Positions 1 to 55,375 of a stretch of DNA of 55,375 nt are shown in pieces; positions within the stretch are counted from its first letter, which is position 1, and every line of letters starts with the position of its first letter. Location: positions 1-55,375 of the forward strand of contig CAZPAH010000004.1 of the NCBI GenBank assembly GCA_964584495.1, in the 5' to 3' direction. The position numbers and the translations under genes were made by a program. The notes under the pieces were generated by a model. It did not search any database. It had not been told where the DNA came from and saw nothing but the letters and a program-made list of their open reading frames with translations. The stretch comes from an uncultured bacterium. GTDB lineage: Bacteria; Krumholzibacteriota; Krumholzibacteriia; Krumholzibacteriales; Krumholzibacteriaceae.

Positions 1-165
1 GAGGCGGGTATCCGTTTCCTCGAGGACGGCGGGTTCGTGAGATATCTCTCCGCGCGGCGAATGGTCCTCGGACCAGAAACAGACTGGAAACCGGAGGGGA
101 TTTTCAGTAGAATCGGCGGGTATTGCGGTTGACGTCCCGCGATCCTAAAAAGACGGGAGACGAAA

Positions 166-780
166 ATGGATATCGGTTCGATGGGTGCCATAGCGGCTCT
201 TTCGACAATCTTCGGAGTGATTTGCTGCTTCTGGGGATTCAGGATTTTCAAGGTGATGCTCGGGATTATAGGTTTCATAATCGGGGCGTATTTCGGAGCC
301 CATTTGGGGGCCTATTTCACCGGGGGATTCGGGTTCGTAGCCATACTCCTCGGCCTTCTCGGCGGAATCGTCGGTTCTTCACTCGTTGTGGCGCTATACT
401 TCCTGGGAATCTTCGTACTCGGAGCGATGGGGGGCTGGATCCTCGGGATGATGATTACAGGGGCGACGGGGGCCGGGATCAGCATTTTAATAATCGCGGC
501 GATAGCGCTGGCAGGCGGGCTCCTCGCCGTATTCGCGCAGAAATTGATCCTCATCGTCGCCACGTCGTTCGTCGGCGCGTGGTACGTTGTCTCCGGGGCC
601 TTCTATTTTATGGGGAGCGGCTTCGATCCTATGGCAGTCTTCCGCGATCCATCCGACATGATAAAGTACAGCGGGGGACCCTACAACGTGATCCTCGCCA
701 GCTGGCTCCTTCTGGGGATCGCAGGCATGTTTTTCCAGTACAGGTCTTACAGGAGCAGAGGCAAGCCGGAGGTTGAATAG
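166..780 (+). CDS. DUF4203 (TM7S3/TM198-like) integral membrane protein
   Basis: 204 aa, Gly-rich hydrophobic helices throughout; N-terminal 'GVICCFWGFRIFK...GFIIG' pattern typical of DUF4203; stop TAG abuts next ATG. Confidence 0.7.
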   Translation: MDIGSMGAIAALSTIFGVICCFWGFRIFKVMLGIIGFIIGAYFGAHLGAYFTGGFGFVAILLGLLGGIVGSSLVVALYFLGIFVLGAMGGWILGMMITGATGAGISILIIAAIALAGGLLAVFAQKLILIVATSFVGAWYVVSGAFYFMGSGFDPMAVFRDPSDMIKYSGGPYNVILASWLLLGIAGMFFQYRSYRSRGKPEVE

Positions 781-1170
781 ATGGATAACGACCGTTACCG
801 AAGGGGACTGGAGAGGTTCAGGGAAGTGGACGGCAAGGGAGGCGAAAAGGCCGTCGAGGATCTGAAAGAGCTGGTCCCCGAGATCGGCCGTTATATCGTG
901 GAGTACCCCTTCGGGGACATCTATTCCAGGCCGGGGCTCGATCTGAGGACGAGGGAACTGGCGGCCATAGCGGCCCTCACCGCTATGGGCAACGCCGAGC
1001 CGCAGCTCAGGGTTCACATTCATGCGGCCCTGAATGCCGGGGCTTCGCGCCGGGAGATTATCGAGGTCGTGCTTCAGATGACGGTTTATACGGGTTTTCC
1101 CCTCGCCCTGAACGCCCTCTATACCGTCAGGGATATTTTTGCCAGGCGCGATGCGAGCGGTAAAGACTGA
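781..1170 (+). CDS. carboxymuconolactone decarboxylase (CMD/AhpD-like) family protein
   Basis: 'FGDIYSRPGLDLRTRELAAIAAL...QLRVHIHAALNAG...Y.GFP.ALN' signature; no CxxC. Confidence 0.9.
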   Translation: MDNDRYRRGLERFREVDGKGGEKAVEDLKELVPEIGRYIVEYPFGDIYSRPGLDLRTRELAAIAALTAMGNAEPQLRVHIHAALNAGASRREIIEVVLQMTVYTGFPLALNALYTVRDIFARRDASGKD

Positions 1171-1312
1171 TCGCCCGCCTACCCCTCTTCTCGCGATCCA
1201 TAAATACTTGATACGGTTGTGGAAATAGTGCAGGATAGCAGGGGTTTTCACACTTCGTGGATGAGGGGCGGGCGAAGAAAACGTTCCAGAAGGTTTATCC
1301 GGGGAAAAGGAG

Positions 1313-2071
1313 ATGAAACTGGACCTTGAAGGGCAGAATGTTCTGGTGACCGGAGGAAGCCGCGGGATCGGGGAGGAGATTTCGAGGCGGATAGCGGCAT
1401 GCGGGGGAAGGGTCGCGGTGCATTACAATTCCGGGGAGGAAAGGGCCCGCGGCCTCTCGCGTGAGATCGGCCGAGGAGCGGCGGCTTTCCAGGCCGATCT
1501 GTCCCGGCCGGCTGAAGGCGAAGAACTGTTCCAACGTGTTATAGAAGCATTTGGAAAGGTCGATACGCTGGTTAATAACGCGGGAATATTCGAGCCCGCC
1601 CCCGTATCGCTTTCAACCGGCGAATTCCTCGAATCGTGGAACAGAACGATCGCCGTCAATCTGATTTCCGCGGGGATTCTCTGCCACGCGGCCATAAATC
1701 ACTTCATCGCCGGAACGGGCGGCAGGATAATCAACATCGCTTCGAGGGCCGCATTCAGGGGAGAGACGGCCGATTATCTGGCCTATGCCGCCTCGAAAGG
1801 CGGAATGGTCTCCCTGAGCCGTTCGATCGCGAGATCGTTCGGGAAAAAGGGCATCAAGTCGTTCGTGATAGCCCCCGGCTACGTGAGAACCGACATGACG
1901 GAGGATTACCTGGTTGAAAACGAAAGGTCGCTCGTCGATAACGAGCTCGCTCTGGACCGCCTCACGGAGCCGGGGGACATCGCCCCTCTTGTGGCGTTCA
2001 TGGCTGCCGGTTTGCTCGATCATGCTACGGGCTGCTCGATCGATATCAATGCGGGAAGCTACATGAGGTAA
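1313..2071 (+). CDS. SDR family NAD(P)-dependent oxidoreductase
   Basis: TGGSRGIG, NNAG and YAASK motifs; SD (GGAG) before ATG. Confidence 0.93.
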   Translation: MKLDLEGQNVLVTGGSRGIGEEISRRIAACGGRVAVHYNSGEERARGLSREIGRGAAAFQADLSRPAEGEELFQRVIEAFGKVDTLVNNAGIFEPAPVSLSTGEFLESWNRTIAVNLISAGILCHAAINHFIAGTGGRIINIASRAAFRGETADYLAYAASKGGMVSLSRSIARSFGKKGIKSFVIAPGYVRTDMTEDYLVENERSLVDNELALDRLTEPGDIAPLVAFMAAGLLDHATGCSIDINAGSYMR

Positions 2072-2102
2072 CGCCCCGGGAAGGGCCGGAGAGGAGAAAT
2101 AT

Positions 2103-3092
2103 ATGGTTGAGGGCCGCCGTTCACCGTGGAAGAGCTGGGTGATCGTATCGATCATTCTTTCCATATCGGTGGCGATCGCCTACAGCTATTTCTTCCGGGT
2201 CGATTTTCCCTACCGTTACGAGCGGATCGAGTTGCACCGGCGGATTCTCGAACGGACGGCCGAATCCCCATATCGCTACAGGGTGCTAGTCCCTTATACG
2301 GCGGATCTTTCCGTGCGGGCGCTCGCCGCATTTCTCCCCTATCGCATCGCGTTCATGATTACTTACGCGATCTTCGATCTCGCATCCATCTTCTCTTTTC
2401 TTCTGATCCTGTATTATTTCTGCCGCCTGTGGTTTTCACGGGAGGCTTCCATGATCGGCGTTCTCTTCGTGGGGGCGACCGTGTCGATAGCGCTCAGAGA
2501 CCATTATTTTCAGCCCTGGTCGATCCTGGAGGCGGTGATCTTTTCCCTGGCCCTGATCGTCATCTACAGAAACAGGAGGGGCCTGCTTTATCCGCTTATC
2601 GTCCTGGCTTCCCTCAACAGGGAGACGGCGCTGTTCATTCCTCTGGCCTTTGTGGCGGCTAACTCTACGCCGGGAGCGGTCACGGGAAAGGATGGGGGTT
2701 TGAACGGGAAGGACCTGATCTTCGCGGCGGGTCTTCTCTCGGTATGGCTGGCGCTATTTCTGGCGGTCAGGTCATCGACCGGGAATACCACCCATATCTA
2801 TTCGCTGGGGGAGCTTTGGGCGAAGAACACCTCGGCAAGGAGCATCCTGAAGGCGGTTGTCAACAATGCGGCGTTTCTCGGGGCGTTCTGGATATTTGCC
2901 TTCAACGGTTTCAGAAAAGCGCCTCTATTCGTACGCAGGGTCGGACTGCTTCTTCCGGTCTATTTGATTCTGATACTCGTATTCGGCGTCTGGTACGAGG
3001 TAAGGCTGTGGATGCCCTTCTATCCCGTGTTTATTGCCGCGGCGCTGTCTTTTCTTTTCGGGGAGGAGATCGCAGGCAAAAGCGAGGCTTGA
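2103..3092 (+). CDS. hypothetical polytopic membrane protein (possibly GT-C-like)
   Basis: 329 aa with many TM segments; AGGAG SD; family not recognised with certainty. Confidence 0.6.
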   Translation: MVEGRRSPWKSWVIVSIILSISVAIAYSYFFRVDFPYRYERIELHRRILERTAESPYRYRVLVPYTADLSVRALAAFLPYRIAFMITYAIFDLASIFSFLLILYYFCRLWFSREASMIGVLFVGATVSIALRDHYFQPWSILEAVIFSLALIVIYRNRRGLLYPLIVLASLNRETALFIPLAFVAANSTPGAVTGKDGGLNGKDLIFAAGLLSVWLALFLAVRSSTGNTTHIYSLGELWAKNTSARSILKAVVNNAAFLGAFWIFAFNGFRKAPLFVRRVGLLLPVYLILILVFGVWYEVRLWMPFYPVFIAAALSFLFGEEIAGKSEA

Positions 3093-3117
3093 ATCGTGCG
3101 ATCCGAAAGGAGGATCA

Positions 3118-3807
3118 ATGAATGAACCAGATGAAACTAGGCCCGGTCCGGTAGGACCTTCAGTCGAGCCCACGGTCGATTCGTCTTTTTCCAACGGGTG
3201 GAGCAGGCTTTGGGGCAACTTTCTCGAGCTTCTTCTGATCGTGGTGATAATGTTTGTCGCTTACCTGCCGGTCTCATGGTCGACCGTGTCCGAGTATATC
3301 GGCGTCTACGAGGGATTCTTCCTCAAGATATTCGCGTTCGTATATCTGGTAATGATTCTCGCTCCGTTGAGATACGGCGCCGACTACGTCTATCTCAGGG
3401 CGGCCCGGGGCGAGAAAGCCGATGTCAAATATATATCGGAAAGTTTCCAGAACTACCTGAACGCGGTGCTGGCCTCGATACTGGCCTGGGCAATAATCGG
3501 TTTCGGGATCTTCTTTTTCATTGTTCCCGGAATCATCTTCGCCTGCAAGCTGGCTTTCGTGCCGTACCTGATAGTCGACCGCAAGATGGACGCCGTAGGG
3601 GCGATAAAGAAAAGCTGGAATATGACGAGCGGCCACGCGGCGAGCATATTTCTGATCTACCTGCTGGCGATACCGATAGGAATCGCCGGGCTTCTCTGCC
3701 TGGCGATAGGGATAATTCCGGCAGTTATGTGGATCAGGACCTCCCTGGCGTCGATGTACTTCGCGGTCTGCCTGCTGGAGGAGAAAAGAGGCGGCGATGA
3801 GGGATAA
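3118..3807 (+). CDS. DUF975-like membrane protein
   Basis: Start moved to ATG 3118 (AGGAGG SD); 'IFFFIVPGIIFACK...A...A.KKSW.MT.GH' pattern. Confidence 0.65.
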   Translation: MNEPDETRPGPVGPSVEPTVDSSFSNGWSRLWGNFLELLLIVVIMFVAYLPVSWSTVSEYIGVYEGFFLKIFAFVYLVMILAPLRYGADYVYLRAARGEKADVKYISESFQNYLNAVLASILAWAIIGFGIFFFIVPGIIFACKLAFVPYLIVDRKMDAVGAIKKSWNMTSGHAASIFLIYLLAIPIGIAGLLCLAIGIIPAVMWIRTSLASMYFAVCLLEEKRGGDEG

Positions 3808-4855
3808 TACCAATAACCGTCGATGCGGCAAGATCCTCGTTCTGGTTTCGATTCTGGCGGCCGCCTCCGTTCTGCCGTGCTGCGGAGTCAATGGCGACGA
3901 AGTGAAACTGTGGCCCGAGATAGAGCCGTACCGGACGGGATATCTCAAGGTTTCCGAATTGCACGAGATCTACTACGAGGTTTGCGGAAAAGAAGGGGGT
4001 ATTCCCGTTTTCGTGCTTCACGGAGGCCCGGGCGCAGGATGCTACCCCTACTATCGAAGGTTCAACGATCCCGACAAGTTCATGATCGTCCTGCACGATC
4101 AGCGGGGTTGCGGCCGTTCGAAGCCTTTCGGCGAGATCAGGGAAAATACCACCTGGGACCTTGTCGAGGATATCGAGAAGCTGCGCGTCGAGCTCGATGC
4201 GGGAAAGATTATCCTGTTCGGTGGCTCTTGGGGCACGACGCTGGGACTCGCCTATGCCGAAACTTACCCGCAAAACGTCGCCGGCCTGGTGCTTCGGGGG
4301 GTCTTTCTCTCCACCCGGTATGAACTGCAGCATTACTACTACGGGGGGGTCGCCAGGTTCTTCCCCGATACGTACGACAGGTTGGCGGGTAAGATGGAGG
4401 AGGCGGGGAAAACCGTATCCCCCGAGAACCTCTTTCACCTGATCCATGAGGGGACCGAGGACCAGAAGAGAAAATACAGCGTTGCATGGTGCGAGTACGA
4501 ATCGAAGATAGCTACGATAGAGGCGGTGGACGAAGATTACGCAGAGAGATACGACAGCTCGGATTTCTGGAGGAGGCTCATCTACTCGCTCGGTCTGCTG
4601 GAGAATTACTACATGATGAACAACTGTTTCCTCGAGGAAGGACAGCTTCTCGACAACGCGGATAGGATCGCCGGCATACCGGCGATAATCGTAAACGGAC
4701 GTTTCGATATGGTGTGTCCGCCGATCAGCGCCTACAGGCTGCATGAGAAACTCCCGCTGTCCAAGCTCGTAATCGCCGGGATGGCGGGTCATTCGATGAG
4801 CCAGAAGCCGATCGAGAGGGAGCTGTTGAAGGCGATGAACGAGTTTGGGAGGTAG
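3797..4855 (+). CDS. pip: prolyl aminopeptidase (proline iminopeptidase, S33) with hydrophobic N-terminal extension
   Basis: HGGPG, DQRGCGRS, nucleophile GGSWG, GRFDMVCP and AGH motifs. Confidence 0.92.
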   Translation: MRDNTNNRRCGKILVLVSILAAASVLPCCGVNGDEVKLWPEIEPYRTGYLKVSELHEIYYEVCGKEGGIPVFVLHGGPGAGCYPYYRRFNDPDKFMIVLHDQRGCGRSKPFGEIRENTTWDLVEDIEKLRVELDAGKIILFGGSWGTTLGLAYAETYPQNVAGLVLRGVFLSTRYELQHYYYGGVARFFPDTYDRLAGKMEEAGKTVSPENLFHLIHEGTEDQKRKYSVAWCEYESKIATIEAVDEDYAERYDSSDFWRRLIYSLGLLENYYMMNNCFLEEGQLLDNADRIAGIPAIIVNGRFDMVCPPISAYRLHEKLPLSKLVIAGMAGHSMSQKPIERELLKAMNEFGR

Positions 4856-4863
4856 CTAAAGCC

Positions 4864-5352
4864 ATGCCGGAAAAGATAACCTACACTCCGATCGGAGTCG
4901 TCCACAGTCCTTTCAAGGAACCGGCGGGAACACCGATCCAGCCGGCCGCCGGCGCCGGGGTCGCGGCCGAAGTGGAGCTGTATCCCGAATTCGAGCCGGG
5001 ACTCAAGGACCTGGACGGCTTCTCCCATATTATCCTGGTCTGCCATTTTCACCTTGCCCGCAGGGCCAAGCTTACGGCGAAGCCTTTCATGGACGATACC
5101 GAAAGGGGTATATTCGCCATAAGGGGGCCCTCGAGGCCCAATCCGATTGGAATATCGATCGTCCGCCTTAAAGGGATCAAGGGACCGCTGCTAATGATAG
5201 AGGACGTCGATATCGTGGATGGAACGCCCGTTCTGGATATAAAGCCTTACGTGCCCCGGTTCGACGAAGCGCAACAGGTCAGGATAGGATGGCTGGGAAA
5301 CAAGATCGACAAACTTCCCCGCACCAGGGATGACGGCAGGTTCGCTCGGTAG
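4864..5352 (+). CDS. trmO: tRNA m6t6A37 methyltransferase TrmO/TsaA
   Basis: 'PIGVVHSPF', 'GIFAIRGPSRPNPIG', 'DIVDGTPVLDIKPY' motifs. Confidence 0.9.
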   Translation: MPEKITYTPIGVVHSPFKEPAGTPIQPAAGAGVAAEVELYPEFEPGLKDLDGFSHIILVCHFHLARRAKLTAKPFMDDTERGIFAIRGPSRPNPIGISIVRLKGIKGPLLMIEDVDIVDGTPVLDIKPYVPRFDEAQQVRIGWLGNKIDKLPRTRDDGRFAR

Positions 5353-5439
5353 ATCTTTTGGGCTGTTGATTCCTCATCGCAAGGACCGGTGCGGAGCGCC
5401 GGCCCGGCGGGGAGGCCGGAAAGGAAAGATATTAAAGGT

Positions 5440-6105
5440 ATGGAGGAAACCTATCCACTGACGGTCGACGGATGGTTCCGGTGCGGTTGGCACACCTTCC
5501 GCGGCAGGAGCCGTCGATTGATGATGGGAGTGGCGGTGCTATTCGTTTATTCCCTCGCCCTCATGTTCATAGGATTGATCCCCGGCGGGGGAGTGATCGG
5601 CATCCTGATACAGCTGACCGCCGGGCTGGTGCTGACCGTGGGCTGGTTGAATTTCTGCCTGCGGCTGGTCCGGGGCGAGGAAGTTCCTGTCGCCGCGATC
5701 TTCGAGCCGTTCTCCGAGTTCACCAGGGTCTGGTCGGTGGCTATCGTTATTTCGCTACTCATAGCTGCCGGCATCTTTCTCTTTATCGTCCCCGGAATAT
5801 ACTGGATGTTGAAGTTCGGGCTCGGCATGTTCGTTGTAGCCGACGAGGGAATGGGCGTAAGGGAAACGATGGAGAGGAGCGACGGGCTGACGAGGGGGCA
5901 CAAGAGCAAGCTGCTGGTATTTTACGGTCTCATGATAGGTCTTTACGGATTATCGGTTTTTCCCTATGCGGTGAATATGGGGGTTCTGGGCTCGATAACG
6001 GTATCGATATACAACTTCATCCTGACACCGATTCTGGGCGTGACCTACGCCTCCGCCTACGACAGCCTGTCGTCCCCGGCGGATCCCGGCGAAGCTAGAA
6101 ACTGA
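5440..6105 (+). CDS. DUF975-like membrane protein (paralog of 3118-3807)
   Basis: Start moved to ATG 5440; 'IFLFIVPGIYWMLK...S..LT.GHK' pattern. Confidence 0.62.
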   Translation: MEETYPLTVDGWFRCGWHTFRGRSRRLMMGVAVLFVYSLALMFIGLIPGGGVIGILIQLTAGLVLTVGWLNFCLRLVRGEEVPVAAIFEPFSEFTRVWSVAIVISLLIAAGIFLFIVPGIYWMLKFGLGMFVVADEGMGVRETMERSDGLTRGHKSKLLVFYGLMIGLYGLSVFPYAVNMGVLGSITVSIYNFILTPILGVTYASAYDSLSSPADPGEARN

Positions 6106-6215
6106 GAGACCGATGGCGGTTTTGTGTGGACTCGCGCTTCCGGTCATGCCAGACTGAATGGGATTTATACCCCGGCACCGCCTGAAAATCACTAACGGAA
6201 AGGAAGGTTGTTGGA

Positions 6216-6638
6216 ATGAACGATCTACAGAAACGTATCCTGGAAATCATGCAGAAACCCCATATGGCGAGCCTGGCAACGGTGACCGAGGACGGGAAAC
6301 CGTGGGTAAGGTATGTGATGTCCGTAGCCTCGGACGATCTCACGATCCGCTTTTCGTCGTTCTTGAAAGCCAGGAAGGTCGCGCATATCAGGAAAAACCC
6401 CGAGGTGCACCTTACCTGCGGCGTGACCGACCCGATGAGCTGGAAAAGTTATCTTCAGATCCAGGGAAGGGCCGAGATAAGCACAGATCCCGCGGAGAAA
6501 AAGGACTTCTGGAACGACCATCTCAAGGAGATTTTCGAGGGACCGGACGATCCTAACTACGCCGTCGTGATCGTGAGGCCGTACAGGATGGAGCTCAACA
6601 CTATTGGAAGCTTCAAAGCCGAGGTGCTGGAGGTATGA
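6216..6638 (+). CDS. pyridoxamine 5'-phosphate oxidase-like / general stress protein 26 (FMN-binding split barrel)
   Basis: 'SLATVTEDGKPWVRYV', 'KV.HI.KNPEV', 'YLQIQGRAEI', 'FEGPDDPNY'. Confidence 0.85.
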   Translation: MNDLQKRILEIMQKPHMASLATVTEDGKPWVRYVMSVASDDLTIRFSSFLKARKVAHIRKNPEVHLTCGVTDPMSWKSYLQIQGRAEISTDPAEKKDFWNDHLKEIFEGPDDPNYAVVIVRPYRMELNTIGSFKAEVLEV

Positions 6639-7831
6639 TGACCGTCAAATCGTGTCGAAAGGCGCTGTGGCCGGCTCTTCTCTGCTTGTTTGCGATCGTG
6701 CCGCCCGTGAAGCCGGCCGATATGCCCGACGGCGGGCACGTTAATTCTTCAAGGTCTCTTGCGGGGCCGGCCTATTTGCGCAACGAGGCGGAAGGCGCGG
6801 GAATAATTTCGCTCACTCCGGAAACCGCCTCTAGGTTCGCCAGGATGGCGCTCGACTGCGTCGGAAGGGAGTATCCGAACAAACCGGGGCACGTGATGAA
6901 CGGAGCCGGTGATGTCAAGAATCCACGCGCGCTGCATCCTGCGTTCTACGGTTGTTTCGATTGGCATTCGTCGGTCCACGGGCACTGGATGATGGTCAGG
7001 CTTATCGGGACTTTCCCGAACCTCCCGGAAGCGGATGAGATCCGCTCGGTGCTCGATCGCGACCTGGCGGCTGAGAACATAGCGGCCGAGGTGGAATATC
7101 TCGGGCAGGAGAACCGTAAATCTTTCGAGAGAACCTACGGGTGGGCATGGCTTCTGAAGCTGGCTCAGGAGCTCGACCGCTGTCCCGACGGCAATGCGGC
7201 GAGGTGGCGCCTGAACCTGCAGCCCCTTGTCCACGTGATAGTCGATCGTTACCTCGATTTCTTTCCCAGGCAGACATACCCGATCCGCAGGGGCGTCCAT
7301 CCCAACAGCGCATTCGGCCTGGCGTTCGCACTCGATTACGCCCGTTCGGCGGGCGAGGGCAACCTGGCCGGTATGGTAGTGGAACGGAGCAGGAGCTATT
7401 TCGCCGGTGACGCAGGCTGCCCGGCCTCCTGGGAGCCGGACGGGGACGATTTCTTCTCGCCCTCGCTGATGGAGGCGGATCTGATGCGCAGGGTGATGGG
7501 AAAGGAAGAGTTCTCCGCCTGGCTGGACAACTTCCTGCCGGGCCTGGCCGCCGGCGTGCCCGAATCCCTTTTCCGGCCGGCCGAGGTTTCCGACCGGACC
7601 GATCCCAAGATAGTCCACCTCGATGGGCTGAACATAAGCAGGGCCTGGTGCATGCTGGGAATCGCTTCCAGGCTGCCGGACGGAGATCCCCGCAGGATCG
7701 TACTCGAGAAGTCCGCTCGAACCCATGCCGCCGCGACCCTGCCTCATGTCGCCAGCGGCAGCTACGAGGGCGAGCACTGGCTCGCCTCGTTCGCCGTCTA
7801 CATGCTCTCCGCAATGGAGAAGGGGCGATGA
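6635..7831 (+). CDS. DUF2891 domain-containing protein, probably exported
   Basis: 'HPAFYGCFDWHSSVHGHW', 'FERTYGWAWLL', 'HLDGLNISRAW', 'YEGEHWLASFA'; hydrophobic N-terminus. Confidence 0.9.
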   Translation: MMTVKSCRKALWPALLCLFAIVPPVKPADMPDGGHVNSSRSLAGPAYLRNEAEGAGIISLTPETASRFARMALDCVGREYPNKPGHVMNGAGDVKNPRALHPAFYGCFDWHSSVHGHWMMVRLIGTFPNLPEADEIRSVLDRDLAAENIAAEVEYLGQENRKSFERTYGWAWLLKLAQELDRCPDGNAARWRLNLQPLVHVIVDRYLDFFPRQTYPIRRGVHPNSAFGLAFALDYARSAGEGNLAGMVVERSRSYFAGDAGCPASWEPDGDDFFSPSLMEADLMRRVMGKEEFSAWLDNFLPGLAAGVPESLFRPAEVSDRTDPKIVHLDGLNISRAWCMLGIASRLPDGDPRRIVLEKSARTHAAATLPHVASGSYEGEHWLASFAVYMLSAMEKGR

Positions 7832-8295
7832 TCGAGATATCGGAGGCGGCGACGGCCGGGCAGCTGGAATCCGCAAAAGAGATGGTTCTGGAATATGCGC
7901 GCTCTCTCGAATTCGATCTCGATTTCCAGGATTTCGAAGAAGAGGTGTCGCGTTTCCCCGGCGAGTATGCGCCGCCCGGCGGAAGGATTCTTCTCGCCCT
8001 CAGCGGAGGCGAGGCCGCCGGGATCGTGGCGATGCACCGATCTTCCCCCGGTGTATGCGAGATGAAGAGGCTTTTCGTCCGGCCGCGCTTCAGGGGCCTG
8101 GGGATAGGAAAAGCCCTTGCTCTTAGGATCATCGAGGAAAGCCGGAAGGTGGGCTATTCGAAGATGAGGCTCGACACCCTCTCCTCGATGAAGGAGGCCA
8201 CGGCCCTCTATCTGTCTCTCGGTTTTTACGAGATCGAACCTTACAGGTTCAATCCGCTCGGCGATGCCGTCTTCATGGAGCTGACCCTCGATTGA
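7828..8295 (+). CDS. GNAT family N-acetyltransferase
   Basis: Start ATG 7828 overlaps upstream TGA (ATGA); 'EMKRLFVRPRFRGLGIGKAL', 'A..LY..LGF'. Confidence 0.9.
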   Translation: MIEISEAATAGQLESAKEMVLEYARSLEFDLDFQDFEEEVSRFPGEYAPPGGRILLALSGGEAAGIVAMHRSSPGVCEMKRLFVRPRFRGLGIGKALALRIIEESRKVGYSKMRLDTLSSMKEATALYLSLGFYEIEPYRFNPLGDAVFMELTLD

Positions 8296-8299
8296 CCCC

Positions 8300-9436
8300 T
8301 TACGAGAGCGTTTCCACCGCCTCTTCGAAAACAACGCCGCGTTCTCGAAGACCCTCGAGCATGAAATCGACGCATTCGGGGATCCTGCCCGCATACTCGG
8401 GAGGCGATATCCCTTTCAGGCCGTAAAGGCCCCGGGCGATCATCCTGGCAGCCACCGTCGCGGTGTACCCTGTCGTTCTTGCCATCGAGTGAACGCCAGT
8501 TTTCTCGTTGAAACGATCGAAAAGGTTGTAGGTGTACCGGAGGCGCCGGCCGTCCTTGAGGCCCTCAACGATGATTCTCATTATTGTAAGGTCCACCTCG
8601 CCGTCGCGGAGCTCCCATTTTGGAAAGAGAAGCTTGGCGGTGAAATCGAGAGGGCGGATTTTCGTTCCGTTTATCTCGATCTCCTCCTGGCTGAAGAAGC
8701 CCGTCTCCCTTAGTACGGCCATTTTCTGTATATGTCCGGGATATCTCAGTGTTTTTTCCTTCATGTTTGGCGCTTCAAGCGTCGAGGCCAGTGTTCTCAA
8801 TCCGTCGCTGTTGAACGCCTCAAGCGTGCCCAATCCCGGAAAATCTATGAGCTCGGGATCGGAAAGGGCCGGCCTCGTCACGAGCGTTCCGTTTTCCACG
8901 TACCTCGCCGGGCGGGTGTACTCCTCTATCACGTCGACGGGGGAGAATACGGCCTTGTACTCGTAGGGCCATTCCCTGTTCTCGGGAAGCCCGCCGACAT
9001 ATATGATCACGGTCTCGGTCTTGTCGAGCATCCGATCGACATGACCGGAGAGTATATTGCTCATCCCGGGAGCGATGCCGCAATCGACCAGTGCCGTTAC
9101 ATCCATCTCTTTTGCCAGCGGGTCGAGATCGAAAGGGTTTTCGGGAAAAAATGCTATGTCGACCACGTTTTTCCCTGCTTGAAGTACGGCTTCGAGCGTC
9201 CGGTACCCCATGAACCCGGGGACGGCGTTGATCACTATATCGTAGCCGCCGACCAGCGATTTCACGGCGCCCGGATCGGAGAGATCGTTCCTGATCGTCG
9301 TAATGGGAAGTTTTTCCAGCTTTGACAGGGCCGTTTCGCTGATATCGGCCGCGCTTACCTCGAATTTTGGGTCGGCGGCGAGATCGGCCGCCATGGGACC
9401 GCCCACCAGCCCGGAGCCGAGCACGATTGCTTTCAT
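8300..9436 (-). CDS. saccharopine dehydrogenase / lysine 6-dehydrogenase family protein
   Basis: GSGLVG Rossmann start, 'DCGIAPGMSN', 'LEAFNSDGLRTL', 'EKTLRYPGH'; GGAGG SD before ATG 9436. Confidence 0.88.
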   Translation of the reverse strand: MKAIVLGSGLVGGPMAADLAADPKFEVSAADISETALSKLEKLPITTIRNDLSDPGAVKSLVGGYDIVINAVPGFMGYRTLEAVLQAGKNVVDIAFFPENPFDLDPLAKEMDVTALVDCGIAPGMSNILSGHVDRMLDKTETVIIYVGGLPENREWPYEYKAVFSPVDVIEEYTRPARYVENGTLVTRPALSDPELIDFPGLGTLEAFNSDGLRTLASTLEAPNMKEKTLRYPGHIQKMAVLRETGFFSQEEIEINGTKIRPLDFTAKLLFPKWELRDGEVDLTIMRIIVEGLKDGRRLRYTYNLFDRFNEKTGVHSMARTTGYTATVAARMIARGLYGLKGISPPEYAGRIPECVDFMLEGLRERGVVFEEAVETLS

Positions 9437-9642
9437 TGGATCCTCCATGCCTGATGTCCCTTTGGAGCCTGATCTTCCCGGGGACACGGTGTTCGAGAAA
9501 TTCTGCTTTGGAAATTGATAGTTCAATTTACGGGGGAAAGCCGTCACAGGCCGTTGAACCGGTTCAGCCAGCCCACGATGAGAGCGAGGCCCTTGCGGAA
9601 AACAGATCGTTGACTCGTGTTTTCATAACCTTCCATGCTTGA

Positions 9643-9670
9643 ATATTACCGTAAGAGGGTGGATTGTCAA
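9643..9670 (-). promoter_or_regulatory. sigma70-type promoter (TTGACA-N16-TAATAT)
   Basis: Perfect TTGACA (9670-9665) and TAATAT (9648-9643) on the minus strand, about 200 nt upstream of the dehydrogenase. Confidence 0.55.
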
Positions 9671-9687
9671 CCCCCGATGCGAATGAT

Positions 9688-10758
9688 CTATACGAAGTCC
9701 CCGTCACCGAAGGTGATGTGCCACCGCTTGCCGTCGGCGATTTCTCTACAGCCGAGGGAATCGTCGTTGATCCTGACGATATAAGGGAAGGGTCTCTTTG
9801 GCATAAGGAATCCCGCCCGTTTGAACGCCTTCAGGAAAGGCGAGCCTTTCGGCAGGAGACATGAGGCCAGTGTCATCTTCTCTTCCCCGAACCAGCTCAA
9901 GGAGGCCCGCAAAAGTGACGAAACAGCGGCACTATCGTCCGGGGAAGCGAGAAAATCGACGATTAGACCTATCTTGACGCCGTCCCTCTCCCTTTTTCCG
10001 CACACGCAGTAGCCGGCCGGCTCGTCTGACCTGTAAGCGAAGAACCTTTTGTACGAGTGGCGGGGATTTTCATCGTACCTCCACCGGAGATATTTAAAGT
10101 CGCGGATCACATGGTTGCCGATAAGGGGGGACACCTTTTCATACAGCCCGTCCACTGAAGGGGTAAAGACAGGCTCGCTTTTCACCTTTATCCCGCCGCC
10201 GGTTCCTCCCGGCCTGAAGACGAGATCGAAGATCGCTTGCAGAGGCCTTCCCAGCACCGCGGCCGGGACACGCCCGCCAGGCTTCGCGAGGAGAAATCCT
10301 TGCATGCTCACCGGCCGGATCCAGGTGGGAATTTCCTCTAGGACGAAGAAATCGAGATGCTTTATGAATCCATGGAACGAGTTATCGTTGGGAAAGCCGT
10401 AGACGATGCTGACCCCGCTCGAGCGGGTATCTTCGTAGACCTTCTTTGCGAGGGTGACGAATATCCCCTGTTTCCTGTATCCGGGATCGGTCATCGTGTC
10501 GAGCGACAGAGCGCCGTCGATCCGAGTGCCCGAGACATTCATCCTGACGGGGATCGTCGCGTACTGCCCGGCGAGAATGCCGTTATCGTCGGCGAGGTAG
10601 ATGTACCCGCCCCTCGATACGGCCTCGGCGAACTGCCACCGCCAGCCGTCCTGGTCGAAAGCCCTGTCATGGACATTCCGGTAGAGCTCCCCGATCCTGC
10701 CGTCGTCACCACTCTCGAACGGCCGTGGCCTCCAGCGATATTCTTTCTCTTCGCTCAT
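9688..10758 (-). CDS. GNAT family N-acetyltransferase (two-domain)
   Basis: 'DTMTDPGYRKQGIF..L' acetyl-CoA motif A; 'YGFPN..S..GF'; found with polysaccharide deacetylase. Confidence 0.8.
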   Translation of the reverse strand: MSEEKEYRWRPRPFESGDDGRIGELYRNVHDRAFDQDGWRWQFAEAVSRGGYIYLADDNGILAGQYATIPVRMNVSGTRIDGALSLDTMTDPGYRKQGIFVTLAKKVYEDTRSSGVSIVYGFPNDNSFHGFIKHLDFFVLEEIPTWIRPVSMQGFLLAKPGGRVPAAVLGRPLQAIFDLVFRPGGTGGGIKVKSEPVFTPSVDGLYEKVSPLIGNHVIRDFKYLRWRYDENPRHSYKRFFAYRSDEPAGYCVCGKRERDGVKIGLIVDFLASPDDSAAVSSLLRASLSWFGEEKMTLASCLLPKGSPFLKAFKRAGFLMPKRPFPYIVRINDDSLGCREIADGKRWHITFGDGDFV

Positions 10759-10812
10759 ACCGTGACCGCCCGGTTCCTTACCCGTCCCGGTGCCGCGGAA
10801 GCGGTTAGGATG

Positions 10813-11649
10813 TCACCGGATAAGCCGGAACCAGGCCATTCTCCCTTCTATTTTTCTTTTAAACGTAACGAAGCCGTCGCTCGCCTGCACCGCCAGCCTC
10901 GGTATCTCAAAAGGGTTCTGGAAATCGATCGCGCCGGGAGCCGCGGTGCAGGCGGACCGGTATCCGGCGCGGATAACCATCTCGACATGCCGTTCGTTGA
11001 AAAAGCCTCCCGGGTAGCAAAACGAGCCTATCTCGGTCCCCAGCTTTTCCTCGAGCCTCCACTTGGATTCGGATATCTCCATCCAGGCCTCCTCGTCCGG
11101 CATATCGACCAGCCGCCGGTGGTTCATCGTGTGGGAGCCGATTTCCATCCTCTCGGAGAGGAGCTCCTCGATCTGCCGCCAGGATAATCTCCTGTTAGAT
11201 TCGGGATCTCCCGTTTCCCTCGCATCGCGGTCGGCGAGGCGGCCTGTCTCTATGAAATTGAAAGGAACGTAGAAAATGGCGGTATACCCGTACTTCTTGA
11301 GAATCGGAAATGCGTTCGTGAAATTATCCTCGTATCCGTCATCGAAGGAGAAGATCACCCTGGGGTCCTCGTTCCCGGCGTAGCCTACTAGCGATTCGAG
11401 ATCCTCCAACCTCATGTTGCGGTATCCCGACTGCCTGAGGTGGGCCACCTGTCTCTCGAAGCCCGATGGGGATACCGACATATCGTTTTTTCGGAATCGA
11501 TTAACCCGGTGGTACATCAGGACGGTAATGGTACCTCCCTTCTTGCCCCGGGGAAGGAGACCGGAGATCAAAGCGGCGGCAGATTTCACCGGCCGCTTAA
11601 CCGCGATCCTGGCCCGCATCTCCAGCGCGTCTTTGAAGCTCATCGCCAT
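10813..11649 (-). CDS. polysaccharide deacetylase (CE4/NodB) family protein
   Basis: 'VLMYHRV', 'FSFDDGY', 'EIGSHT.NH', 'FCYPGG' motifs. Confidence 0.9.
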   Translation of the reverse strand: MAMSFKDALEMRARIAVKRPVKSAAALISGLLPRGKKGGTITVLMYHRVNRFRKNDMSVSPSGFERQVAHLRQSGYRNMRLEDLESLVGYAGNEDPRVIFSFDDGYEDNFTNAFPILKKYGYTAIFYVPFNFIETGRLADRDARETGDPESNRRLSWRQIEELLSERMEIGSHTMNHRRLVDMPDEEAWMEISESKWRLEEKLGTEIGSFCYPGGFFNERHVEMVIRAGYRSACTAAPGAIDFQNPFEIPRLAVQASDGFVTFKRKIEGRMAWFRLIR

Positions 11650-11760
11650 ATTCCCTAAAAGAGGTTTTCCAACAGGCCTTTTTCCCCCAACGTCAGGTCA
11701 TTATTGTAACAGTAAGGGATAAAGTCAAGCATTGGTGCGGACGGTTCTCGAGCTTTCTTC

Positions 11761-11810
11761 TTGACGGGGGGGCATTTCCGTCATAATATATAGATAGTCG
11801 ATATATAGAG
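11761..11810 (+). promoter_or_regulatory. putative padR promoter and operator
   Basis: TTGACG-N17-TAATAT; ATATATAGA repeated at 11786 and 11801, overlapping the -10/start region. Confidence 0.4.
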
Positions 11811-11839
11811 ATAAAACATATTAGCGGCAGATCGTCGGG

Positions 11840-12196
11840 ATGCGTCTCATGAAGAAGAACTCGATAGAGATCCAGAATCTCACCAGAAACTGCAACGAGG
11901 ATCTCATCCTGGCCGTTCTCCACGGCGGCGACAGGCACGGGTACCAGCTGGCCCTCGAGATCGAGGAGAGGAGCGGCGGATTCTTCAGGTTCAACCACGG
12001 AACCCTTTACCCGATCCTTCACAAGCTAGAGAAGGAGGGAAAGATAAGGGGTTCGTGGCGGAAAGAGGCTGGAAGCAGAAAACGCAGGCGGTATTCGCTT
12101 ACGGCGGCGGGAAAAAGATACGTCGATGAGGAATCCGCCGCCTGGCGAAGATTTTTTGATAACTTTTTCGAGATCATGGGAGATGTGGAGAAATGA
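11840..12196 (+). CDS. PadR family transcriptional regulator
   Basis: 'LILAVL...RHGYQLA..IE', 'GTLYPILHKLE..G.I', 'RRRYSLTAAG'; true start may be 11849. Confidence 0.92.
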   Translation: MRLMKKNSIEIQNLTRNCNEDLILAVLHGGDRHGYQLALEIEERSGGFFRFNHGTLYPILHKLEKEGKIRGSWRKEAGSRKRRRYSLTAAGKRYVDEESAAWRRFFDNFFEIMGDVEK

Positions 12197-12933
12197 AAAG
12201 GTTTGCACGGCACCTGAAGCGGATCGATGAGAGGCTCGACCTGCCTCAGCCGGAGAGATCGAGGATTATACTTGAGATCGCCTCGGATATGGAAGAAATG
12301 TTCCGGTTCTACGTCGCCCGGGGTTTGGACGAGGAAGAAGCGGCCAGAAAGTCGGGGGAGATGTTCGACCTGTCCGACGAGGCTCTCTCCCAGCTCGTAG
12401 ATATACACATCTCTCCTTTCAACAGGTTCTTCGATAAACTCTCTCAGCAGGCCCGGACGAGATGGGAAAAGACGATGCTAGCCGCGGTGGTACTTATAAT
12501 AGCGGCGCTTTCAGGCAGGGAGGGCCTTTCGTCCGGGTTTATCAGGCAGGCGGGCGCTTTCGTATGGCCGGTCATCGGGATATCCTTTTTGGCCTGCGTC
12601 ATGGCGCTGGTTTTTCTCTACAGGCTGTACCTCAGGAAGGCCCGTGATGCGAAGGGGCTGCGCTCCGGCCTGACGCCCTTCCTCATGCTTGGAGGCGCGT
12701 CCCTTGTGACCGGGTTCTTCGGCCTTGCCGTCGAGCTGTACAGGGCGGCCAGGGCGGTAACGGGAGTGGGCGACGGTGCGCTCGGTCTCGGAATCAGGTG
12801 GGCGCTGACCTGCTCGGCGATGATGATGACAAGCCTTCTCGCGGCGATTGGCTGCGGCTTGATCTGGTTTGTCCTCGCGGGTAGGGTTAGAAGTATCGAG
12901 ATGGCCGAGGCCGAATGGCTTCTCGAGGAATGA
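12193..12933 (+). CDS. membrane protein with N-terminal HAAS/permease-prefix-like domain
   Basis: Soluble N-terminus 'ILEIASDMEEM....ARGLDEEEA' then about 4 TMs; ATGA overlap with padR. Confidence 0.6.
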   Translation: MKRFARHLKRIDERLDLPQPERSRIILEIASDMEEMFRFYVARGLDEEEAARKSGEMFDLSDEALSQLVDIHISPFNRFFDKLSQQARTRWEKTMLAAVVLIIAALSGREGLSSGFIRQAGAFVWPVIGISFLACVMALVFLYRLYLRKARDAKGLRSGLTPFLMLGGASLVTGFFGLAVELYRAARAVTGVGDGALGLGIRWALTCSAMMMTSLLAAIGCGLIWFVLAGRVRSIEMAEAEWLLEE

Positions 12934-12992
12934 GAGATCGAGAGCCGCGAGAGTAGAATCAATAACGGGGAATTATTCCCGGGGAGGATAAA

Positions 12993-13388
12993 ATGGGATA
13001 CTTTTTCAAATCGATGGGGATATGGTTCGTGCCGATAATGCTCATGACATTGGTGACGTTCGTAATGGCGCTGATACAGTCGATCCGGCTTTTCTTTGAT
13101 GGGGCCCGGCCGGATAGGAGAGTGGAGGGTGGGATCCATGCCATTATTTTCTGGGGCGCCGTCTGCGCCGCCACCGGGATACTGGGCCAGCTTTCCGGTA
13201 TTTATAAGGCCCTCAATGTAGTGGCGCGCGCGGCTGAGATTTCCCCGCAGGTCTGCGCGATGGGACTGGCCGAGTCCTATACGACGACCATATTCGGACT
13301 GGTCGTCTTCATCCTATCGGGATTCACCTGGTACGGGCTGCTTGCAAGGTACCGGAAACTGGCGGCCTCCGCGAACCTGCAGGCCTGA
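12993..13388 (+). CDS. short MotA/TolQ/ExbB proton-channel-like membrane protein
   Basis: 3 TMs; 'GILGQLSGIYKAL' and 'GLAESYTTTIFG' resemble the MotA/ExbB helix pair; GGAGG SD. Confidence 0.6.
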   Translation: MGYFFKSMGIWFVPIMLMTLVTFVMALIQSIRLFFDGARPDRRVEGGIHAIIFWGAVCAATGILGQLSGIYKALNVVARAAEISPQVCAMGLAESYTTTIFGLVVFILSGFTWYGLLARYRKLAASANLQA

Positions 13389-13487
13389 AAAGCGGAAGCG
13401 GTCATCGCGCCGACGCGGCCGCTCCGTCCGCTGCGGACGGGTATACGGCGCGGATTCCGTCATGCCGGCATGCTGTAGGGATTCCCC

Positions 13488-14375
13488 TCATGCCCGCCTG
13501 CCCCGCTGCGAGAGGAGAATCCCCGCCAGCATCAACGCGCAGCCGACCATTCCACGGGGGGGGATCGTCTCGGAAAGCAGCAGCCGGCCCCCCAGGACGG
13601 CGAAAACGGTCTCGAAGCTGAGGATGATCGCCGAGTGACCCGGGGGCGCCTTCTTCTGGGCGATAATCTGCAGGGTATAGGCTATCCCGACCGATATGAG
13701 GCCCCCGTAGAGGATCGGGACGGATGCAGAGATGAGGCTGCCTATATCTATCCGTTCCACCGTGAATGCGACCACGAGGCTGAACATCGAGCATACCGCG
13801 AACTGGATGCAGGCCAGCAGCAGGGAATCGATACTCCTTGTGAACCGCCCTATCATGAGCACGTGCACCGCCCAGAAGAAGGTGCTGAGCAGAACGAGGA
13901 TATCACCTCGCATTATGCTGAATCCGCCCGTGAAACTGAGTAGGTAGAGGCCGGCAGCGGCGATCACCGCCCCGGCCCACGTTGTGCGCGGTGTTTTCTG
14001 GTGAACCACGAGCCCCAGGATCGGGACCAGTATGACATAGAGCCCCGTGATGAACCCCGCCTTCCCCGCCGTCGTGTAGACGATTCCGGCCTGCTGGAGG
14101 GAGGCGGCCAGGAAGAGAACCGTACCGGCGGCGAAACCTGCGATATATACGCTCAATCCTTTACTCCGGACCCTGGTATCCGGGTCGGCTGAAGTGCGTT
14201 TTCTGGATAGAAGGATGAACGGCAGCAGGGCGAGGCTTCCCAGCGCGAAACGGACGCCGTTGAATATGAAAGGTCCCACATCCTCCATGCCGACGCGCTG
14301 GGCCACGAAAGCGAATCCCCAGATCGCCGCCGCGAGAAGAAGCAGAAGCTCCGATTTCAGTATTCCCTTTTGCAC
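13488..14375 (-). CDS. DMT (EamA) family transporter
   Basis: 'AAIWGFAFVAQ', 'FNGVRF', 'KAGFITGLYV', 'Q..AQK..PP..AIILS.E.VF'. Confidence 0.93.
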   Translation of the reverse strand: MQKGILKSELLLLLAAAIWGFAFVAQRVGMEDVGPFIFNGVRFALGSLALLPFILLSRKRTSADPDTRVRSKGLSVYIAGFAAGTVLFLAASLQQAGIVYTTAGKAGFITGLYVILVPILGLVVHQKTPRTTWAGAVIAAAGLYLLSFTGGFSIMRGDILVLLSTFFWAVHVLMIGRFTRSIDSLLLACIQFAVCSMFSLVVAFTVERIDIGSLISASVPILYGGLISVGIAYTLQIIAQKKAPPGHSAIILSFETVFAVLGGRLLLSETIPPRGMVGCALMLAGILLSQRGRRA

Positions 14376-14617
14376 AATAAGTTCTCTCCGCCGGACTATC
14401 TAAAGCCCGTCGCCCGGCTTCGGGCCAGAGGAGCATAGAGGAGCCGGCCGATCAAGTCAAGCCGATGAAGCGGGATCCCAGCGAGTCGGGGCCGTTAAAA
14501 TACGGCCCGGACCGTAAAAAAGGTTTCGCCAAAGGCCCTTTAGTATTTACAATATCCCGGCGGGGTCTGTTGCGGCCCTGCATGACCTTTCGGTAACATT
14601 CACGGAGAGGGCTTGCG

Positions 14618-16831
14618 ATGAAACCGGTCTATCTAGATTATAACGCCACCACCCCGGTCGCGCCGGAGGTGGCGGCCGAAATGCGGCCCTACCTTGAAGA
14701 GCTTTTCGGAAATCCATCCAGTTACCACTGGTACGGGATTCAGACCAAGCAGGCGGTCGGCAAGGCGCGTTCTAGGCTGGCTTCCCTGCTAGGCTGCCTT
14801 CCCGAGGAGATCGTATTCACGAGCGGCGGCAGCGAATCGAACAACCTGGCGATAAAGGGAGCGGCTTTCGCGCGGCGGGCGGAGGGGGATCACATAATAA
14901 CTTCCAGCATCGAGCATCCCGCAGTCTCGGAGGTGTGCCGTTATCTCGAAGGTGTCGGTTTCAGGGTGACCTATCTGCCGGTCGACGGCACCGGGCTTGT
15001 CTCGGTGGAGGATTTCATCGATTCGATCACGCCGCAGACGATACTGGCTACCGTGATGCACGCGAACAACGAGGTCGGAACGATCCAGCCGATCGCCGAA
15101 CTGGCCGCGGCGGCCGGGAAGAGAGGGATCACATTTCATACCGACGCCGCGCAGTCGGTAGGAAAGATAGAGGTCAAGGTAGGCGTCCTCGGCGTCGATC
15201 TGCTCTCCGTGGCGGCGCACAAGTTTTACGGCCCCAAGGGCGTGGGGGCGCTTTATATACGGGCGGGGACAAAGATCGAGAAGCTCGTTCATGGAGCCGA
15301 TCATGAGAGAAACTTGAGGGCCGGAACGGAGAATATACTCGAGATTGTAGGACTCGGCATGGCCGCCGGCATAGCCGAAAGGGACCTCGTCAAGAACAGT
15401 GCGCATATGGAAAAGATGCGGGACAGGCTTCAGCTGGGGCTGACCGGCCAAATTCCCGACCTCAAGATCAATGGAAACACGGAAAAGCGGCTTCCCAACA
15501 CGTTGAGCGTCAGCTTCCCGGGCATAGAGGCAAACACGCTTCTCGACGAAATAGGGGAAGAAGTGGCGGCATCGGCCGGCGCGGCCTGTCATACCGATTC
15601 GATAGACATCTCGGCCGTGCTCGAAGCGATGAAGGTGCCGGTAGGGGTGGCGATGGGGACCGTGCGGTTCTCCACGGGAAGGATGACCACGGCGGGCGAG
15701 ATCGACCGCGCGATCGAGGTCATAGTCCCGGCGGTGCGGAGGCTGCGGCCCGAGGGAGGCGCGGCCGTCGGGGAAGGGACGCCGGAAGAGGAGGTCAAGC
15801 TTACGCATTTCACCCATGGGCTCGGCTGCGCCTGCAAGCTGCGTCCCCAGGACCTTGAGAAGGTTCTCGAGGGGTTACCCGTGGCGGTCGATCCAAACGT
15901 CCTCATAGGAAAGGACACTTGCGACGATGCGGCCGTGTACAGGCTGGACGATGAGAAGGCGATCGTCCAGACCGTCGATTTCTTCACCCCGATAGTCGAT
16001 GACCCGTTCAGTTTCGGAGCGATCGCGGCGGCCAATTCGTTGAGCGATATATACGCGATGGGGGCGAAGCCTCTATTCGGCCTCAATATCGTGGGATTCC
16101 CTCCCAAGAGGCTTCCAATGAGCGTTCTGCGAAGGATTCTCGATGGGGCGATGGCAAAGGCCGACGAGGCGGGGATCTCGATAATCGGCGGGCACACGAT
16201 AGAGGATACCGAGCCTAAGTACGGCCTCGTGGTGACCGGCATAGCGAAACCGGGCGAGATCCTTTCCAACTCGGGGGCCCGGCCCGGCGATTCGATTATA
16301 CTGACCAAACCGCTGGGCACCGGGATCATCGCCACCGCGATGAAAAGGGGGATCGCGCCAAGGGCCGTCGAAGAGGCGGCAGTCGCCGTCATGAGCGGGC
16401 TGAATCTCGGGGCGGCGGAAGCGATGAACGGTTTCAATGTCGATTCTTGCACCGATGTCACGGGCTTCGGTCTTATGGGCCACCTCAGGGAGATGACGAG
16501 GGGAAGTGGGGTCGACGCGGTAATATGGAACGGCCGTGTCCCGGTGATCGAGGGCGTGAAAGAGCTGGTGCTGGCCGGTTCGGTGCCGGGAGGAACGGTC
16601 AACAATATGGATTTCGTGGAGAAGGATACCGATTGGGACGCGGCGGTATCGAGAACCGACCGGGTGATCCTCTGCGACGCGCAGACCTCGGGGGGACTTC
16701 TTATAGCGCTGCCGGAATCAGAAGGGGTCAGGTTGCTGGACACCCTCCTCACCCGCGGCATTGGGGCCGCGATCATCGGAAGGTTCGAGAACGAGGGAAG
16801 CGGCAGGATAAAGGTTTTACAGGGAAAGTGA
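14618..16831 (+). CDS. selD: fusion: NifS/IscS-like PLP enzyme (cysteine desulfurase / Sec lyase) + selenide,water dikinase SelD
   Basis: N-half: YLDYNATTP, FTSGGSESNN, HTDAAQ, SVAAHK (PLP Lys), SAGAACH. C-half from about 15794: GLGCACKL, DDAAVY, QTVDFFTP, ANSLSDIYAMG, GGHT, DVTGFGL, DAQTSGGLL. Confidence 0.93.
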   Translation: MKPVYLDYNATTPVAPEVAAEMRPYLEELFGNPSSYHWYGIQTKQAVGKARSRLASLLGCLPEEIVFTSGGSESNNLAIKGAAFARRAEGDHIITSSIEHPAVSEVCRYLEGVGFRVTYLPVDGTGLVSVEDFIDSITPQTILATVMHANNEVGTIQPIAELAAAAGKRGITFHTDAAQSVGKIEVKVGVLGVDLLSVAAHKFYGPKGVGALYIRAGTKIEKLVHGADHERNLRAGTENILEIVGLGMAAGIAERDLVKNSAHMEKMRDRLQLGLTGQIPDLKINGNTEKRLPNTLSVSFPGIEANTLLDEIGEEVAASAGAACHTDSIDISAVLEAMKVPVGVAMGTVRFSTGRMTTAGEIDRAIEVIVPAVRRLRPEGGAAVGEGTPEEEVKLTHFTHGLGCACKLRPQDLEKVLEGLPVAVDPNVLIGKDTCDDAAVYRLDDEKAIVQTVDFFTPIVDDPFSFGAIAAANSLSDIYAMGAKPLFGLNIVGFPPKRLPMSVLRRILDGAMAKADEAGISIIGGHTIEDTEPKYGLVVTGIAKPGEILSNSGARPGDSIILTKPLGTGIIATAMKRGIAPRAVEEAAVAVMSGLNLGAAEAMNGFNVDSCTDVTGFGLMGHLREMTRGSGVDAVIWNGRVPVIEGVKELVLAGSVPGGTVNNMDFVEKDTDWDAAVSRTDRVILCDAQTSGGLLIALPESEGVRLLDTLLTRGIGAAIIGRFENEGSGRIKVLQGK

Positions 16832-16855
16832 TTTTCCGACCGCCGGGGAGCGCCG

Positions 16856-17827
16856 ATGAAGAAACTTGGGAAAAAGATTTTTATCGAGTATTTTTTTATA
16901 ACGTTGGGAGCGTTCGTCATGTCTGTCGGCGTCGCCGTTTTCCTTGTCGACGCGAAGGTGGTTCCGGGGGGCGTGACGGGGCTTTCGATGGCGATCCACT
17001 ATCTCTCCGGCGGCAGGCTGCCCGTGGGGATCATGATGTGGGTTTTAAATCTGCCCCTCTTCATCTGGGGCGTTATCGAGCTCGGAAAATCCTTCGGGTT
17101 CAGAACATTCTGGGGTTTTTCGGTCAATGCGTTCTGCATCGATTTTCTCCGGGGGGACATAGTCGGCTCGATACGGCTGCAGGACACAAAGACCGTAAGA
17201 TATCTACTGGAGAACGATTTCTTCTTTCTCATCCTTCTTGGGGCACTCTTTCTCGGGATCGGCCTCGGAATCATCTTCAAGTTCAAGGGAACTACGGCGG
17301 GAAGCGATATCGTCGCGGCGATCGCTAGAAAGAGATGGAGGGTAAAACCGGGCATTTCGATAATCGTCACCGATTTCTTCGTGATATGCCTTGCGGGGGT
17401 TGTAATACAGGTCAAGGGCTTGTCCCCCGAGAAGCCCGTGCTGCTCCTGATGCTTTATTCGTTTCTCCTCCTCGTCGTCTCCTCCCAATTGATAGATGTG
17501 GTGATATTCGGTTTCGACTACGCCAAATCGGCATGCATCATTTCGGACAGGCACGCCGAGATCGCCGACAGGATTGTCCACCTGATGGGACGGGGAGCTA
17601 CCGCCTTCCACGGGAAGGGTCTTTACAGCGGCGTCGAACGGGATATCATCTTCACCGTCGTTTCGAGGAGGGAGATCTACAGGCTGGTGGACATGGTCAA
17701 GGAGATCGATCCGGACGCTTTCGTGATCATCAACAGGGTACACGAGGTGCTCGGCGAGGGTTTCATGGCGAGGGGCGAGGTCGATCTCGACAGGCTGAAG
17801 TTTCCAAAAATCCGGCCCGAAGGCTGA
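16856..17827 (+). CDS. YitT family membrane protein (DUF2179 C-terminal)
   Basis: 'PGGVTGLS', 'GTTAGSDI', C-terminal 'RGATAFHGKG.YS', 'IDPDAFVII'. Confidence 0.9.
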   Translation: MKKLGKKIFIEYFFITLGAFVMSVGVAVFLVDAKVVPGGVTGLSMAIHYLSGGRLPVGIMMWVLNLPLFIWGVIELGKSFGFRTFWGFSVNAFCIDFLRGDIVGSIRLQDTKTVRYLLENDFFFLILLGALFLGIGLGIIFKFKGTTAGSDIVAAIARKRWRVKPGISIIVTDFFVICLAGVVIQVKGLSPEKPVLLLMLYSFLLLVVSSQLIDVVIFGFDYAKSACIISDRHAEIADRIVHLMGRGATAFHGKGLYSGVERDIIFTVVSRREIYRLVDMVKEIDPDAFVIINRVHEVLGEGFMARGEVDLDRLKFPKIRPEG

Positions 17828-17874
17828 CATCGCAGTTTATTGTCATAGCCATGAAACGGAGAATGGGGATACCG

Positions 17875-18357
17875 ATGAGCGGTTACCACATGAAACGCGT
17901 CGACAGAACGATCGGGGAGGCGAAGACCATCCGGGATATTCTTGCCCGGCGCAGGCTGGCGACGATCGCCCTATGCCGGGAAGGGGAGCCGTACATAGTA
18001 ACGATGAATTACGGTTATGACGAAGAGGGAAACGCGCTGTATTTTCACTGCGCCGCAGAGGGGCTCAAGCTCGATTTTATCGCAGCCAACCCGAGCGCTT
18101 GCGTTTCGATCGTCGAGGATCTCGGTTACGTGGAGGGAAAATGCGACCACAGGTACCGGTCCATCGTGATAAGGGGGAAGGCATCGCTCGTCGGGGAGCT
18201 CGAGGAAAAGAAGCGTGGAATCAACGTGCTCATGGAACACCAGGAAAGCGATCCGGACCCGGTGAGACAAAGGAACTTCCGGAGCGATGCCGATTACGGC
18301 GGCTTCGAGATAATCAGGATCGATATCGGCGAGGTTACGGGAAAAGAGAGTGTTTGA
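17875..18357 (+). CDS. pyridoxamine 5'-phosphate oxidase / NimA-like flavin-binding protein
   Basis: 'PYIVTMNYGY', 'LYFHCAAEGLKLD.I..NP', 'YRSIVIRG'; start approximate. The upstream part of the track ORF is a shadow of yitT. Confidence 0.85.
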   Translation: MSGYHMKRVDRTIGEAKTIRDILARRRLATIALCREGEPYIVTMNYGYDEEGNALYFHCAAEGLKLDFIAANPSACVSIVEDLGYVEGKCDHRYRSIVIRGKASLVGELEEKKRGINVLMEHQESDPDPVRQRNFRSDADYGGFEIIRIDIGEVTGKESV

Positions 18358-18434
18358 CGATGCCGGCGGGAATATGACGTGGTACGGTCGGGCCACCGGA
18401 TTCGGTAACGATAAAAACGGGAGGTAGATAACAG

Positions 18435-19631
18435 ATGAAAAAACTGTCGGGACTCACCGAGCGAGCCTTTCTCAATATTGCCTTGGCGGCCGCGCTGGCG
18501 GCCGCAGCCGCTTTCGCCGCCTGCGAAAGGAAAGAAGCGCCACCTGCACCGGGAAGGGGGGAAGAGAGGGTATCGGATGAAACCTTTCCGGTCCCTTCGA
18601 TAGAGTTTCTACCGGAACGTTATGTCTGCCGGAGGACCCTCGAACCGATCGATGTGGACGGGAAGTTGGACGAAGAATCGTGGGATAAGACTTTGTGGAC
18701 CTCCGATTTCGTGAATATAACCGGCATGGGCGCTACGCCGCCCGACAGGACCCATCTGAAAATGCTGTGGGATCAAGACTATCTCTATATAGGAGCGGAG
18801 ATATTCGAGCCCGATATCTGGGGGAATATGACCGGGCGCGACGCGGAGATTCATCTCGAGAACGACTTCGAGATCTTCATCGATCCCAACGGCGATTCGC
18901 ACGAGTACTACGAAATCGATGTGAACGCCCTCGGGACCGTGTCGGATCTTTTCATGGTAAGACCTTACCGTGACGGCGGCCCCGCGATCCGTTCATGGGA
19001 TATCCGGGGGCTCTTGCTGAAGGTGGATGCCGGGGGAACCGTCAACAGGCCGGGAGATACCGACACGGGCTGGACCTTCGAGGCAGCTATACCCTGGACG
19101 GTTCTTGCCGAGGGCGCCCACAGGAAGGTTCCTCCCGATGAGGGCGAGATATGGAGATTCAACTTCTGCCGCACCGAATGGCCGCTCGATGTCGAGGACG
19201 GAAAATATCTGAAAAAGACCGAATTTGAGACGGGCCAACCGATGAAGGAGATTATATCCAGCTGGTCGCCGCAGGGGATAGAGGACATGCACTACCCGGA
19301 GATGTGGGGATTCGTTATTTTCACGCATGCCGACCGGTACTACGCCGGCGGGCCTCCGACACCGGGGATGGAGGAAAAGGCGCAGTGGGCGATGAGAAGG
19401 CTCTATTATAGCGAGAAGACCCATTTTCTACAGTACGGCACCTACTCCCGCGATATCGGAGTGCTGGGCATGTCCGGCGAGGACGTGTACGGGTTCAGCT
19501 GGCCGCCGCGGATAGATACGACGGGCGATATGTTCGAAGCCGTCCTGGAGTCGGACGATGGAAGCATGAGGATTACGATCACAAATGACGGGAAGCTCGT
19601 TACCACCGTGACGGACAATCATTCGCAGTAA
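18435..19631 (+). CDS. CBM9-like (DOMON-type) carbohydrate-binding lipoprotein
   Basis: Lipobox FAAC; 'IDVDGKLDEESW', 'KMLWDQDYLY', 'FEIFIDP', 'WRFNFCR', 'MHYPEMWG'. Confidence 0.78.
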   Translation: MKKLSGLTERAFLNIALAAALAAAAAFAACERKEAPPAPGRGEERVSDETFPVPSIEFLPERYVCRRTLEPIDVDGKLDEESWDKTLWTSDFVNITGMGATPPDRTHLKMLWDQDYLYIGAEIFEPDIWGNMTGRDAEIHLENDFEIFIDPNGDSHEYYEIDVNALGTVSDLFMVRPYRDGGPAIRSWDIRGLLLKVDAGGTVNRPGDTDTGWTFEAAIPWTVLAEGAHRKVPPDEGEIWRFNFCRTEWPLDVEDGKYLKKTEFETGQPMKEIISSWSPQGIEDMHYPEMWGFVIFTHADRYYAGGPPTPGMEEKAQWAMRRLYYSEKTHFLQYGTYSRDIGVLGMSGEDVYGFSWPPRIDTTGDMFEAVLESDDGSMRITITNDGKLVTTVTDNHSQ

Positions 19632-20842
19632 AGCCGGATGATCCCGAGGATGACCTCCACGGCTTTCTCCATCGAAGCGGTCGGGATATACTCGTACTTG
19701 CCGTGGTAGTTGTGGCCCCCGGTAAATAGGTTGGGAGTAGGAAGTCCCATGTGGGATAGGTTGGCCCCGTCGGTGCCTCCCCTAATCGGCTTGATCTTCG
19801 GTTCGATGCCGGCTTCCTTTATCGCCTGTTCCGCCTTATCGACGACAAACATGACCGGTTCTATCTTTTCCCGCATGTTGAAATACTGATCTATAAGCTC
19901 GAGGTCGACGAGCTTCTTTCCGTGCTTGTGATTGAGAAACTCCACGATCTTCTCCATCAGTTTCTTCCTCGCCTCGAACTTGTTCCTGTCATGGTCCCTG
20001 ATAAGGTACTGCATCGCCGTATTCTCGACGTCGCCGCTCATCTTGATCAGGTGGAAGAAACCCTCGTACTTCTCTGTATAGAAAGGAGTCTCGTTTACCG
20101 GCAGAAGGGAGTTAAGCTCCATCGCTACGATCATCGAGTTGATCATCTGGTTCTTCGCGGTTCCCGGATGGACGTTCCTTCCCGTTATTTTTATAACGGC
20201 CTTGGCGGCGTTGAAATTCTCGTATTCGAGCTCTCCGATCTCTCCGCCGTCGAGCGTATAGGCCACATCGGCCCCGAACCTCGCGAGATCGAAGTGGTCC
20301 GTCCCGCGGCCGATCTCCTCGTCGGGAGTGAATGCGATCTTGATAGTTCCGTGCTCGATTTCCGGGTTGTCGACCAGGTGTTGTATCGCCGTCATGATTT
20401 CCGCTATCCCGGCCTTGTCGTCGGCGCCGAGAAGTGTGGTGCCGTCGGTGGTTATAAGGGTCTGTCCCACGTACTTGTTCAGTTCGGGAAAATCCGAGGG
20501 GGAAAGGACTACATTGAGAGCTGCGTCCAAAACGATATCCTTACCGTCGTAGTTTTCAACGAACCGGGCATTGACGCCTTCACCGGATATTTCGGGGCTG
20601 GTATCCATATGCGCTATCAGGCCTACGGTCGGAACCTTCCTGTCGACGTTGGAGGGAAAGGACGCCATCACGTATCCGTTCTCGTCGAGCGAAATGTCCT
20701 CGAGACCGAGCTCTTCCAGTTCTCCCACCAGTTTTCTGGCGAGATCGAGCTGTTTCGCCGTGCTGGGACTGGTCTTGGAATTCTCGTCGGAGCTCGTGTC
20801 TATCCTGCTGTACTCGATGAATTTTTTTACGACGTCCGTCAT
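19619..20842 (-). CDS. pepT: peptidase T (M20B tripeptide aminopeptidase)
   Basis: 'IAHMDT', 'LLGADDKAG', 'FTPDEEIG', 'PIRGGTDG', 'HGKYE'; start moved to ATG 20842. Confidence 0.95.
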   Translation of the reverse strand: MTDVVKKFIEYSRIDTSSDENSKTSPSTAKQLDLARKLVGELEELGLEDISLDENGYVMASFPSNVDRKVPTVGLIAHMDTSPEISGEGVNARFVENYDGKDIVLDAALNVVLSPSDFPELNKYVGQTLITTDGTTLLGADDKAGIAEIMTAIQHLVDNPEIEHGTIKIAFTPDEEIGRGTDHFDLARFGADVAYTLDGGEIGELEYENFNAAKAVIKITGRNVHPGTAKNQMINSMIVAMELNSLLPVNETPFYTEKYEGFFHLIKMSGDVENTAMQYLIRDHDRNKFEARKKLMEKIVEFLNHKHGKKLVDLELIDQYFNMREKIEPVMFVVDKAEQAIKEAGIEPKIKPIRGGTDGANLSHMGLPTPNLFTGGHNYHGKYEYIPTASMEKAVEVILGIIRLYCE

Positions 20843-21035
20843 TCTGCTCGCCTGCCTTTCATAATCCCCCTCAATGCGGCCTTTCCTCCGGGACATCGCC
20901 CGCCGGGCCTGTTGTCTATTAATAGTAAAATCGCGCCGATTCTTCAACAGCTATTATGGCGACTATAATCATGTTTAAGTTATTCCGGCGAGGGAGTATA
21001 CTCCCTTGGAGCATTTCCGCCAGGAAGGCATCGAT

Positions 21036-21644
21036 ATGGACTGCGATATCTACATTCCGGCGGGAGAGAGCCGCTGCGAGATCACGGTTAAGAACTCCCG
21101 CTTTATCGGGCACGCCTCGAGCGTTACTACCCCCGAGGAGGCGAGGAGAAGGATTTCCGAGGAACGCCTTGAAAATCCGGGTTGCACGCATGTGGTTTTC
21201 GCTTTTATTGTCGGGGGCAGGAACTCCGAGGTGGCCGGGATGAGCGATGACGGCGAACCGAAAGGCACTGCGGGAAGACCGGTCATGGAAGTGCTGAAGG
21301 GTAAAAGGGTGAGGAGGGTCCTTGTGACCGTGACCCGTTTCTTCGGAGGGACGAAACTGGGAACAGGAGGGCTGGTCAAGGCCTACTCGGAATGCGCGCG
21401 GAAGGTCCTGGAAGCCCTCCCGGTGGAGAAGCTGGTGGAGAGGGTCGGTTTCACGATGCAGCTTCCATACAACCTTCACGATAAGGTGAAGGCGGCCGTT
21501 CTCGGCGCGGGAGGCCGGATAGACACCGAGGATTTCGGCGATTCCGTCCTGCTGGAGGGAGACATCCCGGAAGAGGCGTATGGGGGCTGCCGGAAGGATA
21601 TAGAGGATATAACCAGGGGAACGGTCTTATTTCGGAAAAGGTAG
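21036..21644 (+). CDS. yigZ: YigZ/IMPACT family protein
   Basis: 'KNSRFI', 'SDDGEPKGTAG', 'VTRFFGGTKLGTGGL..AY'. Confidence 0.92.
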   Translation: MDCDIYIPAGESRCEITVKNSRFIGHASSVTTPEEARRRISEERLENPGCTHVVFAFIVGGRNSEVAGMSDDGEPKGTAGRPVMEVLKGKRVRRVLVTVTRFFGGTKLGTGGLVKAYSECARKVLEALPVEKLVERVGFTMQLPYNLHDKVKAAVLGAGGRIDTEDFGDSVLLEGDIPEEAYGGCRKDIEDITRGTVLFRKR

Positions 21645-21647
21645 CTG

Positions 21648-22316
21648 ATGGATCAAGCCGTAGAGACATTTACGATACTGCTGATGGTCGCGAACGGCAT
21701 CTTCTCGTGGAAGGGGTTCAATGACAGGAGCTTCTACGAGAGCAACGTTTTTGACGTAGGGCGTATCCTTCACGGCGATATCAAGAGGATCGTCAGCTCG
21801 GCGTTCCTGCATGCGAATATCGCGCACCTGGTTTTCAACATGCTGGCCCTCTACTCGTTCAGCATCGGGATAGGGAAGGTCTTCGGTTTCACCGACTATC
21901 TGCTGATCTATTTCGGCTCCCTTCTCGCCGGAAATATCCTCGCGCTGGTCATTCACAGGAACGATCCCGGCTACCGGGCTGTGGGGGCGTCGGGGGCGGT
22001 GAGCGGCGTGATTTTTTCCAGCATCGTGATGTTCCCGGGCGGATCGATAGCATTCCTGTTTCTCCCGTTCGCGATCCCCTCGTACCTTTTCGGGATACTG
22101 TTCGTGCTGATATCGATATATGGAATAAGGACGAGACTGGGGAATATAGGGCATGAGGCGCATCTCGGCGGGGCGATCGCGGGGGTTCTCATTACGATTG
22201 CCCTCGAGCCGGCTCTGGCGCGCATGCATCCCTTGCTGATAACGGGGCTTCTATTACCCACGACGGTTTTTCTCGTGCTGATGGTCTACAGGCCCGATCT
22301 GCTTAGGATCAGGTAG
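21648..22316 (+). CDS. rhomboid family intramembrane serine protease
   Basis: 'FLHA...HL.FNM', catalytic GASG, 'GHEAHLGG'. Confidence 0.92.
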   Translation: MDQAVETFTILLMVANGIFSWKGFNDRSFYESNVFDVGRILHGDIKRIVSSAFLHANIAHLVFNMLALYSFSIGIGKVFGFTDYLLIYFGSLLAGNILALVIHRNDPGYRAVGASGAVSGVIFSSIVMFPGGSIAFLFLPFAIPSYLFGILFVLISIYGIRTRLGNIGHEAHLGGAIAGVLITIALEPALARMHPLLITGLLLPTTVFLVLMVYRPDLLRIR

Positions 22317-22334
22317 ACGGAGGTTGGAGAATAG

Positions 22335-23240
22335 ATGGCAAAAAAGATTGGACTGGCGCTCGGCTCGGGGGGCGCCCGCGGACTTAGCGAGATCGGTGTG
22401 ATGCTCTGGCTGAAGGAGCGGGGGATCGATATTTTCTGCATCTCGGGGACATCCTTCGGAGCGATCCTCGGAGGCGCCCTGGCATCGGGGTATACGCCAG
22501 AATATCTGAGGGATGAGGCGGACAAGATCAAGTTGATCGACGTGATCAAGTACTTGAAGCTCTCCTTCAGCGGCAAGAGCGTGCTGGACTGGCACAAGGT
22601 CGGCGACTTTCTGAGGGAGAGATTCGGCGATAGAAAGATCGAGAATCTTAACATGCCGTTCGCATGCGTGGCATCGGATATCGATTCGGGCCAGGAATTC
22701 GTCTTTAAGGAGGGCGATCTAGTCCAGGCCGTCAGCGCGTCGGCTTCGATCCCGGGGATCTTTCCACCTGTCGAGGTCGGAGGGAGACACCTGGTCGATG
22801 GAGAGCTGGTGAACCCGGTTCCCCTCGATATCGCCCTCGAGCTGGGGGCCGACCTAGTGATAGGGGTGAACGCTTGCAGGTCGGTCTTCACCGAACGGAT
22901 ACATCACGATCCGGGCAGGAAATCGGTCGTTGAAAAGGTCGACGGATGGGTCAGGGAGAGTGTCGAGAAGAATCCTTTCAAGCACATATACGGCTTGTCC
23001 TATAAAGGTGCGGGGAAAGAGGGGATATCCTCCGATAAGAGACGGAGGAATATCATCGATGTCATTTCCGACAGCCTCGCCATCGTTTCATCGAGGATGC
23101 TGTCCTTCGAAAGACTGAAGTCGGGACCGCATTTCATGATCAGGCCGGAGGTGGGCTCATACCAGGATTTCGAATTCGACAAGGCCGAGGAGATCATTAA
23201 TATCGGATACGAGGAGACCGAGAGGAAGGGGAGGAATTGA
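22335..23240 (+). CDS. patatin-like phospholipase (RssA/NTE-like)
   Basis: GSGGARG oxyanion loop, GTSFG nucleophile elbow, ASASIPG; DGE in place of DGG. Confidence 0.88.
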   Translation: MAKKIGLALGSGGARGLSEIGVMLWLKERGIDIFCISGTSFGAILGGALASGYTPEYLRDEADKIKLIDVIKYLKLSFSGKSVLDWHKVGDFLRERFGDRKIENLNMPFACVASDIDSGQEFVFKEGDLVQAVSASASIPGIFPPVEVGGRHLVDGELVNPVPLDIALELGADLVIGVNACRSVFTERIHHDPGRKSVVEKVDGWVRESVEKNPFKHIYGLSYKGAGKEGISSDKRRRNIIDVISDSLAIVSSRMLSFERLKSGPHFMIRPEVGSYQDFEFDKAEEIINIGYEETERKGRN

Positions 23241-23321
23241 TGCGGTTCCTGGGAGTATGAGGTTCGACCGGCCGGCTTCGATTGCCCGGACCGGAGGAGA
23301 GGAGTGAATAGAATATAGCTT

Positions 23322-23897
23322 ATGGATGCTGATCAGGCTTTACGTAGATTGATAGAGGGTAACAGGAGGTTCACGGCCGGGGCTATGGAAGGTCACGGCA
23401 GGGACGCTCGGCGCAGGAGCGAGACGGTTTCCGGCCAGAGCCCCTTTGCCGTCGTCCTGACCTGTTCCGATTCGAGGGTAGTACCCGAGATCGTTTTCGA
23501 CGCGGGGATAGGCGATATCTTCGTTCTTCGCGTCGCCGGGAACGTTGTCGACGATCTAGTTCTCGGGAGCATCGAGTACGCGGTTTCGCATCTCGGAGTT
23601 TCCCTCGTCATGGTTCTGGGGCACAACGACTGCGGCGCCGTCAACGCCGCGATAGAAGCCGGGGAAGCTTCCGGTCACACCGGAACCTTCATAGAGGCTA
23701 TACGGCCGGCTGTCAGGGAAGCCGAAAAATCGGGCGGAGACGTCAGGATGAATTCGGTTATGGCGAACGTGAGGTTGACCGCCGAGCGCCTGGAATCTTC
23801 CGGCCCCGTGCTGGACGGGCTGGTCTCGGAGGGAAAGATCGAGATCGTCCAGGCTCTCTACGATCTCGAGAGCGGCGAAGTGGAGATGCTGGAGTGA
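23322..23897 (+). CDS. beta-class carbonic anhydrase
   Basis: CSDSRV, 'RVAGN', 'SIEYAV', GHNDCG zinc ligands. Confidence 0.94.
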   Translation: MDADQALRRLIEGNRRFTAGAMEGHGRDARRRSETVSGQSPFAVVLTCSDSRVVPEIVFDAGIGDIFVLRVAGNVVDDLVLGSIEYAVSHLGVSLVMVLGHNDCGAVNAAIEAGEASGHTGTFIEAIRPAVREAEKSGGDVRMNSVMANVRLTAERLESSGPVLDGLVSEGKIEIVQALYDLESGEVEMLE

Positions 23898-23939
23898 AAA
23901 CTCCGGAGCGCCGGGCTTAATGCGGGTGCCGCCCTTCTG

Positions 23940-26900
23940 TTACCGAAGAAGAACGAGCCGTCTGCTGACCGAGTAGATTCCCGTCTTGAGCCGGCAGAAG
24001 TATACGCCGCTGGCGGCCGTTCTCCCGCGCGAGTCGCGCCCGTCCCATATGACACTGTGGCCGCCGCTTTCCTGGACCTCGTCGACAAGGATCCGGACCG
24101 GCCTTCCGGTAACATCGTATATCGCGAGAGATACCCTCGAGCGGGAGGCCGTTTCGTAGGCGATTCTCGTCGATGGATTGAACGGGTTCGGATAAGCCGG
24201 CTTCAGGGCATTGACATAAGAAGCGGCTGGAGGGTCTTCACCGGTGACATGCTCGGTCGTCAGCTCGATATCGTCGATGTACCATCCCTCGAATCCGTAC
24301 TGCTCGTCGCTGGCGAAATGGAACCGGAGAAGCACGGGTCCGTGCCACCCGGACAGGTCGAATGTCTCCATCGTCCAGCCGATACTTCCCGAGTAACATC
24401 TCTGGTAGGCGCTGAGGAAGATCGTGTTGGATGAGCTTGCCCTGCAGGGATACGTCCCCGAGGGATTGATAATCGTCCATGTCTTTCCGCCGTCGGTGGA
24501 TATTTCGACGACCGAAGCGTCACTGGCCCAGTACGGATATGTCTCGCCGGCTTCGGCTTCCATCTTGTGCCAGAAGCTGAAGACGGAATTTTCGTAGAGG
24601 CAGAGCGGAGGGGTGACGAGCACCGCCTCCATCATGTTCGGGTAGAGCCCGCCGTTTGTGGAGCCGCACTTCCAGCTCGAAGGCGCCGAATGGTAATCCT
24701 GTCCGCTCAGATGCCATCCGTCCACGCCGATGATAGAGCTGTGGTCCCACGGTTCCTCGATGAGGACTTCGTCGCTCAGGCCCGAGCCGCACGATTTGAG
24801 AGTTATAAGCTCGGTGTGGGGATCGATATTCTTGCCGGAAAGGGTGAGAAATACGGTGAGATCGGAGAAGGGGGGTGTGGTTTCCCTGACGAAGAAGACG
24901 AGGCGACCCTCCGAGGAGACTGTGGATCCGGCCGGGATATCGGGCAGCTCTTCGGCGACGGTGATCGGTTTGACCCATCCCCCCTCGGGGCATTCGATCG
25001 TCAGAACCGGTGATAGAATATCTATGGACCCCATGTTGCTCCACGTGCTGTGGAGATTCTCGAATTCCCACGAATCGATGCAGCCGTTTCCGTTGCCGTT
25101 GAGGGTGTCCGCGATCGAGAACGAGTTCATTATCAGGCCGGGGGCGTTGACGGTCAATGAATGGTACGAGTTCCACTGGTTATCGATGGTAGTAATATTG
25201 AATGCGAGATTGAGGCAGTACCCGTCAGGAATCGAGCCGTCGACTTCGAAAAGGAACGCCTTCTCCAGTATTATGACGGCCCTGACCGGGATATCGCCGA
25301 TCGGGCGGGAGGAGGTCGTTACCGATATATATTCGCCGGGACAGGAGAGATTGACACGCGTATCGCGCGCGACCGCGGTCCCCGTATTCTTTACCGCTAT
25401 GTCCAATTCTATCGTCTCGCCGCTTTCTATGATTCCGTCCCCGTCCCCCCAGCTCGCTCCGACGGTGTCGTCGTCGACGGCGAAATAGATAAGCTCCGGG
25501 CGGGCTTTGGAAAGGCTGTCGACGCTGATCGTAGCGTTGTAGAGGTAATGGTTGCCGGCCTGCACCGATAGAAGGAGATCCCTTTTAGAATCGAGGCAGG
25601 TCTCCAGGCTGACCGCGCCTGAAGGATCCGTGTACCGTGACAGATAGAAGTAGGGATCATCGCCGTAGAGGGAGACCCGCGCTCCCTCCAGGGGACCATC
25701 GATATCGGCGACCCCGACCACGAAGGAATTGTTGCCTATGGCGATGATGCTGTCGTGCGTGACGGCGAGGTAGGTCGGGGTATCGGTCCAGACATGCATC
25801 GCCGGATCCCCCAGCAGGCACATCTCGTACATTACATAGAGCACCGCCGCGTAATCGACGAATGGGATGTTGTCGATCCTCGAGTCGTCGAAAGCCCTGC
25901 CGATCTCCGTGATGCCTTCGCCGAAAAGGGCGTCGAAAAACTGCCTATCGAAGAACTGGGATACACCGCACGTCGAGCCGGGGGAATCCCAGCCGAGCCT
26001 TGTATTCCCGATGAAGGCCACCGCTCCGGCCGGACCGTTGACCAGCTGTTCGCCGATGGCGTCGTCGACAAAGTAGGCGCCAGCATTATCCCTGTTATCG
26101 AAGGCGCCGGCGAAGCATCCCTGCGAGTAGAGGACGAAGGGCATCTCGCCGGTCCCCGCGTTGGTGAGGGAAGGGACATCCCATGTCGCGATCCTCATGA
26201 TATTGTGCAATCCGCCATGCCCGAGATGGTTTACGATGTTCACCCCGGCGTTCAGCAGCGGCAGGACATGCGTCGCGTTCCACGTGAAGCCTATATCGCG
26301 GTCGTAGAGGGTCGATATGCCGATCGATCCGTCGATGGCCGCGGTGGTGAAACCGTATTCGGATGAGCCGTAAATTATCTCGTCCTTGTAATCCCCTCCC
26401 CACGTTATTTCCCCCTCGATATCCCAGAGGAGCTCCCCGAGCATCAGGGCGGTTGCCGGGACTCCCTCCGGCGGTGAGATCGAGTAGACGAGGAGCTTGT
26501 TGTAGAAATTGTCGACCTCGTCCGCGTTCGATACGGGCAATCTGCCCAGAACGACCTCGGGTATCAGGTCCTCTTCGCCCGGTTCGCCGTAATATGCGTC
26601 CCCGTCGCCGTTCCAGTTTCCGTCGAGGGCCGCGTAATAAAGATCGGAGGCTATATCAGGTTCGATCTCGCTGCCCGCTTTAACGTACAACGACCTGTGT
26701 GGGATGATCTCTACGTCGCCCCCTAGAAGAACGTACTCGGTCTGTCGGTTCTGCCTGTAGTCGGCTATGAAGTTGCGGATCTTCTCCTGGATATCGGCGC
26801 CCGAATAGAGCGCCGATATCGAATCGGTGGTGACTATAGCGGCCGCCAGCCCCTCCTGGGTCTTCAGTGCGGCCAGCGGTTGGAACGAGGGGGCGAGCGA

Positions 26901-27605
26901 GGAGCTCGTGATAATGATGTAGGGAATCTGCGGCAGCCCCGATGTCTGGGGGCCGGGTGCGGCGTCGTTCGGGCCGTATGCCGAGGCGGCCCCGGGATTT
27001 TGGACGCTCAACGCGGACGGAAGGACAAGGCTTCCCGCTCGGCCCGGTGTCCGGTACGAGGCGCGGTCCGGAGCGGGACGGGTCTCTATCGTTATCCTCA
27101 CGGATGAGGCGAATGTCACGGTTCCGCTCGAGGGCACTACCCTGCAGGGGTATATATTCACGAACGCCAGGGCGCACCCCGAAATCTTCTGTTCTGAAAC
27201 GAGCTCGCCGGAGGATGCGGGGTAGAGGGACGAAGATTCGTAGACCGGTACCGACCTTTCACCGGGCCTTGGTGCGGTTGCCTGATGTCCCCGTCCCAAG
27301 GCATACTGCCGCGGCATCGGTGCTATATCGAGCGGATCTGCCAGATTCACCGTCTCCCCGGCTTCGACTGTAACGCCGGAGACGGTTTCCCCGGGCGGCA
27401 GAATGAAGGAGGCCGCGTACACGGGGATCATCGGCTCTCCCGGATGTCCGATAGTCCGGCATCCGGGGATCTCGATGACGGTCCCTTGGGCCGTCTGCCT
27501 GTAGCTCGGTTTCTCGAACCTGATCGTTTTTTCGAGCGTGGCAGACGTTGATTCTCCAGCCAGAAAAAGCACCGCAAGGAATACTGTAGTAACTCTTGTC
27601 GACAT
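23940..27605 (-). CDS. C25 family (gingipain-like) cysteine peptidase with propeptide and C-terminal FlgD-Ig/T9SS-type domain
   Basis: Signal peptide; propeptide 'G.PMIPV....FILP'; 'YVLLGGD', 'SDLYYA', 'GRLP', 'NHLGHG', 'YSQGC', 'LLGDP'; tail 'AYPNPFNP...IYDVTGR.VR...WDGRD...ASGVYF'. Confidence 0.88.
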   Translation of the reverse strand: MSTRVTTVFLAVLFLAGESTSATLEKTIRFEKPSYRQTAQGTVIEIPGCRTIGHPGEPMIPVYAASFILPPGETVSGVTVEAGETVNLADPLDIAPMPRQYALGRGHQATAPRPGERSVPVYESSSLYPASSGELVSEQKISGCALAFVNIYPCRVVPSSGTVTFASSVRITIETRPAPDRASYRTPGRAGSLVLPSALSVQNPGAASAYGPNDAAPGPQTSGLPQIPYIIITSSSLAPSFQPLAALKTQEGLAAAIVTTDSISALYSGADIQEKIRNFIADYRQNRQTEYVLLGGDVEIIPHRSLYVKAGSEIEPDIASDLYYAALDGNWNGDGDAYYGEPGEEDLIPEVVLGRLPVSNADEVDNFYNKLLVYSISPPEGVPATALMLGELLWDIEGEITWGGDYKDEIIYGSSEYGFTTAAIDGSIGISTLYDRDIGFTWNATHVLPLLNAGVNIVNHLGHGGLHNIMRIATWDVPSLTNAGTGEMPFVLYSQGCFAGAFDNRDNAGAYFVDDAIGEQLVNGPAGAVAFIGNTRLGWDSPGSTCGVSQFFDRQFFDALFGEGITEIGRAFDDSRIDNIPFVDYAAVLYVMYEMCLLGDPAMHVWTDTPTYLAVTHDSIIAIGNNSFVVGVADIDGPLEGARVSLYGDDPYFYLSRYTDPSGAVSLETCLDSKRDLLLSVQAGNHYLYNATISVDSLSKARPELIYFAVDDDTVGASWGDGDGIIESGETIELDIAVKNTGTAVARDTRVNLSCPGEYISVTTSSRPIGDIPVRAVIILEKAFLFEVDGSIPDGYCLNLAFNITTIDNQWNSYHSLTVNAPGLIMNSFSIADTLNGNGNGCIDSWEFENLHSTWSNMGSIDILSPVLTIECPEGGWVKPITVAEELPDIPAGSTVSSEGRLVFFVRETTPPFSDLTVFLTLSGKNIDPHTELITLKSCGSGLSDEVLIEEPWDHSSIIGVDGWHLSGQDYHSAPSSWKCGSTNGGLYPNMMEAVLVTPPLCLYENSVFSFWHKMEAEAGETYPYWASDASVVEISTDGGKTWTIINPSGTYPCRASSSNTIFLSAYQRCYSGSIGWTMETFDLSGWHGPVLLRFHFASDEQYGFEGWYIDDIELTTEHVTGEDPPAASYVNALKPAYPNPFNPSTRIAYETASRSRVSLAIYDVTGRPVRILVDEVQESGGHSVIWDGRDSRGRTAASGVYFCRLKTGIYSVSRRLVLLR

Positions 27606-27653
27606 CTCTGTTTTCTTGTGGCGTGCAGCAGGCTACTTCCAAAATATCCGATT

Positions 27654-27663
27654 CATTATACCA
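27654..27663 (-). promoter_or_regulatory. extended -10 element (TG-G-TATAAT) for the C25 peptidase
   Basis: Minus strand TGGTATAATG about 50 nt upstream of the start codon. Confidence 0.45.
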
Positions 27664-27766
27664 TATCAAAGATAGTGCAGGAAACTGTTTTTACTGGATC
27701 GGTATCCGGGTATAAAGTAATATTTTCCAGTCGTCTTTTTATAGGCCGGATTATCGAAAGGTCTTC

Positions 27767-28042
27767 GTGAATAGAAGGGTACGAATAGTGGTCAGGGGGA
27801 TCGTCCAGGGTGTAGGGTTCCGTTTCTTTGCTAAGCTGACCGCGGCCAGGCTGTCGTTGACCGGGTTCGTTCGCAACAAGCCCGACGGATCGGTCGAGGC
27901 CGAGGCGGAGGGCGATAAGGAGGCCGTGGATCTCTTCATCGAGGAGATCTCGAGGGGGCCCTCTTCGGGCCGCGTCACGCAAATAGATGTGGAGGATCTT
28001 CCCACCGGGGGTAACCGCACGGGTTTTGATATTGATTTCTAG
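27767..28042 (+). CDS. acyP: acylphosphatase
   Basis: 'GIVQGVGFR', 'GFVRN..DGSVE..AEG'; GTG start. Confidence 0.94.
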   Translation: MNRRVRIVVRGIVQGVGFRFFAKLTAARLSLTGFVRNKPDGSVEAEAEGDKEAVDLFIEEISRGPSSGRVTQIDVEDLPTGGNRTGFDIDF

Positions 28043-28062
28043 GCGTAAAAGGGGATGTTTTC

Positions 28063-28806
28063 ATGAAAACCGTTATTCACCTGATCGACGTTACCGATTT
28101 CACCCTGGCCGACGGAAGTAAGAGCCGGGACTGGTTCAAGGAGGCGTTCGAGGCTCTTCATATATTCGACGAGATCGATCTTGTCGTTCATGACGGAGTC
28201 GCCGGCGACCTCCCTGACCCCCGCGCCGTGGCGGTTCGGGGCAGCGGCGTAATAGTATCGGGAAGCTACGGCACCGTGTATGCTAAGAAGAGATGGATCC
28301 CGCCGCTATTGAGGTTCATCGGAGAAGTCGACCGGGAAGGCGGATCGGTTCTCGGCATCTGTTTCGGGCATCACGCCCTGGCTGTGGCCCTGGGTGGAGA
28401 GGTCGTCGCCAATCCGAGGGGCAGGGAGATGGGTACAGTTCCCATCTACCTTACACCCGAAGGGGAGAAGAGCCTTCTTCTGAAAGGTTTCAGCTCGGGG
28501 GATCCGGTCAATCTCGTACACAGGACCCATGTGTCGCGCCTTCCCGCCGGAGCGGTCAGGCTCGCTTTCAACCAGATGACCCCAAACCAGGCGTTTCGGT
28601 CGGGCAGGTCGTTCGGCTACCAGCCGCACCCGGAGTTTACCCCGGTTCAGCTCATCCAGCTTACCGATAAGTACAAGAATGTCCTTGTCAGGAGGGAAAA
28701 GTTCCTCGACGACTACGAGCATGTAGAGAACTTCAAGAGGTCATTCCGCGAAACTCCTTCCTCGCGGTTCGTTCTTAGGAACTATGTCCGGATGATCGGG
28801 GAATGA
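28063..28806 (+). CDS. type 1 glutamine amidotransferase (GMP-synthase-like, stand-alone)
   Basis: 'SGS', GICFGH nucleophile, 'QPHPE' His-Glu. Confidence 0.88.
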   Translation: MKTVIHLIDVTDFTLADGSKSRDWFKEAFEALHIFDEIDLVVHDGVAGDLPDPRAVAVRGSGVIVSGSYGTVYAKKRWIPPLLRFIGEVDREGGSVLGICFGHHALAVALGGEVVANPRGREMGTVPIYLTPEGEKSLLLKGFSSGDPVNLVHRTHVSRLPAGAVRLAFNQMTPNQAFRSGRSFGYQPHPEFTPVQLIQLTDKYKNVLVRREKFLDDYEHVENFKRSFRETPSSRFVLRNYVRMIGE

Positions 28807-28862
28807 AGGTGCCCCGTTTCCCGACGGCCGTTCCGGTGTGACCCCGGAGCGCCTCGCGCCCG

Positions 28863-29600
28863 CTATCCCGCGTACATATGCTCCGACGATCCCGATGCGG
28901 CCCTTTCGGCGCTTCCGGACGCGGCCCCGCTCCACGGCATCTGGGCGCCGGGCTGCTCGCCCGGGCCGAATGTGAAATTCTCCTCCGGTGCGTAGAGCCC
29001 ATCGGTTCTAAGAAGCGAGGGGACCGTTCTGAGGATTATCCAGATGTTGAAGGCAAGCGAACGCTTCTCTATATAGGCGAGGTCGTTTTCTATCCTCTCG
29101 GGCCAGGATAACGAGTTCCTTCCGCTTATCTGCGCCAGTCCGGTCAATCCCGGCTTCACCGTCAGCCTCAGTGCCTGTCTCTTCGTGTACTGCTCCAGGT
29201 GCGAGGCCATCCCCGGCCGGGGGCCGACGATACTCATATCTCCGCGGAGGATGTTGACGAGCTGGGGCAGCTCATCGAGGCTTGTCCTTCTAAGAAAGGC
29301 GCCCGTCCTCGTGATCCTCGAATCGTCCTCGCCGCCCACGAAAAGGCCGGCCCCCTTCCTTTCCGCGCCGACGATCATCGATCGGAACTTGATGATCCTG
29401 AAAGGGCGTCCCATCATCCCGACGCGTTCCTGGAAAAAGAAAGCGGGTCCCCCGTCCTCCAGCCTGATGGCGGCGATTATGGCGGCGAACACCGGCGAGA
29501 GGATAACGATGGCGGCGATGGAGGCGAGGATATCGAAAATTCTTATCGAGAAGTTCTTCGGCCTTATGTGTCGAGCCGTCTTTTCCACGAATCCGTACAT
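28863..29600 (-). CDS. bacterial sugar transferase (polyprenyl-phosphate phosphoglycosyltransferase)
   Basis: 'FFFQERVG', 'KFRSM', 'LRRTSLDELPQL.NIL.GDMSIVGPRP', 'PGLTGLAQ'. Confidence 0.93.
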   Translation of the reverse strand: MYGFVEKTARHIRPKNFSIRIFDILASIAAIVILSPVFAAIIAAIRLEDGGPAFFFQERVGMMGRPFRIIKFRSMIVGAERKGAGLFVGGEDDSRITRTGAFLRRTSLDELPQLVNILRGDMSIVGPRPGMASHLEQYTKRQALRLTVKPGLTGLAQISGRNSLSWPERIENDLAYIEKRSLAFNIWIILRTVPSLLRTDGLYAPEENFTFGPGEQPGAQMPWSGAASGSAERAASGSSEHMYAG

Positions 29601-29741
29601 CCTGTCCGATCGCCTCAGAGTGGGAGTAGTTTCTTGCCGTCTATTGAGTTATCGCCTGTTCGGGCCGCCCCTTTAATAAAATCCGGTTGCCGCGGCCGGG
29701 TTTTTACAATACGATGTTCGAATGGATGGGGGTCCTTTTCT

Positions 29742-29766
29742 GGAACTTTGAAGACATTGGCATGTT
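29742..29766 (+). promoter_or_regulatory. possible ECF-sigma promoter upstream of the HtrA gene
   Basis: GGAACTT followed by GTT (GGAAC-N17-GTT); ECF control of htrA genes is common. Confidence 0.3.
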
Positions 29767-29811
29767 ATATAGTGAAGGATAAAGGAGCATCTTTCAACAG
29801 GAGGTACCTAA

Positions 29812-31287
29812 ATGAAAGGAATACGCAGTAGAACCGGATGGATACTAACGGTAACAATTGCGGCGGCCCTTTTTATCGGGGGGATGACGGCGGGGAATAT
29901 CTTGAGCGGATGGGGAGATCTTTCCGTGGGGGGTCCAGTTCTCGCCGGCCCGGCTATCACCGACGAACAGGATGACAGCACCCTTCCCAACGCGATCGAG
30001 AAGGTCATCCCGGCGGTCGTATATATCCAGTCGAAAAGGATCGTAAAGCAGGAGGTCAGATCGCCCCTTTCGGACAATCCCCTCTTCAGGGACTTCTTCG
30101 ACGATCTTCTCCGGCGCTACAACGTGCCGAGGGAGAGGGAGCAGCAGTATCTCGGCTCGGGGGTTATCATCAGCACTGACGGGTATATCCTGACGAACAA
30201 CCATCTCGTCCAGGATGCCGAGGAAGTGGAAGTCCTGCTTCCCGACAAGAGAAAGTTCGATGCCGAGGTTGTCGGCACCGATCCCAGGAGCGACGTCGCC
30301 GTTCTGAAGATCGACGGAAAAGACCTTCCGGCGGTGCCCAAGGGCAAGTCCTCGGATCTGAGGCTCGGTCAGACGGTTCTCGCGATCGGTTATCCCTACG
30401 CCGTCGGGCAGACGGTCACCAGGGGGATAGTCAGCGCCCTGGGCAGATCGCTCGGCCTGGTCAACTACGAAGATTTCATCCAGACCGACGCGGCGATCAA
30501 TCCGGGCAATTCTGGCGGAGCGCTGATCAATATCAACGGAGAGCTGGTCGGCATCAATACGGCGATATATTCGAGGAGCGGGGGGAACCAGGGGATAGGG
30601 TTCGCGATTCCGATAGAGCTGGCCGGACGGATAATGGACAGTCTCGTCGAGCACGGACGGGTCGTGAGGGGATATGTTGGCGTCGTTCCGCAGGATCTCG
30701 ATCCGGAGATGTCGGAGTTCTTCGATCTGAAAGACACGGGGGGAGTCCTTATCTCGACTGTGGCCGAGGACAGCCCAGCCGAGAAAGCTGGCTTCAAGCA
30801 GGGCGATGTCGTCATACTTTTCGACGGCAAGAAGATAGAGGACAGCAACGAGTTCAGGAGGCTGGCGGCCGAGAAGGAGCCGGGGAGCAAGATCGACGTG
30901 GTCGTGCTGAGGGACGGCAAGAAGAAAACACTAACGGTTACGCTGGCCGAAAGGCCCGATAGCGGCGTCGCCGAGCGGGAAGATCATATTGATGACAAGT
31001 CTCCCCTCTTCCTCGGTGTGGGGTTGGAGAACCTGACCAACGAGTACAGGGACGCCCTCAACCTTCCACCCGATGTGAAGGGAGTCGTCATCACCGATAT
31101 CGATCCGTCGGCACCGGCGGGAAAGGCCGGTCTCTCGAGGGGAGACGTCATAGTGCAGCTCAACAGGGTCATGGTCAAGGATCTCTCGGAGTTCAGGGAT
31201 GTGGTCAAGAAATCGAGGGACGACAAGGCCCTGCTGCTTGTCTACAGGGGCGGAGGATATCAGTATGTGCTGATCAGGGCGAAATGA
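29812..31287 (+). CDS. Do/DegP/DegQ (HtrA) serine endopeptidase with two PDZ domains
   Basis: 'GSGVII', 'TNNH', 'D', 'QTDAAINPGNSGG'; two PDZ-like repeats; AGGAGG SD. Confidence 0.95.
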   Translation: MKGIRSRTGWILTVTIAAALFIGGMTAGNILSGWGDLSVGGPVLAGPAITDEQDDSTLPNAIEKVIPAVVYIQSKRIVKQEVRSPLSDNPLFRDFFDDLLRRYNVPREREQQYLGSGVIISTDGYILTNNHLVQDAEEVEVLLPDKRKFDAEVVGTDPRSDVAVLKIDGKDLPAVPKGKSSDLRLGQTVLAIGYPYAVGQTVTRGIVSALGRSLGLVNYEDFIQTDAAINPGNSGGALININGELVGINTAIYSRSGGNQGIGFAIPIELAGRIMDSLVEHGRVVRGYVGVVPQDLDPEMSEFFDLKDTGGVLISTVAEDSPAEKAGFKQGDVVILFDGKKIEDSNEFRRLAAEKEPGSKIDVVVLRDGKKKTLTVTLAERPDSGVAEREDHIDDKSPLFLGVGLENLTNEYRDALNLPPDVKGVVITDIDPSAPAGKAGLSRGDVIVQLNRVMVKDLSEFRDVVKKSRDDKALLLVYRGGGYQYVLIRAK

Positions 31288-31318
31288 CGGAAGCCCTGAT
31301 CTGTCTTTGGTGGATGAA

Positions 31319-31346
31319 AAAAGGGGCGCCTACCGGCGCCCCTTTT
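31319..31346. terminator. bidirectional intrinsic terminator
   Basis: Perfect 12-bp stem AAAAGGGGCGCC-tacc-GGCGCCCCTTTT between convergent htrA and ino1. Confidence 0.85.
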
Positions 31347-31375
31347 CTGCTGACAGTCAGGCTGAACGGACGGAG

Positions 31376-32689
<1,314 letters not shown>

Positions 32690-32739
32690 TGTTACCTCCT
32701 GGTTCGTCATTCGATTCCCCGTTATCATACAACCTTGAC

Positions 32740-32780
32740 ATAATAAAACAAATTTATTATATTTATATAAACTATAAATA
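32740..32780. promoter_or_regulatory. tandem LysR-type operator palindromes
   Basis: ATAATAAA-N5-TTTATTAT (32740-32760, contains T-N11-A) followed by TATTTATA-N5-TATAAATA (32760-32780), in the ino1/lysR divergent spacer. Confidence 0.65.
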
Positions 32781-32786
32781 ATACTT

Positions 32787-33746
32787 ATGGAATTAAGAAC
32801 ACTGAAATACCTGGTCTCGCTGGCGCAGCGCGGATCGTTCACCGCCGCCGCGAAGGACCACTATGTCACTCAACCCGCAGTAAGCATTCAGCTTAAGAAG
32901 ATGCAGGAGGAGCTGGGAACCCGGCTGTTCGAGCTTGAGGGAAGAAGGATCAGGTTCACCCCCGCCGGTGAGGCGGCACTGGATTACGCGCGCAGGTTCA
33001 TCGCCCTCGAGAAAGAGCTGATCCGCGAGCTGAGGGACATGGAGGGTCTTCAGAAGGGCAGGCTCGCGCTGGGAACGATAGACGCGGCGAGCATCTACGT
33101 CCTGCCGGGGATCTTCTCCGATTTTCACGATCTCTATCCGGGGATAGATATCAACCTCGAGATCTCGCCGACCGTTCCGCTGCTCGAGGGGCTCGGAAGC
33201 GGGAGGCTCGATCTTGTCGTCGCAACCCTTCCCGTAGAGGAGACGGACGACAGATCGATCATCCCCGTTTTCAGCGAGAACCTCCTGCCGATCGCACCTC
33301 CCGGACATCCCCTGTCCGAGGGAGGGAAGATCGAGGCGAATGAGCTTTCTGATTATCCGTTCATATCTTTTCACAGGGGATCGGTGACGAGACGGATCAT
33401 CGAGGATGCCCTTCGCGAGAAGGGGGTCGAGATCAGGATCTCGATGGCGATCGACAGCCAGGAGGCGATAAGGAACCTGGTGGCCTCGGGCCTGGGGCTG
33501 GCCTTCCTGCCCGAATGGACGGTCAGGGAATACATAGAGAACGGCAGGGTGTCGCCTCTCGACATAAAGGGTCTTGAGATCAAGAGGAGCCTCGGCCTCG
33601 TTATGCCCGCCGGAAGATATCTTCCGTCGACGGTGAGGGCATTTCTGGGAGTATTGAGGGAAGGCCTGCATATCGATCTACCCGACGAATATTGCATACC
33701 CGTTCGAAAAAACGATGGTGAGGCACTCGGAAAGAAAAGCCGATGA
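32787..33746 (+). CDS. LysR family transcriptional regulator
   Basis: N-terminal HTH 'GSFTAAAK...TQPAVS.Q.K..EELG..LF'; substrate-binding domain. Confidence 0.95.
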   Translation: MELRTLKYLVSLAQRGSFTAAAKDHYVTQPAVSIQLKKMQEELGTRLFELEGRRIRFTPAGEAALDYARRFIALEKELIRELRDMEGLQKGRLALGTIDAASIYVLPGIFSDFHDLYPGIDINLEISPTVPLLEGLGSGRLDLVVATLPVEETDDRSIIPVFSENLLPIAPPGHPLSEGGKIEANELSDYPFISFHRGSVTRRIIEDALREKGVEIRISMAIDSQEAIRNLVASGLGLAFLPEWTVREYIENGRVSPLDIKGLEIKRSLGLVMPAGRYLPSTVRAFLGVLREGLHIDLPDEYCIPVRKNDGEALGKKSR

Positions 33747-33780
33747 GAAAAATGATGGAGACCGCGAGGAAGGAGATCGA

Positions 33781-34611
33781 ATGAGGAAGAAGATAGAGGT
33801 CGCGAGGGAAGCGATACTGTCGGCCGGCTCACTTGTAAAGGCGAGCTTCGGCAGGGAGCGCTCGCGCGAGGTGGAGGAGAAGGACAGGAACGATTTCGTG
33901 ACCGGAACCGACAGGGCGAGCGAAAAGATGATTACGGGAACCCTCGAATCGGCGTTTCCGCATATAGGAATCCTGGCCGAGGAGGGGACCGGGCAGAGGG
34001 GAGAGGACGAGTTCTGGGTGATAGATCCGCTCGACGGGACGACCAATTTCATCCACGGCTATCCCTCGATAGGGATCAGCATCGCCCTCGTGTCGTGCGG
34101 CGAGGTATCGCTCGGTCTCTGCTACGATCCTCTGCGCGAGGAGCTGTTCGAGGCCGTCCGTGGCGGTGGAGCGTTCTGCAACGGCGAGGCGATCCACGTC
34201 TCGGGGGCGGCTAGGATAGAGGATGCGCTTCTGGGCACCGGGTTCCCTTTCAAGGCGTACGATCATCTCGAAAGATACCTGGAGGTCTTCGGCGACCTGT
34301 TCAGGAGGTGCCAGGGGATCAGGAGGGCCGGAGCCGCGGTTCTCGATCTCAGCCACGTGGCGGCGGGGAGGCTCGACGGATTCTGGGAGCTTCACCTCAA
34401 GCCCTGGGATATGGCCGCCGGCTCGCTGATAATAAGGGAGGCGGGTGGGCTGGTAAGCGATTTCTTCGGCGGGGAGTCGTTTCTCTCGTCGGGAAATATA
34501 GTCGCCGGTTCTCCGGCGGTCTACAGGGCGGTGCTGGAGGTGACATCCCGCGTATTCAAACCCGGGGAGATACGCGAGCTTGCCACGGGATTTGACCTTA
34601 CGGCGGGTTAG
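33781..34611 (+). CDS. suhB: inositol monophosphatase family protein
   Basis: 'DFVT..D..SE', 'LAEE', 'WVIDPLDGTTNF', 'KPWDMAAG'; start moved to ATG 33781. Confidence 0.9.
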   Translation: MRKKIEVAREAILSAGSLVKASFGRERSREVEEKDRNDFVTGTDRASEKMITGTLESAFPHIGILAEEGTGQRGEDEFWVIDPLDGTTNFIHGYPSIGISIALVSCGEVSLGLCYDPLREELFEAVRGGGAFCNGEAIHVSGAARIEDALLGTGFPFKAYDHLERYLEVFGDLFRRCQGIRRAGAAVLDLSHVAAGRLDGFWELHLKPWDMAAGSLIIREAGGLVSDFFGGESFLSSGNIVAGSPAVYRAVLEVTSRVFKPGEIRELATGFDLTAG

Positions 34612-34643
34612 ACACGCGGCCGCCGGCCTGAATATTCTTTCTA

Positions 34644-34672
34644 TTGACATTGAATGCTGCTCGAAATAGCAT
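34644..34672 (+). promoter_or_regulatory. sigma70-type promoter (TTGACA-N17-TAGCAT) overlapped by inverted repeat AATGCT-N9-AGCATT
   Basis: Read directly from sequence upstream of the 34823 hypothetical gene. Confidence 0.45.
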
Positions 34673-34822
34673 TAGACCTTCATGAAATCGATGGGGTTCT
34701 TTCAATAATATCGTGTAAATCCCGGATAATCGCGGCCGGCCCGTAACAAGGAGCGTGTCCGGTTATTGCCCGGCGCGGAGAGAGCGCCCCGGATATCCGG
34801 GAACGGAAGAGGAGGAGAAGAG

Positions 34823-35635
34823 ATGGCGGCCACGACCCTTCTTCCGCCGGTGACGGCGGTGCGGATGACATGGGCCAGGACCGGAGCCTTCCCCGGCGAC
34901 GAGCATTCGAAACACTCTACGTTGCTTGCCGAGGCGGCGCTGAAGCAGATCAGGGACAGGGCGGAGAATGACGATCTCGAGCGGGCCTACGTCAACAGCG
35001 CCATAGCGACGATGGACGCCTGCCTCAGAAACCTCGCCACTATCTACAAGGGCAGGGAACTGAACTTCGAGGAGAACGGGAAGCTTCGAAAAGCCTACCT
35101 CGAATCGGTGAAGGAGAACCTCGAATTCGGAAACAAGGCGCGCGATTTCCTGAAATCGCTCCCCTCGATGGCGGTTACGGCCGGCGGCGGCGTCACCGTG
35201 ATAGAAGCTATCGGTATTGACAGGATACCGATATGGGCCTTAAGTCTCCTTCTCGCCGGTCTAGGCTATCTCGTCAATCTCATCGTCGTCCGAAAGATGA
35301 GAAGACGCACGCAGATGCTCTATGTGAAGGAGGATTACGACAGGGATCTGTATTTCGAGCAGTACGTCCGAAGGGTCTCGGCGACACTGGAGACCCTCTA
35401 TCTCGATCTGGACCGCATCCACAGGAATATTTTCAAATCCCCGTATCCCGTCGATAGGAGCGCGAAAGAAATTACCGACGGTCTCCTCTCGGGCGTGGGA
35501 ACGACATTCTGCAGGTATATGCACAAGCACATGAACGAGAAGAGGATCACCCCGGAGCTATGGCCCGTCTGCGAATCGGGGAATCCAGAGGCGACCGAGA
35601 GCTGCAGATTCTGGAGCCTGGAACAGAAGGGTTGA
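34823..35635 (+). CDS. hypothetical protein with two central hydrophobic segments and a Cys/His-rich C-terminus
   Basis: GGAGG SD before ATG 34823; protein-like composition; no family recognised. Confidence 0.7.
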   Translation: MAATTLLPPVTAVRMTWARTGAFPGDEHSKHSTLLAEAALKQIRDRAENDDLERAYVNSAIATMDACLRNLATIYKGRELNFEENGKLRKAYLESVKENLEFGNKARDFLKSLPSMAVTAGGGVTVIEAIGIDRIPIWALSLLLAGLGYLVNLIVVRKMRRRTQMLYVKEDYDRDLYFEQYVRRVSATLETLYLDLDRIHRNIFKSPYPVDRSAKEITDGLLSGVGTTFCRYMHKHMNEKRITPELWPVCESGNPEATESCRFWSLEQKG

Positions 35636-35670
35636 AAAAATTAGGGGACCGCCCCAAAGAGGCGGCCCCC
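35635..35670 (-). terminator. probable intrinsic terminator
   Basis: GGGGACCGCC/GGCGGCCCCC stem (one mismatch) next to an A6 tract (U tract on the minus strand), between convergent genes. Confidence 0.55.
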
Positions 35671-35689
35671 CGATCACAGGCGGGACTTG

Positions 35690-36817
35690 CTAGAGCGAAT
35701 TGCTGCAGTTCATGCCCCATATCCCCTTGAAGAATCCCCTTCCATCCTCGCCTGTGACCCATTCCCCTTTAAGACGGCCTGCCGGCGCGGTGTTCCTGCC
35801 GTACCATTCTCCCTCGAACCATCCGCTCGAGATAAGCTCGGCCACGGAAGTGACCGACGGGGAATATCCGTAATGTCCCCTTAGTATGCCCTTGAACTCA
35901 CCGCGGAGGCCGATATACTTTCCGAAAAATATCCGCTCCCCGGCGCTGTTGATGCCGAAATGCCCCCTGAGATATCCGGCCATCCAGCCGGCCTCGTTGA
36001 TCCAGATACCGTGGAACCTGCCGAGGACTATCCCGCGCTGCTCACCCGTGTAGGTATTCACGATGGTGTCCGGCTCGGTCTTCCTGAAATCGCCGAGAAG
36101 GTATCCGTGCGGGCACTCCGGCGTGACGACATGGCTCGCTATCATGATGCCGTTACCGCATCTGTCGACCGGCTGGAACAGCTCGAGCGCCTCCAGCTCG
36201 TCGATCGTGAAGGTTCTGCTGAAAGGCCCCGTCTTGAATGTCAGGGTCGCGGGGGCCAGCTCGTTGCCGAGCGAATCGAGGGCTGAGGGCGGAACGATGA
36301 TCCTCACCATTATCCCGTCCACGTGGGGGCATGTATGCGATACCCACTCTATCGTCGATCTGTCGATCCTCGTGATGTAATCCCGCGGATCGAAAGCTAT
36401 CAGCCTCTCGATTACGATCGCACCCCCGTCGATATGCATGCCGCCCGTCCAGTCGAGCGGGCAGCAGTCGGTGATCGTCGAATCGACGACGGTATTCGCC
36501 AGCCTGCCCCAGACGGCCCGCAGCCTGTATCTCTTGACGTTGCGGTGGCGCTCCATCGCCTGGACGGAATTCTCGTTCTGCATCGGGTCCCCGTACAGGG
36601 GCTCCTGCCCCATCGCTTCGTACTGTTCCGGTTCTCCGAAGGCGACGAGCTCGTCGCCCTCCGTGTACCCTCCCGTAGGCGAATCGAGGTCGATCGCGCT
36701 TTCGGCATCCGCCGTCGTGTCGGACACCGGGGACACGGCATCGCTTCCGGTAAGCTGGCAGCCCGCCGCAATGGCGATGAGGAGTAGAACGAACAGCGGT
36801 GAAAGTATTCTCTTCAT
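35690..36817 (-). CDS. hypothetical lipoprotein
   Basis: Signal peptide with lipobox IAAGC; C-terminal third rich in G-x-(W/F/Y)-x-G strands. Confidence 0.8.
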   Translation of the reverse strand: MKRILSPLFVLLLIAIAAGCQLTGSDAVSPVSDTTADAESAIDLDSPTGGYTEGDELVAFGEPEQYEAMGQEPLYGDPMQNENSVQAMERHRNVKRYRLRAVWGRLANTVVDSTITDCCPLDWTGGMHIDGGAIVIERLIAFDPRDYITRIDRSTIEWVSHTCPHVDGIMVRIIVPPSALDSLGNELAPATLTFKTGPFSRTFTIDELEALELFQPVDRCGNGIMIASHVVTPECPHGYLLGDFRKTEPDTIVNTYTGEQRGIVLGRFHGIWINEAGWMAGYLRGHFGINSAGERIFFGKYIGLRGEFKGILRGHYGYSPSVTSVAELISSGWFEGEWYGRNTAPAGRLKGEWVTGEDGRGFFKGIWGMNCSNSL

Positions 36818-37183
36818 CTTTCCTTACCCTCCCTTTCCTTTGACTGGGTTAAAGTCGACTTTTCTTCCTTAAGGCTTGATTTACGAGAAAGGTCCTGGCC
36901 CGACCCTCTAGCTGATTTAGTCCTGCTATCCCTTTTTGCAGGACCGGTGCCTGATCGTGATCCCGGACGAAAATAGTGCCATCTTATTGTATAGGCATTA
37001 GTTGCAAAATCGACTTTCATGCGGGGCGGTCCGGTTTGAAGGGGGAAGTTGTACCGTATGGTTCAATCGAGAGATTTGAGTGTCCACGCAGGTCCATAAA
37101 TCGGATCGAACCGAAGAAATCGCTAAAAGTTTACCGAAAAGGGACGAAAGTACTACTGAAGGATCGTGAAAAAAGGAGCGGCG

Positions 37184-37846
37184 ATGAAGGAACTTGTAAT
37201 ATATGGAGGGGGGGGATTCGCCAGGGAGGTCTCTTTCCTCGTGAGGGAGATAAACAAAGGTCCGGGCGGTCCCTTCTACGATTTTCTGGGATATATAGAC
37301 GACAACCCCTCGGCGACCGGAAGGGAGATCGGCGGCGGCGGGATCATCGGGGACGGCGGATGGTTCGAGAAGAGGAAGGAAAAGGTATGCTGCGCTATCG
37401 CCATAGGTAATCCAGCGGCGATCGAGCGCATCAGCGGCAGGCTCGCATCCTACGATTGCGTTGAATTTCCTAACCTTATCGACCGCTCGGTGACGATGGA
37501 CGATGCAAGGGTCGAGCTCGGCGAGGGGAACATCATTACCGCCGGTAATATCTTCACGACCGATATCCGCATAGGTTCCTTCAACATCTTCAACCTATCC
37601 TGCACGTGCGGGCACGATGTGGTGATCGGGGACTGCTGCGTGATTAACCCCGGCTGCTGCATCTCCGGCTGCATCCACATGGAGGGAAGGTCTCTTGTCG
37701 GCACGGGGGCGACGGTTCTACAGTGCCTCACCATCGGGGAAGGGGCGGTCATCGGGGCGGGAGCCGTGGTGACGAAGGATGTCGAGGGGGGCGTCACGGT
37801 GGTCGGAGTGCCGGCAAGGCCGGTCGCGGTGCGCTCCGGCGTCTGA
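37184..37846 (+). CDS. NeuD/PglD-type sugar O/N-acetyltransferase (left-handed beta-helix)
   Basis: 'IYGGGGFAREV', 'GYIDD', 'AIAIGNP', 'GHD', hexapeptide repeats, 'GVPA'; AGGAG SD. Confidence 0.9.
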   Translation: MKELVIYGGGGFAREVSFLVREINKGPGGPFYDFLGYIDDNPSATGREIGGGGIIGDGGWFEKRKEKVCCAIAIGNPAAIERISGRLASYDCVEFPNLIDRSVTMDDARVELGEGNIITAGNIFTTDIRIGSFNIFNLSCTCGHDVVIGDCCVINPGCCISGCIHMEGRSLVGTGATVLQCLTIGEGAVIGAGAVVTKDVEGGVTVVGVPARPVAVRSGV

Positions 37847-37938
37847 CGGACACGAAGCCGACTAGCAACCGCCGCCTCCTCAGGCGGCCGATCCGTGCAG
37901 GCTCCAATCCGGCGGGCCGCAGGTAACCCCACAATTTA

Positions 37939-37965
37939 TGAAACAACTTCAACGTTCCGCCCGTA
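37939..37965 (+). promoter_or_regulatory. putative ECF-sigma promoter (TGAAAC-N17-CGTA)
   Basis: Resembles SigW/SigX-type consensus; about 40 nt before the 38007 start. Confidence 0.4.
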
Positions 37966-38006
37966 TCCTATGCATGGGACGATTCATCAAACAAGGAGGA
38001 CTCGGG

Positions 38007-38585
38007 ATGAAAAGAATTCTGGTTTTCATCATAGCCGCAGCTTTCACATTCGCCGCCTTCGGGGACACCGACGCCGAGTGCCGGATCAAGTATAAGGATC
38101 ACGATTCGTACCTGGGATTCAGGGATGATGACGTCGAGGTCGATTTCGACGACGGAAGCATCATTTTCTACTCTGACCGGGACGACGACGAGGTCGAGAT
38201 CACCGAGGATTACGAGCTGCTTATAAACGGCAAGCGGATAAAGCTCGACAAGGACCAGGAAAAGCTGGTTGAACGGTATTACGATAACATGGAGGATATA
38301 GTCGATTTCGCGAAGGAGCTGGGGATCGAGGGGGCGAAGATAGGAGCGAGCGGGGCCAAGCTGGGGCTTGATGCCCTGGCGAAGGTTTTCATGCTTCTTG
38401 ACGACGATTACGATTCCGACGATCTCGAGAAGGAGATGGAAAAGGCGGCGGATAAAATCGAGCGCAGGGCGAAAAAGCTTGAGAAAAAGGCCGAAAAAAT
38501 AGAGGATATGGCCGATGATCTTGAAAGAACCCACCGCAAGCTGAGAAGAGCGGTGCCGGAGCTCGACGAGCTCGGCTGGTTCTGA
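38007..38585 (+). CDS. exported DUF2884/YggN-like protein
   Basis: Signal peptide; 'ITEDYELLINGKRIKLD..Q..L...YY'; helical acidic/basic C-terminus; AGGAGG SD. Confidence 0.6.
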   Translation: MKRILVFIIAAAFTFAAFGDTDAECRIKYKDHDSYLGFRDDDVEVDFDDGSIIFYSDRDDDEVEITEDYELLINGKRIKLDKDQEKLVERYYDNMEDIVDFAKELGIEGAKIGASGAKLGLDALAKVFMLLDDDYDSDDLEKEMEKAADKIERRAKKLEKKAEKIEDMADDLERTHRKLRRAVPELDELGWF

Positions 38586-38647
38586 CAGGCCCGCGCCCGC
38601 ATGAAGGCGGGTTGTCCGTAATGTGACAGGGAAGGAGAGGCCGAGCT

Positions 38648-39031
38648 ATGGAACAACATGTAACGATTCTGGGGGCCCTGCATATAGCCTTTAGCGCAAC
38701 CGGCATCATCGCGGCGATGATCGTTTTCATCGCGGTGGCGGGCGGAGGGTTCCTCTCCGGCGATATAGAGGCGATGGCCATAACGACGACGATCGGATCC
38801 GCGATCGGGTTCCTACTGTTCATGCTCAGCCTGCCAGGACTGATCGGTGGGATAGGTCTTCTGAAACGCAGGCAGTGGGCAAGGATCCTGACTCTCGTGG
38901 TGGGATTCTTGAACCTGCCCGTTATTCCCTTCGGAACGATACTCGGTATATACACGATTTGGGTTCTGCTGAACGACAAAACGAAGTTGCTTTTTTCACC
39001 GCAGCGAGGAGCGTCCGAGAATGAATTTTGA
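38648..39031 (+). CDS. hypothetical small membrane protein
   Basis: 3-4 TMs; 'GLLKRRQWARIL...PFGTILGIYTIWVL'. Confidence 0.75.
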   Translation: MEQHVTILGALHIAFSATGIIAAMIVFIAVAGGGFLSGDIEAMAITTTIGSAIGFLLFMLSLPGLIGGIGLLKRRQWARILTLVVGFLNLPVIPFGTILGIYTIWVLLNDKTKLLFSPQRGASENEF

Positions 39032-39196
39032 AAATACTCTCACACGTGGAAGTGTCGCTATGCTGTCGATCATTCTTGAAATATTCTACCTCATCAAATC
39101 CGGCCTGTAATTTGGCGGCCGGCGGCCGTCATATTGCACGTGAGGCGGAGGGGACTCCACCGCACGCCGCGGAATCCAGGCGAATACTAATCAAGT

Positions 39197-39913
39197 TCAG
39201 ATGAATTTTTCCCTTTTCTGGAGGTTGAGAAGACCGTAGAGAAGGGCGATGACCGTTCCGACGGCGAGATATATCCTGTTCGTCATCACCGTCTTGGCGA
39301 ACACGGCCTCGTTTTCCGGCGTTATGAACGGATTGATGAAGAGGTCCCACTTGCTGTTCTCGACGAAATCGCTCAGGAACATCAGCCCGACGCCGATGAT
39401 CACCATCACGACTGCCGTCCCGGTGCCGTCGCGTATAAGTGTCGAGAGGAGAAAGCAGATGCTTCCCAAAAAGAAGATCGGGAACATCAGGTGGTAGACC
39501 ACCTTGAATACCGGCACGGAGACCAGGATCACAGAGCTGAGAAGCGCCAGGGCCAGAAGTATCACGAAGACGAGCACCCATATGAGAAACATCCTGCCGA
39601 CCCAGACCTTGTACCTGTAGTTCGGGATCCCGAACAGTATCTCGATCATCCTGCTGTCCACGTCGTTCTGTATGCCGAACGCCATCGGGTAGAAGACAAG
39701 CAGTATCCCGGGCAGCACCAGGATGCCGAAGACCTGGGCCACCGACGGATCGGAATCCGAGCTGAAGAAGAATATCAGCGTGATCAGCAGGTAGAAGATG
39801 AACGCCGCGATCAGAAAGTAGATGAACTTGTTCGCGAAGATGATCTTCAGGTTGTACCTGGAATAGGTTGCCGTCAGATCTACGAGATTTTTTATCCTAT
39901 TGACGTACCTCAT
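39197..39913 (-). CDS. ABC-2-type (type V) permease-like membrane protein
   Basis: About 6 TMs; 'D.DSRMIEILFGIP.YR.KVW' recalls the ABC-2 coupling region; overlaps the end of the RND-ATPase gene. Confidence 0.65.
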   Translation of the reverse strand: MRYVNRIKNLVDLTATYSRYNLKIIFANKFIYFLIAAFIFYLLITLIFFFSSDSDPSVAQVFGILVLPGILLVFYPMAFGIQNDVDSRMIEILFGIPNYRYKVWVGRMFLIWVLVFVILLALALLSSVILVSVPVFKVVYHLMFPIFFLGSICFLLSTLIRDGTGTAVVMVIIGVGLMFLSDFVENSKWDLFINPFITPENEAVFAKTVMTNRIYLAVGTVIALLYGLLNLQKREKFI

Positions 39914-42900
39914 GGTCCTTCTTTCTCAGCATCCACAGGTAGGCATCCTCCAGCGTCGGATTTATCTCCGCCGCGTCGGCGGCGGGGCGCTCCCGGGAAA
40001 GGCACCTTACCCTGATCTTCTCGCCGTCACGCATATGGTGAACGACCAGCATCGTCTTTCTGACCGTCTCGAGATCCTTGGGCTCGATGTTGAACTGCCA
40101 TACATGGCCTCTCGCCGTCTCGGTCATCTTGGCCGGATCGTCGCAGTAGAGCAGCCTCCCCCGGTCGAGAATCGCCACCCGGTTGCAGGAGCTGTAGATA
40201 TCCTCGATGATATGCGTGGAAAAGATCACGACCCTCTCCCTGCTCAGCTCGACGAGGAGGTTCCTGAACCTTATCCTCTCGCGCGGATCGAGGCCGGCGG
40301 TCGGTTCGTCCACGACCAGTATCCTCGGCAGGTGAAGGAGTATCTGCGCGATACCGACCCTCTGCTTCATTCCCCCCGAGAAAGAGCCTATGGTCTTGTC
40401 CCTGTGCTCCTCGATATGGACCGCCTCGAGAACGTAATTGACCATCTTCTCGCGGCGAGGCCTATCGGTCAGCCCTTTCAGTATGCCCTGGTAGTTGAGG
40501 AACTCCCATGCGGTCATGTTCTCGTATGTGCCGAATTCCTGCGGCAGGTAGCCGATGAGTCCCTGGAGCTCCTCCCTTTTCTCGTTCACGTCGATGCCGT
40601 TGATCTGGATCTTCCCGTAGCTCTGGTCGAAGATGCCGCAGATGATGCGCATGAGGGTCGTCTTGCCGGCCCCGTTGGGACCCAGCAGGCCGAACATCCC
40701 TTTCCCGATCTGGAGCGTCACGCCGTCGAGGGCCTTGAACGGGACCTTTTTCCGTCCGATCATCGGGATCATCATGACGAATCTGTAGAAAGCCTTTCTC
40801 AGGCCGGAGAATCTGCCCGAAATCCTCGCTATATTCACCTTGTCGCGGTGGATACGGTTGGAGGTCGTGTAGATCACCAGCGCCGTGTACCAGAGGGCGG
40901 CGATAAGGATCACGAGGGCCGTGTCATGCCACCTGAGATAGAAGAACAGCAGGTTTGCCAGGGGCAGTCCCCAGAAGAGGACCGGCCGCACCCGCCCGGC
41001 CCATCTCCCCGGCGACAGTCTGCCACCGCCTGAGAATCGGAACTCGAGGAACTCCCTGACCGGGTTCCAGAGAAAGAGGATATAGAAGAAGACGGCGTGG
41101 GAGAGGACGAATGTCCAGAAGAAGCTGTTCAGGTATAAATATACGAAATAGACGGCGAACGCCAGCAGGGGGACCTGCCAGGCGAATCCTCCGAAATCCG
41201 AGAGGGCGCGGTACGCATGCCCCGATCCGTCCCTGTGCCTCTTGGCGTTTCCCTTGTTCCACTCGCGCGCGAACCTCGAGGGATGATCGAATATCTTGAC
41301 GAGGTTTCGTATCTCGATCGTTATCGGGGCACCCTCTGGGATTATGCTCGAGGCCGCCTGGCGGAGGCTCGACATCACGAACCATGTAGCCCCCGGAATG
41401 GAGAAGAGGAGCGCGGAGAGGAAGGCGAGCTTCCAGATATTGCTGTCTACGCGGGTGAAGATGAGGTAGCAGCCGGCGGTGAAGAGGATCATGTGGGCGA
41501 TCTTGATCCTTATGTCGAGCCGGCGCATCCAGGAAAGGGCCGCCTCCAGCCCCGAGTAGACGACCGGTATGAATATCAGCGTGAAGAGGGTGCTCAGGGA
41601 GAGACCGCCGATAACGGTGATCGCGAACGGGGCTCCCATGATCGAGACATCCTCGGTCTTTCCCATCGCGAGCGGTATCATCGCGATTATCGTCGTCGCC
41701 GCCGTGATGAGGATCGGCCTCGTCCTGGCTCTCCCCGCCGCCAGCAGCGCCCTGGCGACCCTGTGACCGCGCCGCCTCAGTATCATCGAGTAGTCTATCA
41801 GGATGATCCCGTTGTTCACCACCACGCCGAGCAGTATGACAAACCCGGTCAGCGTATAGAGGTTGATGATCGAGGTCCGGGTGAATATCAGCATCCAGAA
41901 CGATCCGATCGCCGCGAGCGGGACTGTGAACATCATCACCACCGGCGTCGTCAGCGATTCGAAGACCGAAGCGAGGATCATGTAGATCAGTATGAAGGCG
42001 GCTACGATGAGAAAGGTGTACTCTCCGTACTCGTTCTCTTCGTGCACCACCTCCACAGCGACGCCCGAGGGGATCACAAGGGCCGCCACGAGCTGATCGA
42101 CCTCGGCCCTGGCCGATTCGAGAAGATCCTTCGAGCTGTTCACCTCGTCGGAGAACCGGTAGGTGACCTCGATCTGCTTCTCCTGGTTGACCCGGTTTAT
42201 CGAGGGCAGGCCGTGCGAGTATATTATCCTCGAAAGCCGCTGGAGCTCGATCGATCCTGTGTTTCCCCCCTGTATCGACAGCCTTTGAAGATCCTCGATC
42301 CTGCGCTGCTCCTGGTTCATCTTCCTGATCACGATATCGTACTCGTCTGTCCCCTGCCTGTAGGTGAGGTTCGTCGAGAACTCGTTGGGAAACGTTCTGA
42401 GCTCCGATCCTATCGCCGAAAGCGGGATGTCGTAGTAGCTCATGAGGTCGGTGTCGAAATGCAGGTGAATCTCGGGGCGGTCATCGGAGACGTTCATGGA
42501 AGCCGACGATACCGAGCTCAGGTTTTCCAGGTGATACTTGATATCGTCGCCGAAATCCCTCATCACCTCGAAGTTGCTGCCTATGATCACGACCTTCTCC
42601 TGCTGGACGCCGATCCCGAACATCCTCATCATCGCCCTCTCCATGCCCATCCCGCCGCTCCTTCCGTACCGGGTGCTGGCCTGCGGCGGATCGAAGCTCA
42701 CGTCGGCGGTCCTGTAGTCCTCGAAGCGTTTCCTCACGTCCTCCTTGATCTCGTTGAACGAACGGTTATCGATCTCCCTGTAATTATCCTTCAGGGTGAT
42801 CGTGATCATCGCCTCGTCCTCGTAGATTCTGCTTAGCATGTCCATCTTCTCGGGGATCGACTCGAACCTCGACTCCAGGTCGGTCACCGTCGCGTCGGTC

Positions 42901-44621
42901 GTCTCGAGGGACGATCCCTTGGGCATCGACACGTATATCGTTATCGATGTCGCCTTGGACTCCTTGCTTACGTTGAGGCTTAGGCCGAGGCAGATTATGA
43001 TGCTGGCGAAGAATACTATGATGGTTCCTATTATCGTCCTTGCCGGGTAGCGGAGGCACGATTTGAGGAGAACCGTGTAGATCTCGATTATCCGGTTGTT
43101 CCCCGAGACCGGCTGGAAGTTGGCCGAATCGCGCGCGCTGCGCCGCTTCAGGAAGAAATGAGTGACCATCGGAACGAGAAGCAGCGCCACGGCGAGGGAG
43201 ACAAGCAGGGTCGATATGATCGACACGCCGACGTGCTTTCCCACGAGCTTGATCTCGAAGCGCGACGAGAAGATGAATGGGAGGAAGACGGTGATCGTCG
43301 TCGCCGTGGCCGCGAAGATCGAACGCCAGACCTCTTTCACCCCCTCTATGACGGCCGTGTCGGGGTCCCTTCCGAGGGAGACGAGACGGTAGATATTCTC
43401 GAGAACGACTACGCTGTTGTCGAGCAGCATCCCCACGGCGAGGGCCATCCCGATCAGGGTGAGGCTGTTTATCGTTATCCCCGCGGCGTAGAAGAAGTTG
43501 AAGGCGGTGAAGACCGAGATGGGGATGGCGAGGGCTATGATCAGGACGAGCCTCAGGTTCCTCAGGAAGACCCATAGGATAACCACCGCGAGGAGCCCCC
43601 CGATCAGCGCGAGCTTGATGATCAGGTCGATGTTCTTCTCCATGATCTCCGAGATGTCGTTCTGGACGATTATCTCGATGTCCCTCGACCTGAACTCCCC
43701 GTTCAGCCGGTCGACCACCTTTCTCGCCCTGTGAGACAGGTCTATCATGTTGACCTGCGATTCCCTGACGAGGGATACCGTCACCGCGTCCTTCCCGTTC
43801 ACCCTGCTTATCGAGGTCTGCTCCTTCACCCCGAAATAGATCTCGGCCACGTCCCTTAAAAGGACCGGCCCCGTGGGATTGACGGTGATATTCTCGATCT
43901 CGCTTATATCGGCGTACTCGGAGACGACGTTCACGAAGTACTGCCTCCCCGACTCGTCGATCTGCCCGGCGAACGTGTTGCTCTCCCCGTTCCTCCTTAT
44001 CAGACCGGCGACGGTGGAGGGGGTTATCCCGTAAGCCTCGCATACGGCGTCGTCGAGGATGATCTCGACCGATTTCTCCCGGCCTCCGGAGATCTCGAGG
44101 TTGGCGACGCCGTCGATGCTCTCGAGCTCCCGCCGGATCTCGTTGTCGACTATGTTTCTCACCCTGTCGAGCCCGCCGCCGCCCCGGACCTGGAGGTCCA
44201 TGAACTTGTTGCTCACCTTCTCGGTGTCGATATTCCGCACCGCTAGGAAATATTCGTCCGGAAGCGTCGGCCTGACGGCGGCGATCTTCTGCTGGAGCTT
44301 GAGGTAGGCGTACTTGATGCTGATGTTCTGGTTGTAGTAGACCGTTATCATGCACCTGCCGGGCGAGGCGAACGATTCGATCCTGTCTATATCCTCGAGG
44401 GTGCCGATCGCGGTTTCCAGCGGGAGCACCGCTTCCCTCTCGACGTGCTCTGGATCGATGTCCTGGCTCGAGACCGCGTAGACGATGAGGAAGGGGAGCT
44501 CGGCGTTGGGCAGCAGCTCCACGGGGAGGTTCCTGTACGAGATGATCCCCAGCATCGTCAGCGCCGTGAAAAGCATGCTGATGAGGGTCTTGCGGCCTAT
44601 GATCGGGTTGCTCGTTTTCAT
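39897..44621 (-). CDS. RND permease (AcrB/MdtBC-like) fused to extra TM helices and a C-terminal ABC ATPase domain
   Basis: RND: 'ELLPN...P', 'GMLLDNSVVVLEN', 'R.RPILIT', 'VIGGL'. NBD: GPNGAGKT, YLPQEF, FSGGM, ILVVDEP, AGLDP, STH. Confidence 0.9.
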   Translation of the reverse strand: MKTSNPIIGRKTLISMLFTALTMLGIISYRNLPVELLPNAELPFLIVYAVSSQDIDPEHVEREAVLPLETAIGTLEDIDRIESFASPGRCMITVYYNQNISIKYAYLKLQQKIAAVRPTLPDEYFLAVRNIDTEKVSNKFMDLQVRGGGGLDRVRNIVDNEIRRELESIDGVANLEISGGREKSVEIILDDAVCEAYGITPSTVAGLIRRNGESNTFAGQIDESGRQYFVNVVSEYADISEIENITVNPTGPVLLRDVAEIYFGVKEQTSISRVNGKDAVTVSLVRESQVNMIDLSHRARKVVDRLNGEFRSRDIEIIVQNDISEIMEKNIDLIIKLALIGGLLAVVILWVFLRNLRLVLIIALAIPISVFTAFNFFYAAGITINSLTLIGMALAVGMLLDNSVVVLENIYRLVSLGRDPDTAVIEGVKEVWRSIFAATATTITVFLPFIFSSRFEIKLVGKHVGVSIISTLLVSLAVALLLVPMVTHFFLKRRSARDSANFQPVSGNNRIIEIYTVLLKSCLRYPARTIIGTIIVFFASIIICLGLSLNVSKESKATSITIYVSMPKGSSLETTDATVTDLESRFESIPEKMDMLSRIYEDEAMITITLKDNYREIDNRSFNEIKEDVRKRFEDYRTADVSFDPPQASTRYGRSGGMGMERAMMRMFGIGVQQEKVVIIGSNFEVMRDFGDDIKYHLENLSSVSSASMNVSDDRPEIHLHFDTDLMSYYDIPLSAIGSELRTFPNEFSTNLTYRQGTDEYDIVIRKMNQEQRRIEDLQRLSIQGGNTGSIELQRLSRIIYSHGLPSINRVNQEKQIEVTYRFSDEVNSSKDLLESARAEVDQLVAALVIPSGVAVEVVHEENEYGEYTFLIVAAFILIYMILASVFESLTTPVVMMFTVPLAAIGSFWMLIFTRTSIINLYTLTGFVILLGVVVNNGIILIDYSMILRRRGHRVARALLAAGRARTRPILITAATTIIAMIPLAMGKTEDVSIMGAPFAITVIGGLSLSTLFTLIFIPVVYSGLEAALSWMRRLDIRIKIAHMILFTAGCYLIFTRVDSNIWKLAFLSALLFSIPGATWFVMSSLRQAASSIIPEGAPITIEIRNLVKIFDHPSRFAREWNKGNAKRHRDGSGHAYRALSDFGGFAWQVPLLAFAVYFVYLYLNSFFWTFVLSHAVFFYILFLWNPVREFLEFRFSGGGRLSPGRWAGRVRPVLFWGLPLANLLFFYLRWHDTALVILIAALWYTALVIYTTSNRIHRDKVNIARISGRFSGLRKAFYRFVMMIPMIGRKKVPFKALDGVTLQIGKGMFGLLGPNGAGKTTLMRIICGIFDQSYGKIQINGIDVNEKREELQGLIGYLPQEFGTYENMTAWEFLNYQGILKGLTDRPRREKMVNYVLEAVHIEEHRDKTIGSFSGGMKQRVGIAQILLHLPRILVVDEPTAGLDPRERIRFRNLLVELSRERVVIFSTHIIEDIYSSCNRVAILDRGRLLYCDDPAKMTETARGHVWQFNIEPKDLETVRKTMLVVHHMRDGEKIRVRCLSRERPAADAAEINPTLEDAYLWMLRKKDHEVRQ

Positions 44622-47600
44622 CTGGCCCGGTCCAGGACGGAGAAGACGCAGGGGATCACGAAAAGGGTAAGCGTCGTCGAGGTGATCAGTCCTCCGATGA
44701 CGGCCAGGGCCATGGGCGCCCTCAGGGCCGCCCCCTCACCGAAGCCGAAGGTGAGGGGAAGAAGGGCGAGTATCGTGGTGGCGCTCGTCATGATGATCGG
44801 GCGTATCCTTCTCTGCCCGGCCTCGATGATCGCGTTCCTGCGCTCCAATCCTTCCTTCTTGAGTTTGTTTATGGCGTCGACGAGAATGATCGAATCGTTG
44901 ACGGCGATCCCGACGAGCATGACCATCCCGATGAGGGCCATTATATTGAAGGTCTTTCCAAGGATGAAAAATATCAGCACCGCGCCGACGCCGGCCATGG
45001 GGATGGTGAGTATGATCGCGAAGGGGTGCACCAGCGATTCGAACTGCGACGCCAGCACCATGTAGACCAGTATTATGGAAAGGATCAGCGCGAAGCGCAG
45101 GTCCTTGAACTCGGCCTGCCTCTTCTCCTCCTCGCCGGTGATGACGAGCCTGTAGCCCGCGGGGACGTCGACCGCCCTGAGCCTGTTCTTGATATCGGCT
45201 ATCAGGTGATCGAACGGCCTCCCCTTCCTCTGATGCGCCGTCACTATCCCGGTCCGGACCTGATTCCTCCTGTTGATTTGCTTCGGCGCGTTGCCGTACC
45301 GGACGGCGGCCACCTGGCTCAGCCGGACCATGCTCCCGTTTCCTTCCAGGAGTATATCCTCGATGCCGGAGAGGGACGTCTTGGGCACCTCGATGATGAT
45401 CTCTTTCTTCTCTCCCTCGTGCTCCCAGTACCCCGCCTCCTTCCCCTGAAGGATATCCTTGAGTTGAGAGCTGATATCGTTCACGCCTATGTCGTACATG
45501 CCGGCCCTCAGGCGGTCGATGACGATATCGACCTCGGGCCGTCCCTCCTCCAGCGTCGTCTCGACGTTGAACAGGTCGCCGATCTCGAGCAGCTTCGCCT
45601 TCACGCCGGCCGTGATCTCCTCGAGCGTCCCAAGGTCCTCGCCCATCACCTCGACCACGACAGGCGCCGATTCGGTTCCCAGGGTGGTCATCAGGGCCGT
45701 CTGGTCCTGTATGAACTGCTCCTCGACGTCGGGGATCTCGCCGATCGCACCTCCGAGCCCCTGGATCACGAGCTCCGATGATATTTGGCGGCCTCCGCCC
45801 AGCCGTATCTTGATCGCCGCCGTGTTCTCGTCCTCGAACACCTCCCCCTCGTAATCGCTCATCGATGTGGCGGGACCGATCCTGCTGTATATCGATTCAA
45901 CGTCCTTGCCGAGGAGTTCGTGGATTATATCCTCGATCCCGACGACCGTGTTCTCCGTCCTGTTCAGCTCCGTCCCCTCGGGAAGCGTGATCTGGACCGT
46001 GAACTCGTTCATGTCGGTCTTGGGTATGAACTCGCTCCCGACTACCGGAACGAGAAGCACCGCGATCGCTATGAGCGCGGCCGCCCCCAGGATGACCGTC
46101 CAGCGCCTCCCCAGCACATTGCCCAGGAGGGATCCGTACCAGCCGAACTTGATCGAACGCGTCTTCGCCGACGGAGGCCTCCTTTTTAGGAAGCGGCTGG
46201 CGAGCATCGGGATGACCAGTATCGCGACTACGAGGGAGGACAGCAGAGAGAAGGCCACCGTCCAGGCCTGGTCCTTGAACAGCTCTCCCGAGGCGCCGTG
46301 AAGGTAGACGATGGGGAGGAAGACGATGATAGTCGTTATCGTCGAGGCCGTGATCGCCCCGCCGACCTGGGATGCGCCCTCTATCGCCGCTTCCTTGATC
46401 GGCGTGCCGGCCTCGATATTGCGGATGATATTCTCCATGACGACGATCGCGTTATCGACCAGCATCCCGGCCCCCAGGGCGAGTCCCCCCAGCGTCATTA
46501 TGTTTAGCGTGAGCCCGTTGAAATACATCAGGTTGAAGGTGGCCACGACGGAGATCGGTATGGCGACGCTCACGATCGCCGTCGTCCCGATCCTCCTGAG
46601 AAACACGTAGAGCACCAGTATCGCCAGCAGGATCCCTATGAGGGCCGTCTGCTTGACCTCGTCGACCGCGGCGGTGATGAACCTTCCCTGGTCCTGTATC
46701 ACGGTCAGCTCGTAGCCGGGGAGGGCGTCGCCCAGCTTCTTCAATTCCTCGTGGAGGCGGTTCGACGCCTGCACCGTGTTGAACTTCATCTCCTTGTAGA
46801 TGCTGAGGCTGAGGCAGCGTTCGCCGTTGAGCCTCACTATGCTTTTCGGCTCCTTGTTCCTGTACTCGATCTTCGAGACGTCCTTGAGGAATACCGGCAC
46901 CTTCTCCTGCGTTTCGCCGTCGGCCGCCTGCTGGGGCTGCCCGGCCCCTTCGCCCTCCCGCCAAGTGATGATGATGTTCTCTATGTCCTCGAGCGTCTCG
47001 AGCTCGCCGACCCCCTTGACGAGGTATTCCAGACCCATCTCGGTAATCGAGCCCCCGGAGACGTTCTGATTGTAGCTCTCGATCCTCGCGGCGAGGGCGT
47101 CGAGGGTGAGGCCGTACGCCTCTAGGAGGTAGTTGTCGGTCTCGATGACGACCTCTTTCTCCTCCTGGCCCGAGATCTCGACCCCCGCTATCCCCTCGAT
47201 CCTTGTGAGCTCGTTGCGTATGTAGTTCTCGGCCACCTTTCTCAGCTCGTCCATGTCGTTGATCTCGGGGTTCGACAGGCCGACGAGCATGATCGGCTCG
47301 GCGTTGGGGTCGTGCTGGGTGATAGTGATCTCGTCGATATCGGGATTGTTCTGCCCGATATCGGCGGCGCCCTTCTGAAGGTCGAGAAACGCCTCGTCCA
47401 TGTCGGTGTTCCATTTATACTCGACGGTCGTGCGGGCCGCGCCCACGCGGATCGTCGTGTAGACGCCGATCACGCCCTTCTTCGTCGATGCCATCGGCTC
47501 GATCAGCCCGATGAACTGCTTCTCGATCTCCTCGGGGGGCAGCTCGCCGGCGGTGAGCTCGATGAAGATCCGCGGGTTGTTGAGATCGGGAAAGAGATCA

Positions 47601-47704
47601 ATCCCGAGCCTCGTGAAGGAGAGGTAGCCCAGAAGAAGAACCGAGCAGACGAACATCAGCACGGTCACGGGATGCCGGACCGAAAAGCTTGAAATATTTC
47701 TCAT
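44618..47704 (-). CDS. RND efflux permease subunit
   Basis: 'DLFPD', 'GMLVDNAIVVMEN', 'QFESLVHP', 'RIRPIIMT', 'VIGGL'; ATG 47704 overlaps the MFP stop (GTG 47707 is an alternative). Confidence 0.95.
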   Translation of the reverse strand: MRNISSFSVRHPVTVLMFVCSVLLLGYLSFTRLGIDLFPDLNNPRIFIELTAGELPPEEIEKQFIGLIEPMASTKKGVIGVYTTIRVGAARTTVEYKWNTDMDEAFLDLQKGAADIGQNNPDIDEITITQHDPNAEPIMLVGLSNPEINDMDELRKVAENYIRNELTRIEGIAGVEISGQEEKEVVIETDNYLLEAYGLTLDALAARIESYNQNVSGGSITEMGLEYLVKGVGELETLEDIENIIITWREGEGAGQPQQAADGETQEKVPVFLKDVSKIEYRNKEPKSIVRLNGERCLSLSIYKEMKFNTVQASNRLHEELKKLGDALPGYELTVIQDQGRFITAAVDEVKQTALIGILLAILVLYVFLRRIGTTAIVSVAIPISVVATFNLMYFNGLTLNIMTLGGLALGAGMLVDNAIVVMENIIRNIEAGTPIKEAAIEGASQVGGAITASTITTIIVFLPIVYLHGASGELFKDQAWTVAFSLLSSLVVAILVIPMLASRFLKRRPPSAKTRSIKFGWYGSLLGNVLGRRWTVILGAAALIAIAVLLVPVVGSEFIPKTDMNEFTVQITLPEGTELNRTENTVVGIEDIIHELLGKDVESIYSRIGPATSMSDYEGEVFEDENTAAIKIRLGGGRQISSELVIQGLGGAIGEIPDVEEQFIQDQTALMTTLGTESAPVVVEVMGEDLGTLEEITAGVKAKLLEIGDLFNVETTLEEGRPEVDIVIDRLRAGMYDIGVNDISSQLKDILQGKEAGYWEHEGEKKEIIIEVPKTSLSGIEDILLEGNGSMVRLSQVAAVRYGNAPKQINRRNQVRTGIVTAHQRKGRPFDHLIADIKNRLRAVDVPAGYRLVITGEEEKRQAEFKDLRFALILSIILVYMVLASQFESLVHPFAIILTIPMAGVGAVLIFFILGKTFNIMALIGMVMLVGIAVNDSIILVDAINKLKKEGLERRNAIIEAGQRRIRPIIMTSATTILALLPLTFGFGEGAALRAPMALAVIGGLITSTTLTLFVIPCVFSVLDRAR

Positions 47705-48753
47705 CACCTGATCACTTTCACCTTCGAGCGGTTGCGCAGCGTCTCGAACCCCTTCACGACGAGACGCTCGTCCATCTTGAGCCCCTCGAGGACCTCTATG
47801 TTGTCCGGGTTTTCCAGGCCGGTCGTGATAGTCCTCTCCTGCGCGGCGCCCTTCTCGACGACGAAGACGGTCTTGCCCCTCTGCTTGACCAGGACGACGT
47901 CCTTCGGTATCACTATCGTGCTGTCGTGCCTCGCGATGATTATCTCGGCCTTGGCGAACATCCCCGGTCTCATGACGAGATCGGGATTATCGACTTGGAT
48001 CGAGGCCTTGAACGAGCGCGATTCGGAATCGAGGGCGGGGGAGACCTGCGTCACCCTGCCCGAAAGCGTGTCGTCCGGTATCGAGTAGTTCATCACCCTT
48101 GCATCCTGCCCCGTCTTTATCACGCCGAGGTCCTTGCCGGGCAGGTTGACCTCGAGGTAGAGGGACCTGTAGCTCATGATCTGCACCATCGTGTTTCCCA
48201 ACTCGACCATCGTCCCGGCGGTGTAATAGGGGAGATCGGTGATCACCCCGTCGAAGGGCGCCTTGATGCTCATCTTCGAGAGGTTGATCAGGGCGTTGTC
48301 GTAATCGTACCGGGCGTCCATGAACAAGCGCTCCGAATCCTTGAGCTCCTTCAGGGTGACGCCCCCCTTCTTGTAGAGGGACTGCTGCTTCTCGTACTCG
48401 AGCTTGGCCGTGTCGAGGTTGAGCTTCTTCGAATCTATCCTTATCGTGTTCTCCTGCTCCTCGCTCTCCAGCCTGATGATAACCTGTCCCTTCGTGACGG
48501 CGTCGCCGAGGGAGAAGGGCTTCCCGGTCGCCGGATTGGTATTGAGCACGTAGTCGCCGGCGACCTCCGACTTGATCGTCGTCTCGCTCATCGAGTTGAC
48601 CGTGCCGGTCGCGACGATGTACTCCTCTATCGAGCCCGGCTTGATCTCCTCGACCGAGACGGGGACCGAGACCTCCGTCTCCAGGTCTGTCCCTCCGCCG
48701 CCGCAGGAAGCGATCAGAAATGTCAACGAAACGATAAGCAGGCATTTTTTCAC
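47704..48753 (-). CDS. RND periplasmic adaptor (MFP), lipoprotein
   Basis: GTG start; lipobox LIASC; 'IKAPFDGVI', 'RPGMFAK', 'IPKDVV', 'GL...ERLVV.G'. Confidence 0.9.
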   Translation of the reverse strand: MKKCLLIVSLTFLIASCGGGGTDLETEVSVPVSVEEIKPGSIEEYIVATGTVNSMSETTIKSEVAGDYVLNTNPATGKPFSLGDAVTKGQVIIRLESEEQENTIRIDSKKLNLDTAKLEYEKQQSLYKKGGVTLKELKDSERLFMDARYDYDNALINLSKMSIKAPFDGVITDLPYYTAGTMVELGNTMVQIMSYRSLYLEVNLPGKDLGVIKTGQDARVMNYSIPDDTLSGRVTQVSPALDSESRSFKASIQVDNPDLVMRPGMFAKAEIIIARHDSTIVIPKDVVLVKQRGKTVFVVEKGAAQERTITTGLENPDNIEVLEGLKMDERLVVKGFETLRNRSKVKVIR

Positions 48754-48787
48754 GTCGGATTCCTCTCTTCCTGTTTCCCGAAGGACC

Positions 48788-50248
48788 CTATTCAAGAACG
48801 GAACGGTTGTTTTCGAAATCCCAGAGGGACTGTATCTTCATATCCAGCAGGCCGAGCCTGTATTGTATCAGGGAGGAGACCTCGTTGAGCTTCTTCTGGG
48901 AAAGCTGGACCTGGAACTGGTTGAGCTCCATGCTCGAGAGGTCTCCGTTGCGGTACTTCTCGAGGTTGATATCGTACGTGAGCTGTGAATTCCTCACGTT
49001 CTGCTTGGCGATCTCTATCTGCGTGACCTGGTTCTCCAGGTTCCTGTATGCGCTTCTTATCGATATCAGGATATCGTCCTTCTCCTCCTCCAGCGAGAGC
49101 TCCTGGGATTTCAGCGAGGCGCGGGCCGCCTCGAGGAGCGATTTCTTCTCGCCCCAGTCCCACAGCGGCACCTCGAGCGTCAGCGAGAACTGCTGGTTCT
49201 TGTCGGGGGAGTCGTAGATGCTCGAGAACCTTTCATCGGTTCCCGACGTGCCGTAGGCGAGGTTGATGTTTCCCCAGAACTCGTTCGTCGCCCCGGTGGT
49301 TATCACGTTGTTGCGGGCGTTCTCGATCTGTATCTCCTGCTGCCTTATCTCCATCCTGTTTTTCAGGCCGTGCGAGATAGCCTGCTGGAGGTCTACCTCC
49401 ACGTAGTTGAACGAGATATCGGCCGTGATATCGATCTCCTCGTCGAGGGGGATGCCGAGAAGCTTCTTGAACCGGTCGAGCGCCGATTCGAGGGTAACCT
49501 TCTGGTTCTGCAGGGACGACTGCGCGCTGGAGAGGTTCAGCTCGGCCTGGTAGAGCTCGTCCAGGCTCTCCAGGCCAGCGTCGGCCTTGTTCTTGCTGAT
49601 ATCGTAGCCCACCTTCGTGTTCTCGTACTCGTCGTTGGCGACCTGGACCTGCATCTTCGCTTCGTAGACGTTGTAGAACTGCTGCATAACGAGCTGCTCT
49701 ATCGACAGCTTCTGAATCGCGTAGTTCAGCTGGTTGTTCTCGAGATCGAGCTCGAGGTTCTCCAGCTCCATCTTCCTCTTGTTGTAGGTGAATATCGGCT
49801 GGTTGAAGCTGATGTAGAGGTTGTTCATGTACGTCTTGCTCGACTGGTCCTGGAACTCGCTGTACGAGTCCCGGTAGGAGAAGTTGTTGATCAGCGAAAG
49901 GGTCCCGTCGGTCCAGGTGATCGGCTGGCTGACCGTGAACTCGCCGCCCGACTCTTTCGTCTCCTGCGTGTACCAGGTGGAGAAGAGGTCGTTGAAGACC
50001 GTGCTGTTGCTGTACGATATCGGCGTGAGGGAGAGGCTGAATTTCGACTTCAGCCTGGCCTTCGCCGCGTTGAGCGATGCCTGGCTCCGTTCCAGGCTCA
50101 ACCTGCTGTGCCTGATGTTTGGGCTCTTGTCCATCGCTATCCGGAGGGATTCCTCGAGGGTGAGCACGCGCTGCGCCGAGGCGCCGTCCGCCTGGAGCAG
50201 CACGGCCGCCAATGCGAGCAAGACGGTGTTTCTTCTCCCGATCTTCAT
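48788..50248 (-). CDS. TolC family outer membrane channel
   Basis: Signal peptide; 'LTLEESL.IA', two helical/beta repeats, 'LEVPLWDWG', 'KYRNG..S..EL'. Confidence 0.9.
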   Translation of the reverse strand: MKIGRRNTVLLALAAVLLQADGASAQRVLTLEESLRIAMDKSPNIRHSRLSLERSQASLNAAKARLKSKFSLSLTPISYSNSTVFNDLFSTWYTQETKESGGEFTVSQPITWTDGTLSLINNFSYRDSYSEFQDQSSKTYMNNLYISFNQPIFTYNKRKMELENLELDLENNQLNYAIQKLSIEQLVMQQFYNVYEAKMQVQVANDEYENTKVGYDISKNKADAGLESLDELYQAELNLSSAQSSLQNQKVTLESALDRFKKLLGIPLDEEIDITADISFNYVEVDLQQAISHGLKNRMEIRQQEIQIENARNNVITTGATNEFWGNINLAYGTSGTDERFSSIYDSPDKNQQFSLTLEVPLWDWGEKKSLLEAARASLKSQELSLEEEKDDILISIRSAYRNLENQVTQIEIAKQNVRNSQLTYDINLEKYRNGDLSSMELNQFQVQLSQKKLNEVSSLIQYRLGLLDMKIQSLWDFENNRSVLE

Positions 50249-50285
50249 TTTTCCTGCGAAACCCGAATCCATAGCAGTTTCCTTC

Positions 50286-53200
50286 CTAGCGTTTCACCCA
50301 TTTTATGGCGTCGGCCACAACGTAGCGGGCCTTCGACTTGTTGTTGATCTCGACCTTCGCCGTGCCCTTCGATATGTAAAAGGAGCCGATGAAGTTCCAT
50401 CCATCCTCGGCGGTGTTCAGGTCGAGCACGGTCTCCTCGATCCCGTCGTCGTGATGGATGAAGAGCGTGTTCGAGCCGAGATCGGAATCGCGATCCCTCC
50501 TGCCGCGGAAGGGGGACCGGACCTTGCCCACGTGAAAATATATGTCGTAGTTGCCGCTCTCCGCCAGCTCCGCGGTCCAGGCGGCTTTTCTTTTTCCGTC
50601 CCCGTGGCTCGTGAAATGGGCCGAGCGGATGTACCTGCCGTAGAATTTCGAATCGGTCGTCGCCAGCCAGGTCCCGGTGCTGGTCCAGCCCACGTACCTA
50701 TCGTTGATGTCGGGCTTCGGGACGAGGCTCGGAATCATCCTCTTCAGCAGGCTCTTGGGCGACCCCTTGGCGAACGTGAATCCGGGATCCTCGTCGTCCG
50801 TGACGGTCTCTCCCGGCTCGATAAGCCTGACCGGCGCGTCCAGCACGCGCTCCCCGTCGAACGGCACGGCCCTCTTCTCCAGCTCGAACTCCTCGAAGGT
50901 TCTCGATATGTTGGAGGGGATGTTCATCGAGACCAGCGTGTTTATCTCCACCGAGCCGGGCTGGTAATCGAGAACGGCCCCTATCTCCTTCGTCTCGCCG
51001 GCCGCGAAGTACACGAGCCGCTCGAGGTTGTCCTCCTCGCGGGGGCCGCCGAAAGGTCCTCTGAAGCGCCCGCCCCGCATCCCCCTCTGGCGGGTGAAGG
51101 TGAGCTTCACCAGCCCGTCGACATCCTCCGGGTTGGATATCTTGAAGCGGACCTGGTAGCGTTCCCTGTCCTTGTCCAGGACCTTGTAGTTGCGGTATTC
51201 CCCGTCGAGGAAGCCGGGCAGCTTCCTGTCGGAGTACCAGCTCTCTATATACGGGGCGAAATCGAATCCGAAATCCTTCTCGAGGCCCGAAACGAAAGCC
51301 TCGCCGGTGGTCGCGCGGAACATGGTCTCCTTCAGCCAATTCTCCATGAACGATCCGAAGCGCTCCGGACCGACCCTGTTCTCGAGCAGGCGGAAGAGGA
51401 AATCGCCCTTCATCTTGAGGACGAAATTGGCCATGTTGCGTTTCTCGGGGTCGGAGAGGATCTCGCTGAGGTTCTCCTGCGTAAGGGCGAGGTTGCCCCT
51501 TTCCTCGGGCGTCATTCCCGTGAAGTAACGCCTGAAGACCGAGGGGGGATTATCCAGCCGGCCCGCCCAGAACGATTCGAGCGCCATGTTCAGGACCGGC
51601 CATCTCTCCGATTCGATGTGGTGTATGAAGGTGTAGAAGTTGGGGAATACGTTGTAGCTCGTCGTGAACGCGAACGGGTCCTCCTCGCGGAACGACGTTC
51701 TGCCGAAGTCCTGCGTGAGGGTCGAGCCGATGAAGTCGTTCAGCATGTTGCACTCATTCTCCAGTGGCGAGATCTCCTCGTTCGTGCGGTCGGTGCGCCT
51801 CTTCATCCTCTTCTGCATGATTCTGAAATCCACCCCGCCCAGCGATGCCCCCATCTCGGGGAGCAGCACGATCTCCGGCTGCACCGATTCCTGCCCGACG
51901 GACCAGAGGTGCCTGTAGCTGAAGAAATTGATCGGTACCTCGACAAGCGTCAGCCTGGTGTAGGGGTAGGTGAGGCCGAGGGTGTTCTCGTAGTCCTGGA
52001 GCGCCTCCCCGATGAGGGGGGAGAGGGTGTCGCCGATCTCGCTGAAGTACCCGGAGAAGAAATCGTGGCCCTTCTTGTAGTATATGGCGTACTCGACCGA
52101 GTCGACCGGTATCGAGATCCGCTCGTAATCGGCCGCGGCAAGGCTGAGGGAGGGCAGGGGCATCTCATGCTCGAAGACGAACCTGCCGCCGCCCCCGCTC
52201 GTTATCTTTCCCTGCGAGACGGCGGTCAGGCCGGCCGGCAGCGTCACATCGAGGGTGAACCTGGTGAAATGCTGGGCGTGGATCTCGGGGCGCTCCGAGC
52301 TGAAGCCGGCCCCGGCGACGGGGTACCAGTCGGATTCCGGCGTGAGCAGCAGGAAATCGGGCTGGATGAACGCGTAACGCTTCTTCACCTTCGGTATGTT
52401 CGCCCTCGGCATCGAGAAAGGCTTTTCCCTCGTCTCCTCGTCTATGTCGGGATAGCAGGCCTCCTCGTCGATCCTGCCGTGGTAGGCGACGTCGAACGAA
52501 TCGACCGCACCGGGGGCGAGTGGAACCGACGGCTCGATGACGAGCAGGTGGATATCCCGCCTGTAGGGGACGGGTCCGCCCGCCCCGCTTACGCCGTCGA
52601 CGGCCAGGCCCGGGTTGAGGGTGAATATGTAGCGGGCCGCGGGAGAGGAGGAGTCGTTCATGACACGGTACCTGGCCGTGGCGGCTATCGTCCTGCCCCT
52701 GTGCTCTATAGAGATGTCGCAGGTGAGGGGGGTTATGCGCTCCCCGCCCACGACCTGGTTGTTGGCCTCTATGATCCTCGCGCGTAGCGACCTTCCGCCG
52801 AGGATGTCGCCGATGTACCTGTATCCCAGTAGGAGCGCGGCGGCGAGGAAGACGACCGACAGGACCTTCGCCGACGAGGTGATCCCCCTCGACTGCGGAA
52901 GGCGTTTTATCATCACCACCGTCATGCATATGAATGAGAGGCCGAGCAGGAGGTATATCCCCCTGTGCTCGAGCAGGGACGGAAGATCGCCGAACCCGCA
53001 GAAGGTCGAGCGCTCGAGCGGGAGGGTGAAGGCCATGTAGTCGAAGAGGGAGTGAAACTTCCTCGCCAGGTAGAAGAGGGTCGTCCCTATGTAGCCGAGA
53101 AGGACGATGAAGGTTACGGCCTGGTTGCGTATAAGGACCATGAAGAGGAAGGAGAGGCCGAGTATGAATACCAGCGTCGAGAGGCTTATCACCAGCGGGT

Positions 53201-53645
53201 AGAGAAGGTACGAGAGCAGGTCCACCGGGACCTTCGCCGCGAAGATATTGAAGACCGCGGTGACGGCGAGGACGGCGATGTTGAGTATCGCGAAGACGGT
53301 GAGGATGCCGGCGGTTTTTCCCGCGACGTACTCGCCGTTGGTCATCGAGCGCATGTAGACGACCTCGGTCGTGTCGAGCTTCCTGTCCCGCTTGAGGAAG
53401 TCGGAGGCGAGGAAGATCGCTATCACCGCCTGCACGCTGTTCAGTATGAGAATCGTTATGTACGGTATCGTCGCCGGGATCGCCCGGACCGCCCACGGTC
53501 CCCAGCCGACCTCGGAGAGCAGACCGAAGTTCATGAATCCGAGGAAAACGATCGACATTATCGACAGGACACGGAAGAACCAGCTTCTAAAGAGGGTCTT
53601 TATCTCGATCCGGGCGACGGCCCAAACATTGTACAGTGATATCAT
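50286..53645 (-). CDS. ABC-2 permease fused to a degenerate M1-aminopeptidase-like domain and C-terminal golvesin/Xly-CBD-like domain
   Basis: N-terminal 6-7 TMs ('FLKRDRKLDTTEV.Y.RSM.N..Y..GK'); M1-like 'YPY..LTLVEVP' and 'KG..LF..L...VG.E.F' but no HEXXH; tail 'A.W...L...G.YDIY...GW..IG.F...VVADAIKW'. Confidence 0.72.
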   Translation of the reverse strand: MISLYNVWAVARIEIKTLFRSWFFRVLSIMSIVFLGFMNFGLLSEVGWGPWAVRAIPATIPYITILILNSVQAVIAIFLASDFLKRDRKLDTTEVVYMRSMTNGEYVAGKTAGILTVFAILNIAVLAVTAVFNIFAAKVPVDLLSYLLYPLVISLSTLVFILGLSFLFMVLIRNQAVTFIVLLGYIGTTLFYLARKFHSLFDYMAFTLPLERSTFCGFGDLPSLLEHRGIYLLLGLSFICMTVVMIKRLPQSRGITSSAKVLSVVFLAAALLLGYRYIGDILGGRSLRARIIEANNQVVGGERITPLTCDISIEHRGRTIAATARYRVMNDSSSPAARYIFTLNPGLAVDGVSGAGGPVPYRRDIHLLVIEPSVPLAPGAVDSFDVAYHGRIDEEACYPDIDEETREKPFSMPRANIPKVKKRYAFIQPDFLLLTPESDWYPVAGAGFSSERPEIHAQHFTRFTLDVTLPAGLTAVSQGKITSGGGGRFVFEHEMPLPSLSLAAADYERISIPVDSVEYAIYYKKGHDFFSGYFSEIGDTLSPLIGEALQDYENTLGLTYPYTRLTLVEVPINFFSYRHLWSVGQESVQPEIVLLPEMGASLGGVDFRIMQKRMKRRTDRTNEEISPLENECNMLNDFIGSTLTQDFGRTSFREEDPFAFTTSYNVFPNFYTFIHHIESERWPVLNMALESFWAGRLDNPPSVFRRYFTGMTPEERGNLALTQENLSEILSDPEKRNMANFVLKMKGDFLFRLLENRVGPERFGSFMENWLKETMFRATTGEAFVSGLEKDFGFDFAPYIESWYSDRKLPGFLDGEYRNYKVLDKDRERYQVRFKISNPEDVDGLVKLTFTRQRGMRGGRFRGPFGGPREEDNLERLVYFAAGETKEIGAVLDYQPGSVEINTLVSMNIPSNISRTFEEFELEKRAVPFDGERVLDAPVRLIEPGETVTDDEDPGFTFAKGSPKSLLKRMIPSLVPKPDINDRYVGWTSTGTWLATTDSKFYGRYIRSAHFTSHGDGKRKAAWTAELAESGNYDIYFHVGKVRSPFRGRRDRDSDLGSNTLFIHHDDGIEETVLDLNTAEDGWNFIGSFYISKGTAKVEINNKSKARYVVADAIKWVKR

Positions 53646-54527
53646 TCAACTCACCTCGCGGTGTTCCATGAAGTAGACGTAGGCGTGCTCCAGGTTCGGC
53701 TCTATCTCCTCGGCGGGGTAGCCGTCGAGCTTGTCGCCGACGACGTGGACATCCCAGCCGTTCTCGGAGGGTATCGTCGATATCACCGAGTACTTCGACT
53801 TGATATCCTCCAGCTCGCTGTCGAGCGCGACGATCTTCCAGGCGTGCCCGCGCGCCTTGTCGAGCAGTCCGTCGGGAGAGCCCCGGAAGATGAGCCGCCC
53901 CTTGTCCAGAAGCGCCATGTTGTGGCAGGTGCTCGATATATCGCCGACGATGTGCGTCGATAGGAGGATTATAACGTCCCGCTGTCCGAGGTCGGCCAGG
54001 AGGTTCCTGAACCTTATCCTCTCCTCGGGATCGAGCCCCGTCGTCGGCTCGTCGACCACTATTATCTTCGGATCGCCTATGAGCGCCTGGGCGATGCCGA
54101 GCCTCCTCTTCATGCCGCCGGAGAGCTTGTTCGCCATCCTGTCCCTCACGTCGAAGAGCCCGACCTGCTCGAGCATCGCGTCGACGGCCCTGGTCCTCTC
54201 CTTCGGGTTCTTCAGTCCCGCCAGCGATGCCACGTAATCGAGAAACTCCCAGGTCTTAAGCTTCGAGAAGAACCTGAACTCCTGGGGGAGGTACCCGAGC
54301 ATCGATCTTATCTCCCGGCGGTTTTTTCGAAGGTCGAGATCGCCGATCTTCACCGTCCCCGAAGAGGGCTCCATCAGCGTGACGAGAATCCTCATCAGGG
54401 TCGTCTTTCCGGCACCGTTGGGGCCGAGAAGGCCGAACATCCCGCTGCCGATCACGAGATCCAGGTCCTCGAGGGCGCGGTTACCGTTCTTGTAGACCAT
54501 GCTCAGCTTTTCGATCTTAATTTCCAT
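53646..54527 (-). CDS. ABC transporter ATP-binding protein (ABC-2/DrrA-like)
   Basis: GPNGAGKT, YLPQEF, LSGGM, IIVVDEP, TGLDP, STH; stop abuts the next start. Confidence 0.96.
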   Translation of the reverse strand: MEIKIEKLSMVYKNGNRALEDLDLVIGSGMFGLLGPNGAGKTTLMRILVTLMEPSSGTVKIGDLDLRKNRREIRSMLGYLPQEFRFFSKLKTWEFLDYVASLAGLKNPKERTRAVDAMLEQVGLFDVRDRMANKLSGGMKRRLGIAQALIGDPKIIVVDEPTTGLDPEERIRFRNLLADLGQRDVIILLSTHIVGDISSTCHNMALLDKGRLIFRGSPDGLLDKARGHAWKIVALDSELEDIKSKYSVISTIPSENGWDVHVVGDKLDGYPAEEIEPNLEHAYVYFMEHREVS

Positions 54528-54564
54528 GGGACCCCTTCGTAATGAGCCTCTCCTTACAGTGTTA

Positions 54565-54591
54565 TACGGAAAGAGCTCCGATATAGTTACA
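54565..54591 (-). promoter_or_regulatory. putative ECF-sigma promoter (TGTAAC-N17-CGTA) heading the RND/ABC operon
   Basis: Minus strand TGTAAC 54591-54586 and CGTA 54568-54565, about 38 nt upstream of the ATPase start. Confidence 0.4.
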
Positions 54592-54630
54592 GTCCGCCCG
54601 AACCGGCCGCCCGTTACAGCAATCTGCCCG

Positions 54631-55374
54631 TCACGGTCCGAATCTCAGGAATATATCGAGCGCCCTCATCGCCCTGTCGATCTTGCGGAATACCGGTATC
54701 CCCGCCTCCTCCATCATCCTTACCGCGGGGTCGTAGATCGCCCCCTCGTTCAGGCAGACGACCATCGGCTTGGCGGTGGCGCGAAACAGCCTGATCAGCG
54801 TCTTCGGGTGCGAGTCGTCGTGATTGATATCCTCCCGGTGGCCCGGCCCGGCGGCGAGGTTTTCCTGCGCGGCCGTGGCGGCGACGTTGGAGACGACGAC
54901 GCAGTCGGTGTTCTCGTCCTCGAGGAGCGCCTCGATGCATTTTCCATACTTCGCAGTAGTTATGGCCGGCGTGGCGTCGACCGGGTTATGAACGTCTATG
55001 AAGCCGGTCGGCAGGTACTCGCCGAGCTTCTTCATCGTGCCGGGGGAAAGCTGCGCGAGCTCCATCGAGAGGAGCCTGTCGGCTGCGATCGAGCACTCGA
55101 ACCCGGCGTCGCTCGAGACCGCCACGCGGTTGCCCCCCGCCTTCCGCTGCCACAGGAGGGTCAGGACCTTCACCGCATCCTCGAAATCCTCCATCGAATC
55201 GGCGACGTATATCCCCGTATCGCTCATGAGGGTGCGCAGGACGTCGTAATCGCCCGCCATGGCGGCGGTGTGCGAGGCGACGGCGGCGGCGCCCTCGGCC
55301 GTTCTGCCCGTCTTGTAGAGGAGGATCCTTTTCCCGGCGCCGAGCGCTTCGTTCGCCGCGGCGAGGAACCGTTC
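54631..55374 (-). CDS. acetate/acyl-CoA ligase (ADP-forming) family protein, 5'-truncated by the window edge
   Basis: Frame is open to the window end: 'LYKTGRT..GA.A.ASHTAAMAGDY', 'S.AG...I.AD', 'HNPVDAT'. Confidence 0.8.
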   Translation of the reverse strand, partial: ERFLAAANEALGAGKRILLYKTGRTAEGAAAVASHTAAMAGDYDVLRTLMSDTGIYVADSMEDFEDAVKVLTLLWQRKAGGNRVAVSSDAGFECSIAADRLLSMELAQLSPGTMKKLGEYLPTGFIDVHNPVDATPAITTAKYGKCIEALLEDENTDCVVVSNVAATAAQENLAAGPGHREDINHDDSHPKTLIRLFRATAKPMVVCLNEGAIYDPAVRMMEEAGIPVFRKIDRAMRALDIFLRFGP

Positions 55375-55375
55375 G

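Follow-up and report, generated by a model that had tools for sequence, protein, structure and literature searches.

The window (the whole 55,375-nt stretch of DNA that was analyzed) contains one plus-strand ORF in which a NifS/IscS-like PLP domain and a SelD domain are joined, together with the following flanking features:

14618..16831, plus strand, whole NifS-SelD fusion ORF with ATG start and TGA stop, 737 aa (ORF call; junction seen in independent contigs)
14604..14610, plus strand, Shine-Dalgarno-like GGAGAGG, 7 nt 5' of the ATG (direct sequence reading)
16856..17827, plus strand, YitT_membrane + DUF2179 gene, 24 nt 3' of the fusion stop
13488..14375, minus strand, divergent upstream gene for an EamA/DMT-family transporter, syntenic in Krumholzibacteriota relatives and given as context only

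A weak promoter-like match is located 5' of the fusion ORF at 14526–14553. The initial annotation had described a single 737-aa ORF at this site, which was borne out from ATG to TGA, and the positions it had assigned were exact for Lys202 (AAG at 15221), Cys324 (TGT at 15587), EHPA (14912), GAACH (15578) and CACK (15827–15838, with TGC codons that make the SelD Cys-type). It had also named a stop codon in the linker as an observation that would undo the fusion; none was present in the contigs crossing the junction. Four independent salt-marsh metagenome runs yielded Logan contigs that cross the junction without indel or stop, one contig extending over 14979–16000, and the linker showed 0 differences in contigs of three runs. 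All fusion variants detected in environmental contigs (n = 3) were synonymous, and codon-position GC was alike in the two halves (GC3 of 0.74 and 0.75). The same fusion architecture and length were found in 120/120 best database homologues. The fusion junction is no artefact. Explanations by chimeric assembly, an overlooked stop, a frameshift or pseudogene decay were refuted by the homologue architecture, the unchanged independent contigs and the synonymous variants, with the equal codon bias of both halves also standing against them, and the probability left to them is negligible.

Judged by sequence, the N-terminal half is a group-I PLP enzyme of the NifS/IscS type that is complete and keeps every catalytic residue. 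Its features are the following:

14618..15751, plus strand, group-I NifS/IscS-like PLP domain, aa 1–378 (Pfam Aminotran_5 at aa 4–364, E 6e-71)
14912..14923, plus strand, E99-H100-P101-A102, with His100 equivalent to IscS His104 and Pro101 at the hSCL Asp146 / IscS Lys position
15212..15223, plus strand, A199-A200-H201-K202, with Lys202 (15221–15223) as the PLP Schiff-base lysine, IscS Lys206
15578..15592, plus strand, mobile catalytic loop G321-A-A-C324-H325, with Cys324 (15587–15589) equivalent to IscS Cys328 and His325 to hSCL His389

Using phmmer, the PLP domain matched E. coli IscS (1p3w) with an E value of 3.8e-95, compared to about 1e-24 for SufS. IscS residues H104, D180, Q183, K206, C328 and R354 map one to one onto H100, D176, Q179, K202, C324 and R350 of the fusion, so the group-I desulfurase set of Schiff-base Lys, PLP ligands His/Asp/Gln, substrate Arg and loop Cys is present. 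His100, Asp176, Gln179, Lys202 and Arg350 are invariant across the fusion family, as is Cys324-His325 in the fusion homologues; E99, H100 and P101 are kept in 120/120 and A102 in 118/120. The domain ends without the ~13–23 C-terminal residues of IscS.

The PLP domain falls short of the curated models that it matches best. Its best NCBIfam match was NifS (TIGR03402) at 462.7 bits, below the cutoff of 530.75, and the IscS models TIGR02006 (390.1 versus 643.2) and NF010611 (391.1 versus 548) likewise scored below cutoff, as did all four of the best models (NifS, IscS, DndA and epsilon-NifS). The motifs of NifS and IscS proper, S-G-S-A-C-T and S-G-H-K, are replaced in the fusion by A-G-A-A-C-H and A-A-H-K. 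Compared to IscS, which carries EHKA, SGHK and SACT plus a C-terminal tail, the fusion carries EHPA, A(G/A)HK and AACH and no tail. The signature EHPA / A-G-H-K / ACH is common to fusions and stand-alone relatives and hence is not fusion-specific. The nif-cluster NifS of Pseudanabaena, the only one compared, has EHAC with Ala at the Lys position; Azotobacter NifS may have EHPAV. The best overall likeness was to IscS/NSFS1-type desulfurases (322 bits). Toward SCL the fusion PLP domain scored 235–238 bits, compared to 176–182 for IscS and 198 for nif-NifS.

The active-site loop of the fusion resembles that of mammalian SCLY (3gzc, 3a9x), which shares the group-I fold and the identical GAAC-H motif and has likewise lost the PLP-contacting Ser. 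The initial annotation had called GAACH Sec-lyase-like, in agreement with GAAC-H389-SDH of human SCL, a sequence obtained by translating primers given in PMC3266270, and not with SACT of IscS/NifS. It had also pointed to the loss of the Sec-specificity Asp, and the hSCL Asp146 position is indeed occupied by Pro101, a Pro invariant in 120/120 homologues. Asp146 is necessary for the Sec specificity of hSCL, and the hSCL Val256 position is Ser or Thr in non-specific enzymes (PMC3266270). With the Asp replaced by Pro, Sec preference is not predictable from the fusion sequence. At the IscS Ser203 / hSCL Val256 position the fusion has Ala199, neither Val nor Ser, but hydroxyl-free like Val. SCL is longer by about 35–40 residues over the aligned span (410–412 versus 375 fusion residues), and SCLY works with SPS2 but is unfused to it. 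Enterococcus faecalis SclA, another bacterial PLP enzyme proposed to supply Se from Sec, is group-II, and at 106.9 bits, with the cutoff of the SclA model (NF040779) at 525, the fusion is no member of that family.

The remainder of the ORF consists of a short linker and the SelD half, with the following features:

15752..15793, plus strand, inter-domain linker, aa 379–392, EGGAAVGEGTPEEE, hypervariable in 120 homologues
15794..16828, plus strand, SelD (selenide, water dikinase) domain, aa 393–737 (TIGR00476 380.1 bits versus cutoff 125)
15827..15838, plus strand, SelD N-terminal glycine-rich loop C404-A-C406-K407, equivalent to E. coli Cys17-Gly-Cys19-Lys20; TGC codons, Cys-type
15923..16246, plus strand, AIRS N-terminal domain, aa 436–543 (Pfam), carrying Asp437, Asp454, Asn473 and Asp477
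16280..16813, plus strand, AIRS_C domain, aa 555–732 (Pfam), carrying Asp613

The C-terminal half is predicted to be a complete Cys-type selenophosphate synthetase. The fusion also exceeded the cutoff of PRK00943 (357.6 versus 299 bits), and its SelD domain aligned to residues 3–341 of the 347 of E. coli SelD (3u0o) with an E value of 3.1e-81, an end-to-end alignment that also extends to Aquifex SelD (2yye/2zod). In the loop, G-L-G-C404-A-C406-K407 aligns to G-A-G-C17-G-C19-K20 of E. coli; C404, C406 and K407 are kept in 120/120 homologues and A405 in 119/120. Along with Cys17 and Lys20, E. coli SelD residues D51, D68, N87, D91 and D227, which we take to be metal- and ATP-binding, are all kept in the fusion as D437, D454, N473, D477 and D613 and are invariant in the homologue alignment. 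Pfam and NCBIfam matches together with the residue mapping thus uphold the claim of the initial annotation that both domains are complete, with canonical IscS and SelD residues invariant in 60–120 homologues. The E. coli and Aquifex enzymes are stand-alone, whereas the mobile SelD N-terminal loop of the fusion is tethered to a PLP enzyme.

The tether varies from 12 to 15 residues in length. Its hypervariability between two conserved domains is as expected of a tether. In an AF2 model, pLDDT was mostly above 90 in the PLP domain, residues 410–737 were confident and values below 50 were confined to three segments, 323–329, 379–390 and 402–409. These segments are the linker and the loops carrying Cys324 and Cys404/Lys407, exactly the parts that a hand-off would need to be mobile. 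The model is a monomer with a pTM of 0.62 and is silent on relative domain geometry and on the dimers formed by both parents.

The distribution of the fusion was broader than the initial annotation, which had judged it probably rare, had supposed. The Aminotran_5 + AIRS/AIRS_C architecture that it had proposed as a search query recurs in 120/120 best homologues, and the fusion is present in 63 or more GTDB species of about 10 phyla; it is widespread in sediment bacteria. The suspicion of precedent was justified, as Zhang et al. 2008 (PMC2398784) and later Mariotti et al. 2015 (PMC4561486) had described NifS-SelD fusions. Published members include Geobacter sp. FRC-32 and the protists Acanthamoeba, Naegleria and Spironucleus (PMC2398784; PMC4561486; PMC6006210), with two bacterial instances in the literature as of 2015. 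These have the same order, with the NifS-like (COG1104) domain N-terminal to SelD, and were predicted to retain selenophosphate synthesis (PMC2398784; PMC4561486; PMC6006210). In known SelD fusions the partner is always N-terminal and carrier genomes have Sec machinery. The architecture is therefore already known, and the gene described here is a further NifS-SelD fusion, its class being set by architecture and the published members being known by description. One difference is that the Geobacter fusion is a selenoprotein with CxxU, whereas the present one is Cys-type with C-A-C-K, as are all 120 fusion relatives. Ndh-SelD (NADH-dehydrogenase-like) is likewise an N-terminal extension of a Cys-type SelD and is thought to aid Se supply, although its partner domain is different, its motif is CxxC and it is much commoner in marine datasets. 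The searchable literature held no biochemical work on any NifS-SelD fusion member and nothing relevant on selenium in Krumholzibacteriota.

Sec (UGA) read-through forms of the fusion were considered for 16 NifS-only matches and rejected, as these are stand-alone genes of 377–385 aa with ordinary stops; no SelD was found downstream or within 10 kb of them. One further NifS-only match locus is cut by a contig end. No conserved neighbours were found for the stand-alone EHPA/ACH clade.

The YitT gene lies directly downstream of the fusion in every Krumholzibacteriota relative examined, and no terminator-like site was found between the two genes; it is a possible operon partner of the fusion. By its synteny with these relatives the window is assigned to Krumholzibacteriota. 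Outside Krumholzibacteriota, both YitT and EamA are absent beside the fusion. The fusion TGA shares the frame of the YitT gene by coincidence, the frame relation being different in the loci of two relatives. A search for selenoprotein genes split by an in-frame TGA returned only adjoining gene pairs sharing a frame by chance.

Selenium-trait genes were searched for in the window and in the flanks of the fusion loci. The 55-kb window contains none of selA, selB, selC, selU, yqeB and yqeC and no candidate selenoprotein gene, and no Rfam match at the gathering threshold. Searching by tblastn with E. coli K-12 SelA, SelB, YqeB and YqeC as probes gave nothing in any flank of the fusion loci, and ARAGORN, with E. 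coli selC as the positive control, detected no tRNA-Sec in the window or in 63 fusion loci. In 14 Bacteroidota genomes, selU lies directly upstream of the fusion on the same strand, ending about 80 bp away, with scores of 363–369 bits compared to the curated cutoff of 241. This adjacency ties the fusion family to selenium use. The selenium genes that the initial annotation had named as a check are thus represented by selU beside the fusion in these 14 genomes and by none of the six in the window; outside Bacteroidota, no selenium gene was found within 10 kb of the fusion. Neither IscU nor NifU was found in the window or in the flanks of relatives, and no MnmA, ThiI or Tus genes adjoin the fusion. 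In Bacteroidales, the further genes that recur beside the fusion were judged, by reading representative sequences, to be housekeeping synteny.

We propose, with a probability of roughly 0.7, that the gene encodes a bifunctional Se-mobilizing enzyme of the NifS-SelD fusion class in a Krumholzibacteriota genome from salt-marsh sediment. Its most probable role is to pass Se intramolecularly, with Cys324 as donor and the N-terminal loop of SelD as acceptor. The PLP domain would β-eliminate Se from free L-selenocysteine, and perhaps also S from cysteine, and would hold the Se on its mobile active-site loop in the form of a Cys324-S-Se(−) adduct. This loop would then give the Se to the mobile glycine-rich SelD loop, which starts only ~12 residues past the linker, and the AIRS domains with ATP would form selenophosphate, AMP and Pi, so that toxic free selenide would never be let out. 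The selenophosphate may serve SelU, for 2-selenouridine in tRNA, and/or a Sec-tRNA pathway, the genes for which would lie elsewhere in the genome. The channelling proposal is strengthened by the selU gene directly upstream in the 14 genomes. The initial annotation had listed Se supply from NifS-like proteins to SelD in vitro as established, in agreement with Lacourciere et al. 2000 as that work is cited in PMC4561486. According to the same citation, E. coli IscS, CsdB and CSD are Se donors to SelD in trans; the proposed chemistry is the same, with lyase-made Cys-bound Se used by SelD, but in separate proteins. The hSCL study also proposes direct delivery to SPS via the mobile Cys loop (PMC3266270).

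The most probable of the rival explanations treats the PLP domain as an ordinary cysteine desulfurase that acts on sulfur, with Se reaching SelD as free selenide and not via Cys324. The substrate of SelU is a thiolated uridine, and in one version of this explanation the fusion would couple the S and Se steps of a single tRNA modification by providing S for 2-thiouridine, from which SelU then makes 2-selenouridine. IscS/NSFS1-type desulfurases are indeed closest overall (322 bits), NifS is the best NCBIfam match, the hSCL Sec-specificity Asp is absent and selU is the sole selenium gene found beside the fusion. We nonetheless consider it unlikely, as the domain scores under the NifS, IscS, DndA and epsilon-NifS cutoffs, lacks the IscS Lys that confers desulfurase activity when introduced into hSCL, carries Ala where the PLP-contacting Ser would be and is adjoined by none of the IscU, NifU, MnmA, ThiI or Tus genes, while the fusion has been reported in the literature in Sec-using genomes as well.

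A more improbable alternative is that the PLP domain is mainly an Se carrier or chaperone, whose Cys324 loads non-enzymatically from selenide or glutathione selenotrisulfide, leaving the lyase chemistry dispensable. Invariance of Cys324-His325 on a mobile loop would suit such a role, and the idea that SelD is served by Se-delivery proteins is an old one (PMC11431864), but the invariance of His100, Asp176, Gln179, Lys202 and Arg350 argues that catalysis is maintained. Drift of the SelD-like domain to other chemistry, for example to thiophosphate made from PLP-domain sulfide in an organism without selenium use, is very improbable. In its favour, the window shows no selenium trait, and NCBIfam keeps TIGR04369 'fusion_not_SelD' (oxidoreductase/SelD-related fusion) apart from SelD proper; yet the domain exceeds the SelD equivalog cutoffs by a wide margin and reaches only 137.9 bits versus 700 for TIGR04369, all SelD catalytic residues are invariant and selU is linked to the fusion in relatives. 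The proposed Se-mobilizing bifunctional enzyme also admits a wider and more doubtful version, which we regard as a speculative possibility. The PLP domains, fused and free-standing, may form an unnamed, distinct group-I clade, in prokaryotes the counterpart of eukaryotic Sec lyase and perhaps its evolutionary source; such enzymes would be dedicated to Sec and would achieve this specificity by means other than Asp146, and the fusion would be a closed Sec-to-selenophosphate recycler with no selenide release.

How Se reaches selenophosphate synthetase without free-selenide poisoning is still unsettled (PMC11431864). The value of the present finding lies in the fusion family and not in this window; the architecture has been described and is database-annotated, and the importance of the gene itself is modest. 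Of the systems available for probing direct hand-off, a natural covalent NifS-SelD fusion is the cleanest. Its donor loop with Cys324 is separated by about 80 residues of the same chain from the acceptor loop with Cys404/Lys407, and the family is now big enough for covariation analysis and for picking well-behaved orthologues. Its signature, with Pro for Lys/Asp, Ala for Ser/Val and His after Cys, offers a second test of the Se-versus-S rules drawn from hSCL.

The open reading frame at 14618-16831 (+) runs for 737 codons without interruption to a terminal TGA, and Pfam recognises both of its parts, the first at full length, bearing out the proposal that a single chain joins a NifS-like PLP domain to SelD. 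The Pfam matches are listed first; below them stand the motifs and residues, each of which re-reading of the sequence placed exactly where the initial annotation had put it:

Residues 4-364, Aminotran_5 (model positions 1-370 of 371; Pfam, E 6e-71)
Residues 436-543, AIRS (Pfam)
Residues 555-732, AIRS_C (Pfam)
14912, start of EHPA
15221, Lys202, codon AAG
15578, start of GAACH
15587, Cys324, codon TGT
15827-15838, C404-A-C406-K407, with TGC codons

The NifS-like and SelD halves have equal GC at all three codon positions. Because the fusion sequence was also found in several salt-marsh metagenome runs, the junction could be tested on Logan contigs, which are built independently per run. One contig (X1 record 3) covers 14979-16000 and reads through the NifS-linker-SelD junction free of indels and stops, so the stop codon in linker reads that had been named as a refutation was not seen. 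The linker in contigs from two other runs (X3 and X4) shows no difference from the window, and none of the three variants detected across the gene changes an amino acid. With the architecture shared by the 120 best clusters of homologues, these contigs refute an artefactual fusion, which we consider practically out of the question.

The C-terminal domain scored above the curated cutoffs of both SelD equivalogs in NCBIfam, TIGR00476 (380 bits; cutoff 125) and PRK00943 (358 bits; cutoff 299), and its alignment with E. coli SelD extends from end to end (E 3.1e-81; 3u0o residues 3-341 of 347). Cys17, Lys20, Asp51, Asp68, Asn87, Asp91 and Asp227 of the E. coli enzyme correspond to Cys404, Lys407, Asp437, Asp454, Asn473, Asp477 and Asp613 of the fusion, none of which varies in a 60-sequence homologue alignment. 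Taken alone, this domain is predicted with high confidence to have SelD activity.

As judged by sequence comparison, the N-terminal domain is a group-I NifS/IscS-type enzyme, matching IscS (1p3w) with E 3.8e-95 compared to ~1e-24 for SufS-type enzymes. IscS His104, Asp180, Gln183, Lys206, Cys328 and Arg354 are found as His100, Asp176, Gln179, Lys202, Cys324 and Arg350. The domain fell below the cutoffs of the curated NifS (462.7; cutoff 530.75) and IscS (390; cutoff 643) models and is, therefore, neither NifS proper nor IscS proper. In human selenocysteine lyase (hSCL), three positions near the catalytic Cys have been picked out: Asp146, where other group-I enzymes have Lys and where a D146K exchange is necessary and sufficient for desulfurase activity; Val256, Ser or Thr elsewhere; and His389, Thr or Ala elsewhere (Collins et al., PMC3266270). 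The hSCL residues were read by translating the mutagenesis primers of that paper, and the other proteins were aligned as actual sequences.

Residues at the Asp146, Val256 and His389 positions of hSCL
Human SCL: EH-D-S; V-GHK; AAC-H
E. coli IscS: EH-K-A; S-GHK; SAC-T
nif-cluster NifS (Pseudanabaena): EH-A-C; S-GHK; SAC-T
Fusion: EH-P-A; A-(G/A)HK; AAC-H

The fusion PLP domain shares with SCL the His after the catalytic Cys but lacks the SCL Asp that confers Sec specificity, as the initial annotation had correctly read from GAACH and EHPA. It has also lost both the Lys and the Ser of IscS; the single nif-cluster NifS in the comparison retains the Ser and has Ala at the Lys position. Pro101, Ala199 and His325 recur without exception in the 120 fusion homologues. 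The same signature occurs in 16 stand-alone relatives (377-385 aa, ~60% identity) and in alphaproteobacterial plasmid-borne homologues and is, therefore, not tied to the fusion. In a rough neighbor-joining tree, built without support values, fused and free forms interleave in one clade separate from IscS and NifS. Against mammalian SCL structures the fusion domain scored 235-238 bits, nif-NifS 198 and E. coli IscS 176-182, evidence, genuine though modest, that this clade lies closer to SCL than the classical desulfurases do. With the SCL His and this closeness present and the Sec-specificity Asp absent, the domain may prefer either Sec or Cys.

A stand-alone cysteine desulfurase of the EHPA/AGHK clade, with the loop SAC-R, was also noted on Methylocystis rosea plasmid pGW6_1 (NZ_CP034087.1, record 4457-17557). 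It is clustered with two DsrE-family proteins, an ArsR/SmtB regulator, three SAM-dependent methyltransferases, an MBL-fold hydrolase and an MFS transporter, a set that looks suited to handling or methylating chalcogens (S, Se or Te).

Between the strongly conserved domains, linker residues 379-392 are hypervariable in 120 homologues. An AlphaFold2 model computed from the family alignment was confident overall (mean pLDDT 87.4), with pLDDT below 50 in exactly three segments: 323-329 (Cys324 loop), 379-390 (linker) and 402-409 (SelD Cys404/Lys407 loop). Mobility of segments of these kinds is known from IscS/SCL and SelD structures, and in the model the three segments are the parts that would have to move for selenium hand-off. 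The PLP domain would strip selenium from l-selenocysteine and keep it as Cys324-S-Se(-); the mobile Cys324 loop would then carry this selenium to Cys404/Lys407, which lie right at the start of the SelD domain, only ~12 residues past the linker, and where ATP-dependent phosphorylation would yield selenophosphate for SelU and/or SelA. The N-terminal placement of all known SelD fusions fits this mechanism, as the selenium-accepting loop of SelD is located there. The basis for it is a chain in which a flexible tether joins two complete conserved catalytic domains, each with a mobile loop (donor and acceptor), and, in one phylum, selU linkage. We put the probability that PLP-released selenium is handed to SelD to form selenophosphate at roughly 0.7; true intramolecular channelling within the fusion is predicted with somewhat less assurance.

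The selU linkage was found by tblastn with E. coli SelU: in 14 loci, all from Bacteroidota, a SelU homologue is encoded on the same strand as the fusion, with its end ~80 bp upstream, and two representatives scored 363 and 369 bits (MnmH/SelU equivalog cutoff 241). In Bacteroidota the genomes thereby give direct evidence of a role for the fusion in the selenouridine trait. The same linkage could also accommodate a sulfur-directed desulfurase, possibly the source of the s2U precursor for SelU; the absent Sec-specificity Asp leaves room for this reading and the missing Lys and Ser of IscS speak against it, and we regard it as unlikely. That Cys324 is a carrier only is more improbable still, next to a PLP domain retaining the IscS residues including Lys202, and a diverged chemistry without selenium, set beside invariant SelD residues and the selU next to the fusion in Bacteroidota, is very improbable.

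No homologue of SelA, SelB, YqeB or YqeC and no tRNA-Sec was found within 10 kb of any fusion; a first scan gave zero tRNAs in 50 fusion loci, and a local ARAGORN re-run over all loci with a positive control gave the same result. Among the 47 genes called in the window there is no selA, selB, selU, yqeB or yqeC, and the window has no tRNA gene, Rfam match or convincing gene with an in-frame TGA, so the window by itself does not demonstrate selenium use. In one Krumholzibacteriota contig (QTKF01000018.1), a separate 324-aa AIRS/AIRS_C protein (18189-19163, -) is encoded 6 kb from the fusion gene; it is probably ThiL, or less likely a second SelD-like protein, and the window has no counterpart.

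The architecture has precedents, as the initial annotation had suspected: a Sec-containing NifS-SelD with a CxxU motif in Geobacter sp. FRC-32 (Zhang et al. 2008, PMC2398784), two bacterial instances plus Acanthamoeba and Naegleria copies attributed to horizontal transfer (Mariotti et al. 2015, PMC4561486) and a Spironucleus copy (PMC6006210). SelD fusions were described as all N-terminal, in genomes with selenoproteins and Sec machinery (PMC4561486). The JGI product name 'cysteine desulfurase NifS/selenium donor protein' is already in use. All of the best 120 90%-identity clusters are fusions (732-787 aa, 62-72% identity), as are 63 of the 80 best loci among GTDB species representatives, drawn from Bacteroidales (many), Zixibacteria, Chloroflexota, Acidobacteriota, Ignavibacteria, Phycisphaerae, Krumholzibacteriota, Eisenbacteria, Deltaproteobacteria and two archaeal-labelled MAGs. 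A junction query (residues 290-500) returned about two dozen 50%-identity clusters with a single match spanning both halves. The initial interpretation thus stands overall, but neither the presumed rarity nor a signature peculiar to the fusion does. Four further proteins, P0131 (919 aa), P0141 (655 aa), P0185 (1202 aa) and P0243 (737 aa), matched only the SelD N-terminal half of that query, far from their own N-termini, a hint of additional SelD fusion architectures with other partners. The archaeal-labelled proteins (Thorarchaeota MAG JAWOEX010000042.1 and Methanosarcinales MAG JAIWHF010000027.1) are bacterial-type, 62% identical to the window protein and nested within bacterial fusions in the rough tree, reflecting either binning contamination or inter-domain transfer.

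The gene order EamA, fusion, YitT/DUF2179, PNPOx-like, CBM9, M20 peptidase, Impact_N, rhomboid, patatin, carbonic anhydrase and C25 peptidase is common to Krumholzibacteriota MAG contigs whose fusion proteins are 68-72% identical, placing the window in this phylum. The YitT-family membrane gene lies directly 3' of the fusion in all those relatives, with a 4-bp overlap in one (L084); in the window 24 nt separate the two genes, and no terminator-like site was found between them. The pairing was not seen in other phyla and may, therefore, be just general synteny. An in-frame read-through from the TGA of the fusion into the YitT gene (16829-16858; eight sense codons between, ~1070-aa product) was dismissed as coincidence, the frame relation not being kept in L084 or a second relative (L085). 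In 4/4 Krumholzibacteriota relatives (L084-L087), a GH99 glycoside hydrolase gene, in two pieces in L084, lies between EamA and the fusion, where the window has just a 242-bp intergenic stretch (14376-14617). The 1220-aa C25 (gingipain-type) peptidase (23940-27605, -), conserved in these relatives, matches the C-terminal sorting domain Por_Secre_tail weakly, below threshold (22.5 bits; Pfam cutoff 27), and would be a putative type IX secretion cargo.

Elsewhere in the window, a 1573-aa ORF (39897-44621, -) apparently fuses a complete AcrB-type RND transporter (ACR_tran, 6-1022) to a C-terminal ABC-transporter ATPase (ABC_tran, 1298-1441); this candidate RND-ABC fusion would be unusual, if real. 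Its operon also encodes a second RND pump, an HlyD-type adaptor, an outer-membrane factor, a 1118-aa Golvesin_C protein and a separate ABC ATPase. Eight genes at 39197-55260 (-) have GC3 of 0.82-0.87 compared to 0.61-0.78 for the other 39, a sharp shift in composition, suggesting that an efflux island was acquired horizontally.

The window protein is 71-72% identical to its nearest database proteins, and its architecture is already described and database-annotated; the interest lies in the NifS-SelD family rather than in this locus. No biochemical study of any member was found in the searchable literature, and as a natural fusion the family could be used to resolve how SelD receives its selenium. 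The distinctive PLP clade possibly represents a bacterial equivalent of eukaryotic Sec lyase.

What the first reader, a model, noticed from the sequence alone, without database searches (positions are those of the whole stretch)
39197..54527. Seven-gene operon that physically merges a tripartite RND pump with a type V ABC transporter
Seen in sequence: ABC ATPase, permease-M1-like-golvesin-like fusion, TolC, MFP, RND, RND-ATPase fusion and a second ABC permease, all on one strand. Most junctions abut or overlap (TGA-ATG, TGATG, ATGA, 17 nt); the others are short gaps. Established: RND pumps (AcrAB-TolC, MdtABC) are proton-driven, and TolC-linked ABC systems (MacAB, T1SS) do not include an RND subunit. 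Inference: the parts list of 2 NBDs, 2 ABC-2 TMDs, 2 RNDs, 1 MFP and 1 TolC fits a single envelope-spanning machine. In it, a heterodimeric ABC module would be covalently tethered to a heteromeric RND trimer, coupling ATP-driven extraction or delivery of a substrate (lipid, peptide or glycoconjugate) to RND-TolC export. I do not know of a characterised system with this architecture.
Basis: partly seen in the sequence, partly recalled or inferred. Interest (0 to 1): 0.92.

Follow-up and report, generated by a model that had tools for sequence, protein, structure and literature searches.

The report
Conserved RND pump fused to ABC transporter
A seven-gene operon encodes an outer-membrane-spanning RND efflux pump in which one pump subunit is permanently fused to the ATPase of an ABC transporter; the same arrangement recurs across many phyla of the Bacteroidota-related (FCB) bacteria, and I found no published description of it.

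Summary
Seven minus-strand genes (39197-54527) encode an ABC ATPase, a permease fused to an M1-like and a Golvesin_C domain, a TolC-like channel, a lipoprotein adaptor, an RND, a 1574-aa RND-ABC ATPase fusion and a small polytopic protein.

The fusion is not an assembly artefact. All 120 listed database homologues (55-68% identity, about 1570 aa) carry both domains. It reads as one ORF in 62 species-level loci and on a 3-Mb contig. Gene order g1-g6 is kept in 48 of 49 loci, and g7 follows in 63 of 64.

- The 260-aa "linker" has six membrane helices. Four are inserted between strand 1 and strand 2 of the ATPase domain.
- This linker occurs only in the RND-fused context.
- The M1-like domain is periplasmic and lacks HExxH/GxMEN in 120 of 120 homologues, so it is a pseudo-peptidase.
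- g7 is only weakly recognisable as an ABC-2 permease.
- The atypical RND proton-relay motifs (TM4 D-N, TM10 N) also occur in stand-alone RND pumps. They therefore do not argue for an ATP-driven RND.

Most likely this is one supercomplex in which an ABC-2 module feeds or loads a proton-driven RND-adaptor-channel exporter. Substrate, stoichiometry and coupling are untested. Seven literature searches found no description.

The parts
53646..54527 (-). g1: soluble ABC ATPase (293 aa) of the DrrA/GldA/NosF-like (ABC-2-type) group, with a C-terminal extra domain.
   Evidence: ABC_tran 2.7e-30. Best NCBIfam matches are drrA (190 bits) and GldA (173 bits), both below their cutoffs. Walker A, Q-loop, signature, Walker B-Glu and H-switch are all conserved in orthologues. 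It is 43% identical to the ATPase part of g6.
52752..53645 (-). g2 residues 1-298: membrane domain. It has an N-terminal amphipathic helix, six TM helices of ABC-2 (NosY-like) type and a seventh TM/stalk helix that puts the rest of the protein in the periplasm.
   Evidence: AF2 model with pLDDT 86 and pTM 0.82 gives helices 4-20, 22-43, 59-89, 103-137, 143-172, 175-196, 221-245 and 253-298. Hydropathy peaks agree. The window protein matches ABC2_membrane_2 only at E=0.77. Some homologues carry PF12679/PF12730 and JGI's 'NosY-type permease' name.
50766..52751 (-). g2 residues 299-960: periplasmic M1-aminopeptidase-like fold without the catalytic motifs (a pseudo-peptidase).
   Evidence: Foldseek against PDB finds IRAP, ERAP1, PepN and other M1 enzymes at E=1e-16 to 1e-18 over about 650 columns. 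Peptidase_M1 matches only below threshold. HExxH and GxMEN are each found in 0 of 120 homologues.
50295..50687 (-). g2 residues 987-1117: C-terminal Golvesin_C beta-sandwich domain. It is periplasmic and I infer that it is a binding module.
   Evidence: PF25275, 5.3e-14 and 52.9 bits against a cutoff of 31.6. It is present on every listed homologue. The AF2 model is all-beta here.
48788..50272 (-). g3: TolC-family outer-membrane factor (494 aa) with a signal peptide.
   Evidence: OEP 2.1e-50 in 3 stretches. TolC/NodT subfamily matches fall below cutoff. The N-terminal signal-like sequence ends ...ASAQ.
47704..48795 (-). g4: RND-type periplasmic adaptor (MFP), a lipoprotein. The true start is probably downstream of the listed TTG.
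   Evidence: TIGR01730 RND_mfp at 196.1 bits against a cutoff of 94.9. HlyD_D23 8.7e-23. Lipobox ...IASC with an invariant Cys31.
44618..47707 (-). g5: full-length RND permease (1029 aa), the unfused paralogue.
   Evidence: ACR_tran 1.4e-215 covering profile positions 1-1020 of 1021. RND_permease_2 at 624 bits. TM4 'VDN' is in 60 of 61 orthologues and TM10 'N[D/N/S]' in all.
41532..44621 (-). g6 residues 1-1030: full-length RND permease, 28.5% identical to g5.
   Evidence: ACR_tran 2.1e-167 on residues 7-1023. The best solved relative is MdtB, 9lyq. TM4 has Asp in 62 of 63 orthologues and Asn in all 63; TM10 'NN' is invariant in 63. Orthologue beats paralogue in 56 of 56 loci.
41337..41531 (-). 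g6 residues 1031-1095: two extra TM helices (TM13-14). They follow RND TM12 after about 14 residues and return the chain to the cytoplasm.
   Evidence: AF2 helices 1037-1057 and 1061-1086, with pLDDT 90-96. Hydropathy and Lys/Arg-rich cytoplasmic loops support the topology. Sequence conservation is weak but length is constant.
41217..41336 (-). g6 residues 1096-1135: first beta-strand of the ATPase domain ('ITIEIRNLVKIF', including the A-loop aromatic residue) plus a basic helix. This is the best-conserved part of the linker.
   Evidence: AF2 strand 1102-1111. It aligns to g1 residues 2-17 in hhalign, a short match with E=0.034. Conservation profile.
40836..41216 (-). g6 residues 1136-1262: four long hydrophobic helices (TM15-18) inserted between strand 1 and strand 2 of the ATPase domain.
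   Evidence: AF2 helices 1146-1163, 1167-1197, 1204-1231 and 1234-1259. Hydropathy and the positive-inside pattern agree. There is no profile similarity to g7 or to the g2 N-terminus. The linker is found only in RND-fused proteins: 100 hits among 1.84 billion representatives.
39897..40835 (-). g6 residues 1263-1574: the rest of the ABC ATPase domain plus a C-terminal extra domain, with all catalytic motifs intact.
   Evidence: ABC_tran 2.1e-28. GldA 179 bits and drrA 175 bits. Motifs are invariant in the 47-sequence alignment. Foldseek finds TM_1403 (4yer), NosF (7osf, 7o14), LptB and ABCA ATPase domains at E=1e-15 to 1e-20.
39197..39913 (-). g7: 238-aa polytopic membrane protein from a large unnamed family. 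It is probably a divergent ABC-2 permease that partners the fused ATPase.
   Evidence: The window protein has no Pfam or NCBIfam hit. It has 5046 homologues, all unnamed. ABC2_membrane_3 matches 8 of 41 homologues (best 9e-5) and ABC2_membrane_2 matches 5 of 41. hhalign to the g2 membrane domain is collinear but weak, E=0.075. Six or so hydropathy peaks. It follows g6 in 63 of 64 loci.
54528..54630 (-). 103-nt intergenic region upstream of g1, the presumed promoter and leader of the operon.
   Evidence: It is the only sizeable gap on this strand before g1. No sigma-70 consensus site and no Rfam match were found here, so this is position-based inference only.

Best explanation
The seven genes encode one envelope-spanning export machine with two modules.

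Module 1 is an ordinary tripartite RND system: two RND paralogues (g5 and the RND part of g6), a lipoprotein adaptor (g4) and a TolC-like channel (g3). It is presumably proton-driven through the conserved TM4 Asp.

Module 2 is an ABC-2 (type V-like) transporter. It is built from two catalytically competent ATPases (g1 and the C-terminus of g6) and two permeases. One permease is g2, which carries a large periplasmic pseudo-M1 and beta-sandwich domain. The other is g7.

The fusion holds module 2 directly against the membrane domain of an RND protomer. The connection runs from RND TM12 through about 14 residues, two TM helices, about 16 residues and ATPase strand 1, then four inserted TM helices and the rest of the ATPase.

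Inferred mechanism: ATP hydrolysis by the ABC module moves an amphipathic or lipid-like substrate from the cytoplasm or inner leaflet to the periplasmic face. There the RND porter domain captures it and expels it through the adaptor and channel. The periplasmic domain of g2 may help with the hand-over.

Shown here: the parts, their topology, intact motifs, and deep conservation of the fusion and the gene order.

Inferred only: physical assembly, stoichiometry, direction of transport, and the substrate.
For: - Domain content of all seven genes.
- Fusion conserved in all 120 listed database proteins and as a continuous ORF in 62 loci. The same array appears with independent gene calls on a 3.0-Mb contig and in Gemmatimonadota and another lineage.
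- Gene order g1-g6 kept in 48 of 49 loci and g7 in 63 of 64. Flanking genes are not conserved outside Krumholzibacteriia, so the unit is exactly these seven genes.
- Both ATPases have invariant Walker A, Q-loop, signature, Walker B-Glu and H-switch.
- The AF2 model of g6 residues 1021-1574 (pLDDT 83.6) shows 2 TM helices, a strand, 4 TM helices and then the ATPase. Hydropathy and the positive-inside pattern give a consistent all-cytoplasmic ATPase.
- The ATPase fold is closest to ABC-2-type ATPases TM_1403 and NosF.
- g2 has seven TM helices followed by a periplasmic M1-like fold.
- The linker is found only in the RND-fused context.
- The RND parts are full length and keep the same TM4/TM10/TM11 residues as stand-alone RND pumps of their subfamily.
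- From established knowledge (mine, not tested here): RND pumps take substrates from the periplasm or outer leaflet, and single-component inner-membrane pumps cooperate with AcrAB-TolC in two-step efflux.
Against: - There is no experimental or structural evidence of a complex, and multimer modelling was not available.
- g7's identity as an ABC-2 permease is weak.
- g5 and the RND part of g6 share only 28.5% identity, so a heterotrimer is not assured.
- The Gemmatimonadota variant with two g2 paralogues fits two separate homodimeric ABC transporters as well as it fits one heterodimer.
- The closest structural relatives of the ATPase include NosF, whose transporter does periplasmic mechanical work rather than transmembrane transport.
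- Nothing in the neighbourhood points to a substrate.
Confidence: 0.5

Rival explanations
1. ATP-powered periplasmic loader (mechanotransmission). As proposed for NosDFY, FtsEX or MacB, the ABC module moves nothing across the inner membrane. Instead it uses ATP to drive conformational changes in g2's periplasmic pseudo-M1 and Golvesin_C domain. That domain captures a periplasmic or outer-leaflet ligand (peptide, glycan or lipid-linked) and loads it into the adjacent RND pump.
For: - The g2 membrane domain is NosY-like in some homologues' annotation.
- NosF is among the best structural matches of the fused ATPase.
- g2 carries an 820-aa periplasmic domain with a peptide-binding-type fold but no catalytic residues. 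That is typical of a binding or scaffold role.
- RND pumps load from the periplasmic side (established knowledge).
Against: - No ligand or partner is identifiable.
- The second permease, g7, has no periplasmic domain.
- Similarity to Nos proteins is only at subfamily level, and no NosD or NosL equivalents are present.
Confidence: 0.25
2. ATP-driven or ATP-gated RND. Dimerisation of the ATPase domains is transmitted through TM13-18 into the RND membrane domain. It either replaces the proton-motive force or acts as an on/off gate, giving a primary-active RND pump.
For: - Very short connectors join RND TM12, the extra TM helices and the ATPase.
- Both RND paralogues lack the AcrB D408 and K940 equivalents.
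- All 60 best solved RND chains have DD in TM4 and K in TM10.
Against: - The same TM4 'DN' and TM10 'NN' motifs occur in a stand-alone RND of Acetoanaerobium. A related pattern occurs in a Brevibacillus plasmid RND with only a MarR regulator and an adaptor next to it. The motif is therefore a subfamily trait, not a consequence of the fusion.
- TM4 Asp and the TM11 Arg are kept.
- Dedicated ABC-type permeases (g2, g7) are always present, so the ATPases have their own membrane partners.
- The TM13-18 sequences are poorly conserved, which is unexpected for a force-transmitting element.
Confidence: 0.1
3. Two functionally independent transporters that are merely co-encoded and tethered. For example, a homodimeric g1/g2 transporter and a g6 C-terminus/g7 transporter would work separately. 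The fusion would serve only co-localisation, co-expression or stoichiometric control, with no substrate hand-over.
For: - Pairs are arranged NBD-then-permease (g1-g2 and g6-g7) with tight junctions.
- The Gemmatimonadota variant has two g2 paralogues.
- Neither coupling nor a shared substrate has been shown.
Against: - The covalent fusion and strict seven-gene order persist across several phyla at 45-68% protein identity.
- The linker never occurs outside the fusion.
- Only one adaptor and one channel gene accompany both modules.
Confidence: 0.1
4. Artefact: the long ORF results from a frameshift, a misassembly, or a chimeric contig joining an RND gene to an ABC gene.
For: The window is a single assembled contig of unknown read support. 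Three of 80 related loci show a frame change or a stop inside g6.
Against: - All 120 listed database proteins are about 1570 aa with both domains.
- 62 independent loci have a continuous ORF.
- A 3.0-Mb contig with independent gene calls shows a 1575-aa product.
- The junction region is itself a conserved, family-specific sequence.
Confidence: 0.01

Closest known systems
MdtABC-TolC (and MuxABC-OpmB): tripartite RND pumps with two adjacent RND paralogue genes forming a heterotrimer
   Same: Two adjacent RND permease genes share one adaptor and an outer-membrane factor. MdtB is the best solved relative of the RND part of g6. Both RNDs are full length.
   Different: - One paralogue here carries six extra TM helices and an ABC ATPase.
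- The paralogues share only 28.5% identity.
- TM4 and TM10 have D-N and N instead of DD and K.
- The operon also carries ABC components and its own channel gene.
- Heterotrimer formation was not tested.
NosDFY(L) and GldAFG: ABC-2 (type V-like) systems with NosY/GldF-type permeases and large periplasmic partners
   Same: The ATPases fall in the same broad group: GldA and DrrA are the best NCBIfam matches and NosF and TM_1403 are top structural matches. Some g2 homologues are recognised as NosY-type ABC-2 permeases. A large periplasmic domain is attached to the transporter.
   Different: - Scores are far below the GldA and DrrA equivalog cutoffs (173-190 bits against 312-403).
- The periplasmic part is an M1-like pseudo-peptidase, not NosD or GldG.
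- One ATPase is fused to an RND.
- An adaptor and a channel are part of the unit.
MacAB-TolC and type I secretion systems: ABC-driven tripartite exporters
   Same: ATP-hydrolysing ABC components are encoded together with an adaptor and a TolC-family channel.
   Different: - The MacB architecture (N-terminal ATPase, four TM helices, its own periplasmic domain) is absent.
- The adaptor here matches the RND adaptor model best, while MacA and HlyD models match far below cutoff.
- Two full RND permeases are present, which those systems lack. The 2021 review lists ABC, RND and MFS as alternative inner-membrane components.
YbhGFSR of E. coli: an ABC-2 exporter encoded with an HlyD-like adaptor (from my own knowledge)
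   Same: ABC-2-type ATPase and permeases are associated with a membrane-fusion protein.
   Different: It has no RND subunit, no fused periplasmic M1-like domain and no dedicated channel gene. This comparison is from memory and was not tested here.
SecYEG-SecA with SecDF, and two-step drug efflux in which inner-membrane single-component pumps feed AcrAB-TolC (from my own knowledge)
   Same: In functional logic, an ATP-driven inner-membrane step is followed by a proton-driven RND-superfamily step on the periplasmic side.
   Different: Those partners are separate proteins without covalent linkage, and SecDF does not use an adaptor or channel. The analogy is mechanistic only.
M1 zinc aminopeptidases (PepN, ERAP1, IRAP)
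   Same: The periplasmic domain of g2 has the M1 fold, covering the N-terminal beta domain and the thermolysin-like domain.
   Different: HExxH and GxMEN are absent in 120 of 120 homologues. There is no C-terminal helical domain. It is fused to a seven-TM ABC-2 membrane domain.

Membership tests
Tripartite RND efflux system (RND + adaptor + outer-membrane factor) | RND permease with 12 TM helices and two large periplasmic loops (full-length ACR_tran) | tested here: met
   g5 matches ACR_tran positions 1-1020 of 1021 at 1.4e-215. g6 matches positions 5-1018 at 2.1e-167.
Tripartite RND efflux system (RND + adaptor + outer-membrane factor) | Periplasmic adaptor of the RND_mfp type | tested here: met
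   g4 matches TIGR01730 at 196.1 bits against a cutoff of 94.9. Lipobox Cys31 is invariant.
Tripartite RND efflux system (RND + adaptor + outer-membrane factor) | TolC-family outer-membrane factor | tested here: met
   g3 matches OEP at 171.6 bits against a cutoff of 22, in three stretches.
Tripartite RND efflux system (RND + adaptor + outer-membrane factor) | AcrB-type proton relay (TM4 Asp-Asp, TM10 Lys, TM11 Arg) | tested here: inconclusive
   TM4 is Asp-Asn and TM10 is Asn in both paralogues, while the TM11 Arg is kept. The same pattern occurs in stand-alone RND pumps. It differs from all 60 best solved structures.
Tripartite RND efflux system (RND + adaptor + outer-membrane factor) | Proton-driven export of a substrate across the outer membrane | not testable with these tools
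   This needs transport assays.
MdtBC-type heteromeric RND | Two adjacent RND paralogue genes sharing one adaptor | tested here: met
   The order g4-g5-g6 is kept in 48 of 49 loci. Orthologue beats paralogue in 56 of 56 loci.
MdtBC-type heteromeric RND | The paralogues assemble into one heterotrimer | not testable with these tools
   No multimer modelling was available. The paralogues share 28.5% identity.
ABC transporter, ABC-2 / type V-like | Two nucleotide-binding domains with intact Walker A, Q-loop, signature, Walker B-Glu and H-switch | tested here: met
   Both g1 and the g6 C-terminus have these motifs, conserved across orthologues.
ABC transporter, ABC-2 / type V-like | ATPase belongs to the DrrA/NosF/GldA-like group | tested here: inconclusive
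   These are the best NCBIfam matches, but at 173-190 bits they fall below cutoffs of 312-403. Structurally the closest are TM_1403, NosF, LptB and ABCA.
ABC transporter, ABC-2 / type V-like | Permeases with the ABC-2 membrane domain (Pfam ABC2_membrane families) | tested here: inconclusive
   - g2 N-terminus: E=0.77 for PF12679 in the window protein, but PF12679/PF12730 appear on several homologues.
- g7: no hit in the window protein. ABC2_membrane_3 matches 8 of 41 homologues, best 9e-5.
- g7 against the g2 N-terminus in hhalign gives E=0.075.
MacB-type (type VII) tripartite ABC exporter | N-terminal ATPase fused to a four-TM FtsX-type permease with its own periplasmic domain | tested here: not met
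   No FtsX or MacB_PCD domain was found on any of the seven proteins. The ATPases are of a different subgroup.
M1 zinc aminopeptidase | M1 fold (beta domain plus thermolysin-like domain) | tested here: met
   Foldseek finds IRAP, ERAP1 and PepN at E about 1e-18 over about 650 columns.
M1 zinc aminopeptidase | HExxH-(18)-E zinc site and GxMEN exopeptidase motif | tested here: not met
   HExxH and GxMEN are each found in 0 of 120 homologues. The Pfam Peptidase_M1 match is below threshold, 17.4 bits against 27.7.

The most novel reading that the evidence does not exclude
This would be a previously undescribed class of hybrid primary/secondary-active envelope exporter, ancient in the FCB superphylum. 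An ABC-2 transporter would be built covalently into an RND trimer through an 18-TM subunit whose ATPase domain carries a four-helix membrane insertion. ATP hydrolysis and the proton-motive force would then act in one complex on one substrate. That substrate could be an envelope lipid, lipopeptide or glycoconjugate rather than a drug.
Probability: 0.45. Interest if true: 0.88.

Novelty: new variant of a known kind. Interest (0 to 1): 0.8.

Why it matters
Tripartite exporters are classified by their inner-membrane engine as ABC, RND or MFS. These engines are treated as alternatives (review read).

A conserved system that joins an ABC engine and an RND engine in one polypeptide would be the first case where the two energy sources are physically combined. 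It would also give a natural model for an open question: how do substrates that start in the cytoplasm or inner leaflet reach RND pumps, which load from the periplasmic side?

The system is abundant. The small permease g7 has more than 5000 homologue clusters. It spans many poorly studied phyla as well as Bacteroidales families that I believe (from my own knowledge, not checked here) include cultured species. It is therefore probably physiologically important and may be experimentally reachable.

Three components are new structural objects in their own right: the membrane insertion inside an ATPase domain, the pseudo-M1 periplasmic domain and the unnamed g7 family.

Tried and rejected
1. Misassembly or frameshift as the origin of the fusion. 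Rejected.
2. 'The fused RND has lost its proton relay and so must be ATP-driven.' Both paralogues have TM4 D-N and TM10 N, and no solved RND shares this. However, control RND pumps without ABC partners have the same or a related pattern (Acetoanaerobium has the same motifs, Brevibacillus pBRLA33 a related one). The argument was dropped.
3. The 260-aa linker as a third ABC permease domain. It has no profile similarity to g7 or to the g2 N-terminus and no Pfam hit. Sequence conservation is weak except for ATPase strand 1. It is better read as a membrane anchor plus an insertion.
4. g2 as an active aminopeptidase. Rejected.
5. Sequence searches of g2 and of a g7 profile against PDB gave nothing meaningful.
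6. Conserved accessory genes beyond the seven. Flanks are conserved only within Krumholzibacteriia, and Pfam hits on neighbours give no functional link.
7. Regulatory RNA, promoter or terminator signals. There are no Rfam hits in the window. Promoter-like and terminator-like sites occur at or below shuffle expectation.
8. Literature. Seven searches for RND-ABC fusions, permease-M1 fusions, Golvesin with ABC and Krumholzibacteriota efflux found nothing relevant. The library does not cover subscription-only papers or TCDB/InterPro.
9. Naming organisms for long-contig homologues through the cluster look-up returned no names.
10. Fold identity of the g2 membrane domain alone.

Full report
**1. What is in the window**

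Seven ORFs lie head to tail on the minus strand between 39197 and 54527. Pfam and NCBIfam identify them as follows.

| Gene | Coordinates | Size | Identification |
|---|---|---|---|
| g1 | 53646-54527 | 293 aa | ABC ATPase (ABC_tran 2.7e-30); nearest named families DrrA and GldA, both below cutoff |
| g2 | 50286-53645 | 1119 aa | Golvesin_C (5.3e-14) plus a sub-threshold Peptidase_M1 match |
| g3 | 48788-50272 | 494 aa | TolC-family outer-membrane factor (OEP 2.1e-50) |
| g4 | 47704-48795 | 363 aa | RND-type adaptor (TIGR01730, 196 bits against a cutoff of 94.9) |
| g5 | 44618-47707 | 1029 aa | full-length RND permease (ACR_tran 1.4e-215) |
| g6 | 39897-44621 | 1574 aa | ACR_tran on residues 7-1023 (2.1e-167) and ABC_tran on residues 1299-1442 (2.1e-28) |
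| g7 | 39197-39913 | 238 aa | polytopic protein with no family match |

g1/g2 abut, g2/g3 have a 13-nt gap, g4/g5 and g5/g6 overlap by a few bases, and g6/g7 overlap by 17 nt. g4 has a lipobox with an invariant Cys31, so its real start is probably downstream of the listed TTG. g3 has a signal peptide. Upstream of g1, an unrelated same-strand ORF ends at 54631 and leaves a 103-nt gap.

**2. Is the fusion real?**

Yes.
- A search of 5.8 billion proteins listed the 120 best homologues at 55-68% identity. All are about 1570 aa, except two longer entries where only about half the query aligns, and all carry both PF00873 and PF00005.
- These come from Krumholzibacteriota (the closest, so the window is from that lineage or a near relative), KSB1, Calditrichota, Latescibacterota, Gemmatimonadota and others.
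- A scan of one genome per species returned 80 loci. They include many Bacteroidales families, Krumholzibacteriia, Chlorobiota and Fibrobacteraceae.
- In 62 of these loci the RND, linker and ATPase form one uninterrupted ORF. Three loci show a frame change or a stop.
- A 3.0-Mb contig with independent gene calls has a 1575-aa product in the same array.

**3. Is the operon a unit?**

tblastn of the seven window proteins against the loci shows the same order and strand everywhere.
- All of g1 to g6 are present in 48 of 49 loci with at least 9.9 kb of upstream sequence. The exception is cut by a contig end.
- g7 follows g6 in 63 of 64 loci.
- Look-ups starting from distant g2 homologues give the same array in a Gemmatimonadota genome and in another lineage.
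- Genes beyond g1 and g7 are conserved only within Krumholzibacteriia.

The unit is therefore exactly these seven genes.

**4. Anatomy of the fused subunit**

The 260 residues between the RND and the recognisable ATPase are not a passive linker. An AlphaFold2 model of residues 1021-1574 was built from a 47-sequence alignment (mean pLDDT 83.6). It shows, in order:
- Two long helices (1037-1057 and 1061-1086).
- A ten-residue beta-strand (1102-1111, 'ITIEIRNLVKIF').
- A basic helix.
- Four long hydrophobic helices (1146-1259).
- The ATPase fold.

The strand aligns with the first strand of g1 ('EIKIEKLSMVY', a short match). It contains the aromatic A-loop position and is the best-conserved part of the linker. 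DSSP assigns a strand only when a residue has a partner, and the only other strands in this fragment belong to the ATPase. I therefore infer that this is strand 1 of the ATPase domain, and that four membrane helices are inserted between strands 1 and 2.

Hydropathy and charge distribution agree with this topology. The cytoplasmic loops hold 10 and 9 Lys/Arg. The three short turns on the other side hold none. g6 therefore has about 18 TM helices.

The connectors are short: about 14 residues from RND TM12 to TM13, and about 16 residues from TM14 to strand 1. The ATPase must therefore sit directly beside the RND membrane domain.

A phmmer search with the linker alone read all 1.84 billion cluster representatives and found only 100 proteins. 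Every full-length hit is an RND fusion of about 1550-1585 aa with the linker at about 1030-1290. The rest look like contig-end fragments, and one 526-aa protein starts at the linker. The linker exists only in this context.

**5. The ABC parts**

Both ATPases keep Walker A, Q-loop, signature, Walker B with its catalytic Glu, and the H-switch. These are invariant across orthologues. The two ATPases are 43% identical to each other. By structure, the fused ATPase is closest to TM_1403, NosF, LptB and ABCA ATPase domains. By sequence, the closest named families are the ABC-2-type DrrA and GldA.

The g2 model (pLDDT 86, pTM 0.82) shows:
- An amphipathic N-terminal helix.
- Six TM helices.
- A seventh TM/stalk helix.
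- An 820-residue domain that must be periplasmic.

Foldseek matches this periplasmic domain to M1 aminopeptidases (IRAP, ERAP1, PepN) at E about 1e-18 over about 650 columns. None of 120 homologues has HExxH or GxMEN, so it is a pseudo-peptidase. It is followed by the Golvesin_C beta-sandwich.

The ABC-2 nature of the g2 membrane domain rests on PF12679/PF12730 hits and 'NosY-type' names on some homologues. The window protein itself scores only E=0.77.

g7 belongs to a family of more than 5000 clusters, all unnamed and without Pfam hits. Scanning 41 members one by one gave ABC2_membrane_3 in 8 (best 9e-5) and ABC2_membrane_2 in 5. A profile-profile comparison with the g2 membrane domain is collinear but weak (E=0.075). 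By eye, its conserved TM2-TM3 loop resembles the ABC-2 'E..T.E....P' loop. Calling g7 an ABC-2 permease is reasonable but not established.

**6. The RND parts**

Both are full length. They share 28.5% identity, and each is closer to its orthologues than to its paralogue in 56 of 56 loci, so the duplication is old.

TM4 reads Asp-Asn and TM10 Asn where AcrB has Asp-Asp and Lys. This is nearly invariant in both paralogues and is not seen in any of the 60 best solved RND chains. I considered whether this meant a lost proton relay.

A control argues against that. The best plasmid-collection relatives of g5 are stand-alone RND pumps. Acetoanaerobium has the same 'VDNS' and 'VNNA' motifs. Brevibacillus pBRLA33 has 'VDFA' and 'VNNA', with only a MarR regulator and an adaptor next to it. 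The pattern is a subfamily trait and says nothing about ATP coupling.

**7. Most likely mechanism**

The evidence shows a fixed, ancient set of parts. It consists of a complete RND-adaptor-channel exporter plus a complete two-ATPase, two-permease ABC-2-like set. One ATPase is welded by short connectors to an RND protomer.

The best-supported reading (about 0.5) is one supercomplex. The ABC module, using ATP, brings a substrate to the periplasmic face of the inner membrane. The RND module, presumably proton-driven, expels it through the adaptor and channel. The periplasmic domain of g2 may assist the hand-over. This fits established knowledge that RND pumps load from the periplasm or outer leaflet.

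The rivals are:
- (a) A NosDFY/FtsEX-like mechanotransmission role, in which ATP drives the periplasmic pseudo-M1 domain to load the RND (about 0.25).
- (b) An ATP-gated or ATP-driven RND (about 0.1, weakened by the control in section 6).
- (c) Tethered but functionally independent transporters (about 0.1).
- (d) An artefact (about 0.01).

Stoichiometry is open. It could be one g1-g2/g6-g7 heterodimer per g5-g5-g6 trimer. It could equally be homodimeric ABC units; the Gemmatimonadota variant with two g2 paralogues is compatible with that. No substrate can be named from the context.

**8. Comparison with known systems and novelty**

The closest known systems are:
- MdtABC-TolC: two RND paralogues.
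- NosDFY and GldAFG: ABC-2 systems with periplasmic partners.
- MacAB-TolC and type I secretion: ABC-driven tripartite systems.
- Functionally, SecA/SecYEG with SecDF, or two-step drug efflux.

None of these joins an ABC ATPase to an RND permease. Seven full-text searches found no description. A comprehensive 2021 review treats ABC, RND and MFS as alternative inner-membrane components. Database product names such as JGI's 'AcrB/ABC-type ... ATPase subunit' show that the fusion has been seen by annotation pipelines but, as far as I could find, not studied.

I rate it a new variant of known kinds. The modules are familiar and their covalent combination is not. Interest is high (0.8), tempered by the complete lack of functional data.

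Noticed in passing
window 14618-16831 (+): A 737-aa ORF fuses a class-V aminotransferase (cysteine desulfurase/selenocysteine lyase-like, residues 4-364) to AIRS/AIRS_C domains (SelD/ThiL/HypE-like, residues 436-732).
   Followed up: no
window 23940-27605 (-): A 1221-aa Peptidase_C25 (gingipain-like) protein has a C-terminal FlgD_ig-like domain. In FCB bacteria such C-terminal domains often mark type IX secretion cargo; that link is from my own knowledge.
   Followed up: no
window 31376-32842 (-) and 33715-34611 (+): Myo-inositol-1-phosphate synthase and an inositol monophosphatase lie close together, which suggests inositol synthesis.
   Followed up: no
L081 6251-13423 (Gemmatimonadota, GCA_042567005.1): This variant of the operon has two tandem g2 paralogues (1138 and 1140 aa) between the ATPase gene and the channel gene. 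It bears on whether the ABC module is a heterodimer or two homodimers.
   Followed up: partly
P0393 (526 aa): This protein starts with Met exactly at the linker and continues through the ATPase. It is either a split (unfused) form or a gene call on a truncated contig.
   Followed up: partly
L032, L078 (frame change) and L046 (in-frame stop) within the g6 orthologue: Three of 80 related loci have a disrupted fusion gene. These could be assembly errors or pseudogenes.
   Followed up: no
window g5 residues 418-419 and 937-938; g6 residues 401-402 and 936-937; L083, L084: This RND subfamily, including stand-alone pumps of Firmicutes, has TM4 Asp-Asn and TM10 Asn instead of the AcrB Asp-Asp and Lys relay. 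None of the 60 best solved RND chains shares this. The proton pathway of this subfamily appears structurally uncharacterised.
   Followed up: partly
window 37938-38585 (+) and 37166-37846 (+): A DUF2884 protein and a PglD-like hexapeptide acetyltransferase lie just downstream of the operon on the opposite strand. They are not conserved next to the operon outside Krumholzibacteriia.
   Followed up: partly
window 39197-39913 (-) and its homologues: The g7 family has more than 5000 clusters at 90% identity. Every listed member is 'hypothetical' and has no Pfam domain, so it is a large unnamed membrane-protein family.
   Followed up: partly

What the first reader, a model, noticed from the sequence alone, without database searches (positions are those of the whole stretch)
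40735..41324. The fused ATPase appears to be split by an inserted transmembrane bundle
The stand-alone ATPase starts 'MEIKIEKLSMVYKNGNRALEDLDLVIGSGMFGLLG'. In the fusion, the equivalent first strand 'ITIEIRNLVKIFD' (about 41324-41286) is separated from 'FKALDGVTLQIGKGMFGLLG' by roughly 180 residues. These contain about 4 hydrophobic helices (AWQVPLLAFAVYFVYLYL, FFWTFVLSHAVFFYILFLW, VLFWGLPLANLLFFYL, TALVILIAALWYTALVIY). Inference: a membrane anchor was inserted into the beta1-beta2 loop of the NBD and holds it at the membrane in a fixed geometry. I have not seen this topology in described NBDs.
Basis: inference. Interest (0 to 1): 0.8.

Follow-up and report, generated by a model that had tools for sequence, protein, structure and literature searches.

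The report
ABC ATPase split by membrane helices
A 1574-residue protein fuses an AcrB-type efflux pump to an ABC ATPase whose first beta-strand is separated from the rest of the ATPase by four membrane helices; this layout is conserved in many uncultured bacteria, and I found no description of it in the literature or solved structures I could search.

Summary
ORF 39897-44621 (- strand, 1574 aa) contains, in order:
- a full RND/AcrB domain (aa 7-1023)
- two extra TM helices
- the strand 'ITIEIRNLVKIF' (aa 1100-1111)
- a 182-residue insert with four charge-free hydrophobic helices
- the rest of a catalytically complete ABC-2-type NBD (aa 1295-1574)

The displaced strand is the most conserved piece of the linker. 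In 98 homologues I1102 and K1109 are invariant and position 1111, the A-loop position, is aromatic in all 98. The strand persists in relatives with about 30% identity in the insert, including a Pseudomonadales MAG.

AlphaFold2 (pLDDT 85) predicts it as a 10-residue beta-ladder strand. Every other strand in the model lies in the NBD or its C-terminal domain. Nothing between the last TM helix and beta2 is predicted as a strand.

A natural split version (RND | beta1-4TM-NBD | permease) keeps beta1 with the ATPase. A conserved 238-aa ABC-2-like permease follows the fusion.

No solved structure or searchable paper shows this topology. The nearest analogue is the soluble 32-residue regulatory insertion of CFTR NBD1, at the same loop.

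The function of the insert (docking or coupling to the RND pump) is inferred, not shown.

The parts
39897..44621 (-). Whole fusion ORF, 1574 aa: RND + 2 TM + beta1 + 4-TM insert + NBD + C-terminal domain
   Evidence: ORF list. Pfam ACR_tran aa 7-1023 (E 2e-167) and ABC_tran aa 1299-1442 (E 2e-28). Full-length relatives are 1550-1585 aa.
41553..44621 (-). RND (AcrB/MdtB-like) permease domain, aa 1-1023
   Evidence: Pfam and NCBIfam matches. Best PDB match for TM7-12 is MdtB 9lyq. TM4 reads 'LLDNSVVVLEN' and TM10 reads 'VVNNGIILIDY', so AcrB D408 and K940 are both replaced by Asn.
41370..41513 (-). Two extra TM helices (TM13 and TM14, aa ~1037-1084) after the RND domain
   Evidence: Hydropathy. 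AF2 helices at model residues 14-34 and 38-67. They stay with the RND gene in the split homologue L001.
41286..41324 (-). Displaced NBD strand beta1 with the A-loop aromatic residue (ITIEIRNLVKIFD, aa 1100-1112)
   Evidence: In 98 homologues: I1102 98/98, K1109 98/98, Y/F1111 98/98, L1107 92/98, V1108 93/98. DSSP strand at model residues 79-88, block pLDDT 86-88. Splicing it onto beta2 extends ABC profile matches to profile position 2.
41232..41276 (-). Conserved amphipathic helix 'RFxREWxxG' following beta1 (aa 1116-1130)
   Evidence: R1119 96/98, E1120 94/98, W1121 94/98, G1124 92/98. AF2 helix at model residues 93-107.
40869..41183 (-). Four-helix membrane insert: two helical hairpins, aa 1147-1164, 1167-1185, 1214-1229 and 1234-1251
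   Evidence: Hydropathy. Charge-free helices with 2- and 4-residue turns and K/R-rich loops. AF2 helices at model residues 126-140, 144-174, 182-208 and 211-236. The only matches among 1.84 billion representatives are 84 clusters; every hit over 1500 aa (14) carries the insert at about aa 1097-1300, and most other hits are fragments.
40740..40868 (-). Basic linker with an amphipathic helix that returns from TM helix d to beta2 (aa 1252-1294)
   Evidence: 11 K/R against 1 D/E. AF2 helix at model residues 249-261 and no strand.
39900..40739 (-). Remainder of the NBD (beta2 onward) plus the C-terminal domain, aa 1295-1574
   Evidence: Walker A, Q-loop, signature SGGMKQR, Walker B DEP, D-loop and H-switch are invariant in 98 sequences. 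PDB sequence matches ABCA3/ABCA1, TM_1403 (4yer) and NosF. Foldseek best hit 4yer, E 2e-18. NCBIfam GldA and DrrA types.
39197..39913 (-). 238-aa six-TM membrane protein, probably the ABC-2 (type V) permease partner; overlaps the fusion ORF by 17 nt
   Evidence: Conserved downstream of the fusion in L001, L003, L004, L005 and L011. More than 5000 homologues, none with a functional name among the best 120 listed. AF2 pLDDT 84, pTM 0.82. Best Foldseek hits are PmtCD, NosY and ABCG2 TMDs, TM-score 0.54-0.60, E 4e-3. ABC2_membrane_3 matches below the Pfam threshold in 9 of 51 members, best E 9e-5.
44618..47707 (-). Partner RND permease (1029 aa); its stop overlaps the fusion's start codon (ATGA)
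   Evidence: Pfam ACR_tran E 1e-215. 28.6% identical to the fused RND. A plain RND lies immediately upstream of the fusion in L003 and L004 (both fragmented), L005 and L011.
47704..50272 (-). Membrane-fusion protein (47704-48795) and outer-membrane factor (48788-50272) of the tripartite pump
   Evidence: Pfam HlyD_D23 and OEP. Same gene order in L004 and L005.
53646..54527 (-). Stand-alone paralogous ABC ATPase with a contiguous beta1-beta2, used as the comparator
   Evidence: 43% identity to the fused NBD from beta2 onward. GldA profile matches from position 1.

Best explanation
This is a real, conserved protein architecture. An active ABC-2/type V-class nucleotide-binding domain has its N-terminal strand beta1, which carries the adenine-stacking A-loop aromatic residue, separated from beta2 by an insert of about 180 residues. 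The insert is made of an amphipathic helix, two transmembrane helical hairpins and a basic return linker. The split NBD is fused to the cytoplasmic C-terminus of a 14-TM AcrB-like RND permease.

Inferred: beta1 folds back into the NBD sheet, so the NBD is stitched to the membrane through both ends of its beta1-beta2 loop.

More weakly inferred: the 4-TM module is a docking element. It places the NBD beside its own 6-TM ABC-2 permease (the next gene) and beside the RND trimer. An ATP-driven exporter or flippase would then feed substrate from the cytoplasm or inner leaflet to an RND/MFP/OMF pump that expels it. Two fused subunits in a heterotrimer with the plain RND paralogue would supply the two NBDs that an ABC dimer needs.
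For: Shown:
- One uninterrupted ORF carries ACR_tran plus ABC_tran.
- The architecture and the insertion point are conserved in more than 120 close homologues and in 14 full-length representatives of 1550-1585 aa, and in a Pseudomonadales MAG at 33% identity.
- The beta1 motif h-x-I-x-h-x-x-L-V-K-h-Y/F has I, K and the aromatic in 98/98 sequences.
- All catalytic NBD motifs are invariant.
- AF2 (pLDDT 85, pTM 0.70) predicts aa 1102-1111 as a DSSP ladder strand. All other strands are in the NBD or its C-terminal domain, and no strand lies between TM helix d and beta2.
- Native ABC profile matches begin at profile position 15-16. After an in-silico splice of beta1 onto beta2 they begin at position 2 and gain 4.5 bits (GldA) and 4.3 bits (galliderm). 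A shuffled beta1 gains 0.3-0.4 bits and the matches still begin at profile position 14-16.
- The insert helices are charge-free, and the K/R-rich loops lie on the NBD side.
- A natural gene fission in L001 cuts just before beta1 and keeps beta1-4TM-NBD as one 483-aa protein.
- A downstream permease is present at all six fusion loci examined, and the window's 238-aa permease models with an ABC-2-like fold.
- OMF-MFP-RND-RND::ABC-permease synteny, with overlapping stop and start codons.
Against:
- Mutual information on 122 sequences was inconclusive. Only one of the top pairs, 1103-1304, fits the expected antiparallel register.
- The gain from the splice test is only a few bits.
- The permease's assignment to ABC-2 rests on Foldseek E 4e-3 and on Pfam hits below threshold.
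- Nothing here tests stoichiometry, substrate or coupling to the RND.
- An RND trimer and an ABC dimer do not match in symmetry unless the heterotrimer idea is right.
Confidence: 0.72

Rival explanations
1. The upstream 'beta1' is a vestigial fragment, a remnant of a duplicated or truncated NBD or a coincidental strand-like motif. On this reading the functional NBD starts after the TM helices and completes its sheet with its own local sequence, so the TM helices are an N-terminal membrane domain and not an insertion.
For: PDB and profile alignments of the native sequence start a few residues upstream of beta2; for example 4yer aligns from aa 1284. F1295, just before beta2, is invariant and could be imagined as a substitute aromatic residue.
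Against: - A vestige would not keep I, K and the aromatic in 98/98 sequences, nor persist at about 30% overall identity.
- AF2 gives a helix and coil, not a strand, for aa 1252-1294, and a confident ladder strand for aa 1102-1111.
- The native upstream segment does not align to beta1 profile positions, whereas the spliced beta1 does.
- The natural fission keeps beta1 with the ATPase and leaves only a degraded partial copy on the RND gene.
Confidence: 0.08
2. The split topology is real, but the ABC module is not a separate exporter that feeds the RND. It would instead be the energy source or a regulator of the RND pump itself. ATP-driven NBD movements would be passed through the 4-TM insert and TM13/14 to an RND whose proton relay is degenerate, by mechanotransmission of the MacB kind.
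For: The fused RND family lacks two of the canonical relay residues: AcrB D408 and K940 are both Asn, in 14/14 representatives for TM4 and 11/11 scored for TM10. The NBD is wired to the membrane at two points next to the RND C-terminus.
Against: - A dedicated ABC-2-like permease gene follows the fusion at all six loci examined, which argues for a complete ABC exporter.
- The plain partner RND also has a non-canonical relay, so the substitutions may simply be a lineage trait.
- The split form shows that covalent linkage to the RND is dispensable.
Confidence: 0.15
3. The fusion or the insert is an artefact: a frameshift, a chimeric assembly or a mis-called ORF that joins separate RND, membrane and ATPase genes.
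For: Some long-read MAG contigs show the gene broken into several ORFs (L003, L004). The exact window protein is not on record in the contig collection.
Against: - The window has a single 4725-nt ORF.
- Independent assemblies from NCBI, ENA, JGI and Logan give colinear homologues of 1550-1612 aa.
- Fragmentation is confined to error-prone long-read contigs.
Confidence: 0.02

Closest known systems
CFTR NBD1 regulatory insertion (residues 404-435)
   Same: [quoted passage not shown] It shows that this loop tolerates insertions without destroying the fold.
   Different: The CFTR insert is about 32 residues, soluble, mobile and a PKA phosphorylation target. The insert here is about 182 residues and forms four membrane-spanning helices plus two amphipathic helices.
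ABC-2 / type V exporter ATPases (DrrA, GldA, NosF, TM_1403/4yer, ABCA NBDs) with 6-TM ABC-2 permeases (NosY, PmtCD, ABCG TMDs)
   Same: These are the best sequence and fold matches of the NBD and its C-terminal domain. The downstream 238-aa protein models with a type V TMD-like fold. The stand-alone paralogue in the same window is 43% identical.
   Different: In all of them beta1 and beta2 are contiguous and the NBD is soluble or joined end-to-end to a TMD. None has TM helices inside the NBD and none is fused to an RND permease.
MdtBC / MuxBC-type heterotrimeric RND pumps (AcrB superfamily)
   Same: Two adjacent RND paralogues sit downstream of MFP and OMF genes. MdtB is the best solved match of TM7-12, and NCBIfam gives MdtB/MdtC hits below threshold.
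   Different: One paralogue carries two extra TM helices and the split ABC ATPase. AcrB D408 and K940 equivalents are Asn. Heterotrimer formation is not tested here.
MacB-type tripartite ABC exporters
   Same: An ABC ATPase works within an MFP/OMF tripartite envelope pump, and four TM helices are associated with the NBD.
   Different: In MacB the NBD is intact and N-terminal, and a large periplasmic domain lies between TM1 and TM2. Here the periplasmic turns are 2 and 4 residues, the helices lie inside the NBD sequence, and the periplasmic machinery is supplied by an RND domain.
Rad50/SMC and UvrA (ABC-fold ATPases with large insertions)
   Same: They are precedents for an ABC ATPase fold assembled from sequence-distant segments (general knowledge, not tested here).
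   Different: Their insertions are soluble coiled coils or DNA-binding domains, and they sit between Walker A and the signature motif or inside the helical subdomain. They are not membrane helices in the beta1-beta2 loop.

Membership tests
ABC ATPase (nucleotide-binding domain) superfamily | Walker A, Q-loop, ABC signature, Walker B with catalytic Glu, D-loop and H-switch | tested here: met
   GPNGAGKT (aa 1314-1321), Q1361, SGGMKQR (1415-1421), VDEP (1437-1440), GLD and H1470 are invariant in 98 sequences. Pfam ABC_tran E 2e-28.
ABC ATPase (nucleotide-binding domain) superfamily | A-loop aromatic residue at the end of beta1, about 25 residues upstream of Walker A in a contiguous beta1-beta2 hairpin | tested here: inconclusive
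   An aromatic residue is present in 98/98 sequences on a canonical beta1 motif, but it lies 203 residues upstream of Walker A because of the insert. AF2 predicts it as a ladder strand. Its stacking on adenine cannot be tested here.
ABC-2 / type V ABC exporter | NBD of the DrrA/GldA/NosF/ABCA class | tested here: met
   NCBIfam GldA E 2e-52 and DrrA E 2e-51, both below the equivalog cut-offs. PDB sequence matches ABCA3 E 3e-52, 4yer and NosF. Foldseek 4yer E 2e-18.
ABC-2 / type V ABC exporter | Partner permease with six TM helices and the ABC-2 fold | tested here: inconclusive
   The 238-aa downstream protein models with an N-terminal helix plus six long helices (pLDDT 84). All top Foldseek hits are type V TMDs, but with E 4e-3 to 0.1 and TM-score 0.54-0.60. 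Pfam ABC2_membrane_3 matches only below threshold, best E 9e-5, in 9 of 51 members.
RND / HAE-1 (AcrB-like) permease | Full-length ACR_tran domain with 12 TM helices and two large periplasmic loops | tested here: met
   Pfam ACR_tran covers aa 7-1023 against profile positions 5-1018 of 1021, E 2e-167.
RND / HAE-1 (AcrB-like) permease | Proton-relay residues equivalent to AcrB D407, D408, K940 and R971 | tested here: not met
   The D407 and R971 equivalents are kept. D408 is Asn ('LLDNS') and K940 is Asn ('VVNNG'), from the alignment to MdtB and AdeB. The same holds in 14/14 representatives for TM4 and in 11/11 scored for TM10.
MacB-type (type VII) ABC exporter | N-terminal intact NBD, four TM helices and a large periplasmic domain between TM1 and TM2 | tested here: not met
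   The periplasmic turns of the insert are 2 and 4 residues and the NBD is interrupted. The MacB NBD is only a generic fold match.
CFTR-type regulatory insertion | Short, soluble, disordered, phospho-regulated segment between beta1 and beta2 | tested here: not met
   The position is the same, but the insert here is 182 residues with four hydrophobic helices.

The most novel reading that the evidence does not exclude
The family would be a hard-wired two-stage, dually energised efflux machine. An RND heterotrimer with one plain and two fused subunits would carry exactly two membrane-stitched NBDs. With two copies of the 238-aa ABC-2 permease these would form a complete ATP-driven exporter docked on the RND trimer through the intra-NBD 4-TM module. 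ATP hydrolysis would then either deliver substrate to, or mechanically drive, an RND pump that has lost the canonical D408/K940 proton relay.
Probability: 0.3. Interest if true: 0.88.

Novelty: new variant of a known kind. Interest (0 to 1): 0.72.

Why it matters
ABC NBDs are treated as compact soluble cassettes that meet the membrane only through the coupling helices of a separate TMD. A conserved family in which membrane helices are threaded through the beta1-beta2 loop would be a new solution for attaching and orienting an NBD. That loop lies immediately after the A-loop residue that contacts ATP. It would give a natural test case for how far the antiparallel beta-subdomain can be split.

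The host protein also joins in one polypeptide the two main classes of bacterial efflux energisation: RND (proton-motive force) and ABC (ATP). That makes the long-discussed cooperation between inner-membrane exporters and periplasm-capturing RND pumps directly testable by structure and reconstitution.

The family is abundant in uncultured Bacteroidales, Krumholzibacteria, Zixibacteria, Latescibacteria and some Proteobacteria. Databases currently name it only as 'RND permease, partial' or 'ABC ATPase subunit'.

Tried and rejected
- Mutual information with APC correction on 122 non-redundant sequences, meant to detect beta1-beta2 contacts, was dominated by phylogenetic signal at position 1106. 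Only the pair 1103-1304 fits the expected register, so the result is inconclusive.
- The search for related loci with an insert-only alignment failed because no stretch was conserved enough.
- The same tool with the full alignment used generic Walker A and signature patterns. It returned mostly insert-free paralogues and only three true family loci: L005, L006 and L011.
- The look-up of the exact window protein found nothing on record.
- Model coordinates are not exposed, so strand pairing could not be measured.
- Foldseek cannot bridge the 180-residue insert, so its NBD matches say nothing about beta1.
- Pfam and NCBIfam give no above-threshold family for the 238-aa protein.
- Seven full-text literature searches for RND-ABC fusions or TM insertions in NBDs found nothing relevant. 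Most subscription journals and TCDB are not covered.
- I considered and rejected the idea that helices 2+4 form the transporter's own 6-TM TMD. The split form leaves the two helices on the RND gene, and a separate 6-TM permease is present at all six fusion loci examined.
Full report
**Observation.** The window carries one uninterrupted 4725-nt ORF on the minus strand (39897-44621, 1574 aa). Pfam places a full-length AcrB/ACR_tran domain at aa 7-1023 (E 2e-167) and an ABC_tran domain at aa 1299-1442 (E 2e-28).

- 'ITIEIRNLVKIFD' is aa 1100-1112 (nt 41324-41286).
- 'FKALDGVTLQIGKGMFGLLG' starts at aa 1295 (nt 40739), 182 residues later.
- The four hydrophobic stretches are aa 1147-1164, 1167-1185, 1214-1229 and 1234-1251.
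- Two further hydrophobic helices (about aa 1037-1057 and 1064-1084) lie between the RND domain and the strand.

The stand-alone ATPase used as comparator is ORF 53646-54527. BLASTP aligns it to the fused NBD at 43% identity, starting exactly at its R17 = K1296, which is beta2. Its own beta1 (aa 1-16) has no counterpart immediately upstream in the fusion.

**Not an artefact and not chance.** A search with aa 1035-1574 returned more than 120 proteins at E < 1e-184. They are 52-68% identical and cover about 99% of the query. Many carry PF00873 + PF00005, and they come from Bacteroidales, Krumholzibacteria, Zixibacteria and Latescibacteria MAGs.

A search of 1.84 billion cluster representatives with the insert alone (aa 1095-1296) found only 84 clusters. 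All 14 full-length hits are 1550-1585 aa with the insert at about aa 1097-1300. Most of the other hits are fragments, and no full-length hit shows a different architecture, so the insert looks like a family-specific module.

A Pseudomonadales MAG (L011) has the same cassette, with a 1612-aa fusion at 33% identity. Its strand reads 'KLEVRYLTKSYG', followed by hydrophobic helices and then '...GMVGVLGPNGAGKST'.

**Is the upstream strand the NBD's beta1?**

- *Conservation.* In 98 aligned homologues I1102 and K1109 are invariant. Position 1111 is aromatic in 98/98 (Y96, F2). L1107 is kept in 92/98 and V1108 in 93/98. This is the canonical 'h-x-h-x-x-L-x-K-x-Y' beta1/A-loop signature. Representatives that share only 27-32% identity in the insert keep it.
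- *Catalytic motifs.* All are invariant, so the domain is under selection as an ATPase and needs an A-loop.
- *Structure prediction.* AlphaFold2 on aa 1024-1574 with the 98-sequence alignment gave pLDDT 85 and pTM 0.70. DSSP assigns aa 1102-1111 (model residues 79-88) as a 10-residue strand with block pLDDT 86-88. DSSP 'E' requires ladder partners, and every other strand of the model lies in the NBD or its C-terminal domain, beginning with the 11-residue beta2 at model residues 272-282. The segment between the last TM helix and beta2 is helix plus coil. I could not read coordinates, so the pairing is inferred rather than measured.
- *In-silico splice.* With the native upstream sequence, ABC profile matches start at profile position 14-16. 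When aa 1097-1112 are joined to aa 1290-1574, the GldA, galliderm and PQQ-ABC profiles match colinearly from position 2-3. The gains are 4.5, 4.3 and 1.7 bits. A shuffled beta1 gains 0.1-0.4 bits and the matches still begin at profile position 14-16.
- *Natural gene fission.* In L001/L002 the RND (1101 aa, still carrying TM13/14) and a 483-aa beta1-4TM-NBD protein (P0008) are separate genes. The junction carries a tandem duplication of about 45 nt: the RND ends '...AEYINSDESLRINI*' and the next gene starts 'MMGTEYIKSDEPLRIKVQNVVKIYD'. The intact beta1 therefore stays with the ATPase.
- *Mutual information.* The analysis on 122 sequences was too noisy to add anything.

**Is the insert membrane-spanning?** Across the family each of the four helices averages 0.1 K/R and 0.1 D/E, with mean hydropathy 1.4-2.4. 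The helices are joined pairwise by turns of 2 and 4 residues. The three loops on the other side carry 9.4, 5.8 and 11.6 K+R, and that is the side bearing beta1 and the NBD.

An even number of helices (2 + 4) after the cytoplasmic C-terminus of a 12-TM RND keeps beta1 and the NBD cytoplasmic. The AcrB topology used here is established knowledge. AF2 models the four segments as long helices, at model residues 126-140 (preceded by 117-122), 144-174, 182-208 and 211-236.

**Context.** The minus-strand cluster reads as follows:
- ABC ATPase (53646-54527)
- a 1119-aa protein with six N-terminal hydrophobic segments, a weak M1-peptidase match and Golvesin_C (50286-53645)
- OMF (48788-50272)
- MFP (47704-48795)
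- plain RND (44618-47707)
- RND::ABC (39897-44621)
- a 238-aa membrane protein (39197-39913)

The plain RND's stop overlaps the fusion's start (ATGA), and the fusion overlaps the 238-aa gene by 17 nt. The order OMF-MFP-RND-RND::ABC-small membrane protein recurs in L004 and L005. L011 shows the same order from the MFP genes onward.

The 238-aa protein has more than 5000 homologues; none of the best 120 listed has a functional name or a Pfam domain. Its AF2 model has pLDDT 84 and pTM 0.82. The best PDB matches are type V ABC exporter TMDs: PmtCD, NosY, ABCG2 and CcmB, with TM-score 0.54-0.60, best E 4e-3 and probability about 1. The most frequent Pfam match among 51 members is ABC2_membrane_3, in 9 members with best E 9e-5, below threshold. 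The NBD itself is of the ABC-2 class (GldA, DrrA, NosF, ABCA, TM_1403).

**Mechanism.**

*Shown:* a competent ABC-2-type NBD is encoded in two pieces around a 4-TM module. It is fused, or in one lineage merely adjacent, to a 14-TM RND, and it is followed by a conserved putative ABC-2 permease.

*Inferred:* beta1 re-enters the NBD sheet, so the NBD is pinned to the bilayer at the beta1-beta2 loop. TM14 already tethers beta1 through a linker of about 15 residues, and the split form keeps the insert. I therefore think the insert is a docking or coupling module towards the permease or TM13/14, and not a mere anchor.

*More weakly inferred:* two fused subunits plus one plain RND (MdtB2C-like) would give the NBD dimer. 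The ABC-2 exporter would then hand substrate to the RND/MFP/OMF pump.

*Rival reading:* ATP drives or gates the RND itself. This is prompted by the family-wide loss of the AcrB D408 and K940 equivalents. TM4 reads 'DN' in 14/14 representatives and TM10 reads 'VNN' in 11/11 scored.

**Comparison with what is known.** The nearest positional analogue is CFTR NBD1's regulatory insertion between strands 1 and 2. It is 32 residues, soluble and mobile (PMC2217481). MacB, ABCG and ABCA join intact NBDs end-to-end to TMDs. Rad50/SMC and UvrA split the ABC fold with soluble insertions at other positions (general knowledge).

No PDB chain matched beyond the NBD. Seven literature searches found no description of an RND-ABC fusion or of an intra-NBD TM insertion. 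The library does not cover most subscription journals, or TCDB.

**Verdict.** This is a new variant of known kinds (ABC NBD and RND pump). The function of the insert and of the fusion remains inferred. Interest is 0.72.

Noticed in passing
L001:7940-8060 (ENA ERZ27275847 k141_2674235); same in L002: A natural fission of the fusion gene. A tandem duplication of about 45 nt at the junction creates a stop ('...AEYINSDESLRINI*') and a new start ('MMGTEYIKSDEPLRIKVQNVVKIYD'). The result is RND (1101 aa) | beta1-4TM-NBD (483 aa) | permease (239 aa).
   Followed up: partly
window 43350-43450 (TM4) and 41800-41900 (TM10) of ORF 39897-44621; partner RND 44618-47707: The fused RND lacks two canonical proton-relay residues: AcrB D408 becomes N ('LLDNS') and K940 becomes N ('VVNNG'). 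This holds in 14/14 full-length representatives for TM4 and in 11/11 scored for TM10. The partner RND has 'VDNA' in TM4 and 'VNDS' in TM10.
   Followed up: partly
window 41370-41513: The RND part has two conserved extra C-terminal TM helices, giving 14 TM in all. They remain on the RND gene in the split homologue.
   Followed up: partly
window 50286-54527 (- strand): A second, paralogous ABC system lies upstream in the same cluster. It is a 293-aa ATPase followed by a 1119-aa protein with six N-terminal hydrophobic segments, a weak M1-peptidase-like match and a C-terminal Golvesin_C domain. Golvesin_C ORFs also precede the OMF gene in L004.
   Followed up: partly
window 44618-44621 and 39897-39913: Gene overlaps suggest translational coupling. 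The plain RND's stop and the fusion's start overlap as ATGA, and the fusion's 3' end overlaps the permease start by 17 nt.
   Followed up: yes
L011:5370-10900 (MAG Pseudomonadales ALOHA_A2.5_102): A distant gammaproteobacterial copy of the cassette: two MFP-sized ORFs, a 1035-aa RND, a 1612-aa RND::ABC and a 231-aa permease. This indicates either an old origin or horizontal transfer beyond the FCB group.
   Followed up: partly
L003:494-7132 and L004:4780-12691: In two long-read MAG contigs both RND genes are broken into several ORFs. These are probably indel errors rather than real pseudogenes, and they explain the many 'partial' database entries of 500-930 aa.
   Followed up: no
window 54631-55260 (- strand): The 209-aa ORF at the window edge matches only the C-terminal part of the acetate--CoA ligase (ADP-forming) alpha subunit. 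It is unrelated to the pump cluster.
   Followed up: no
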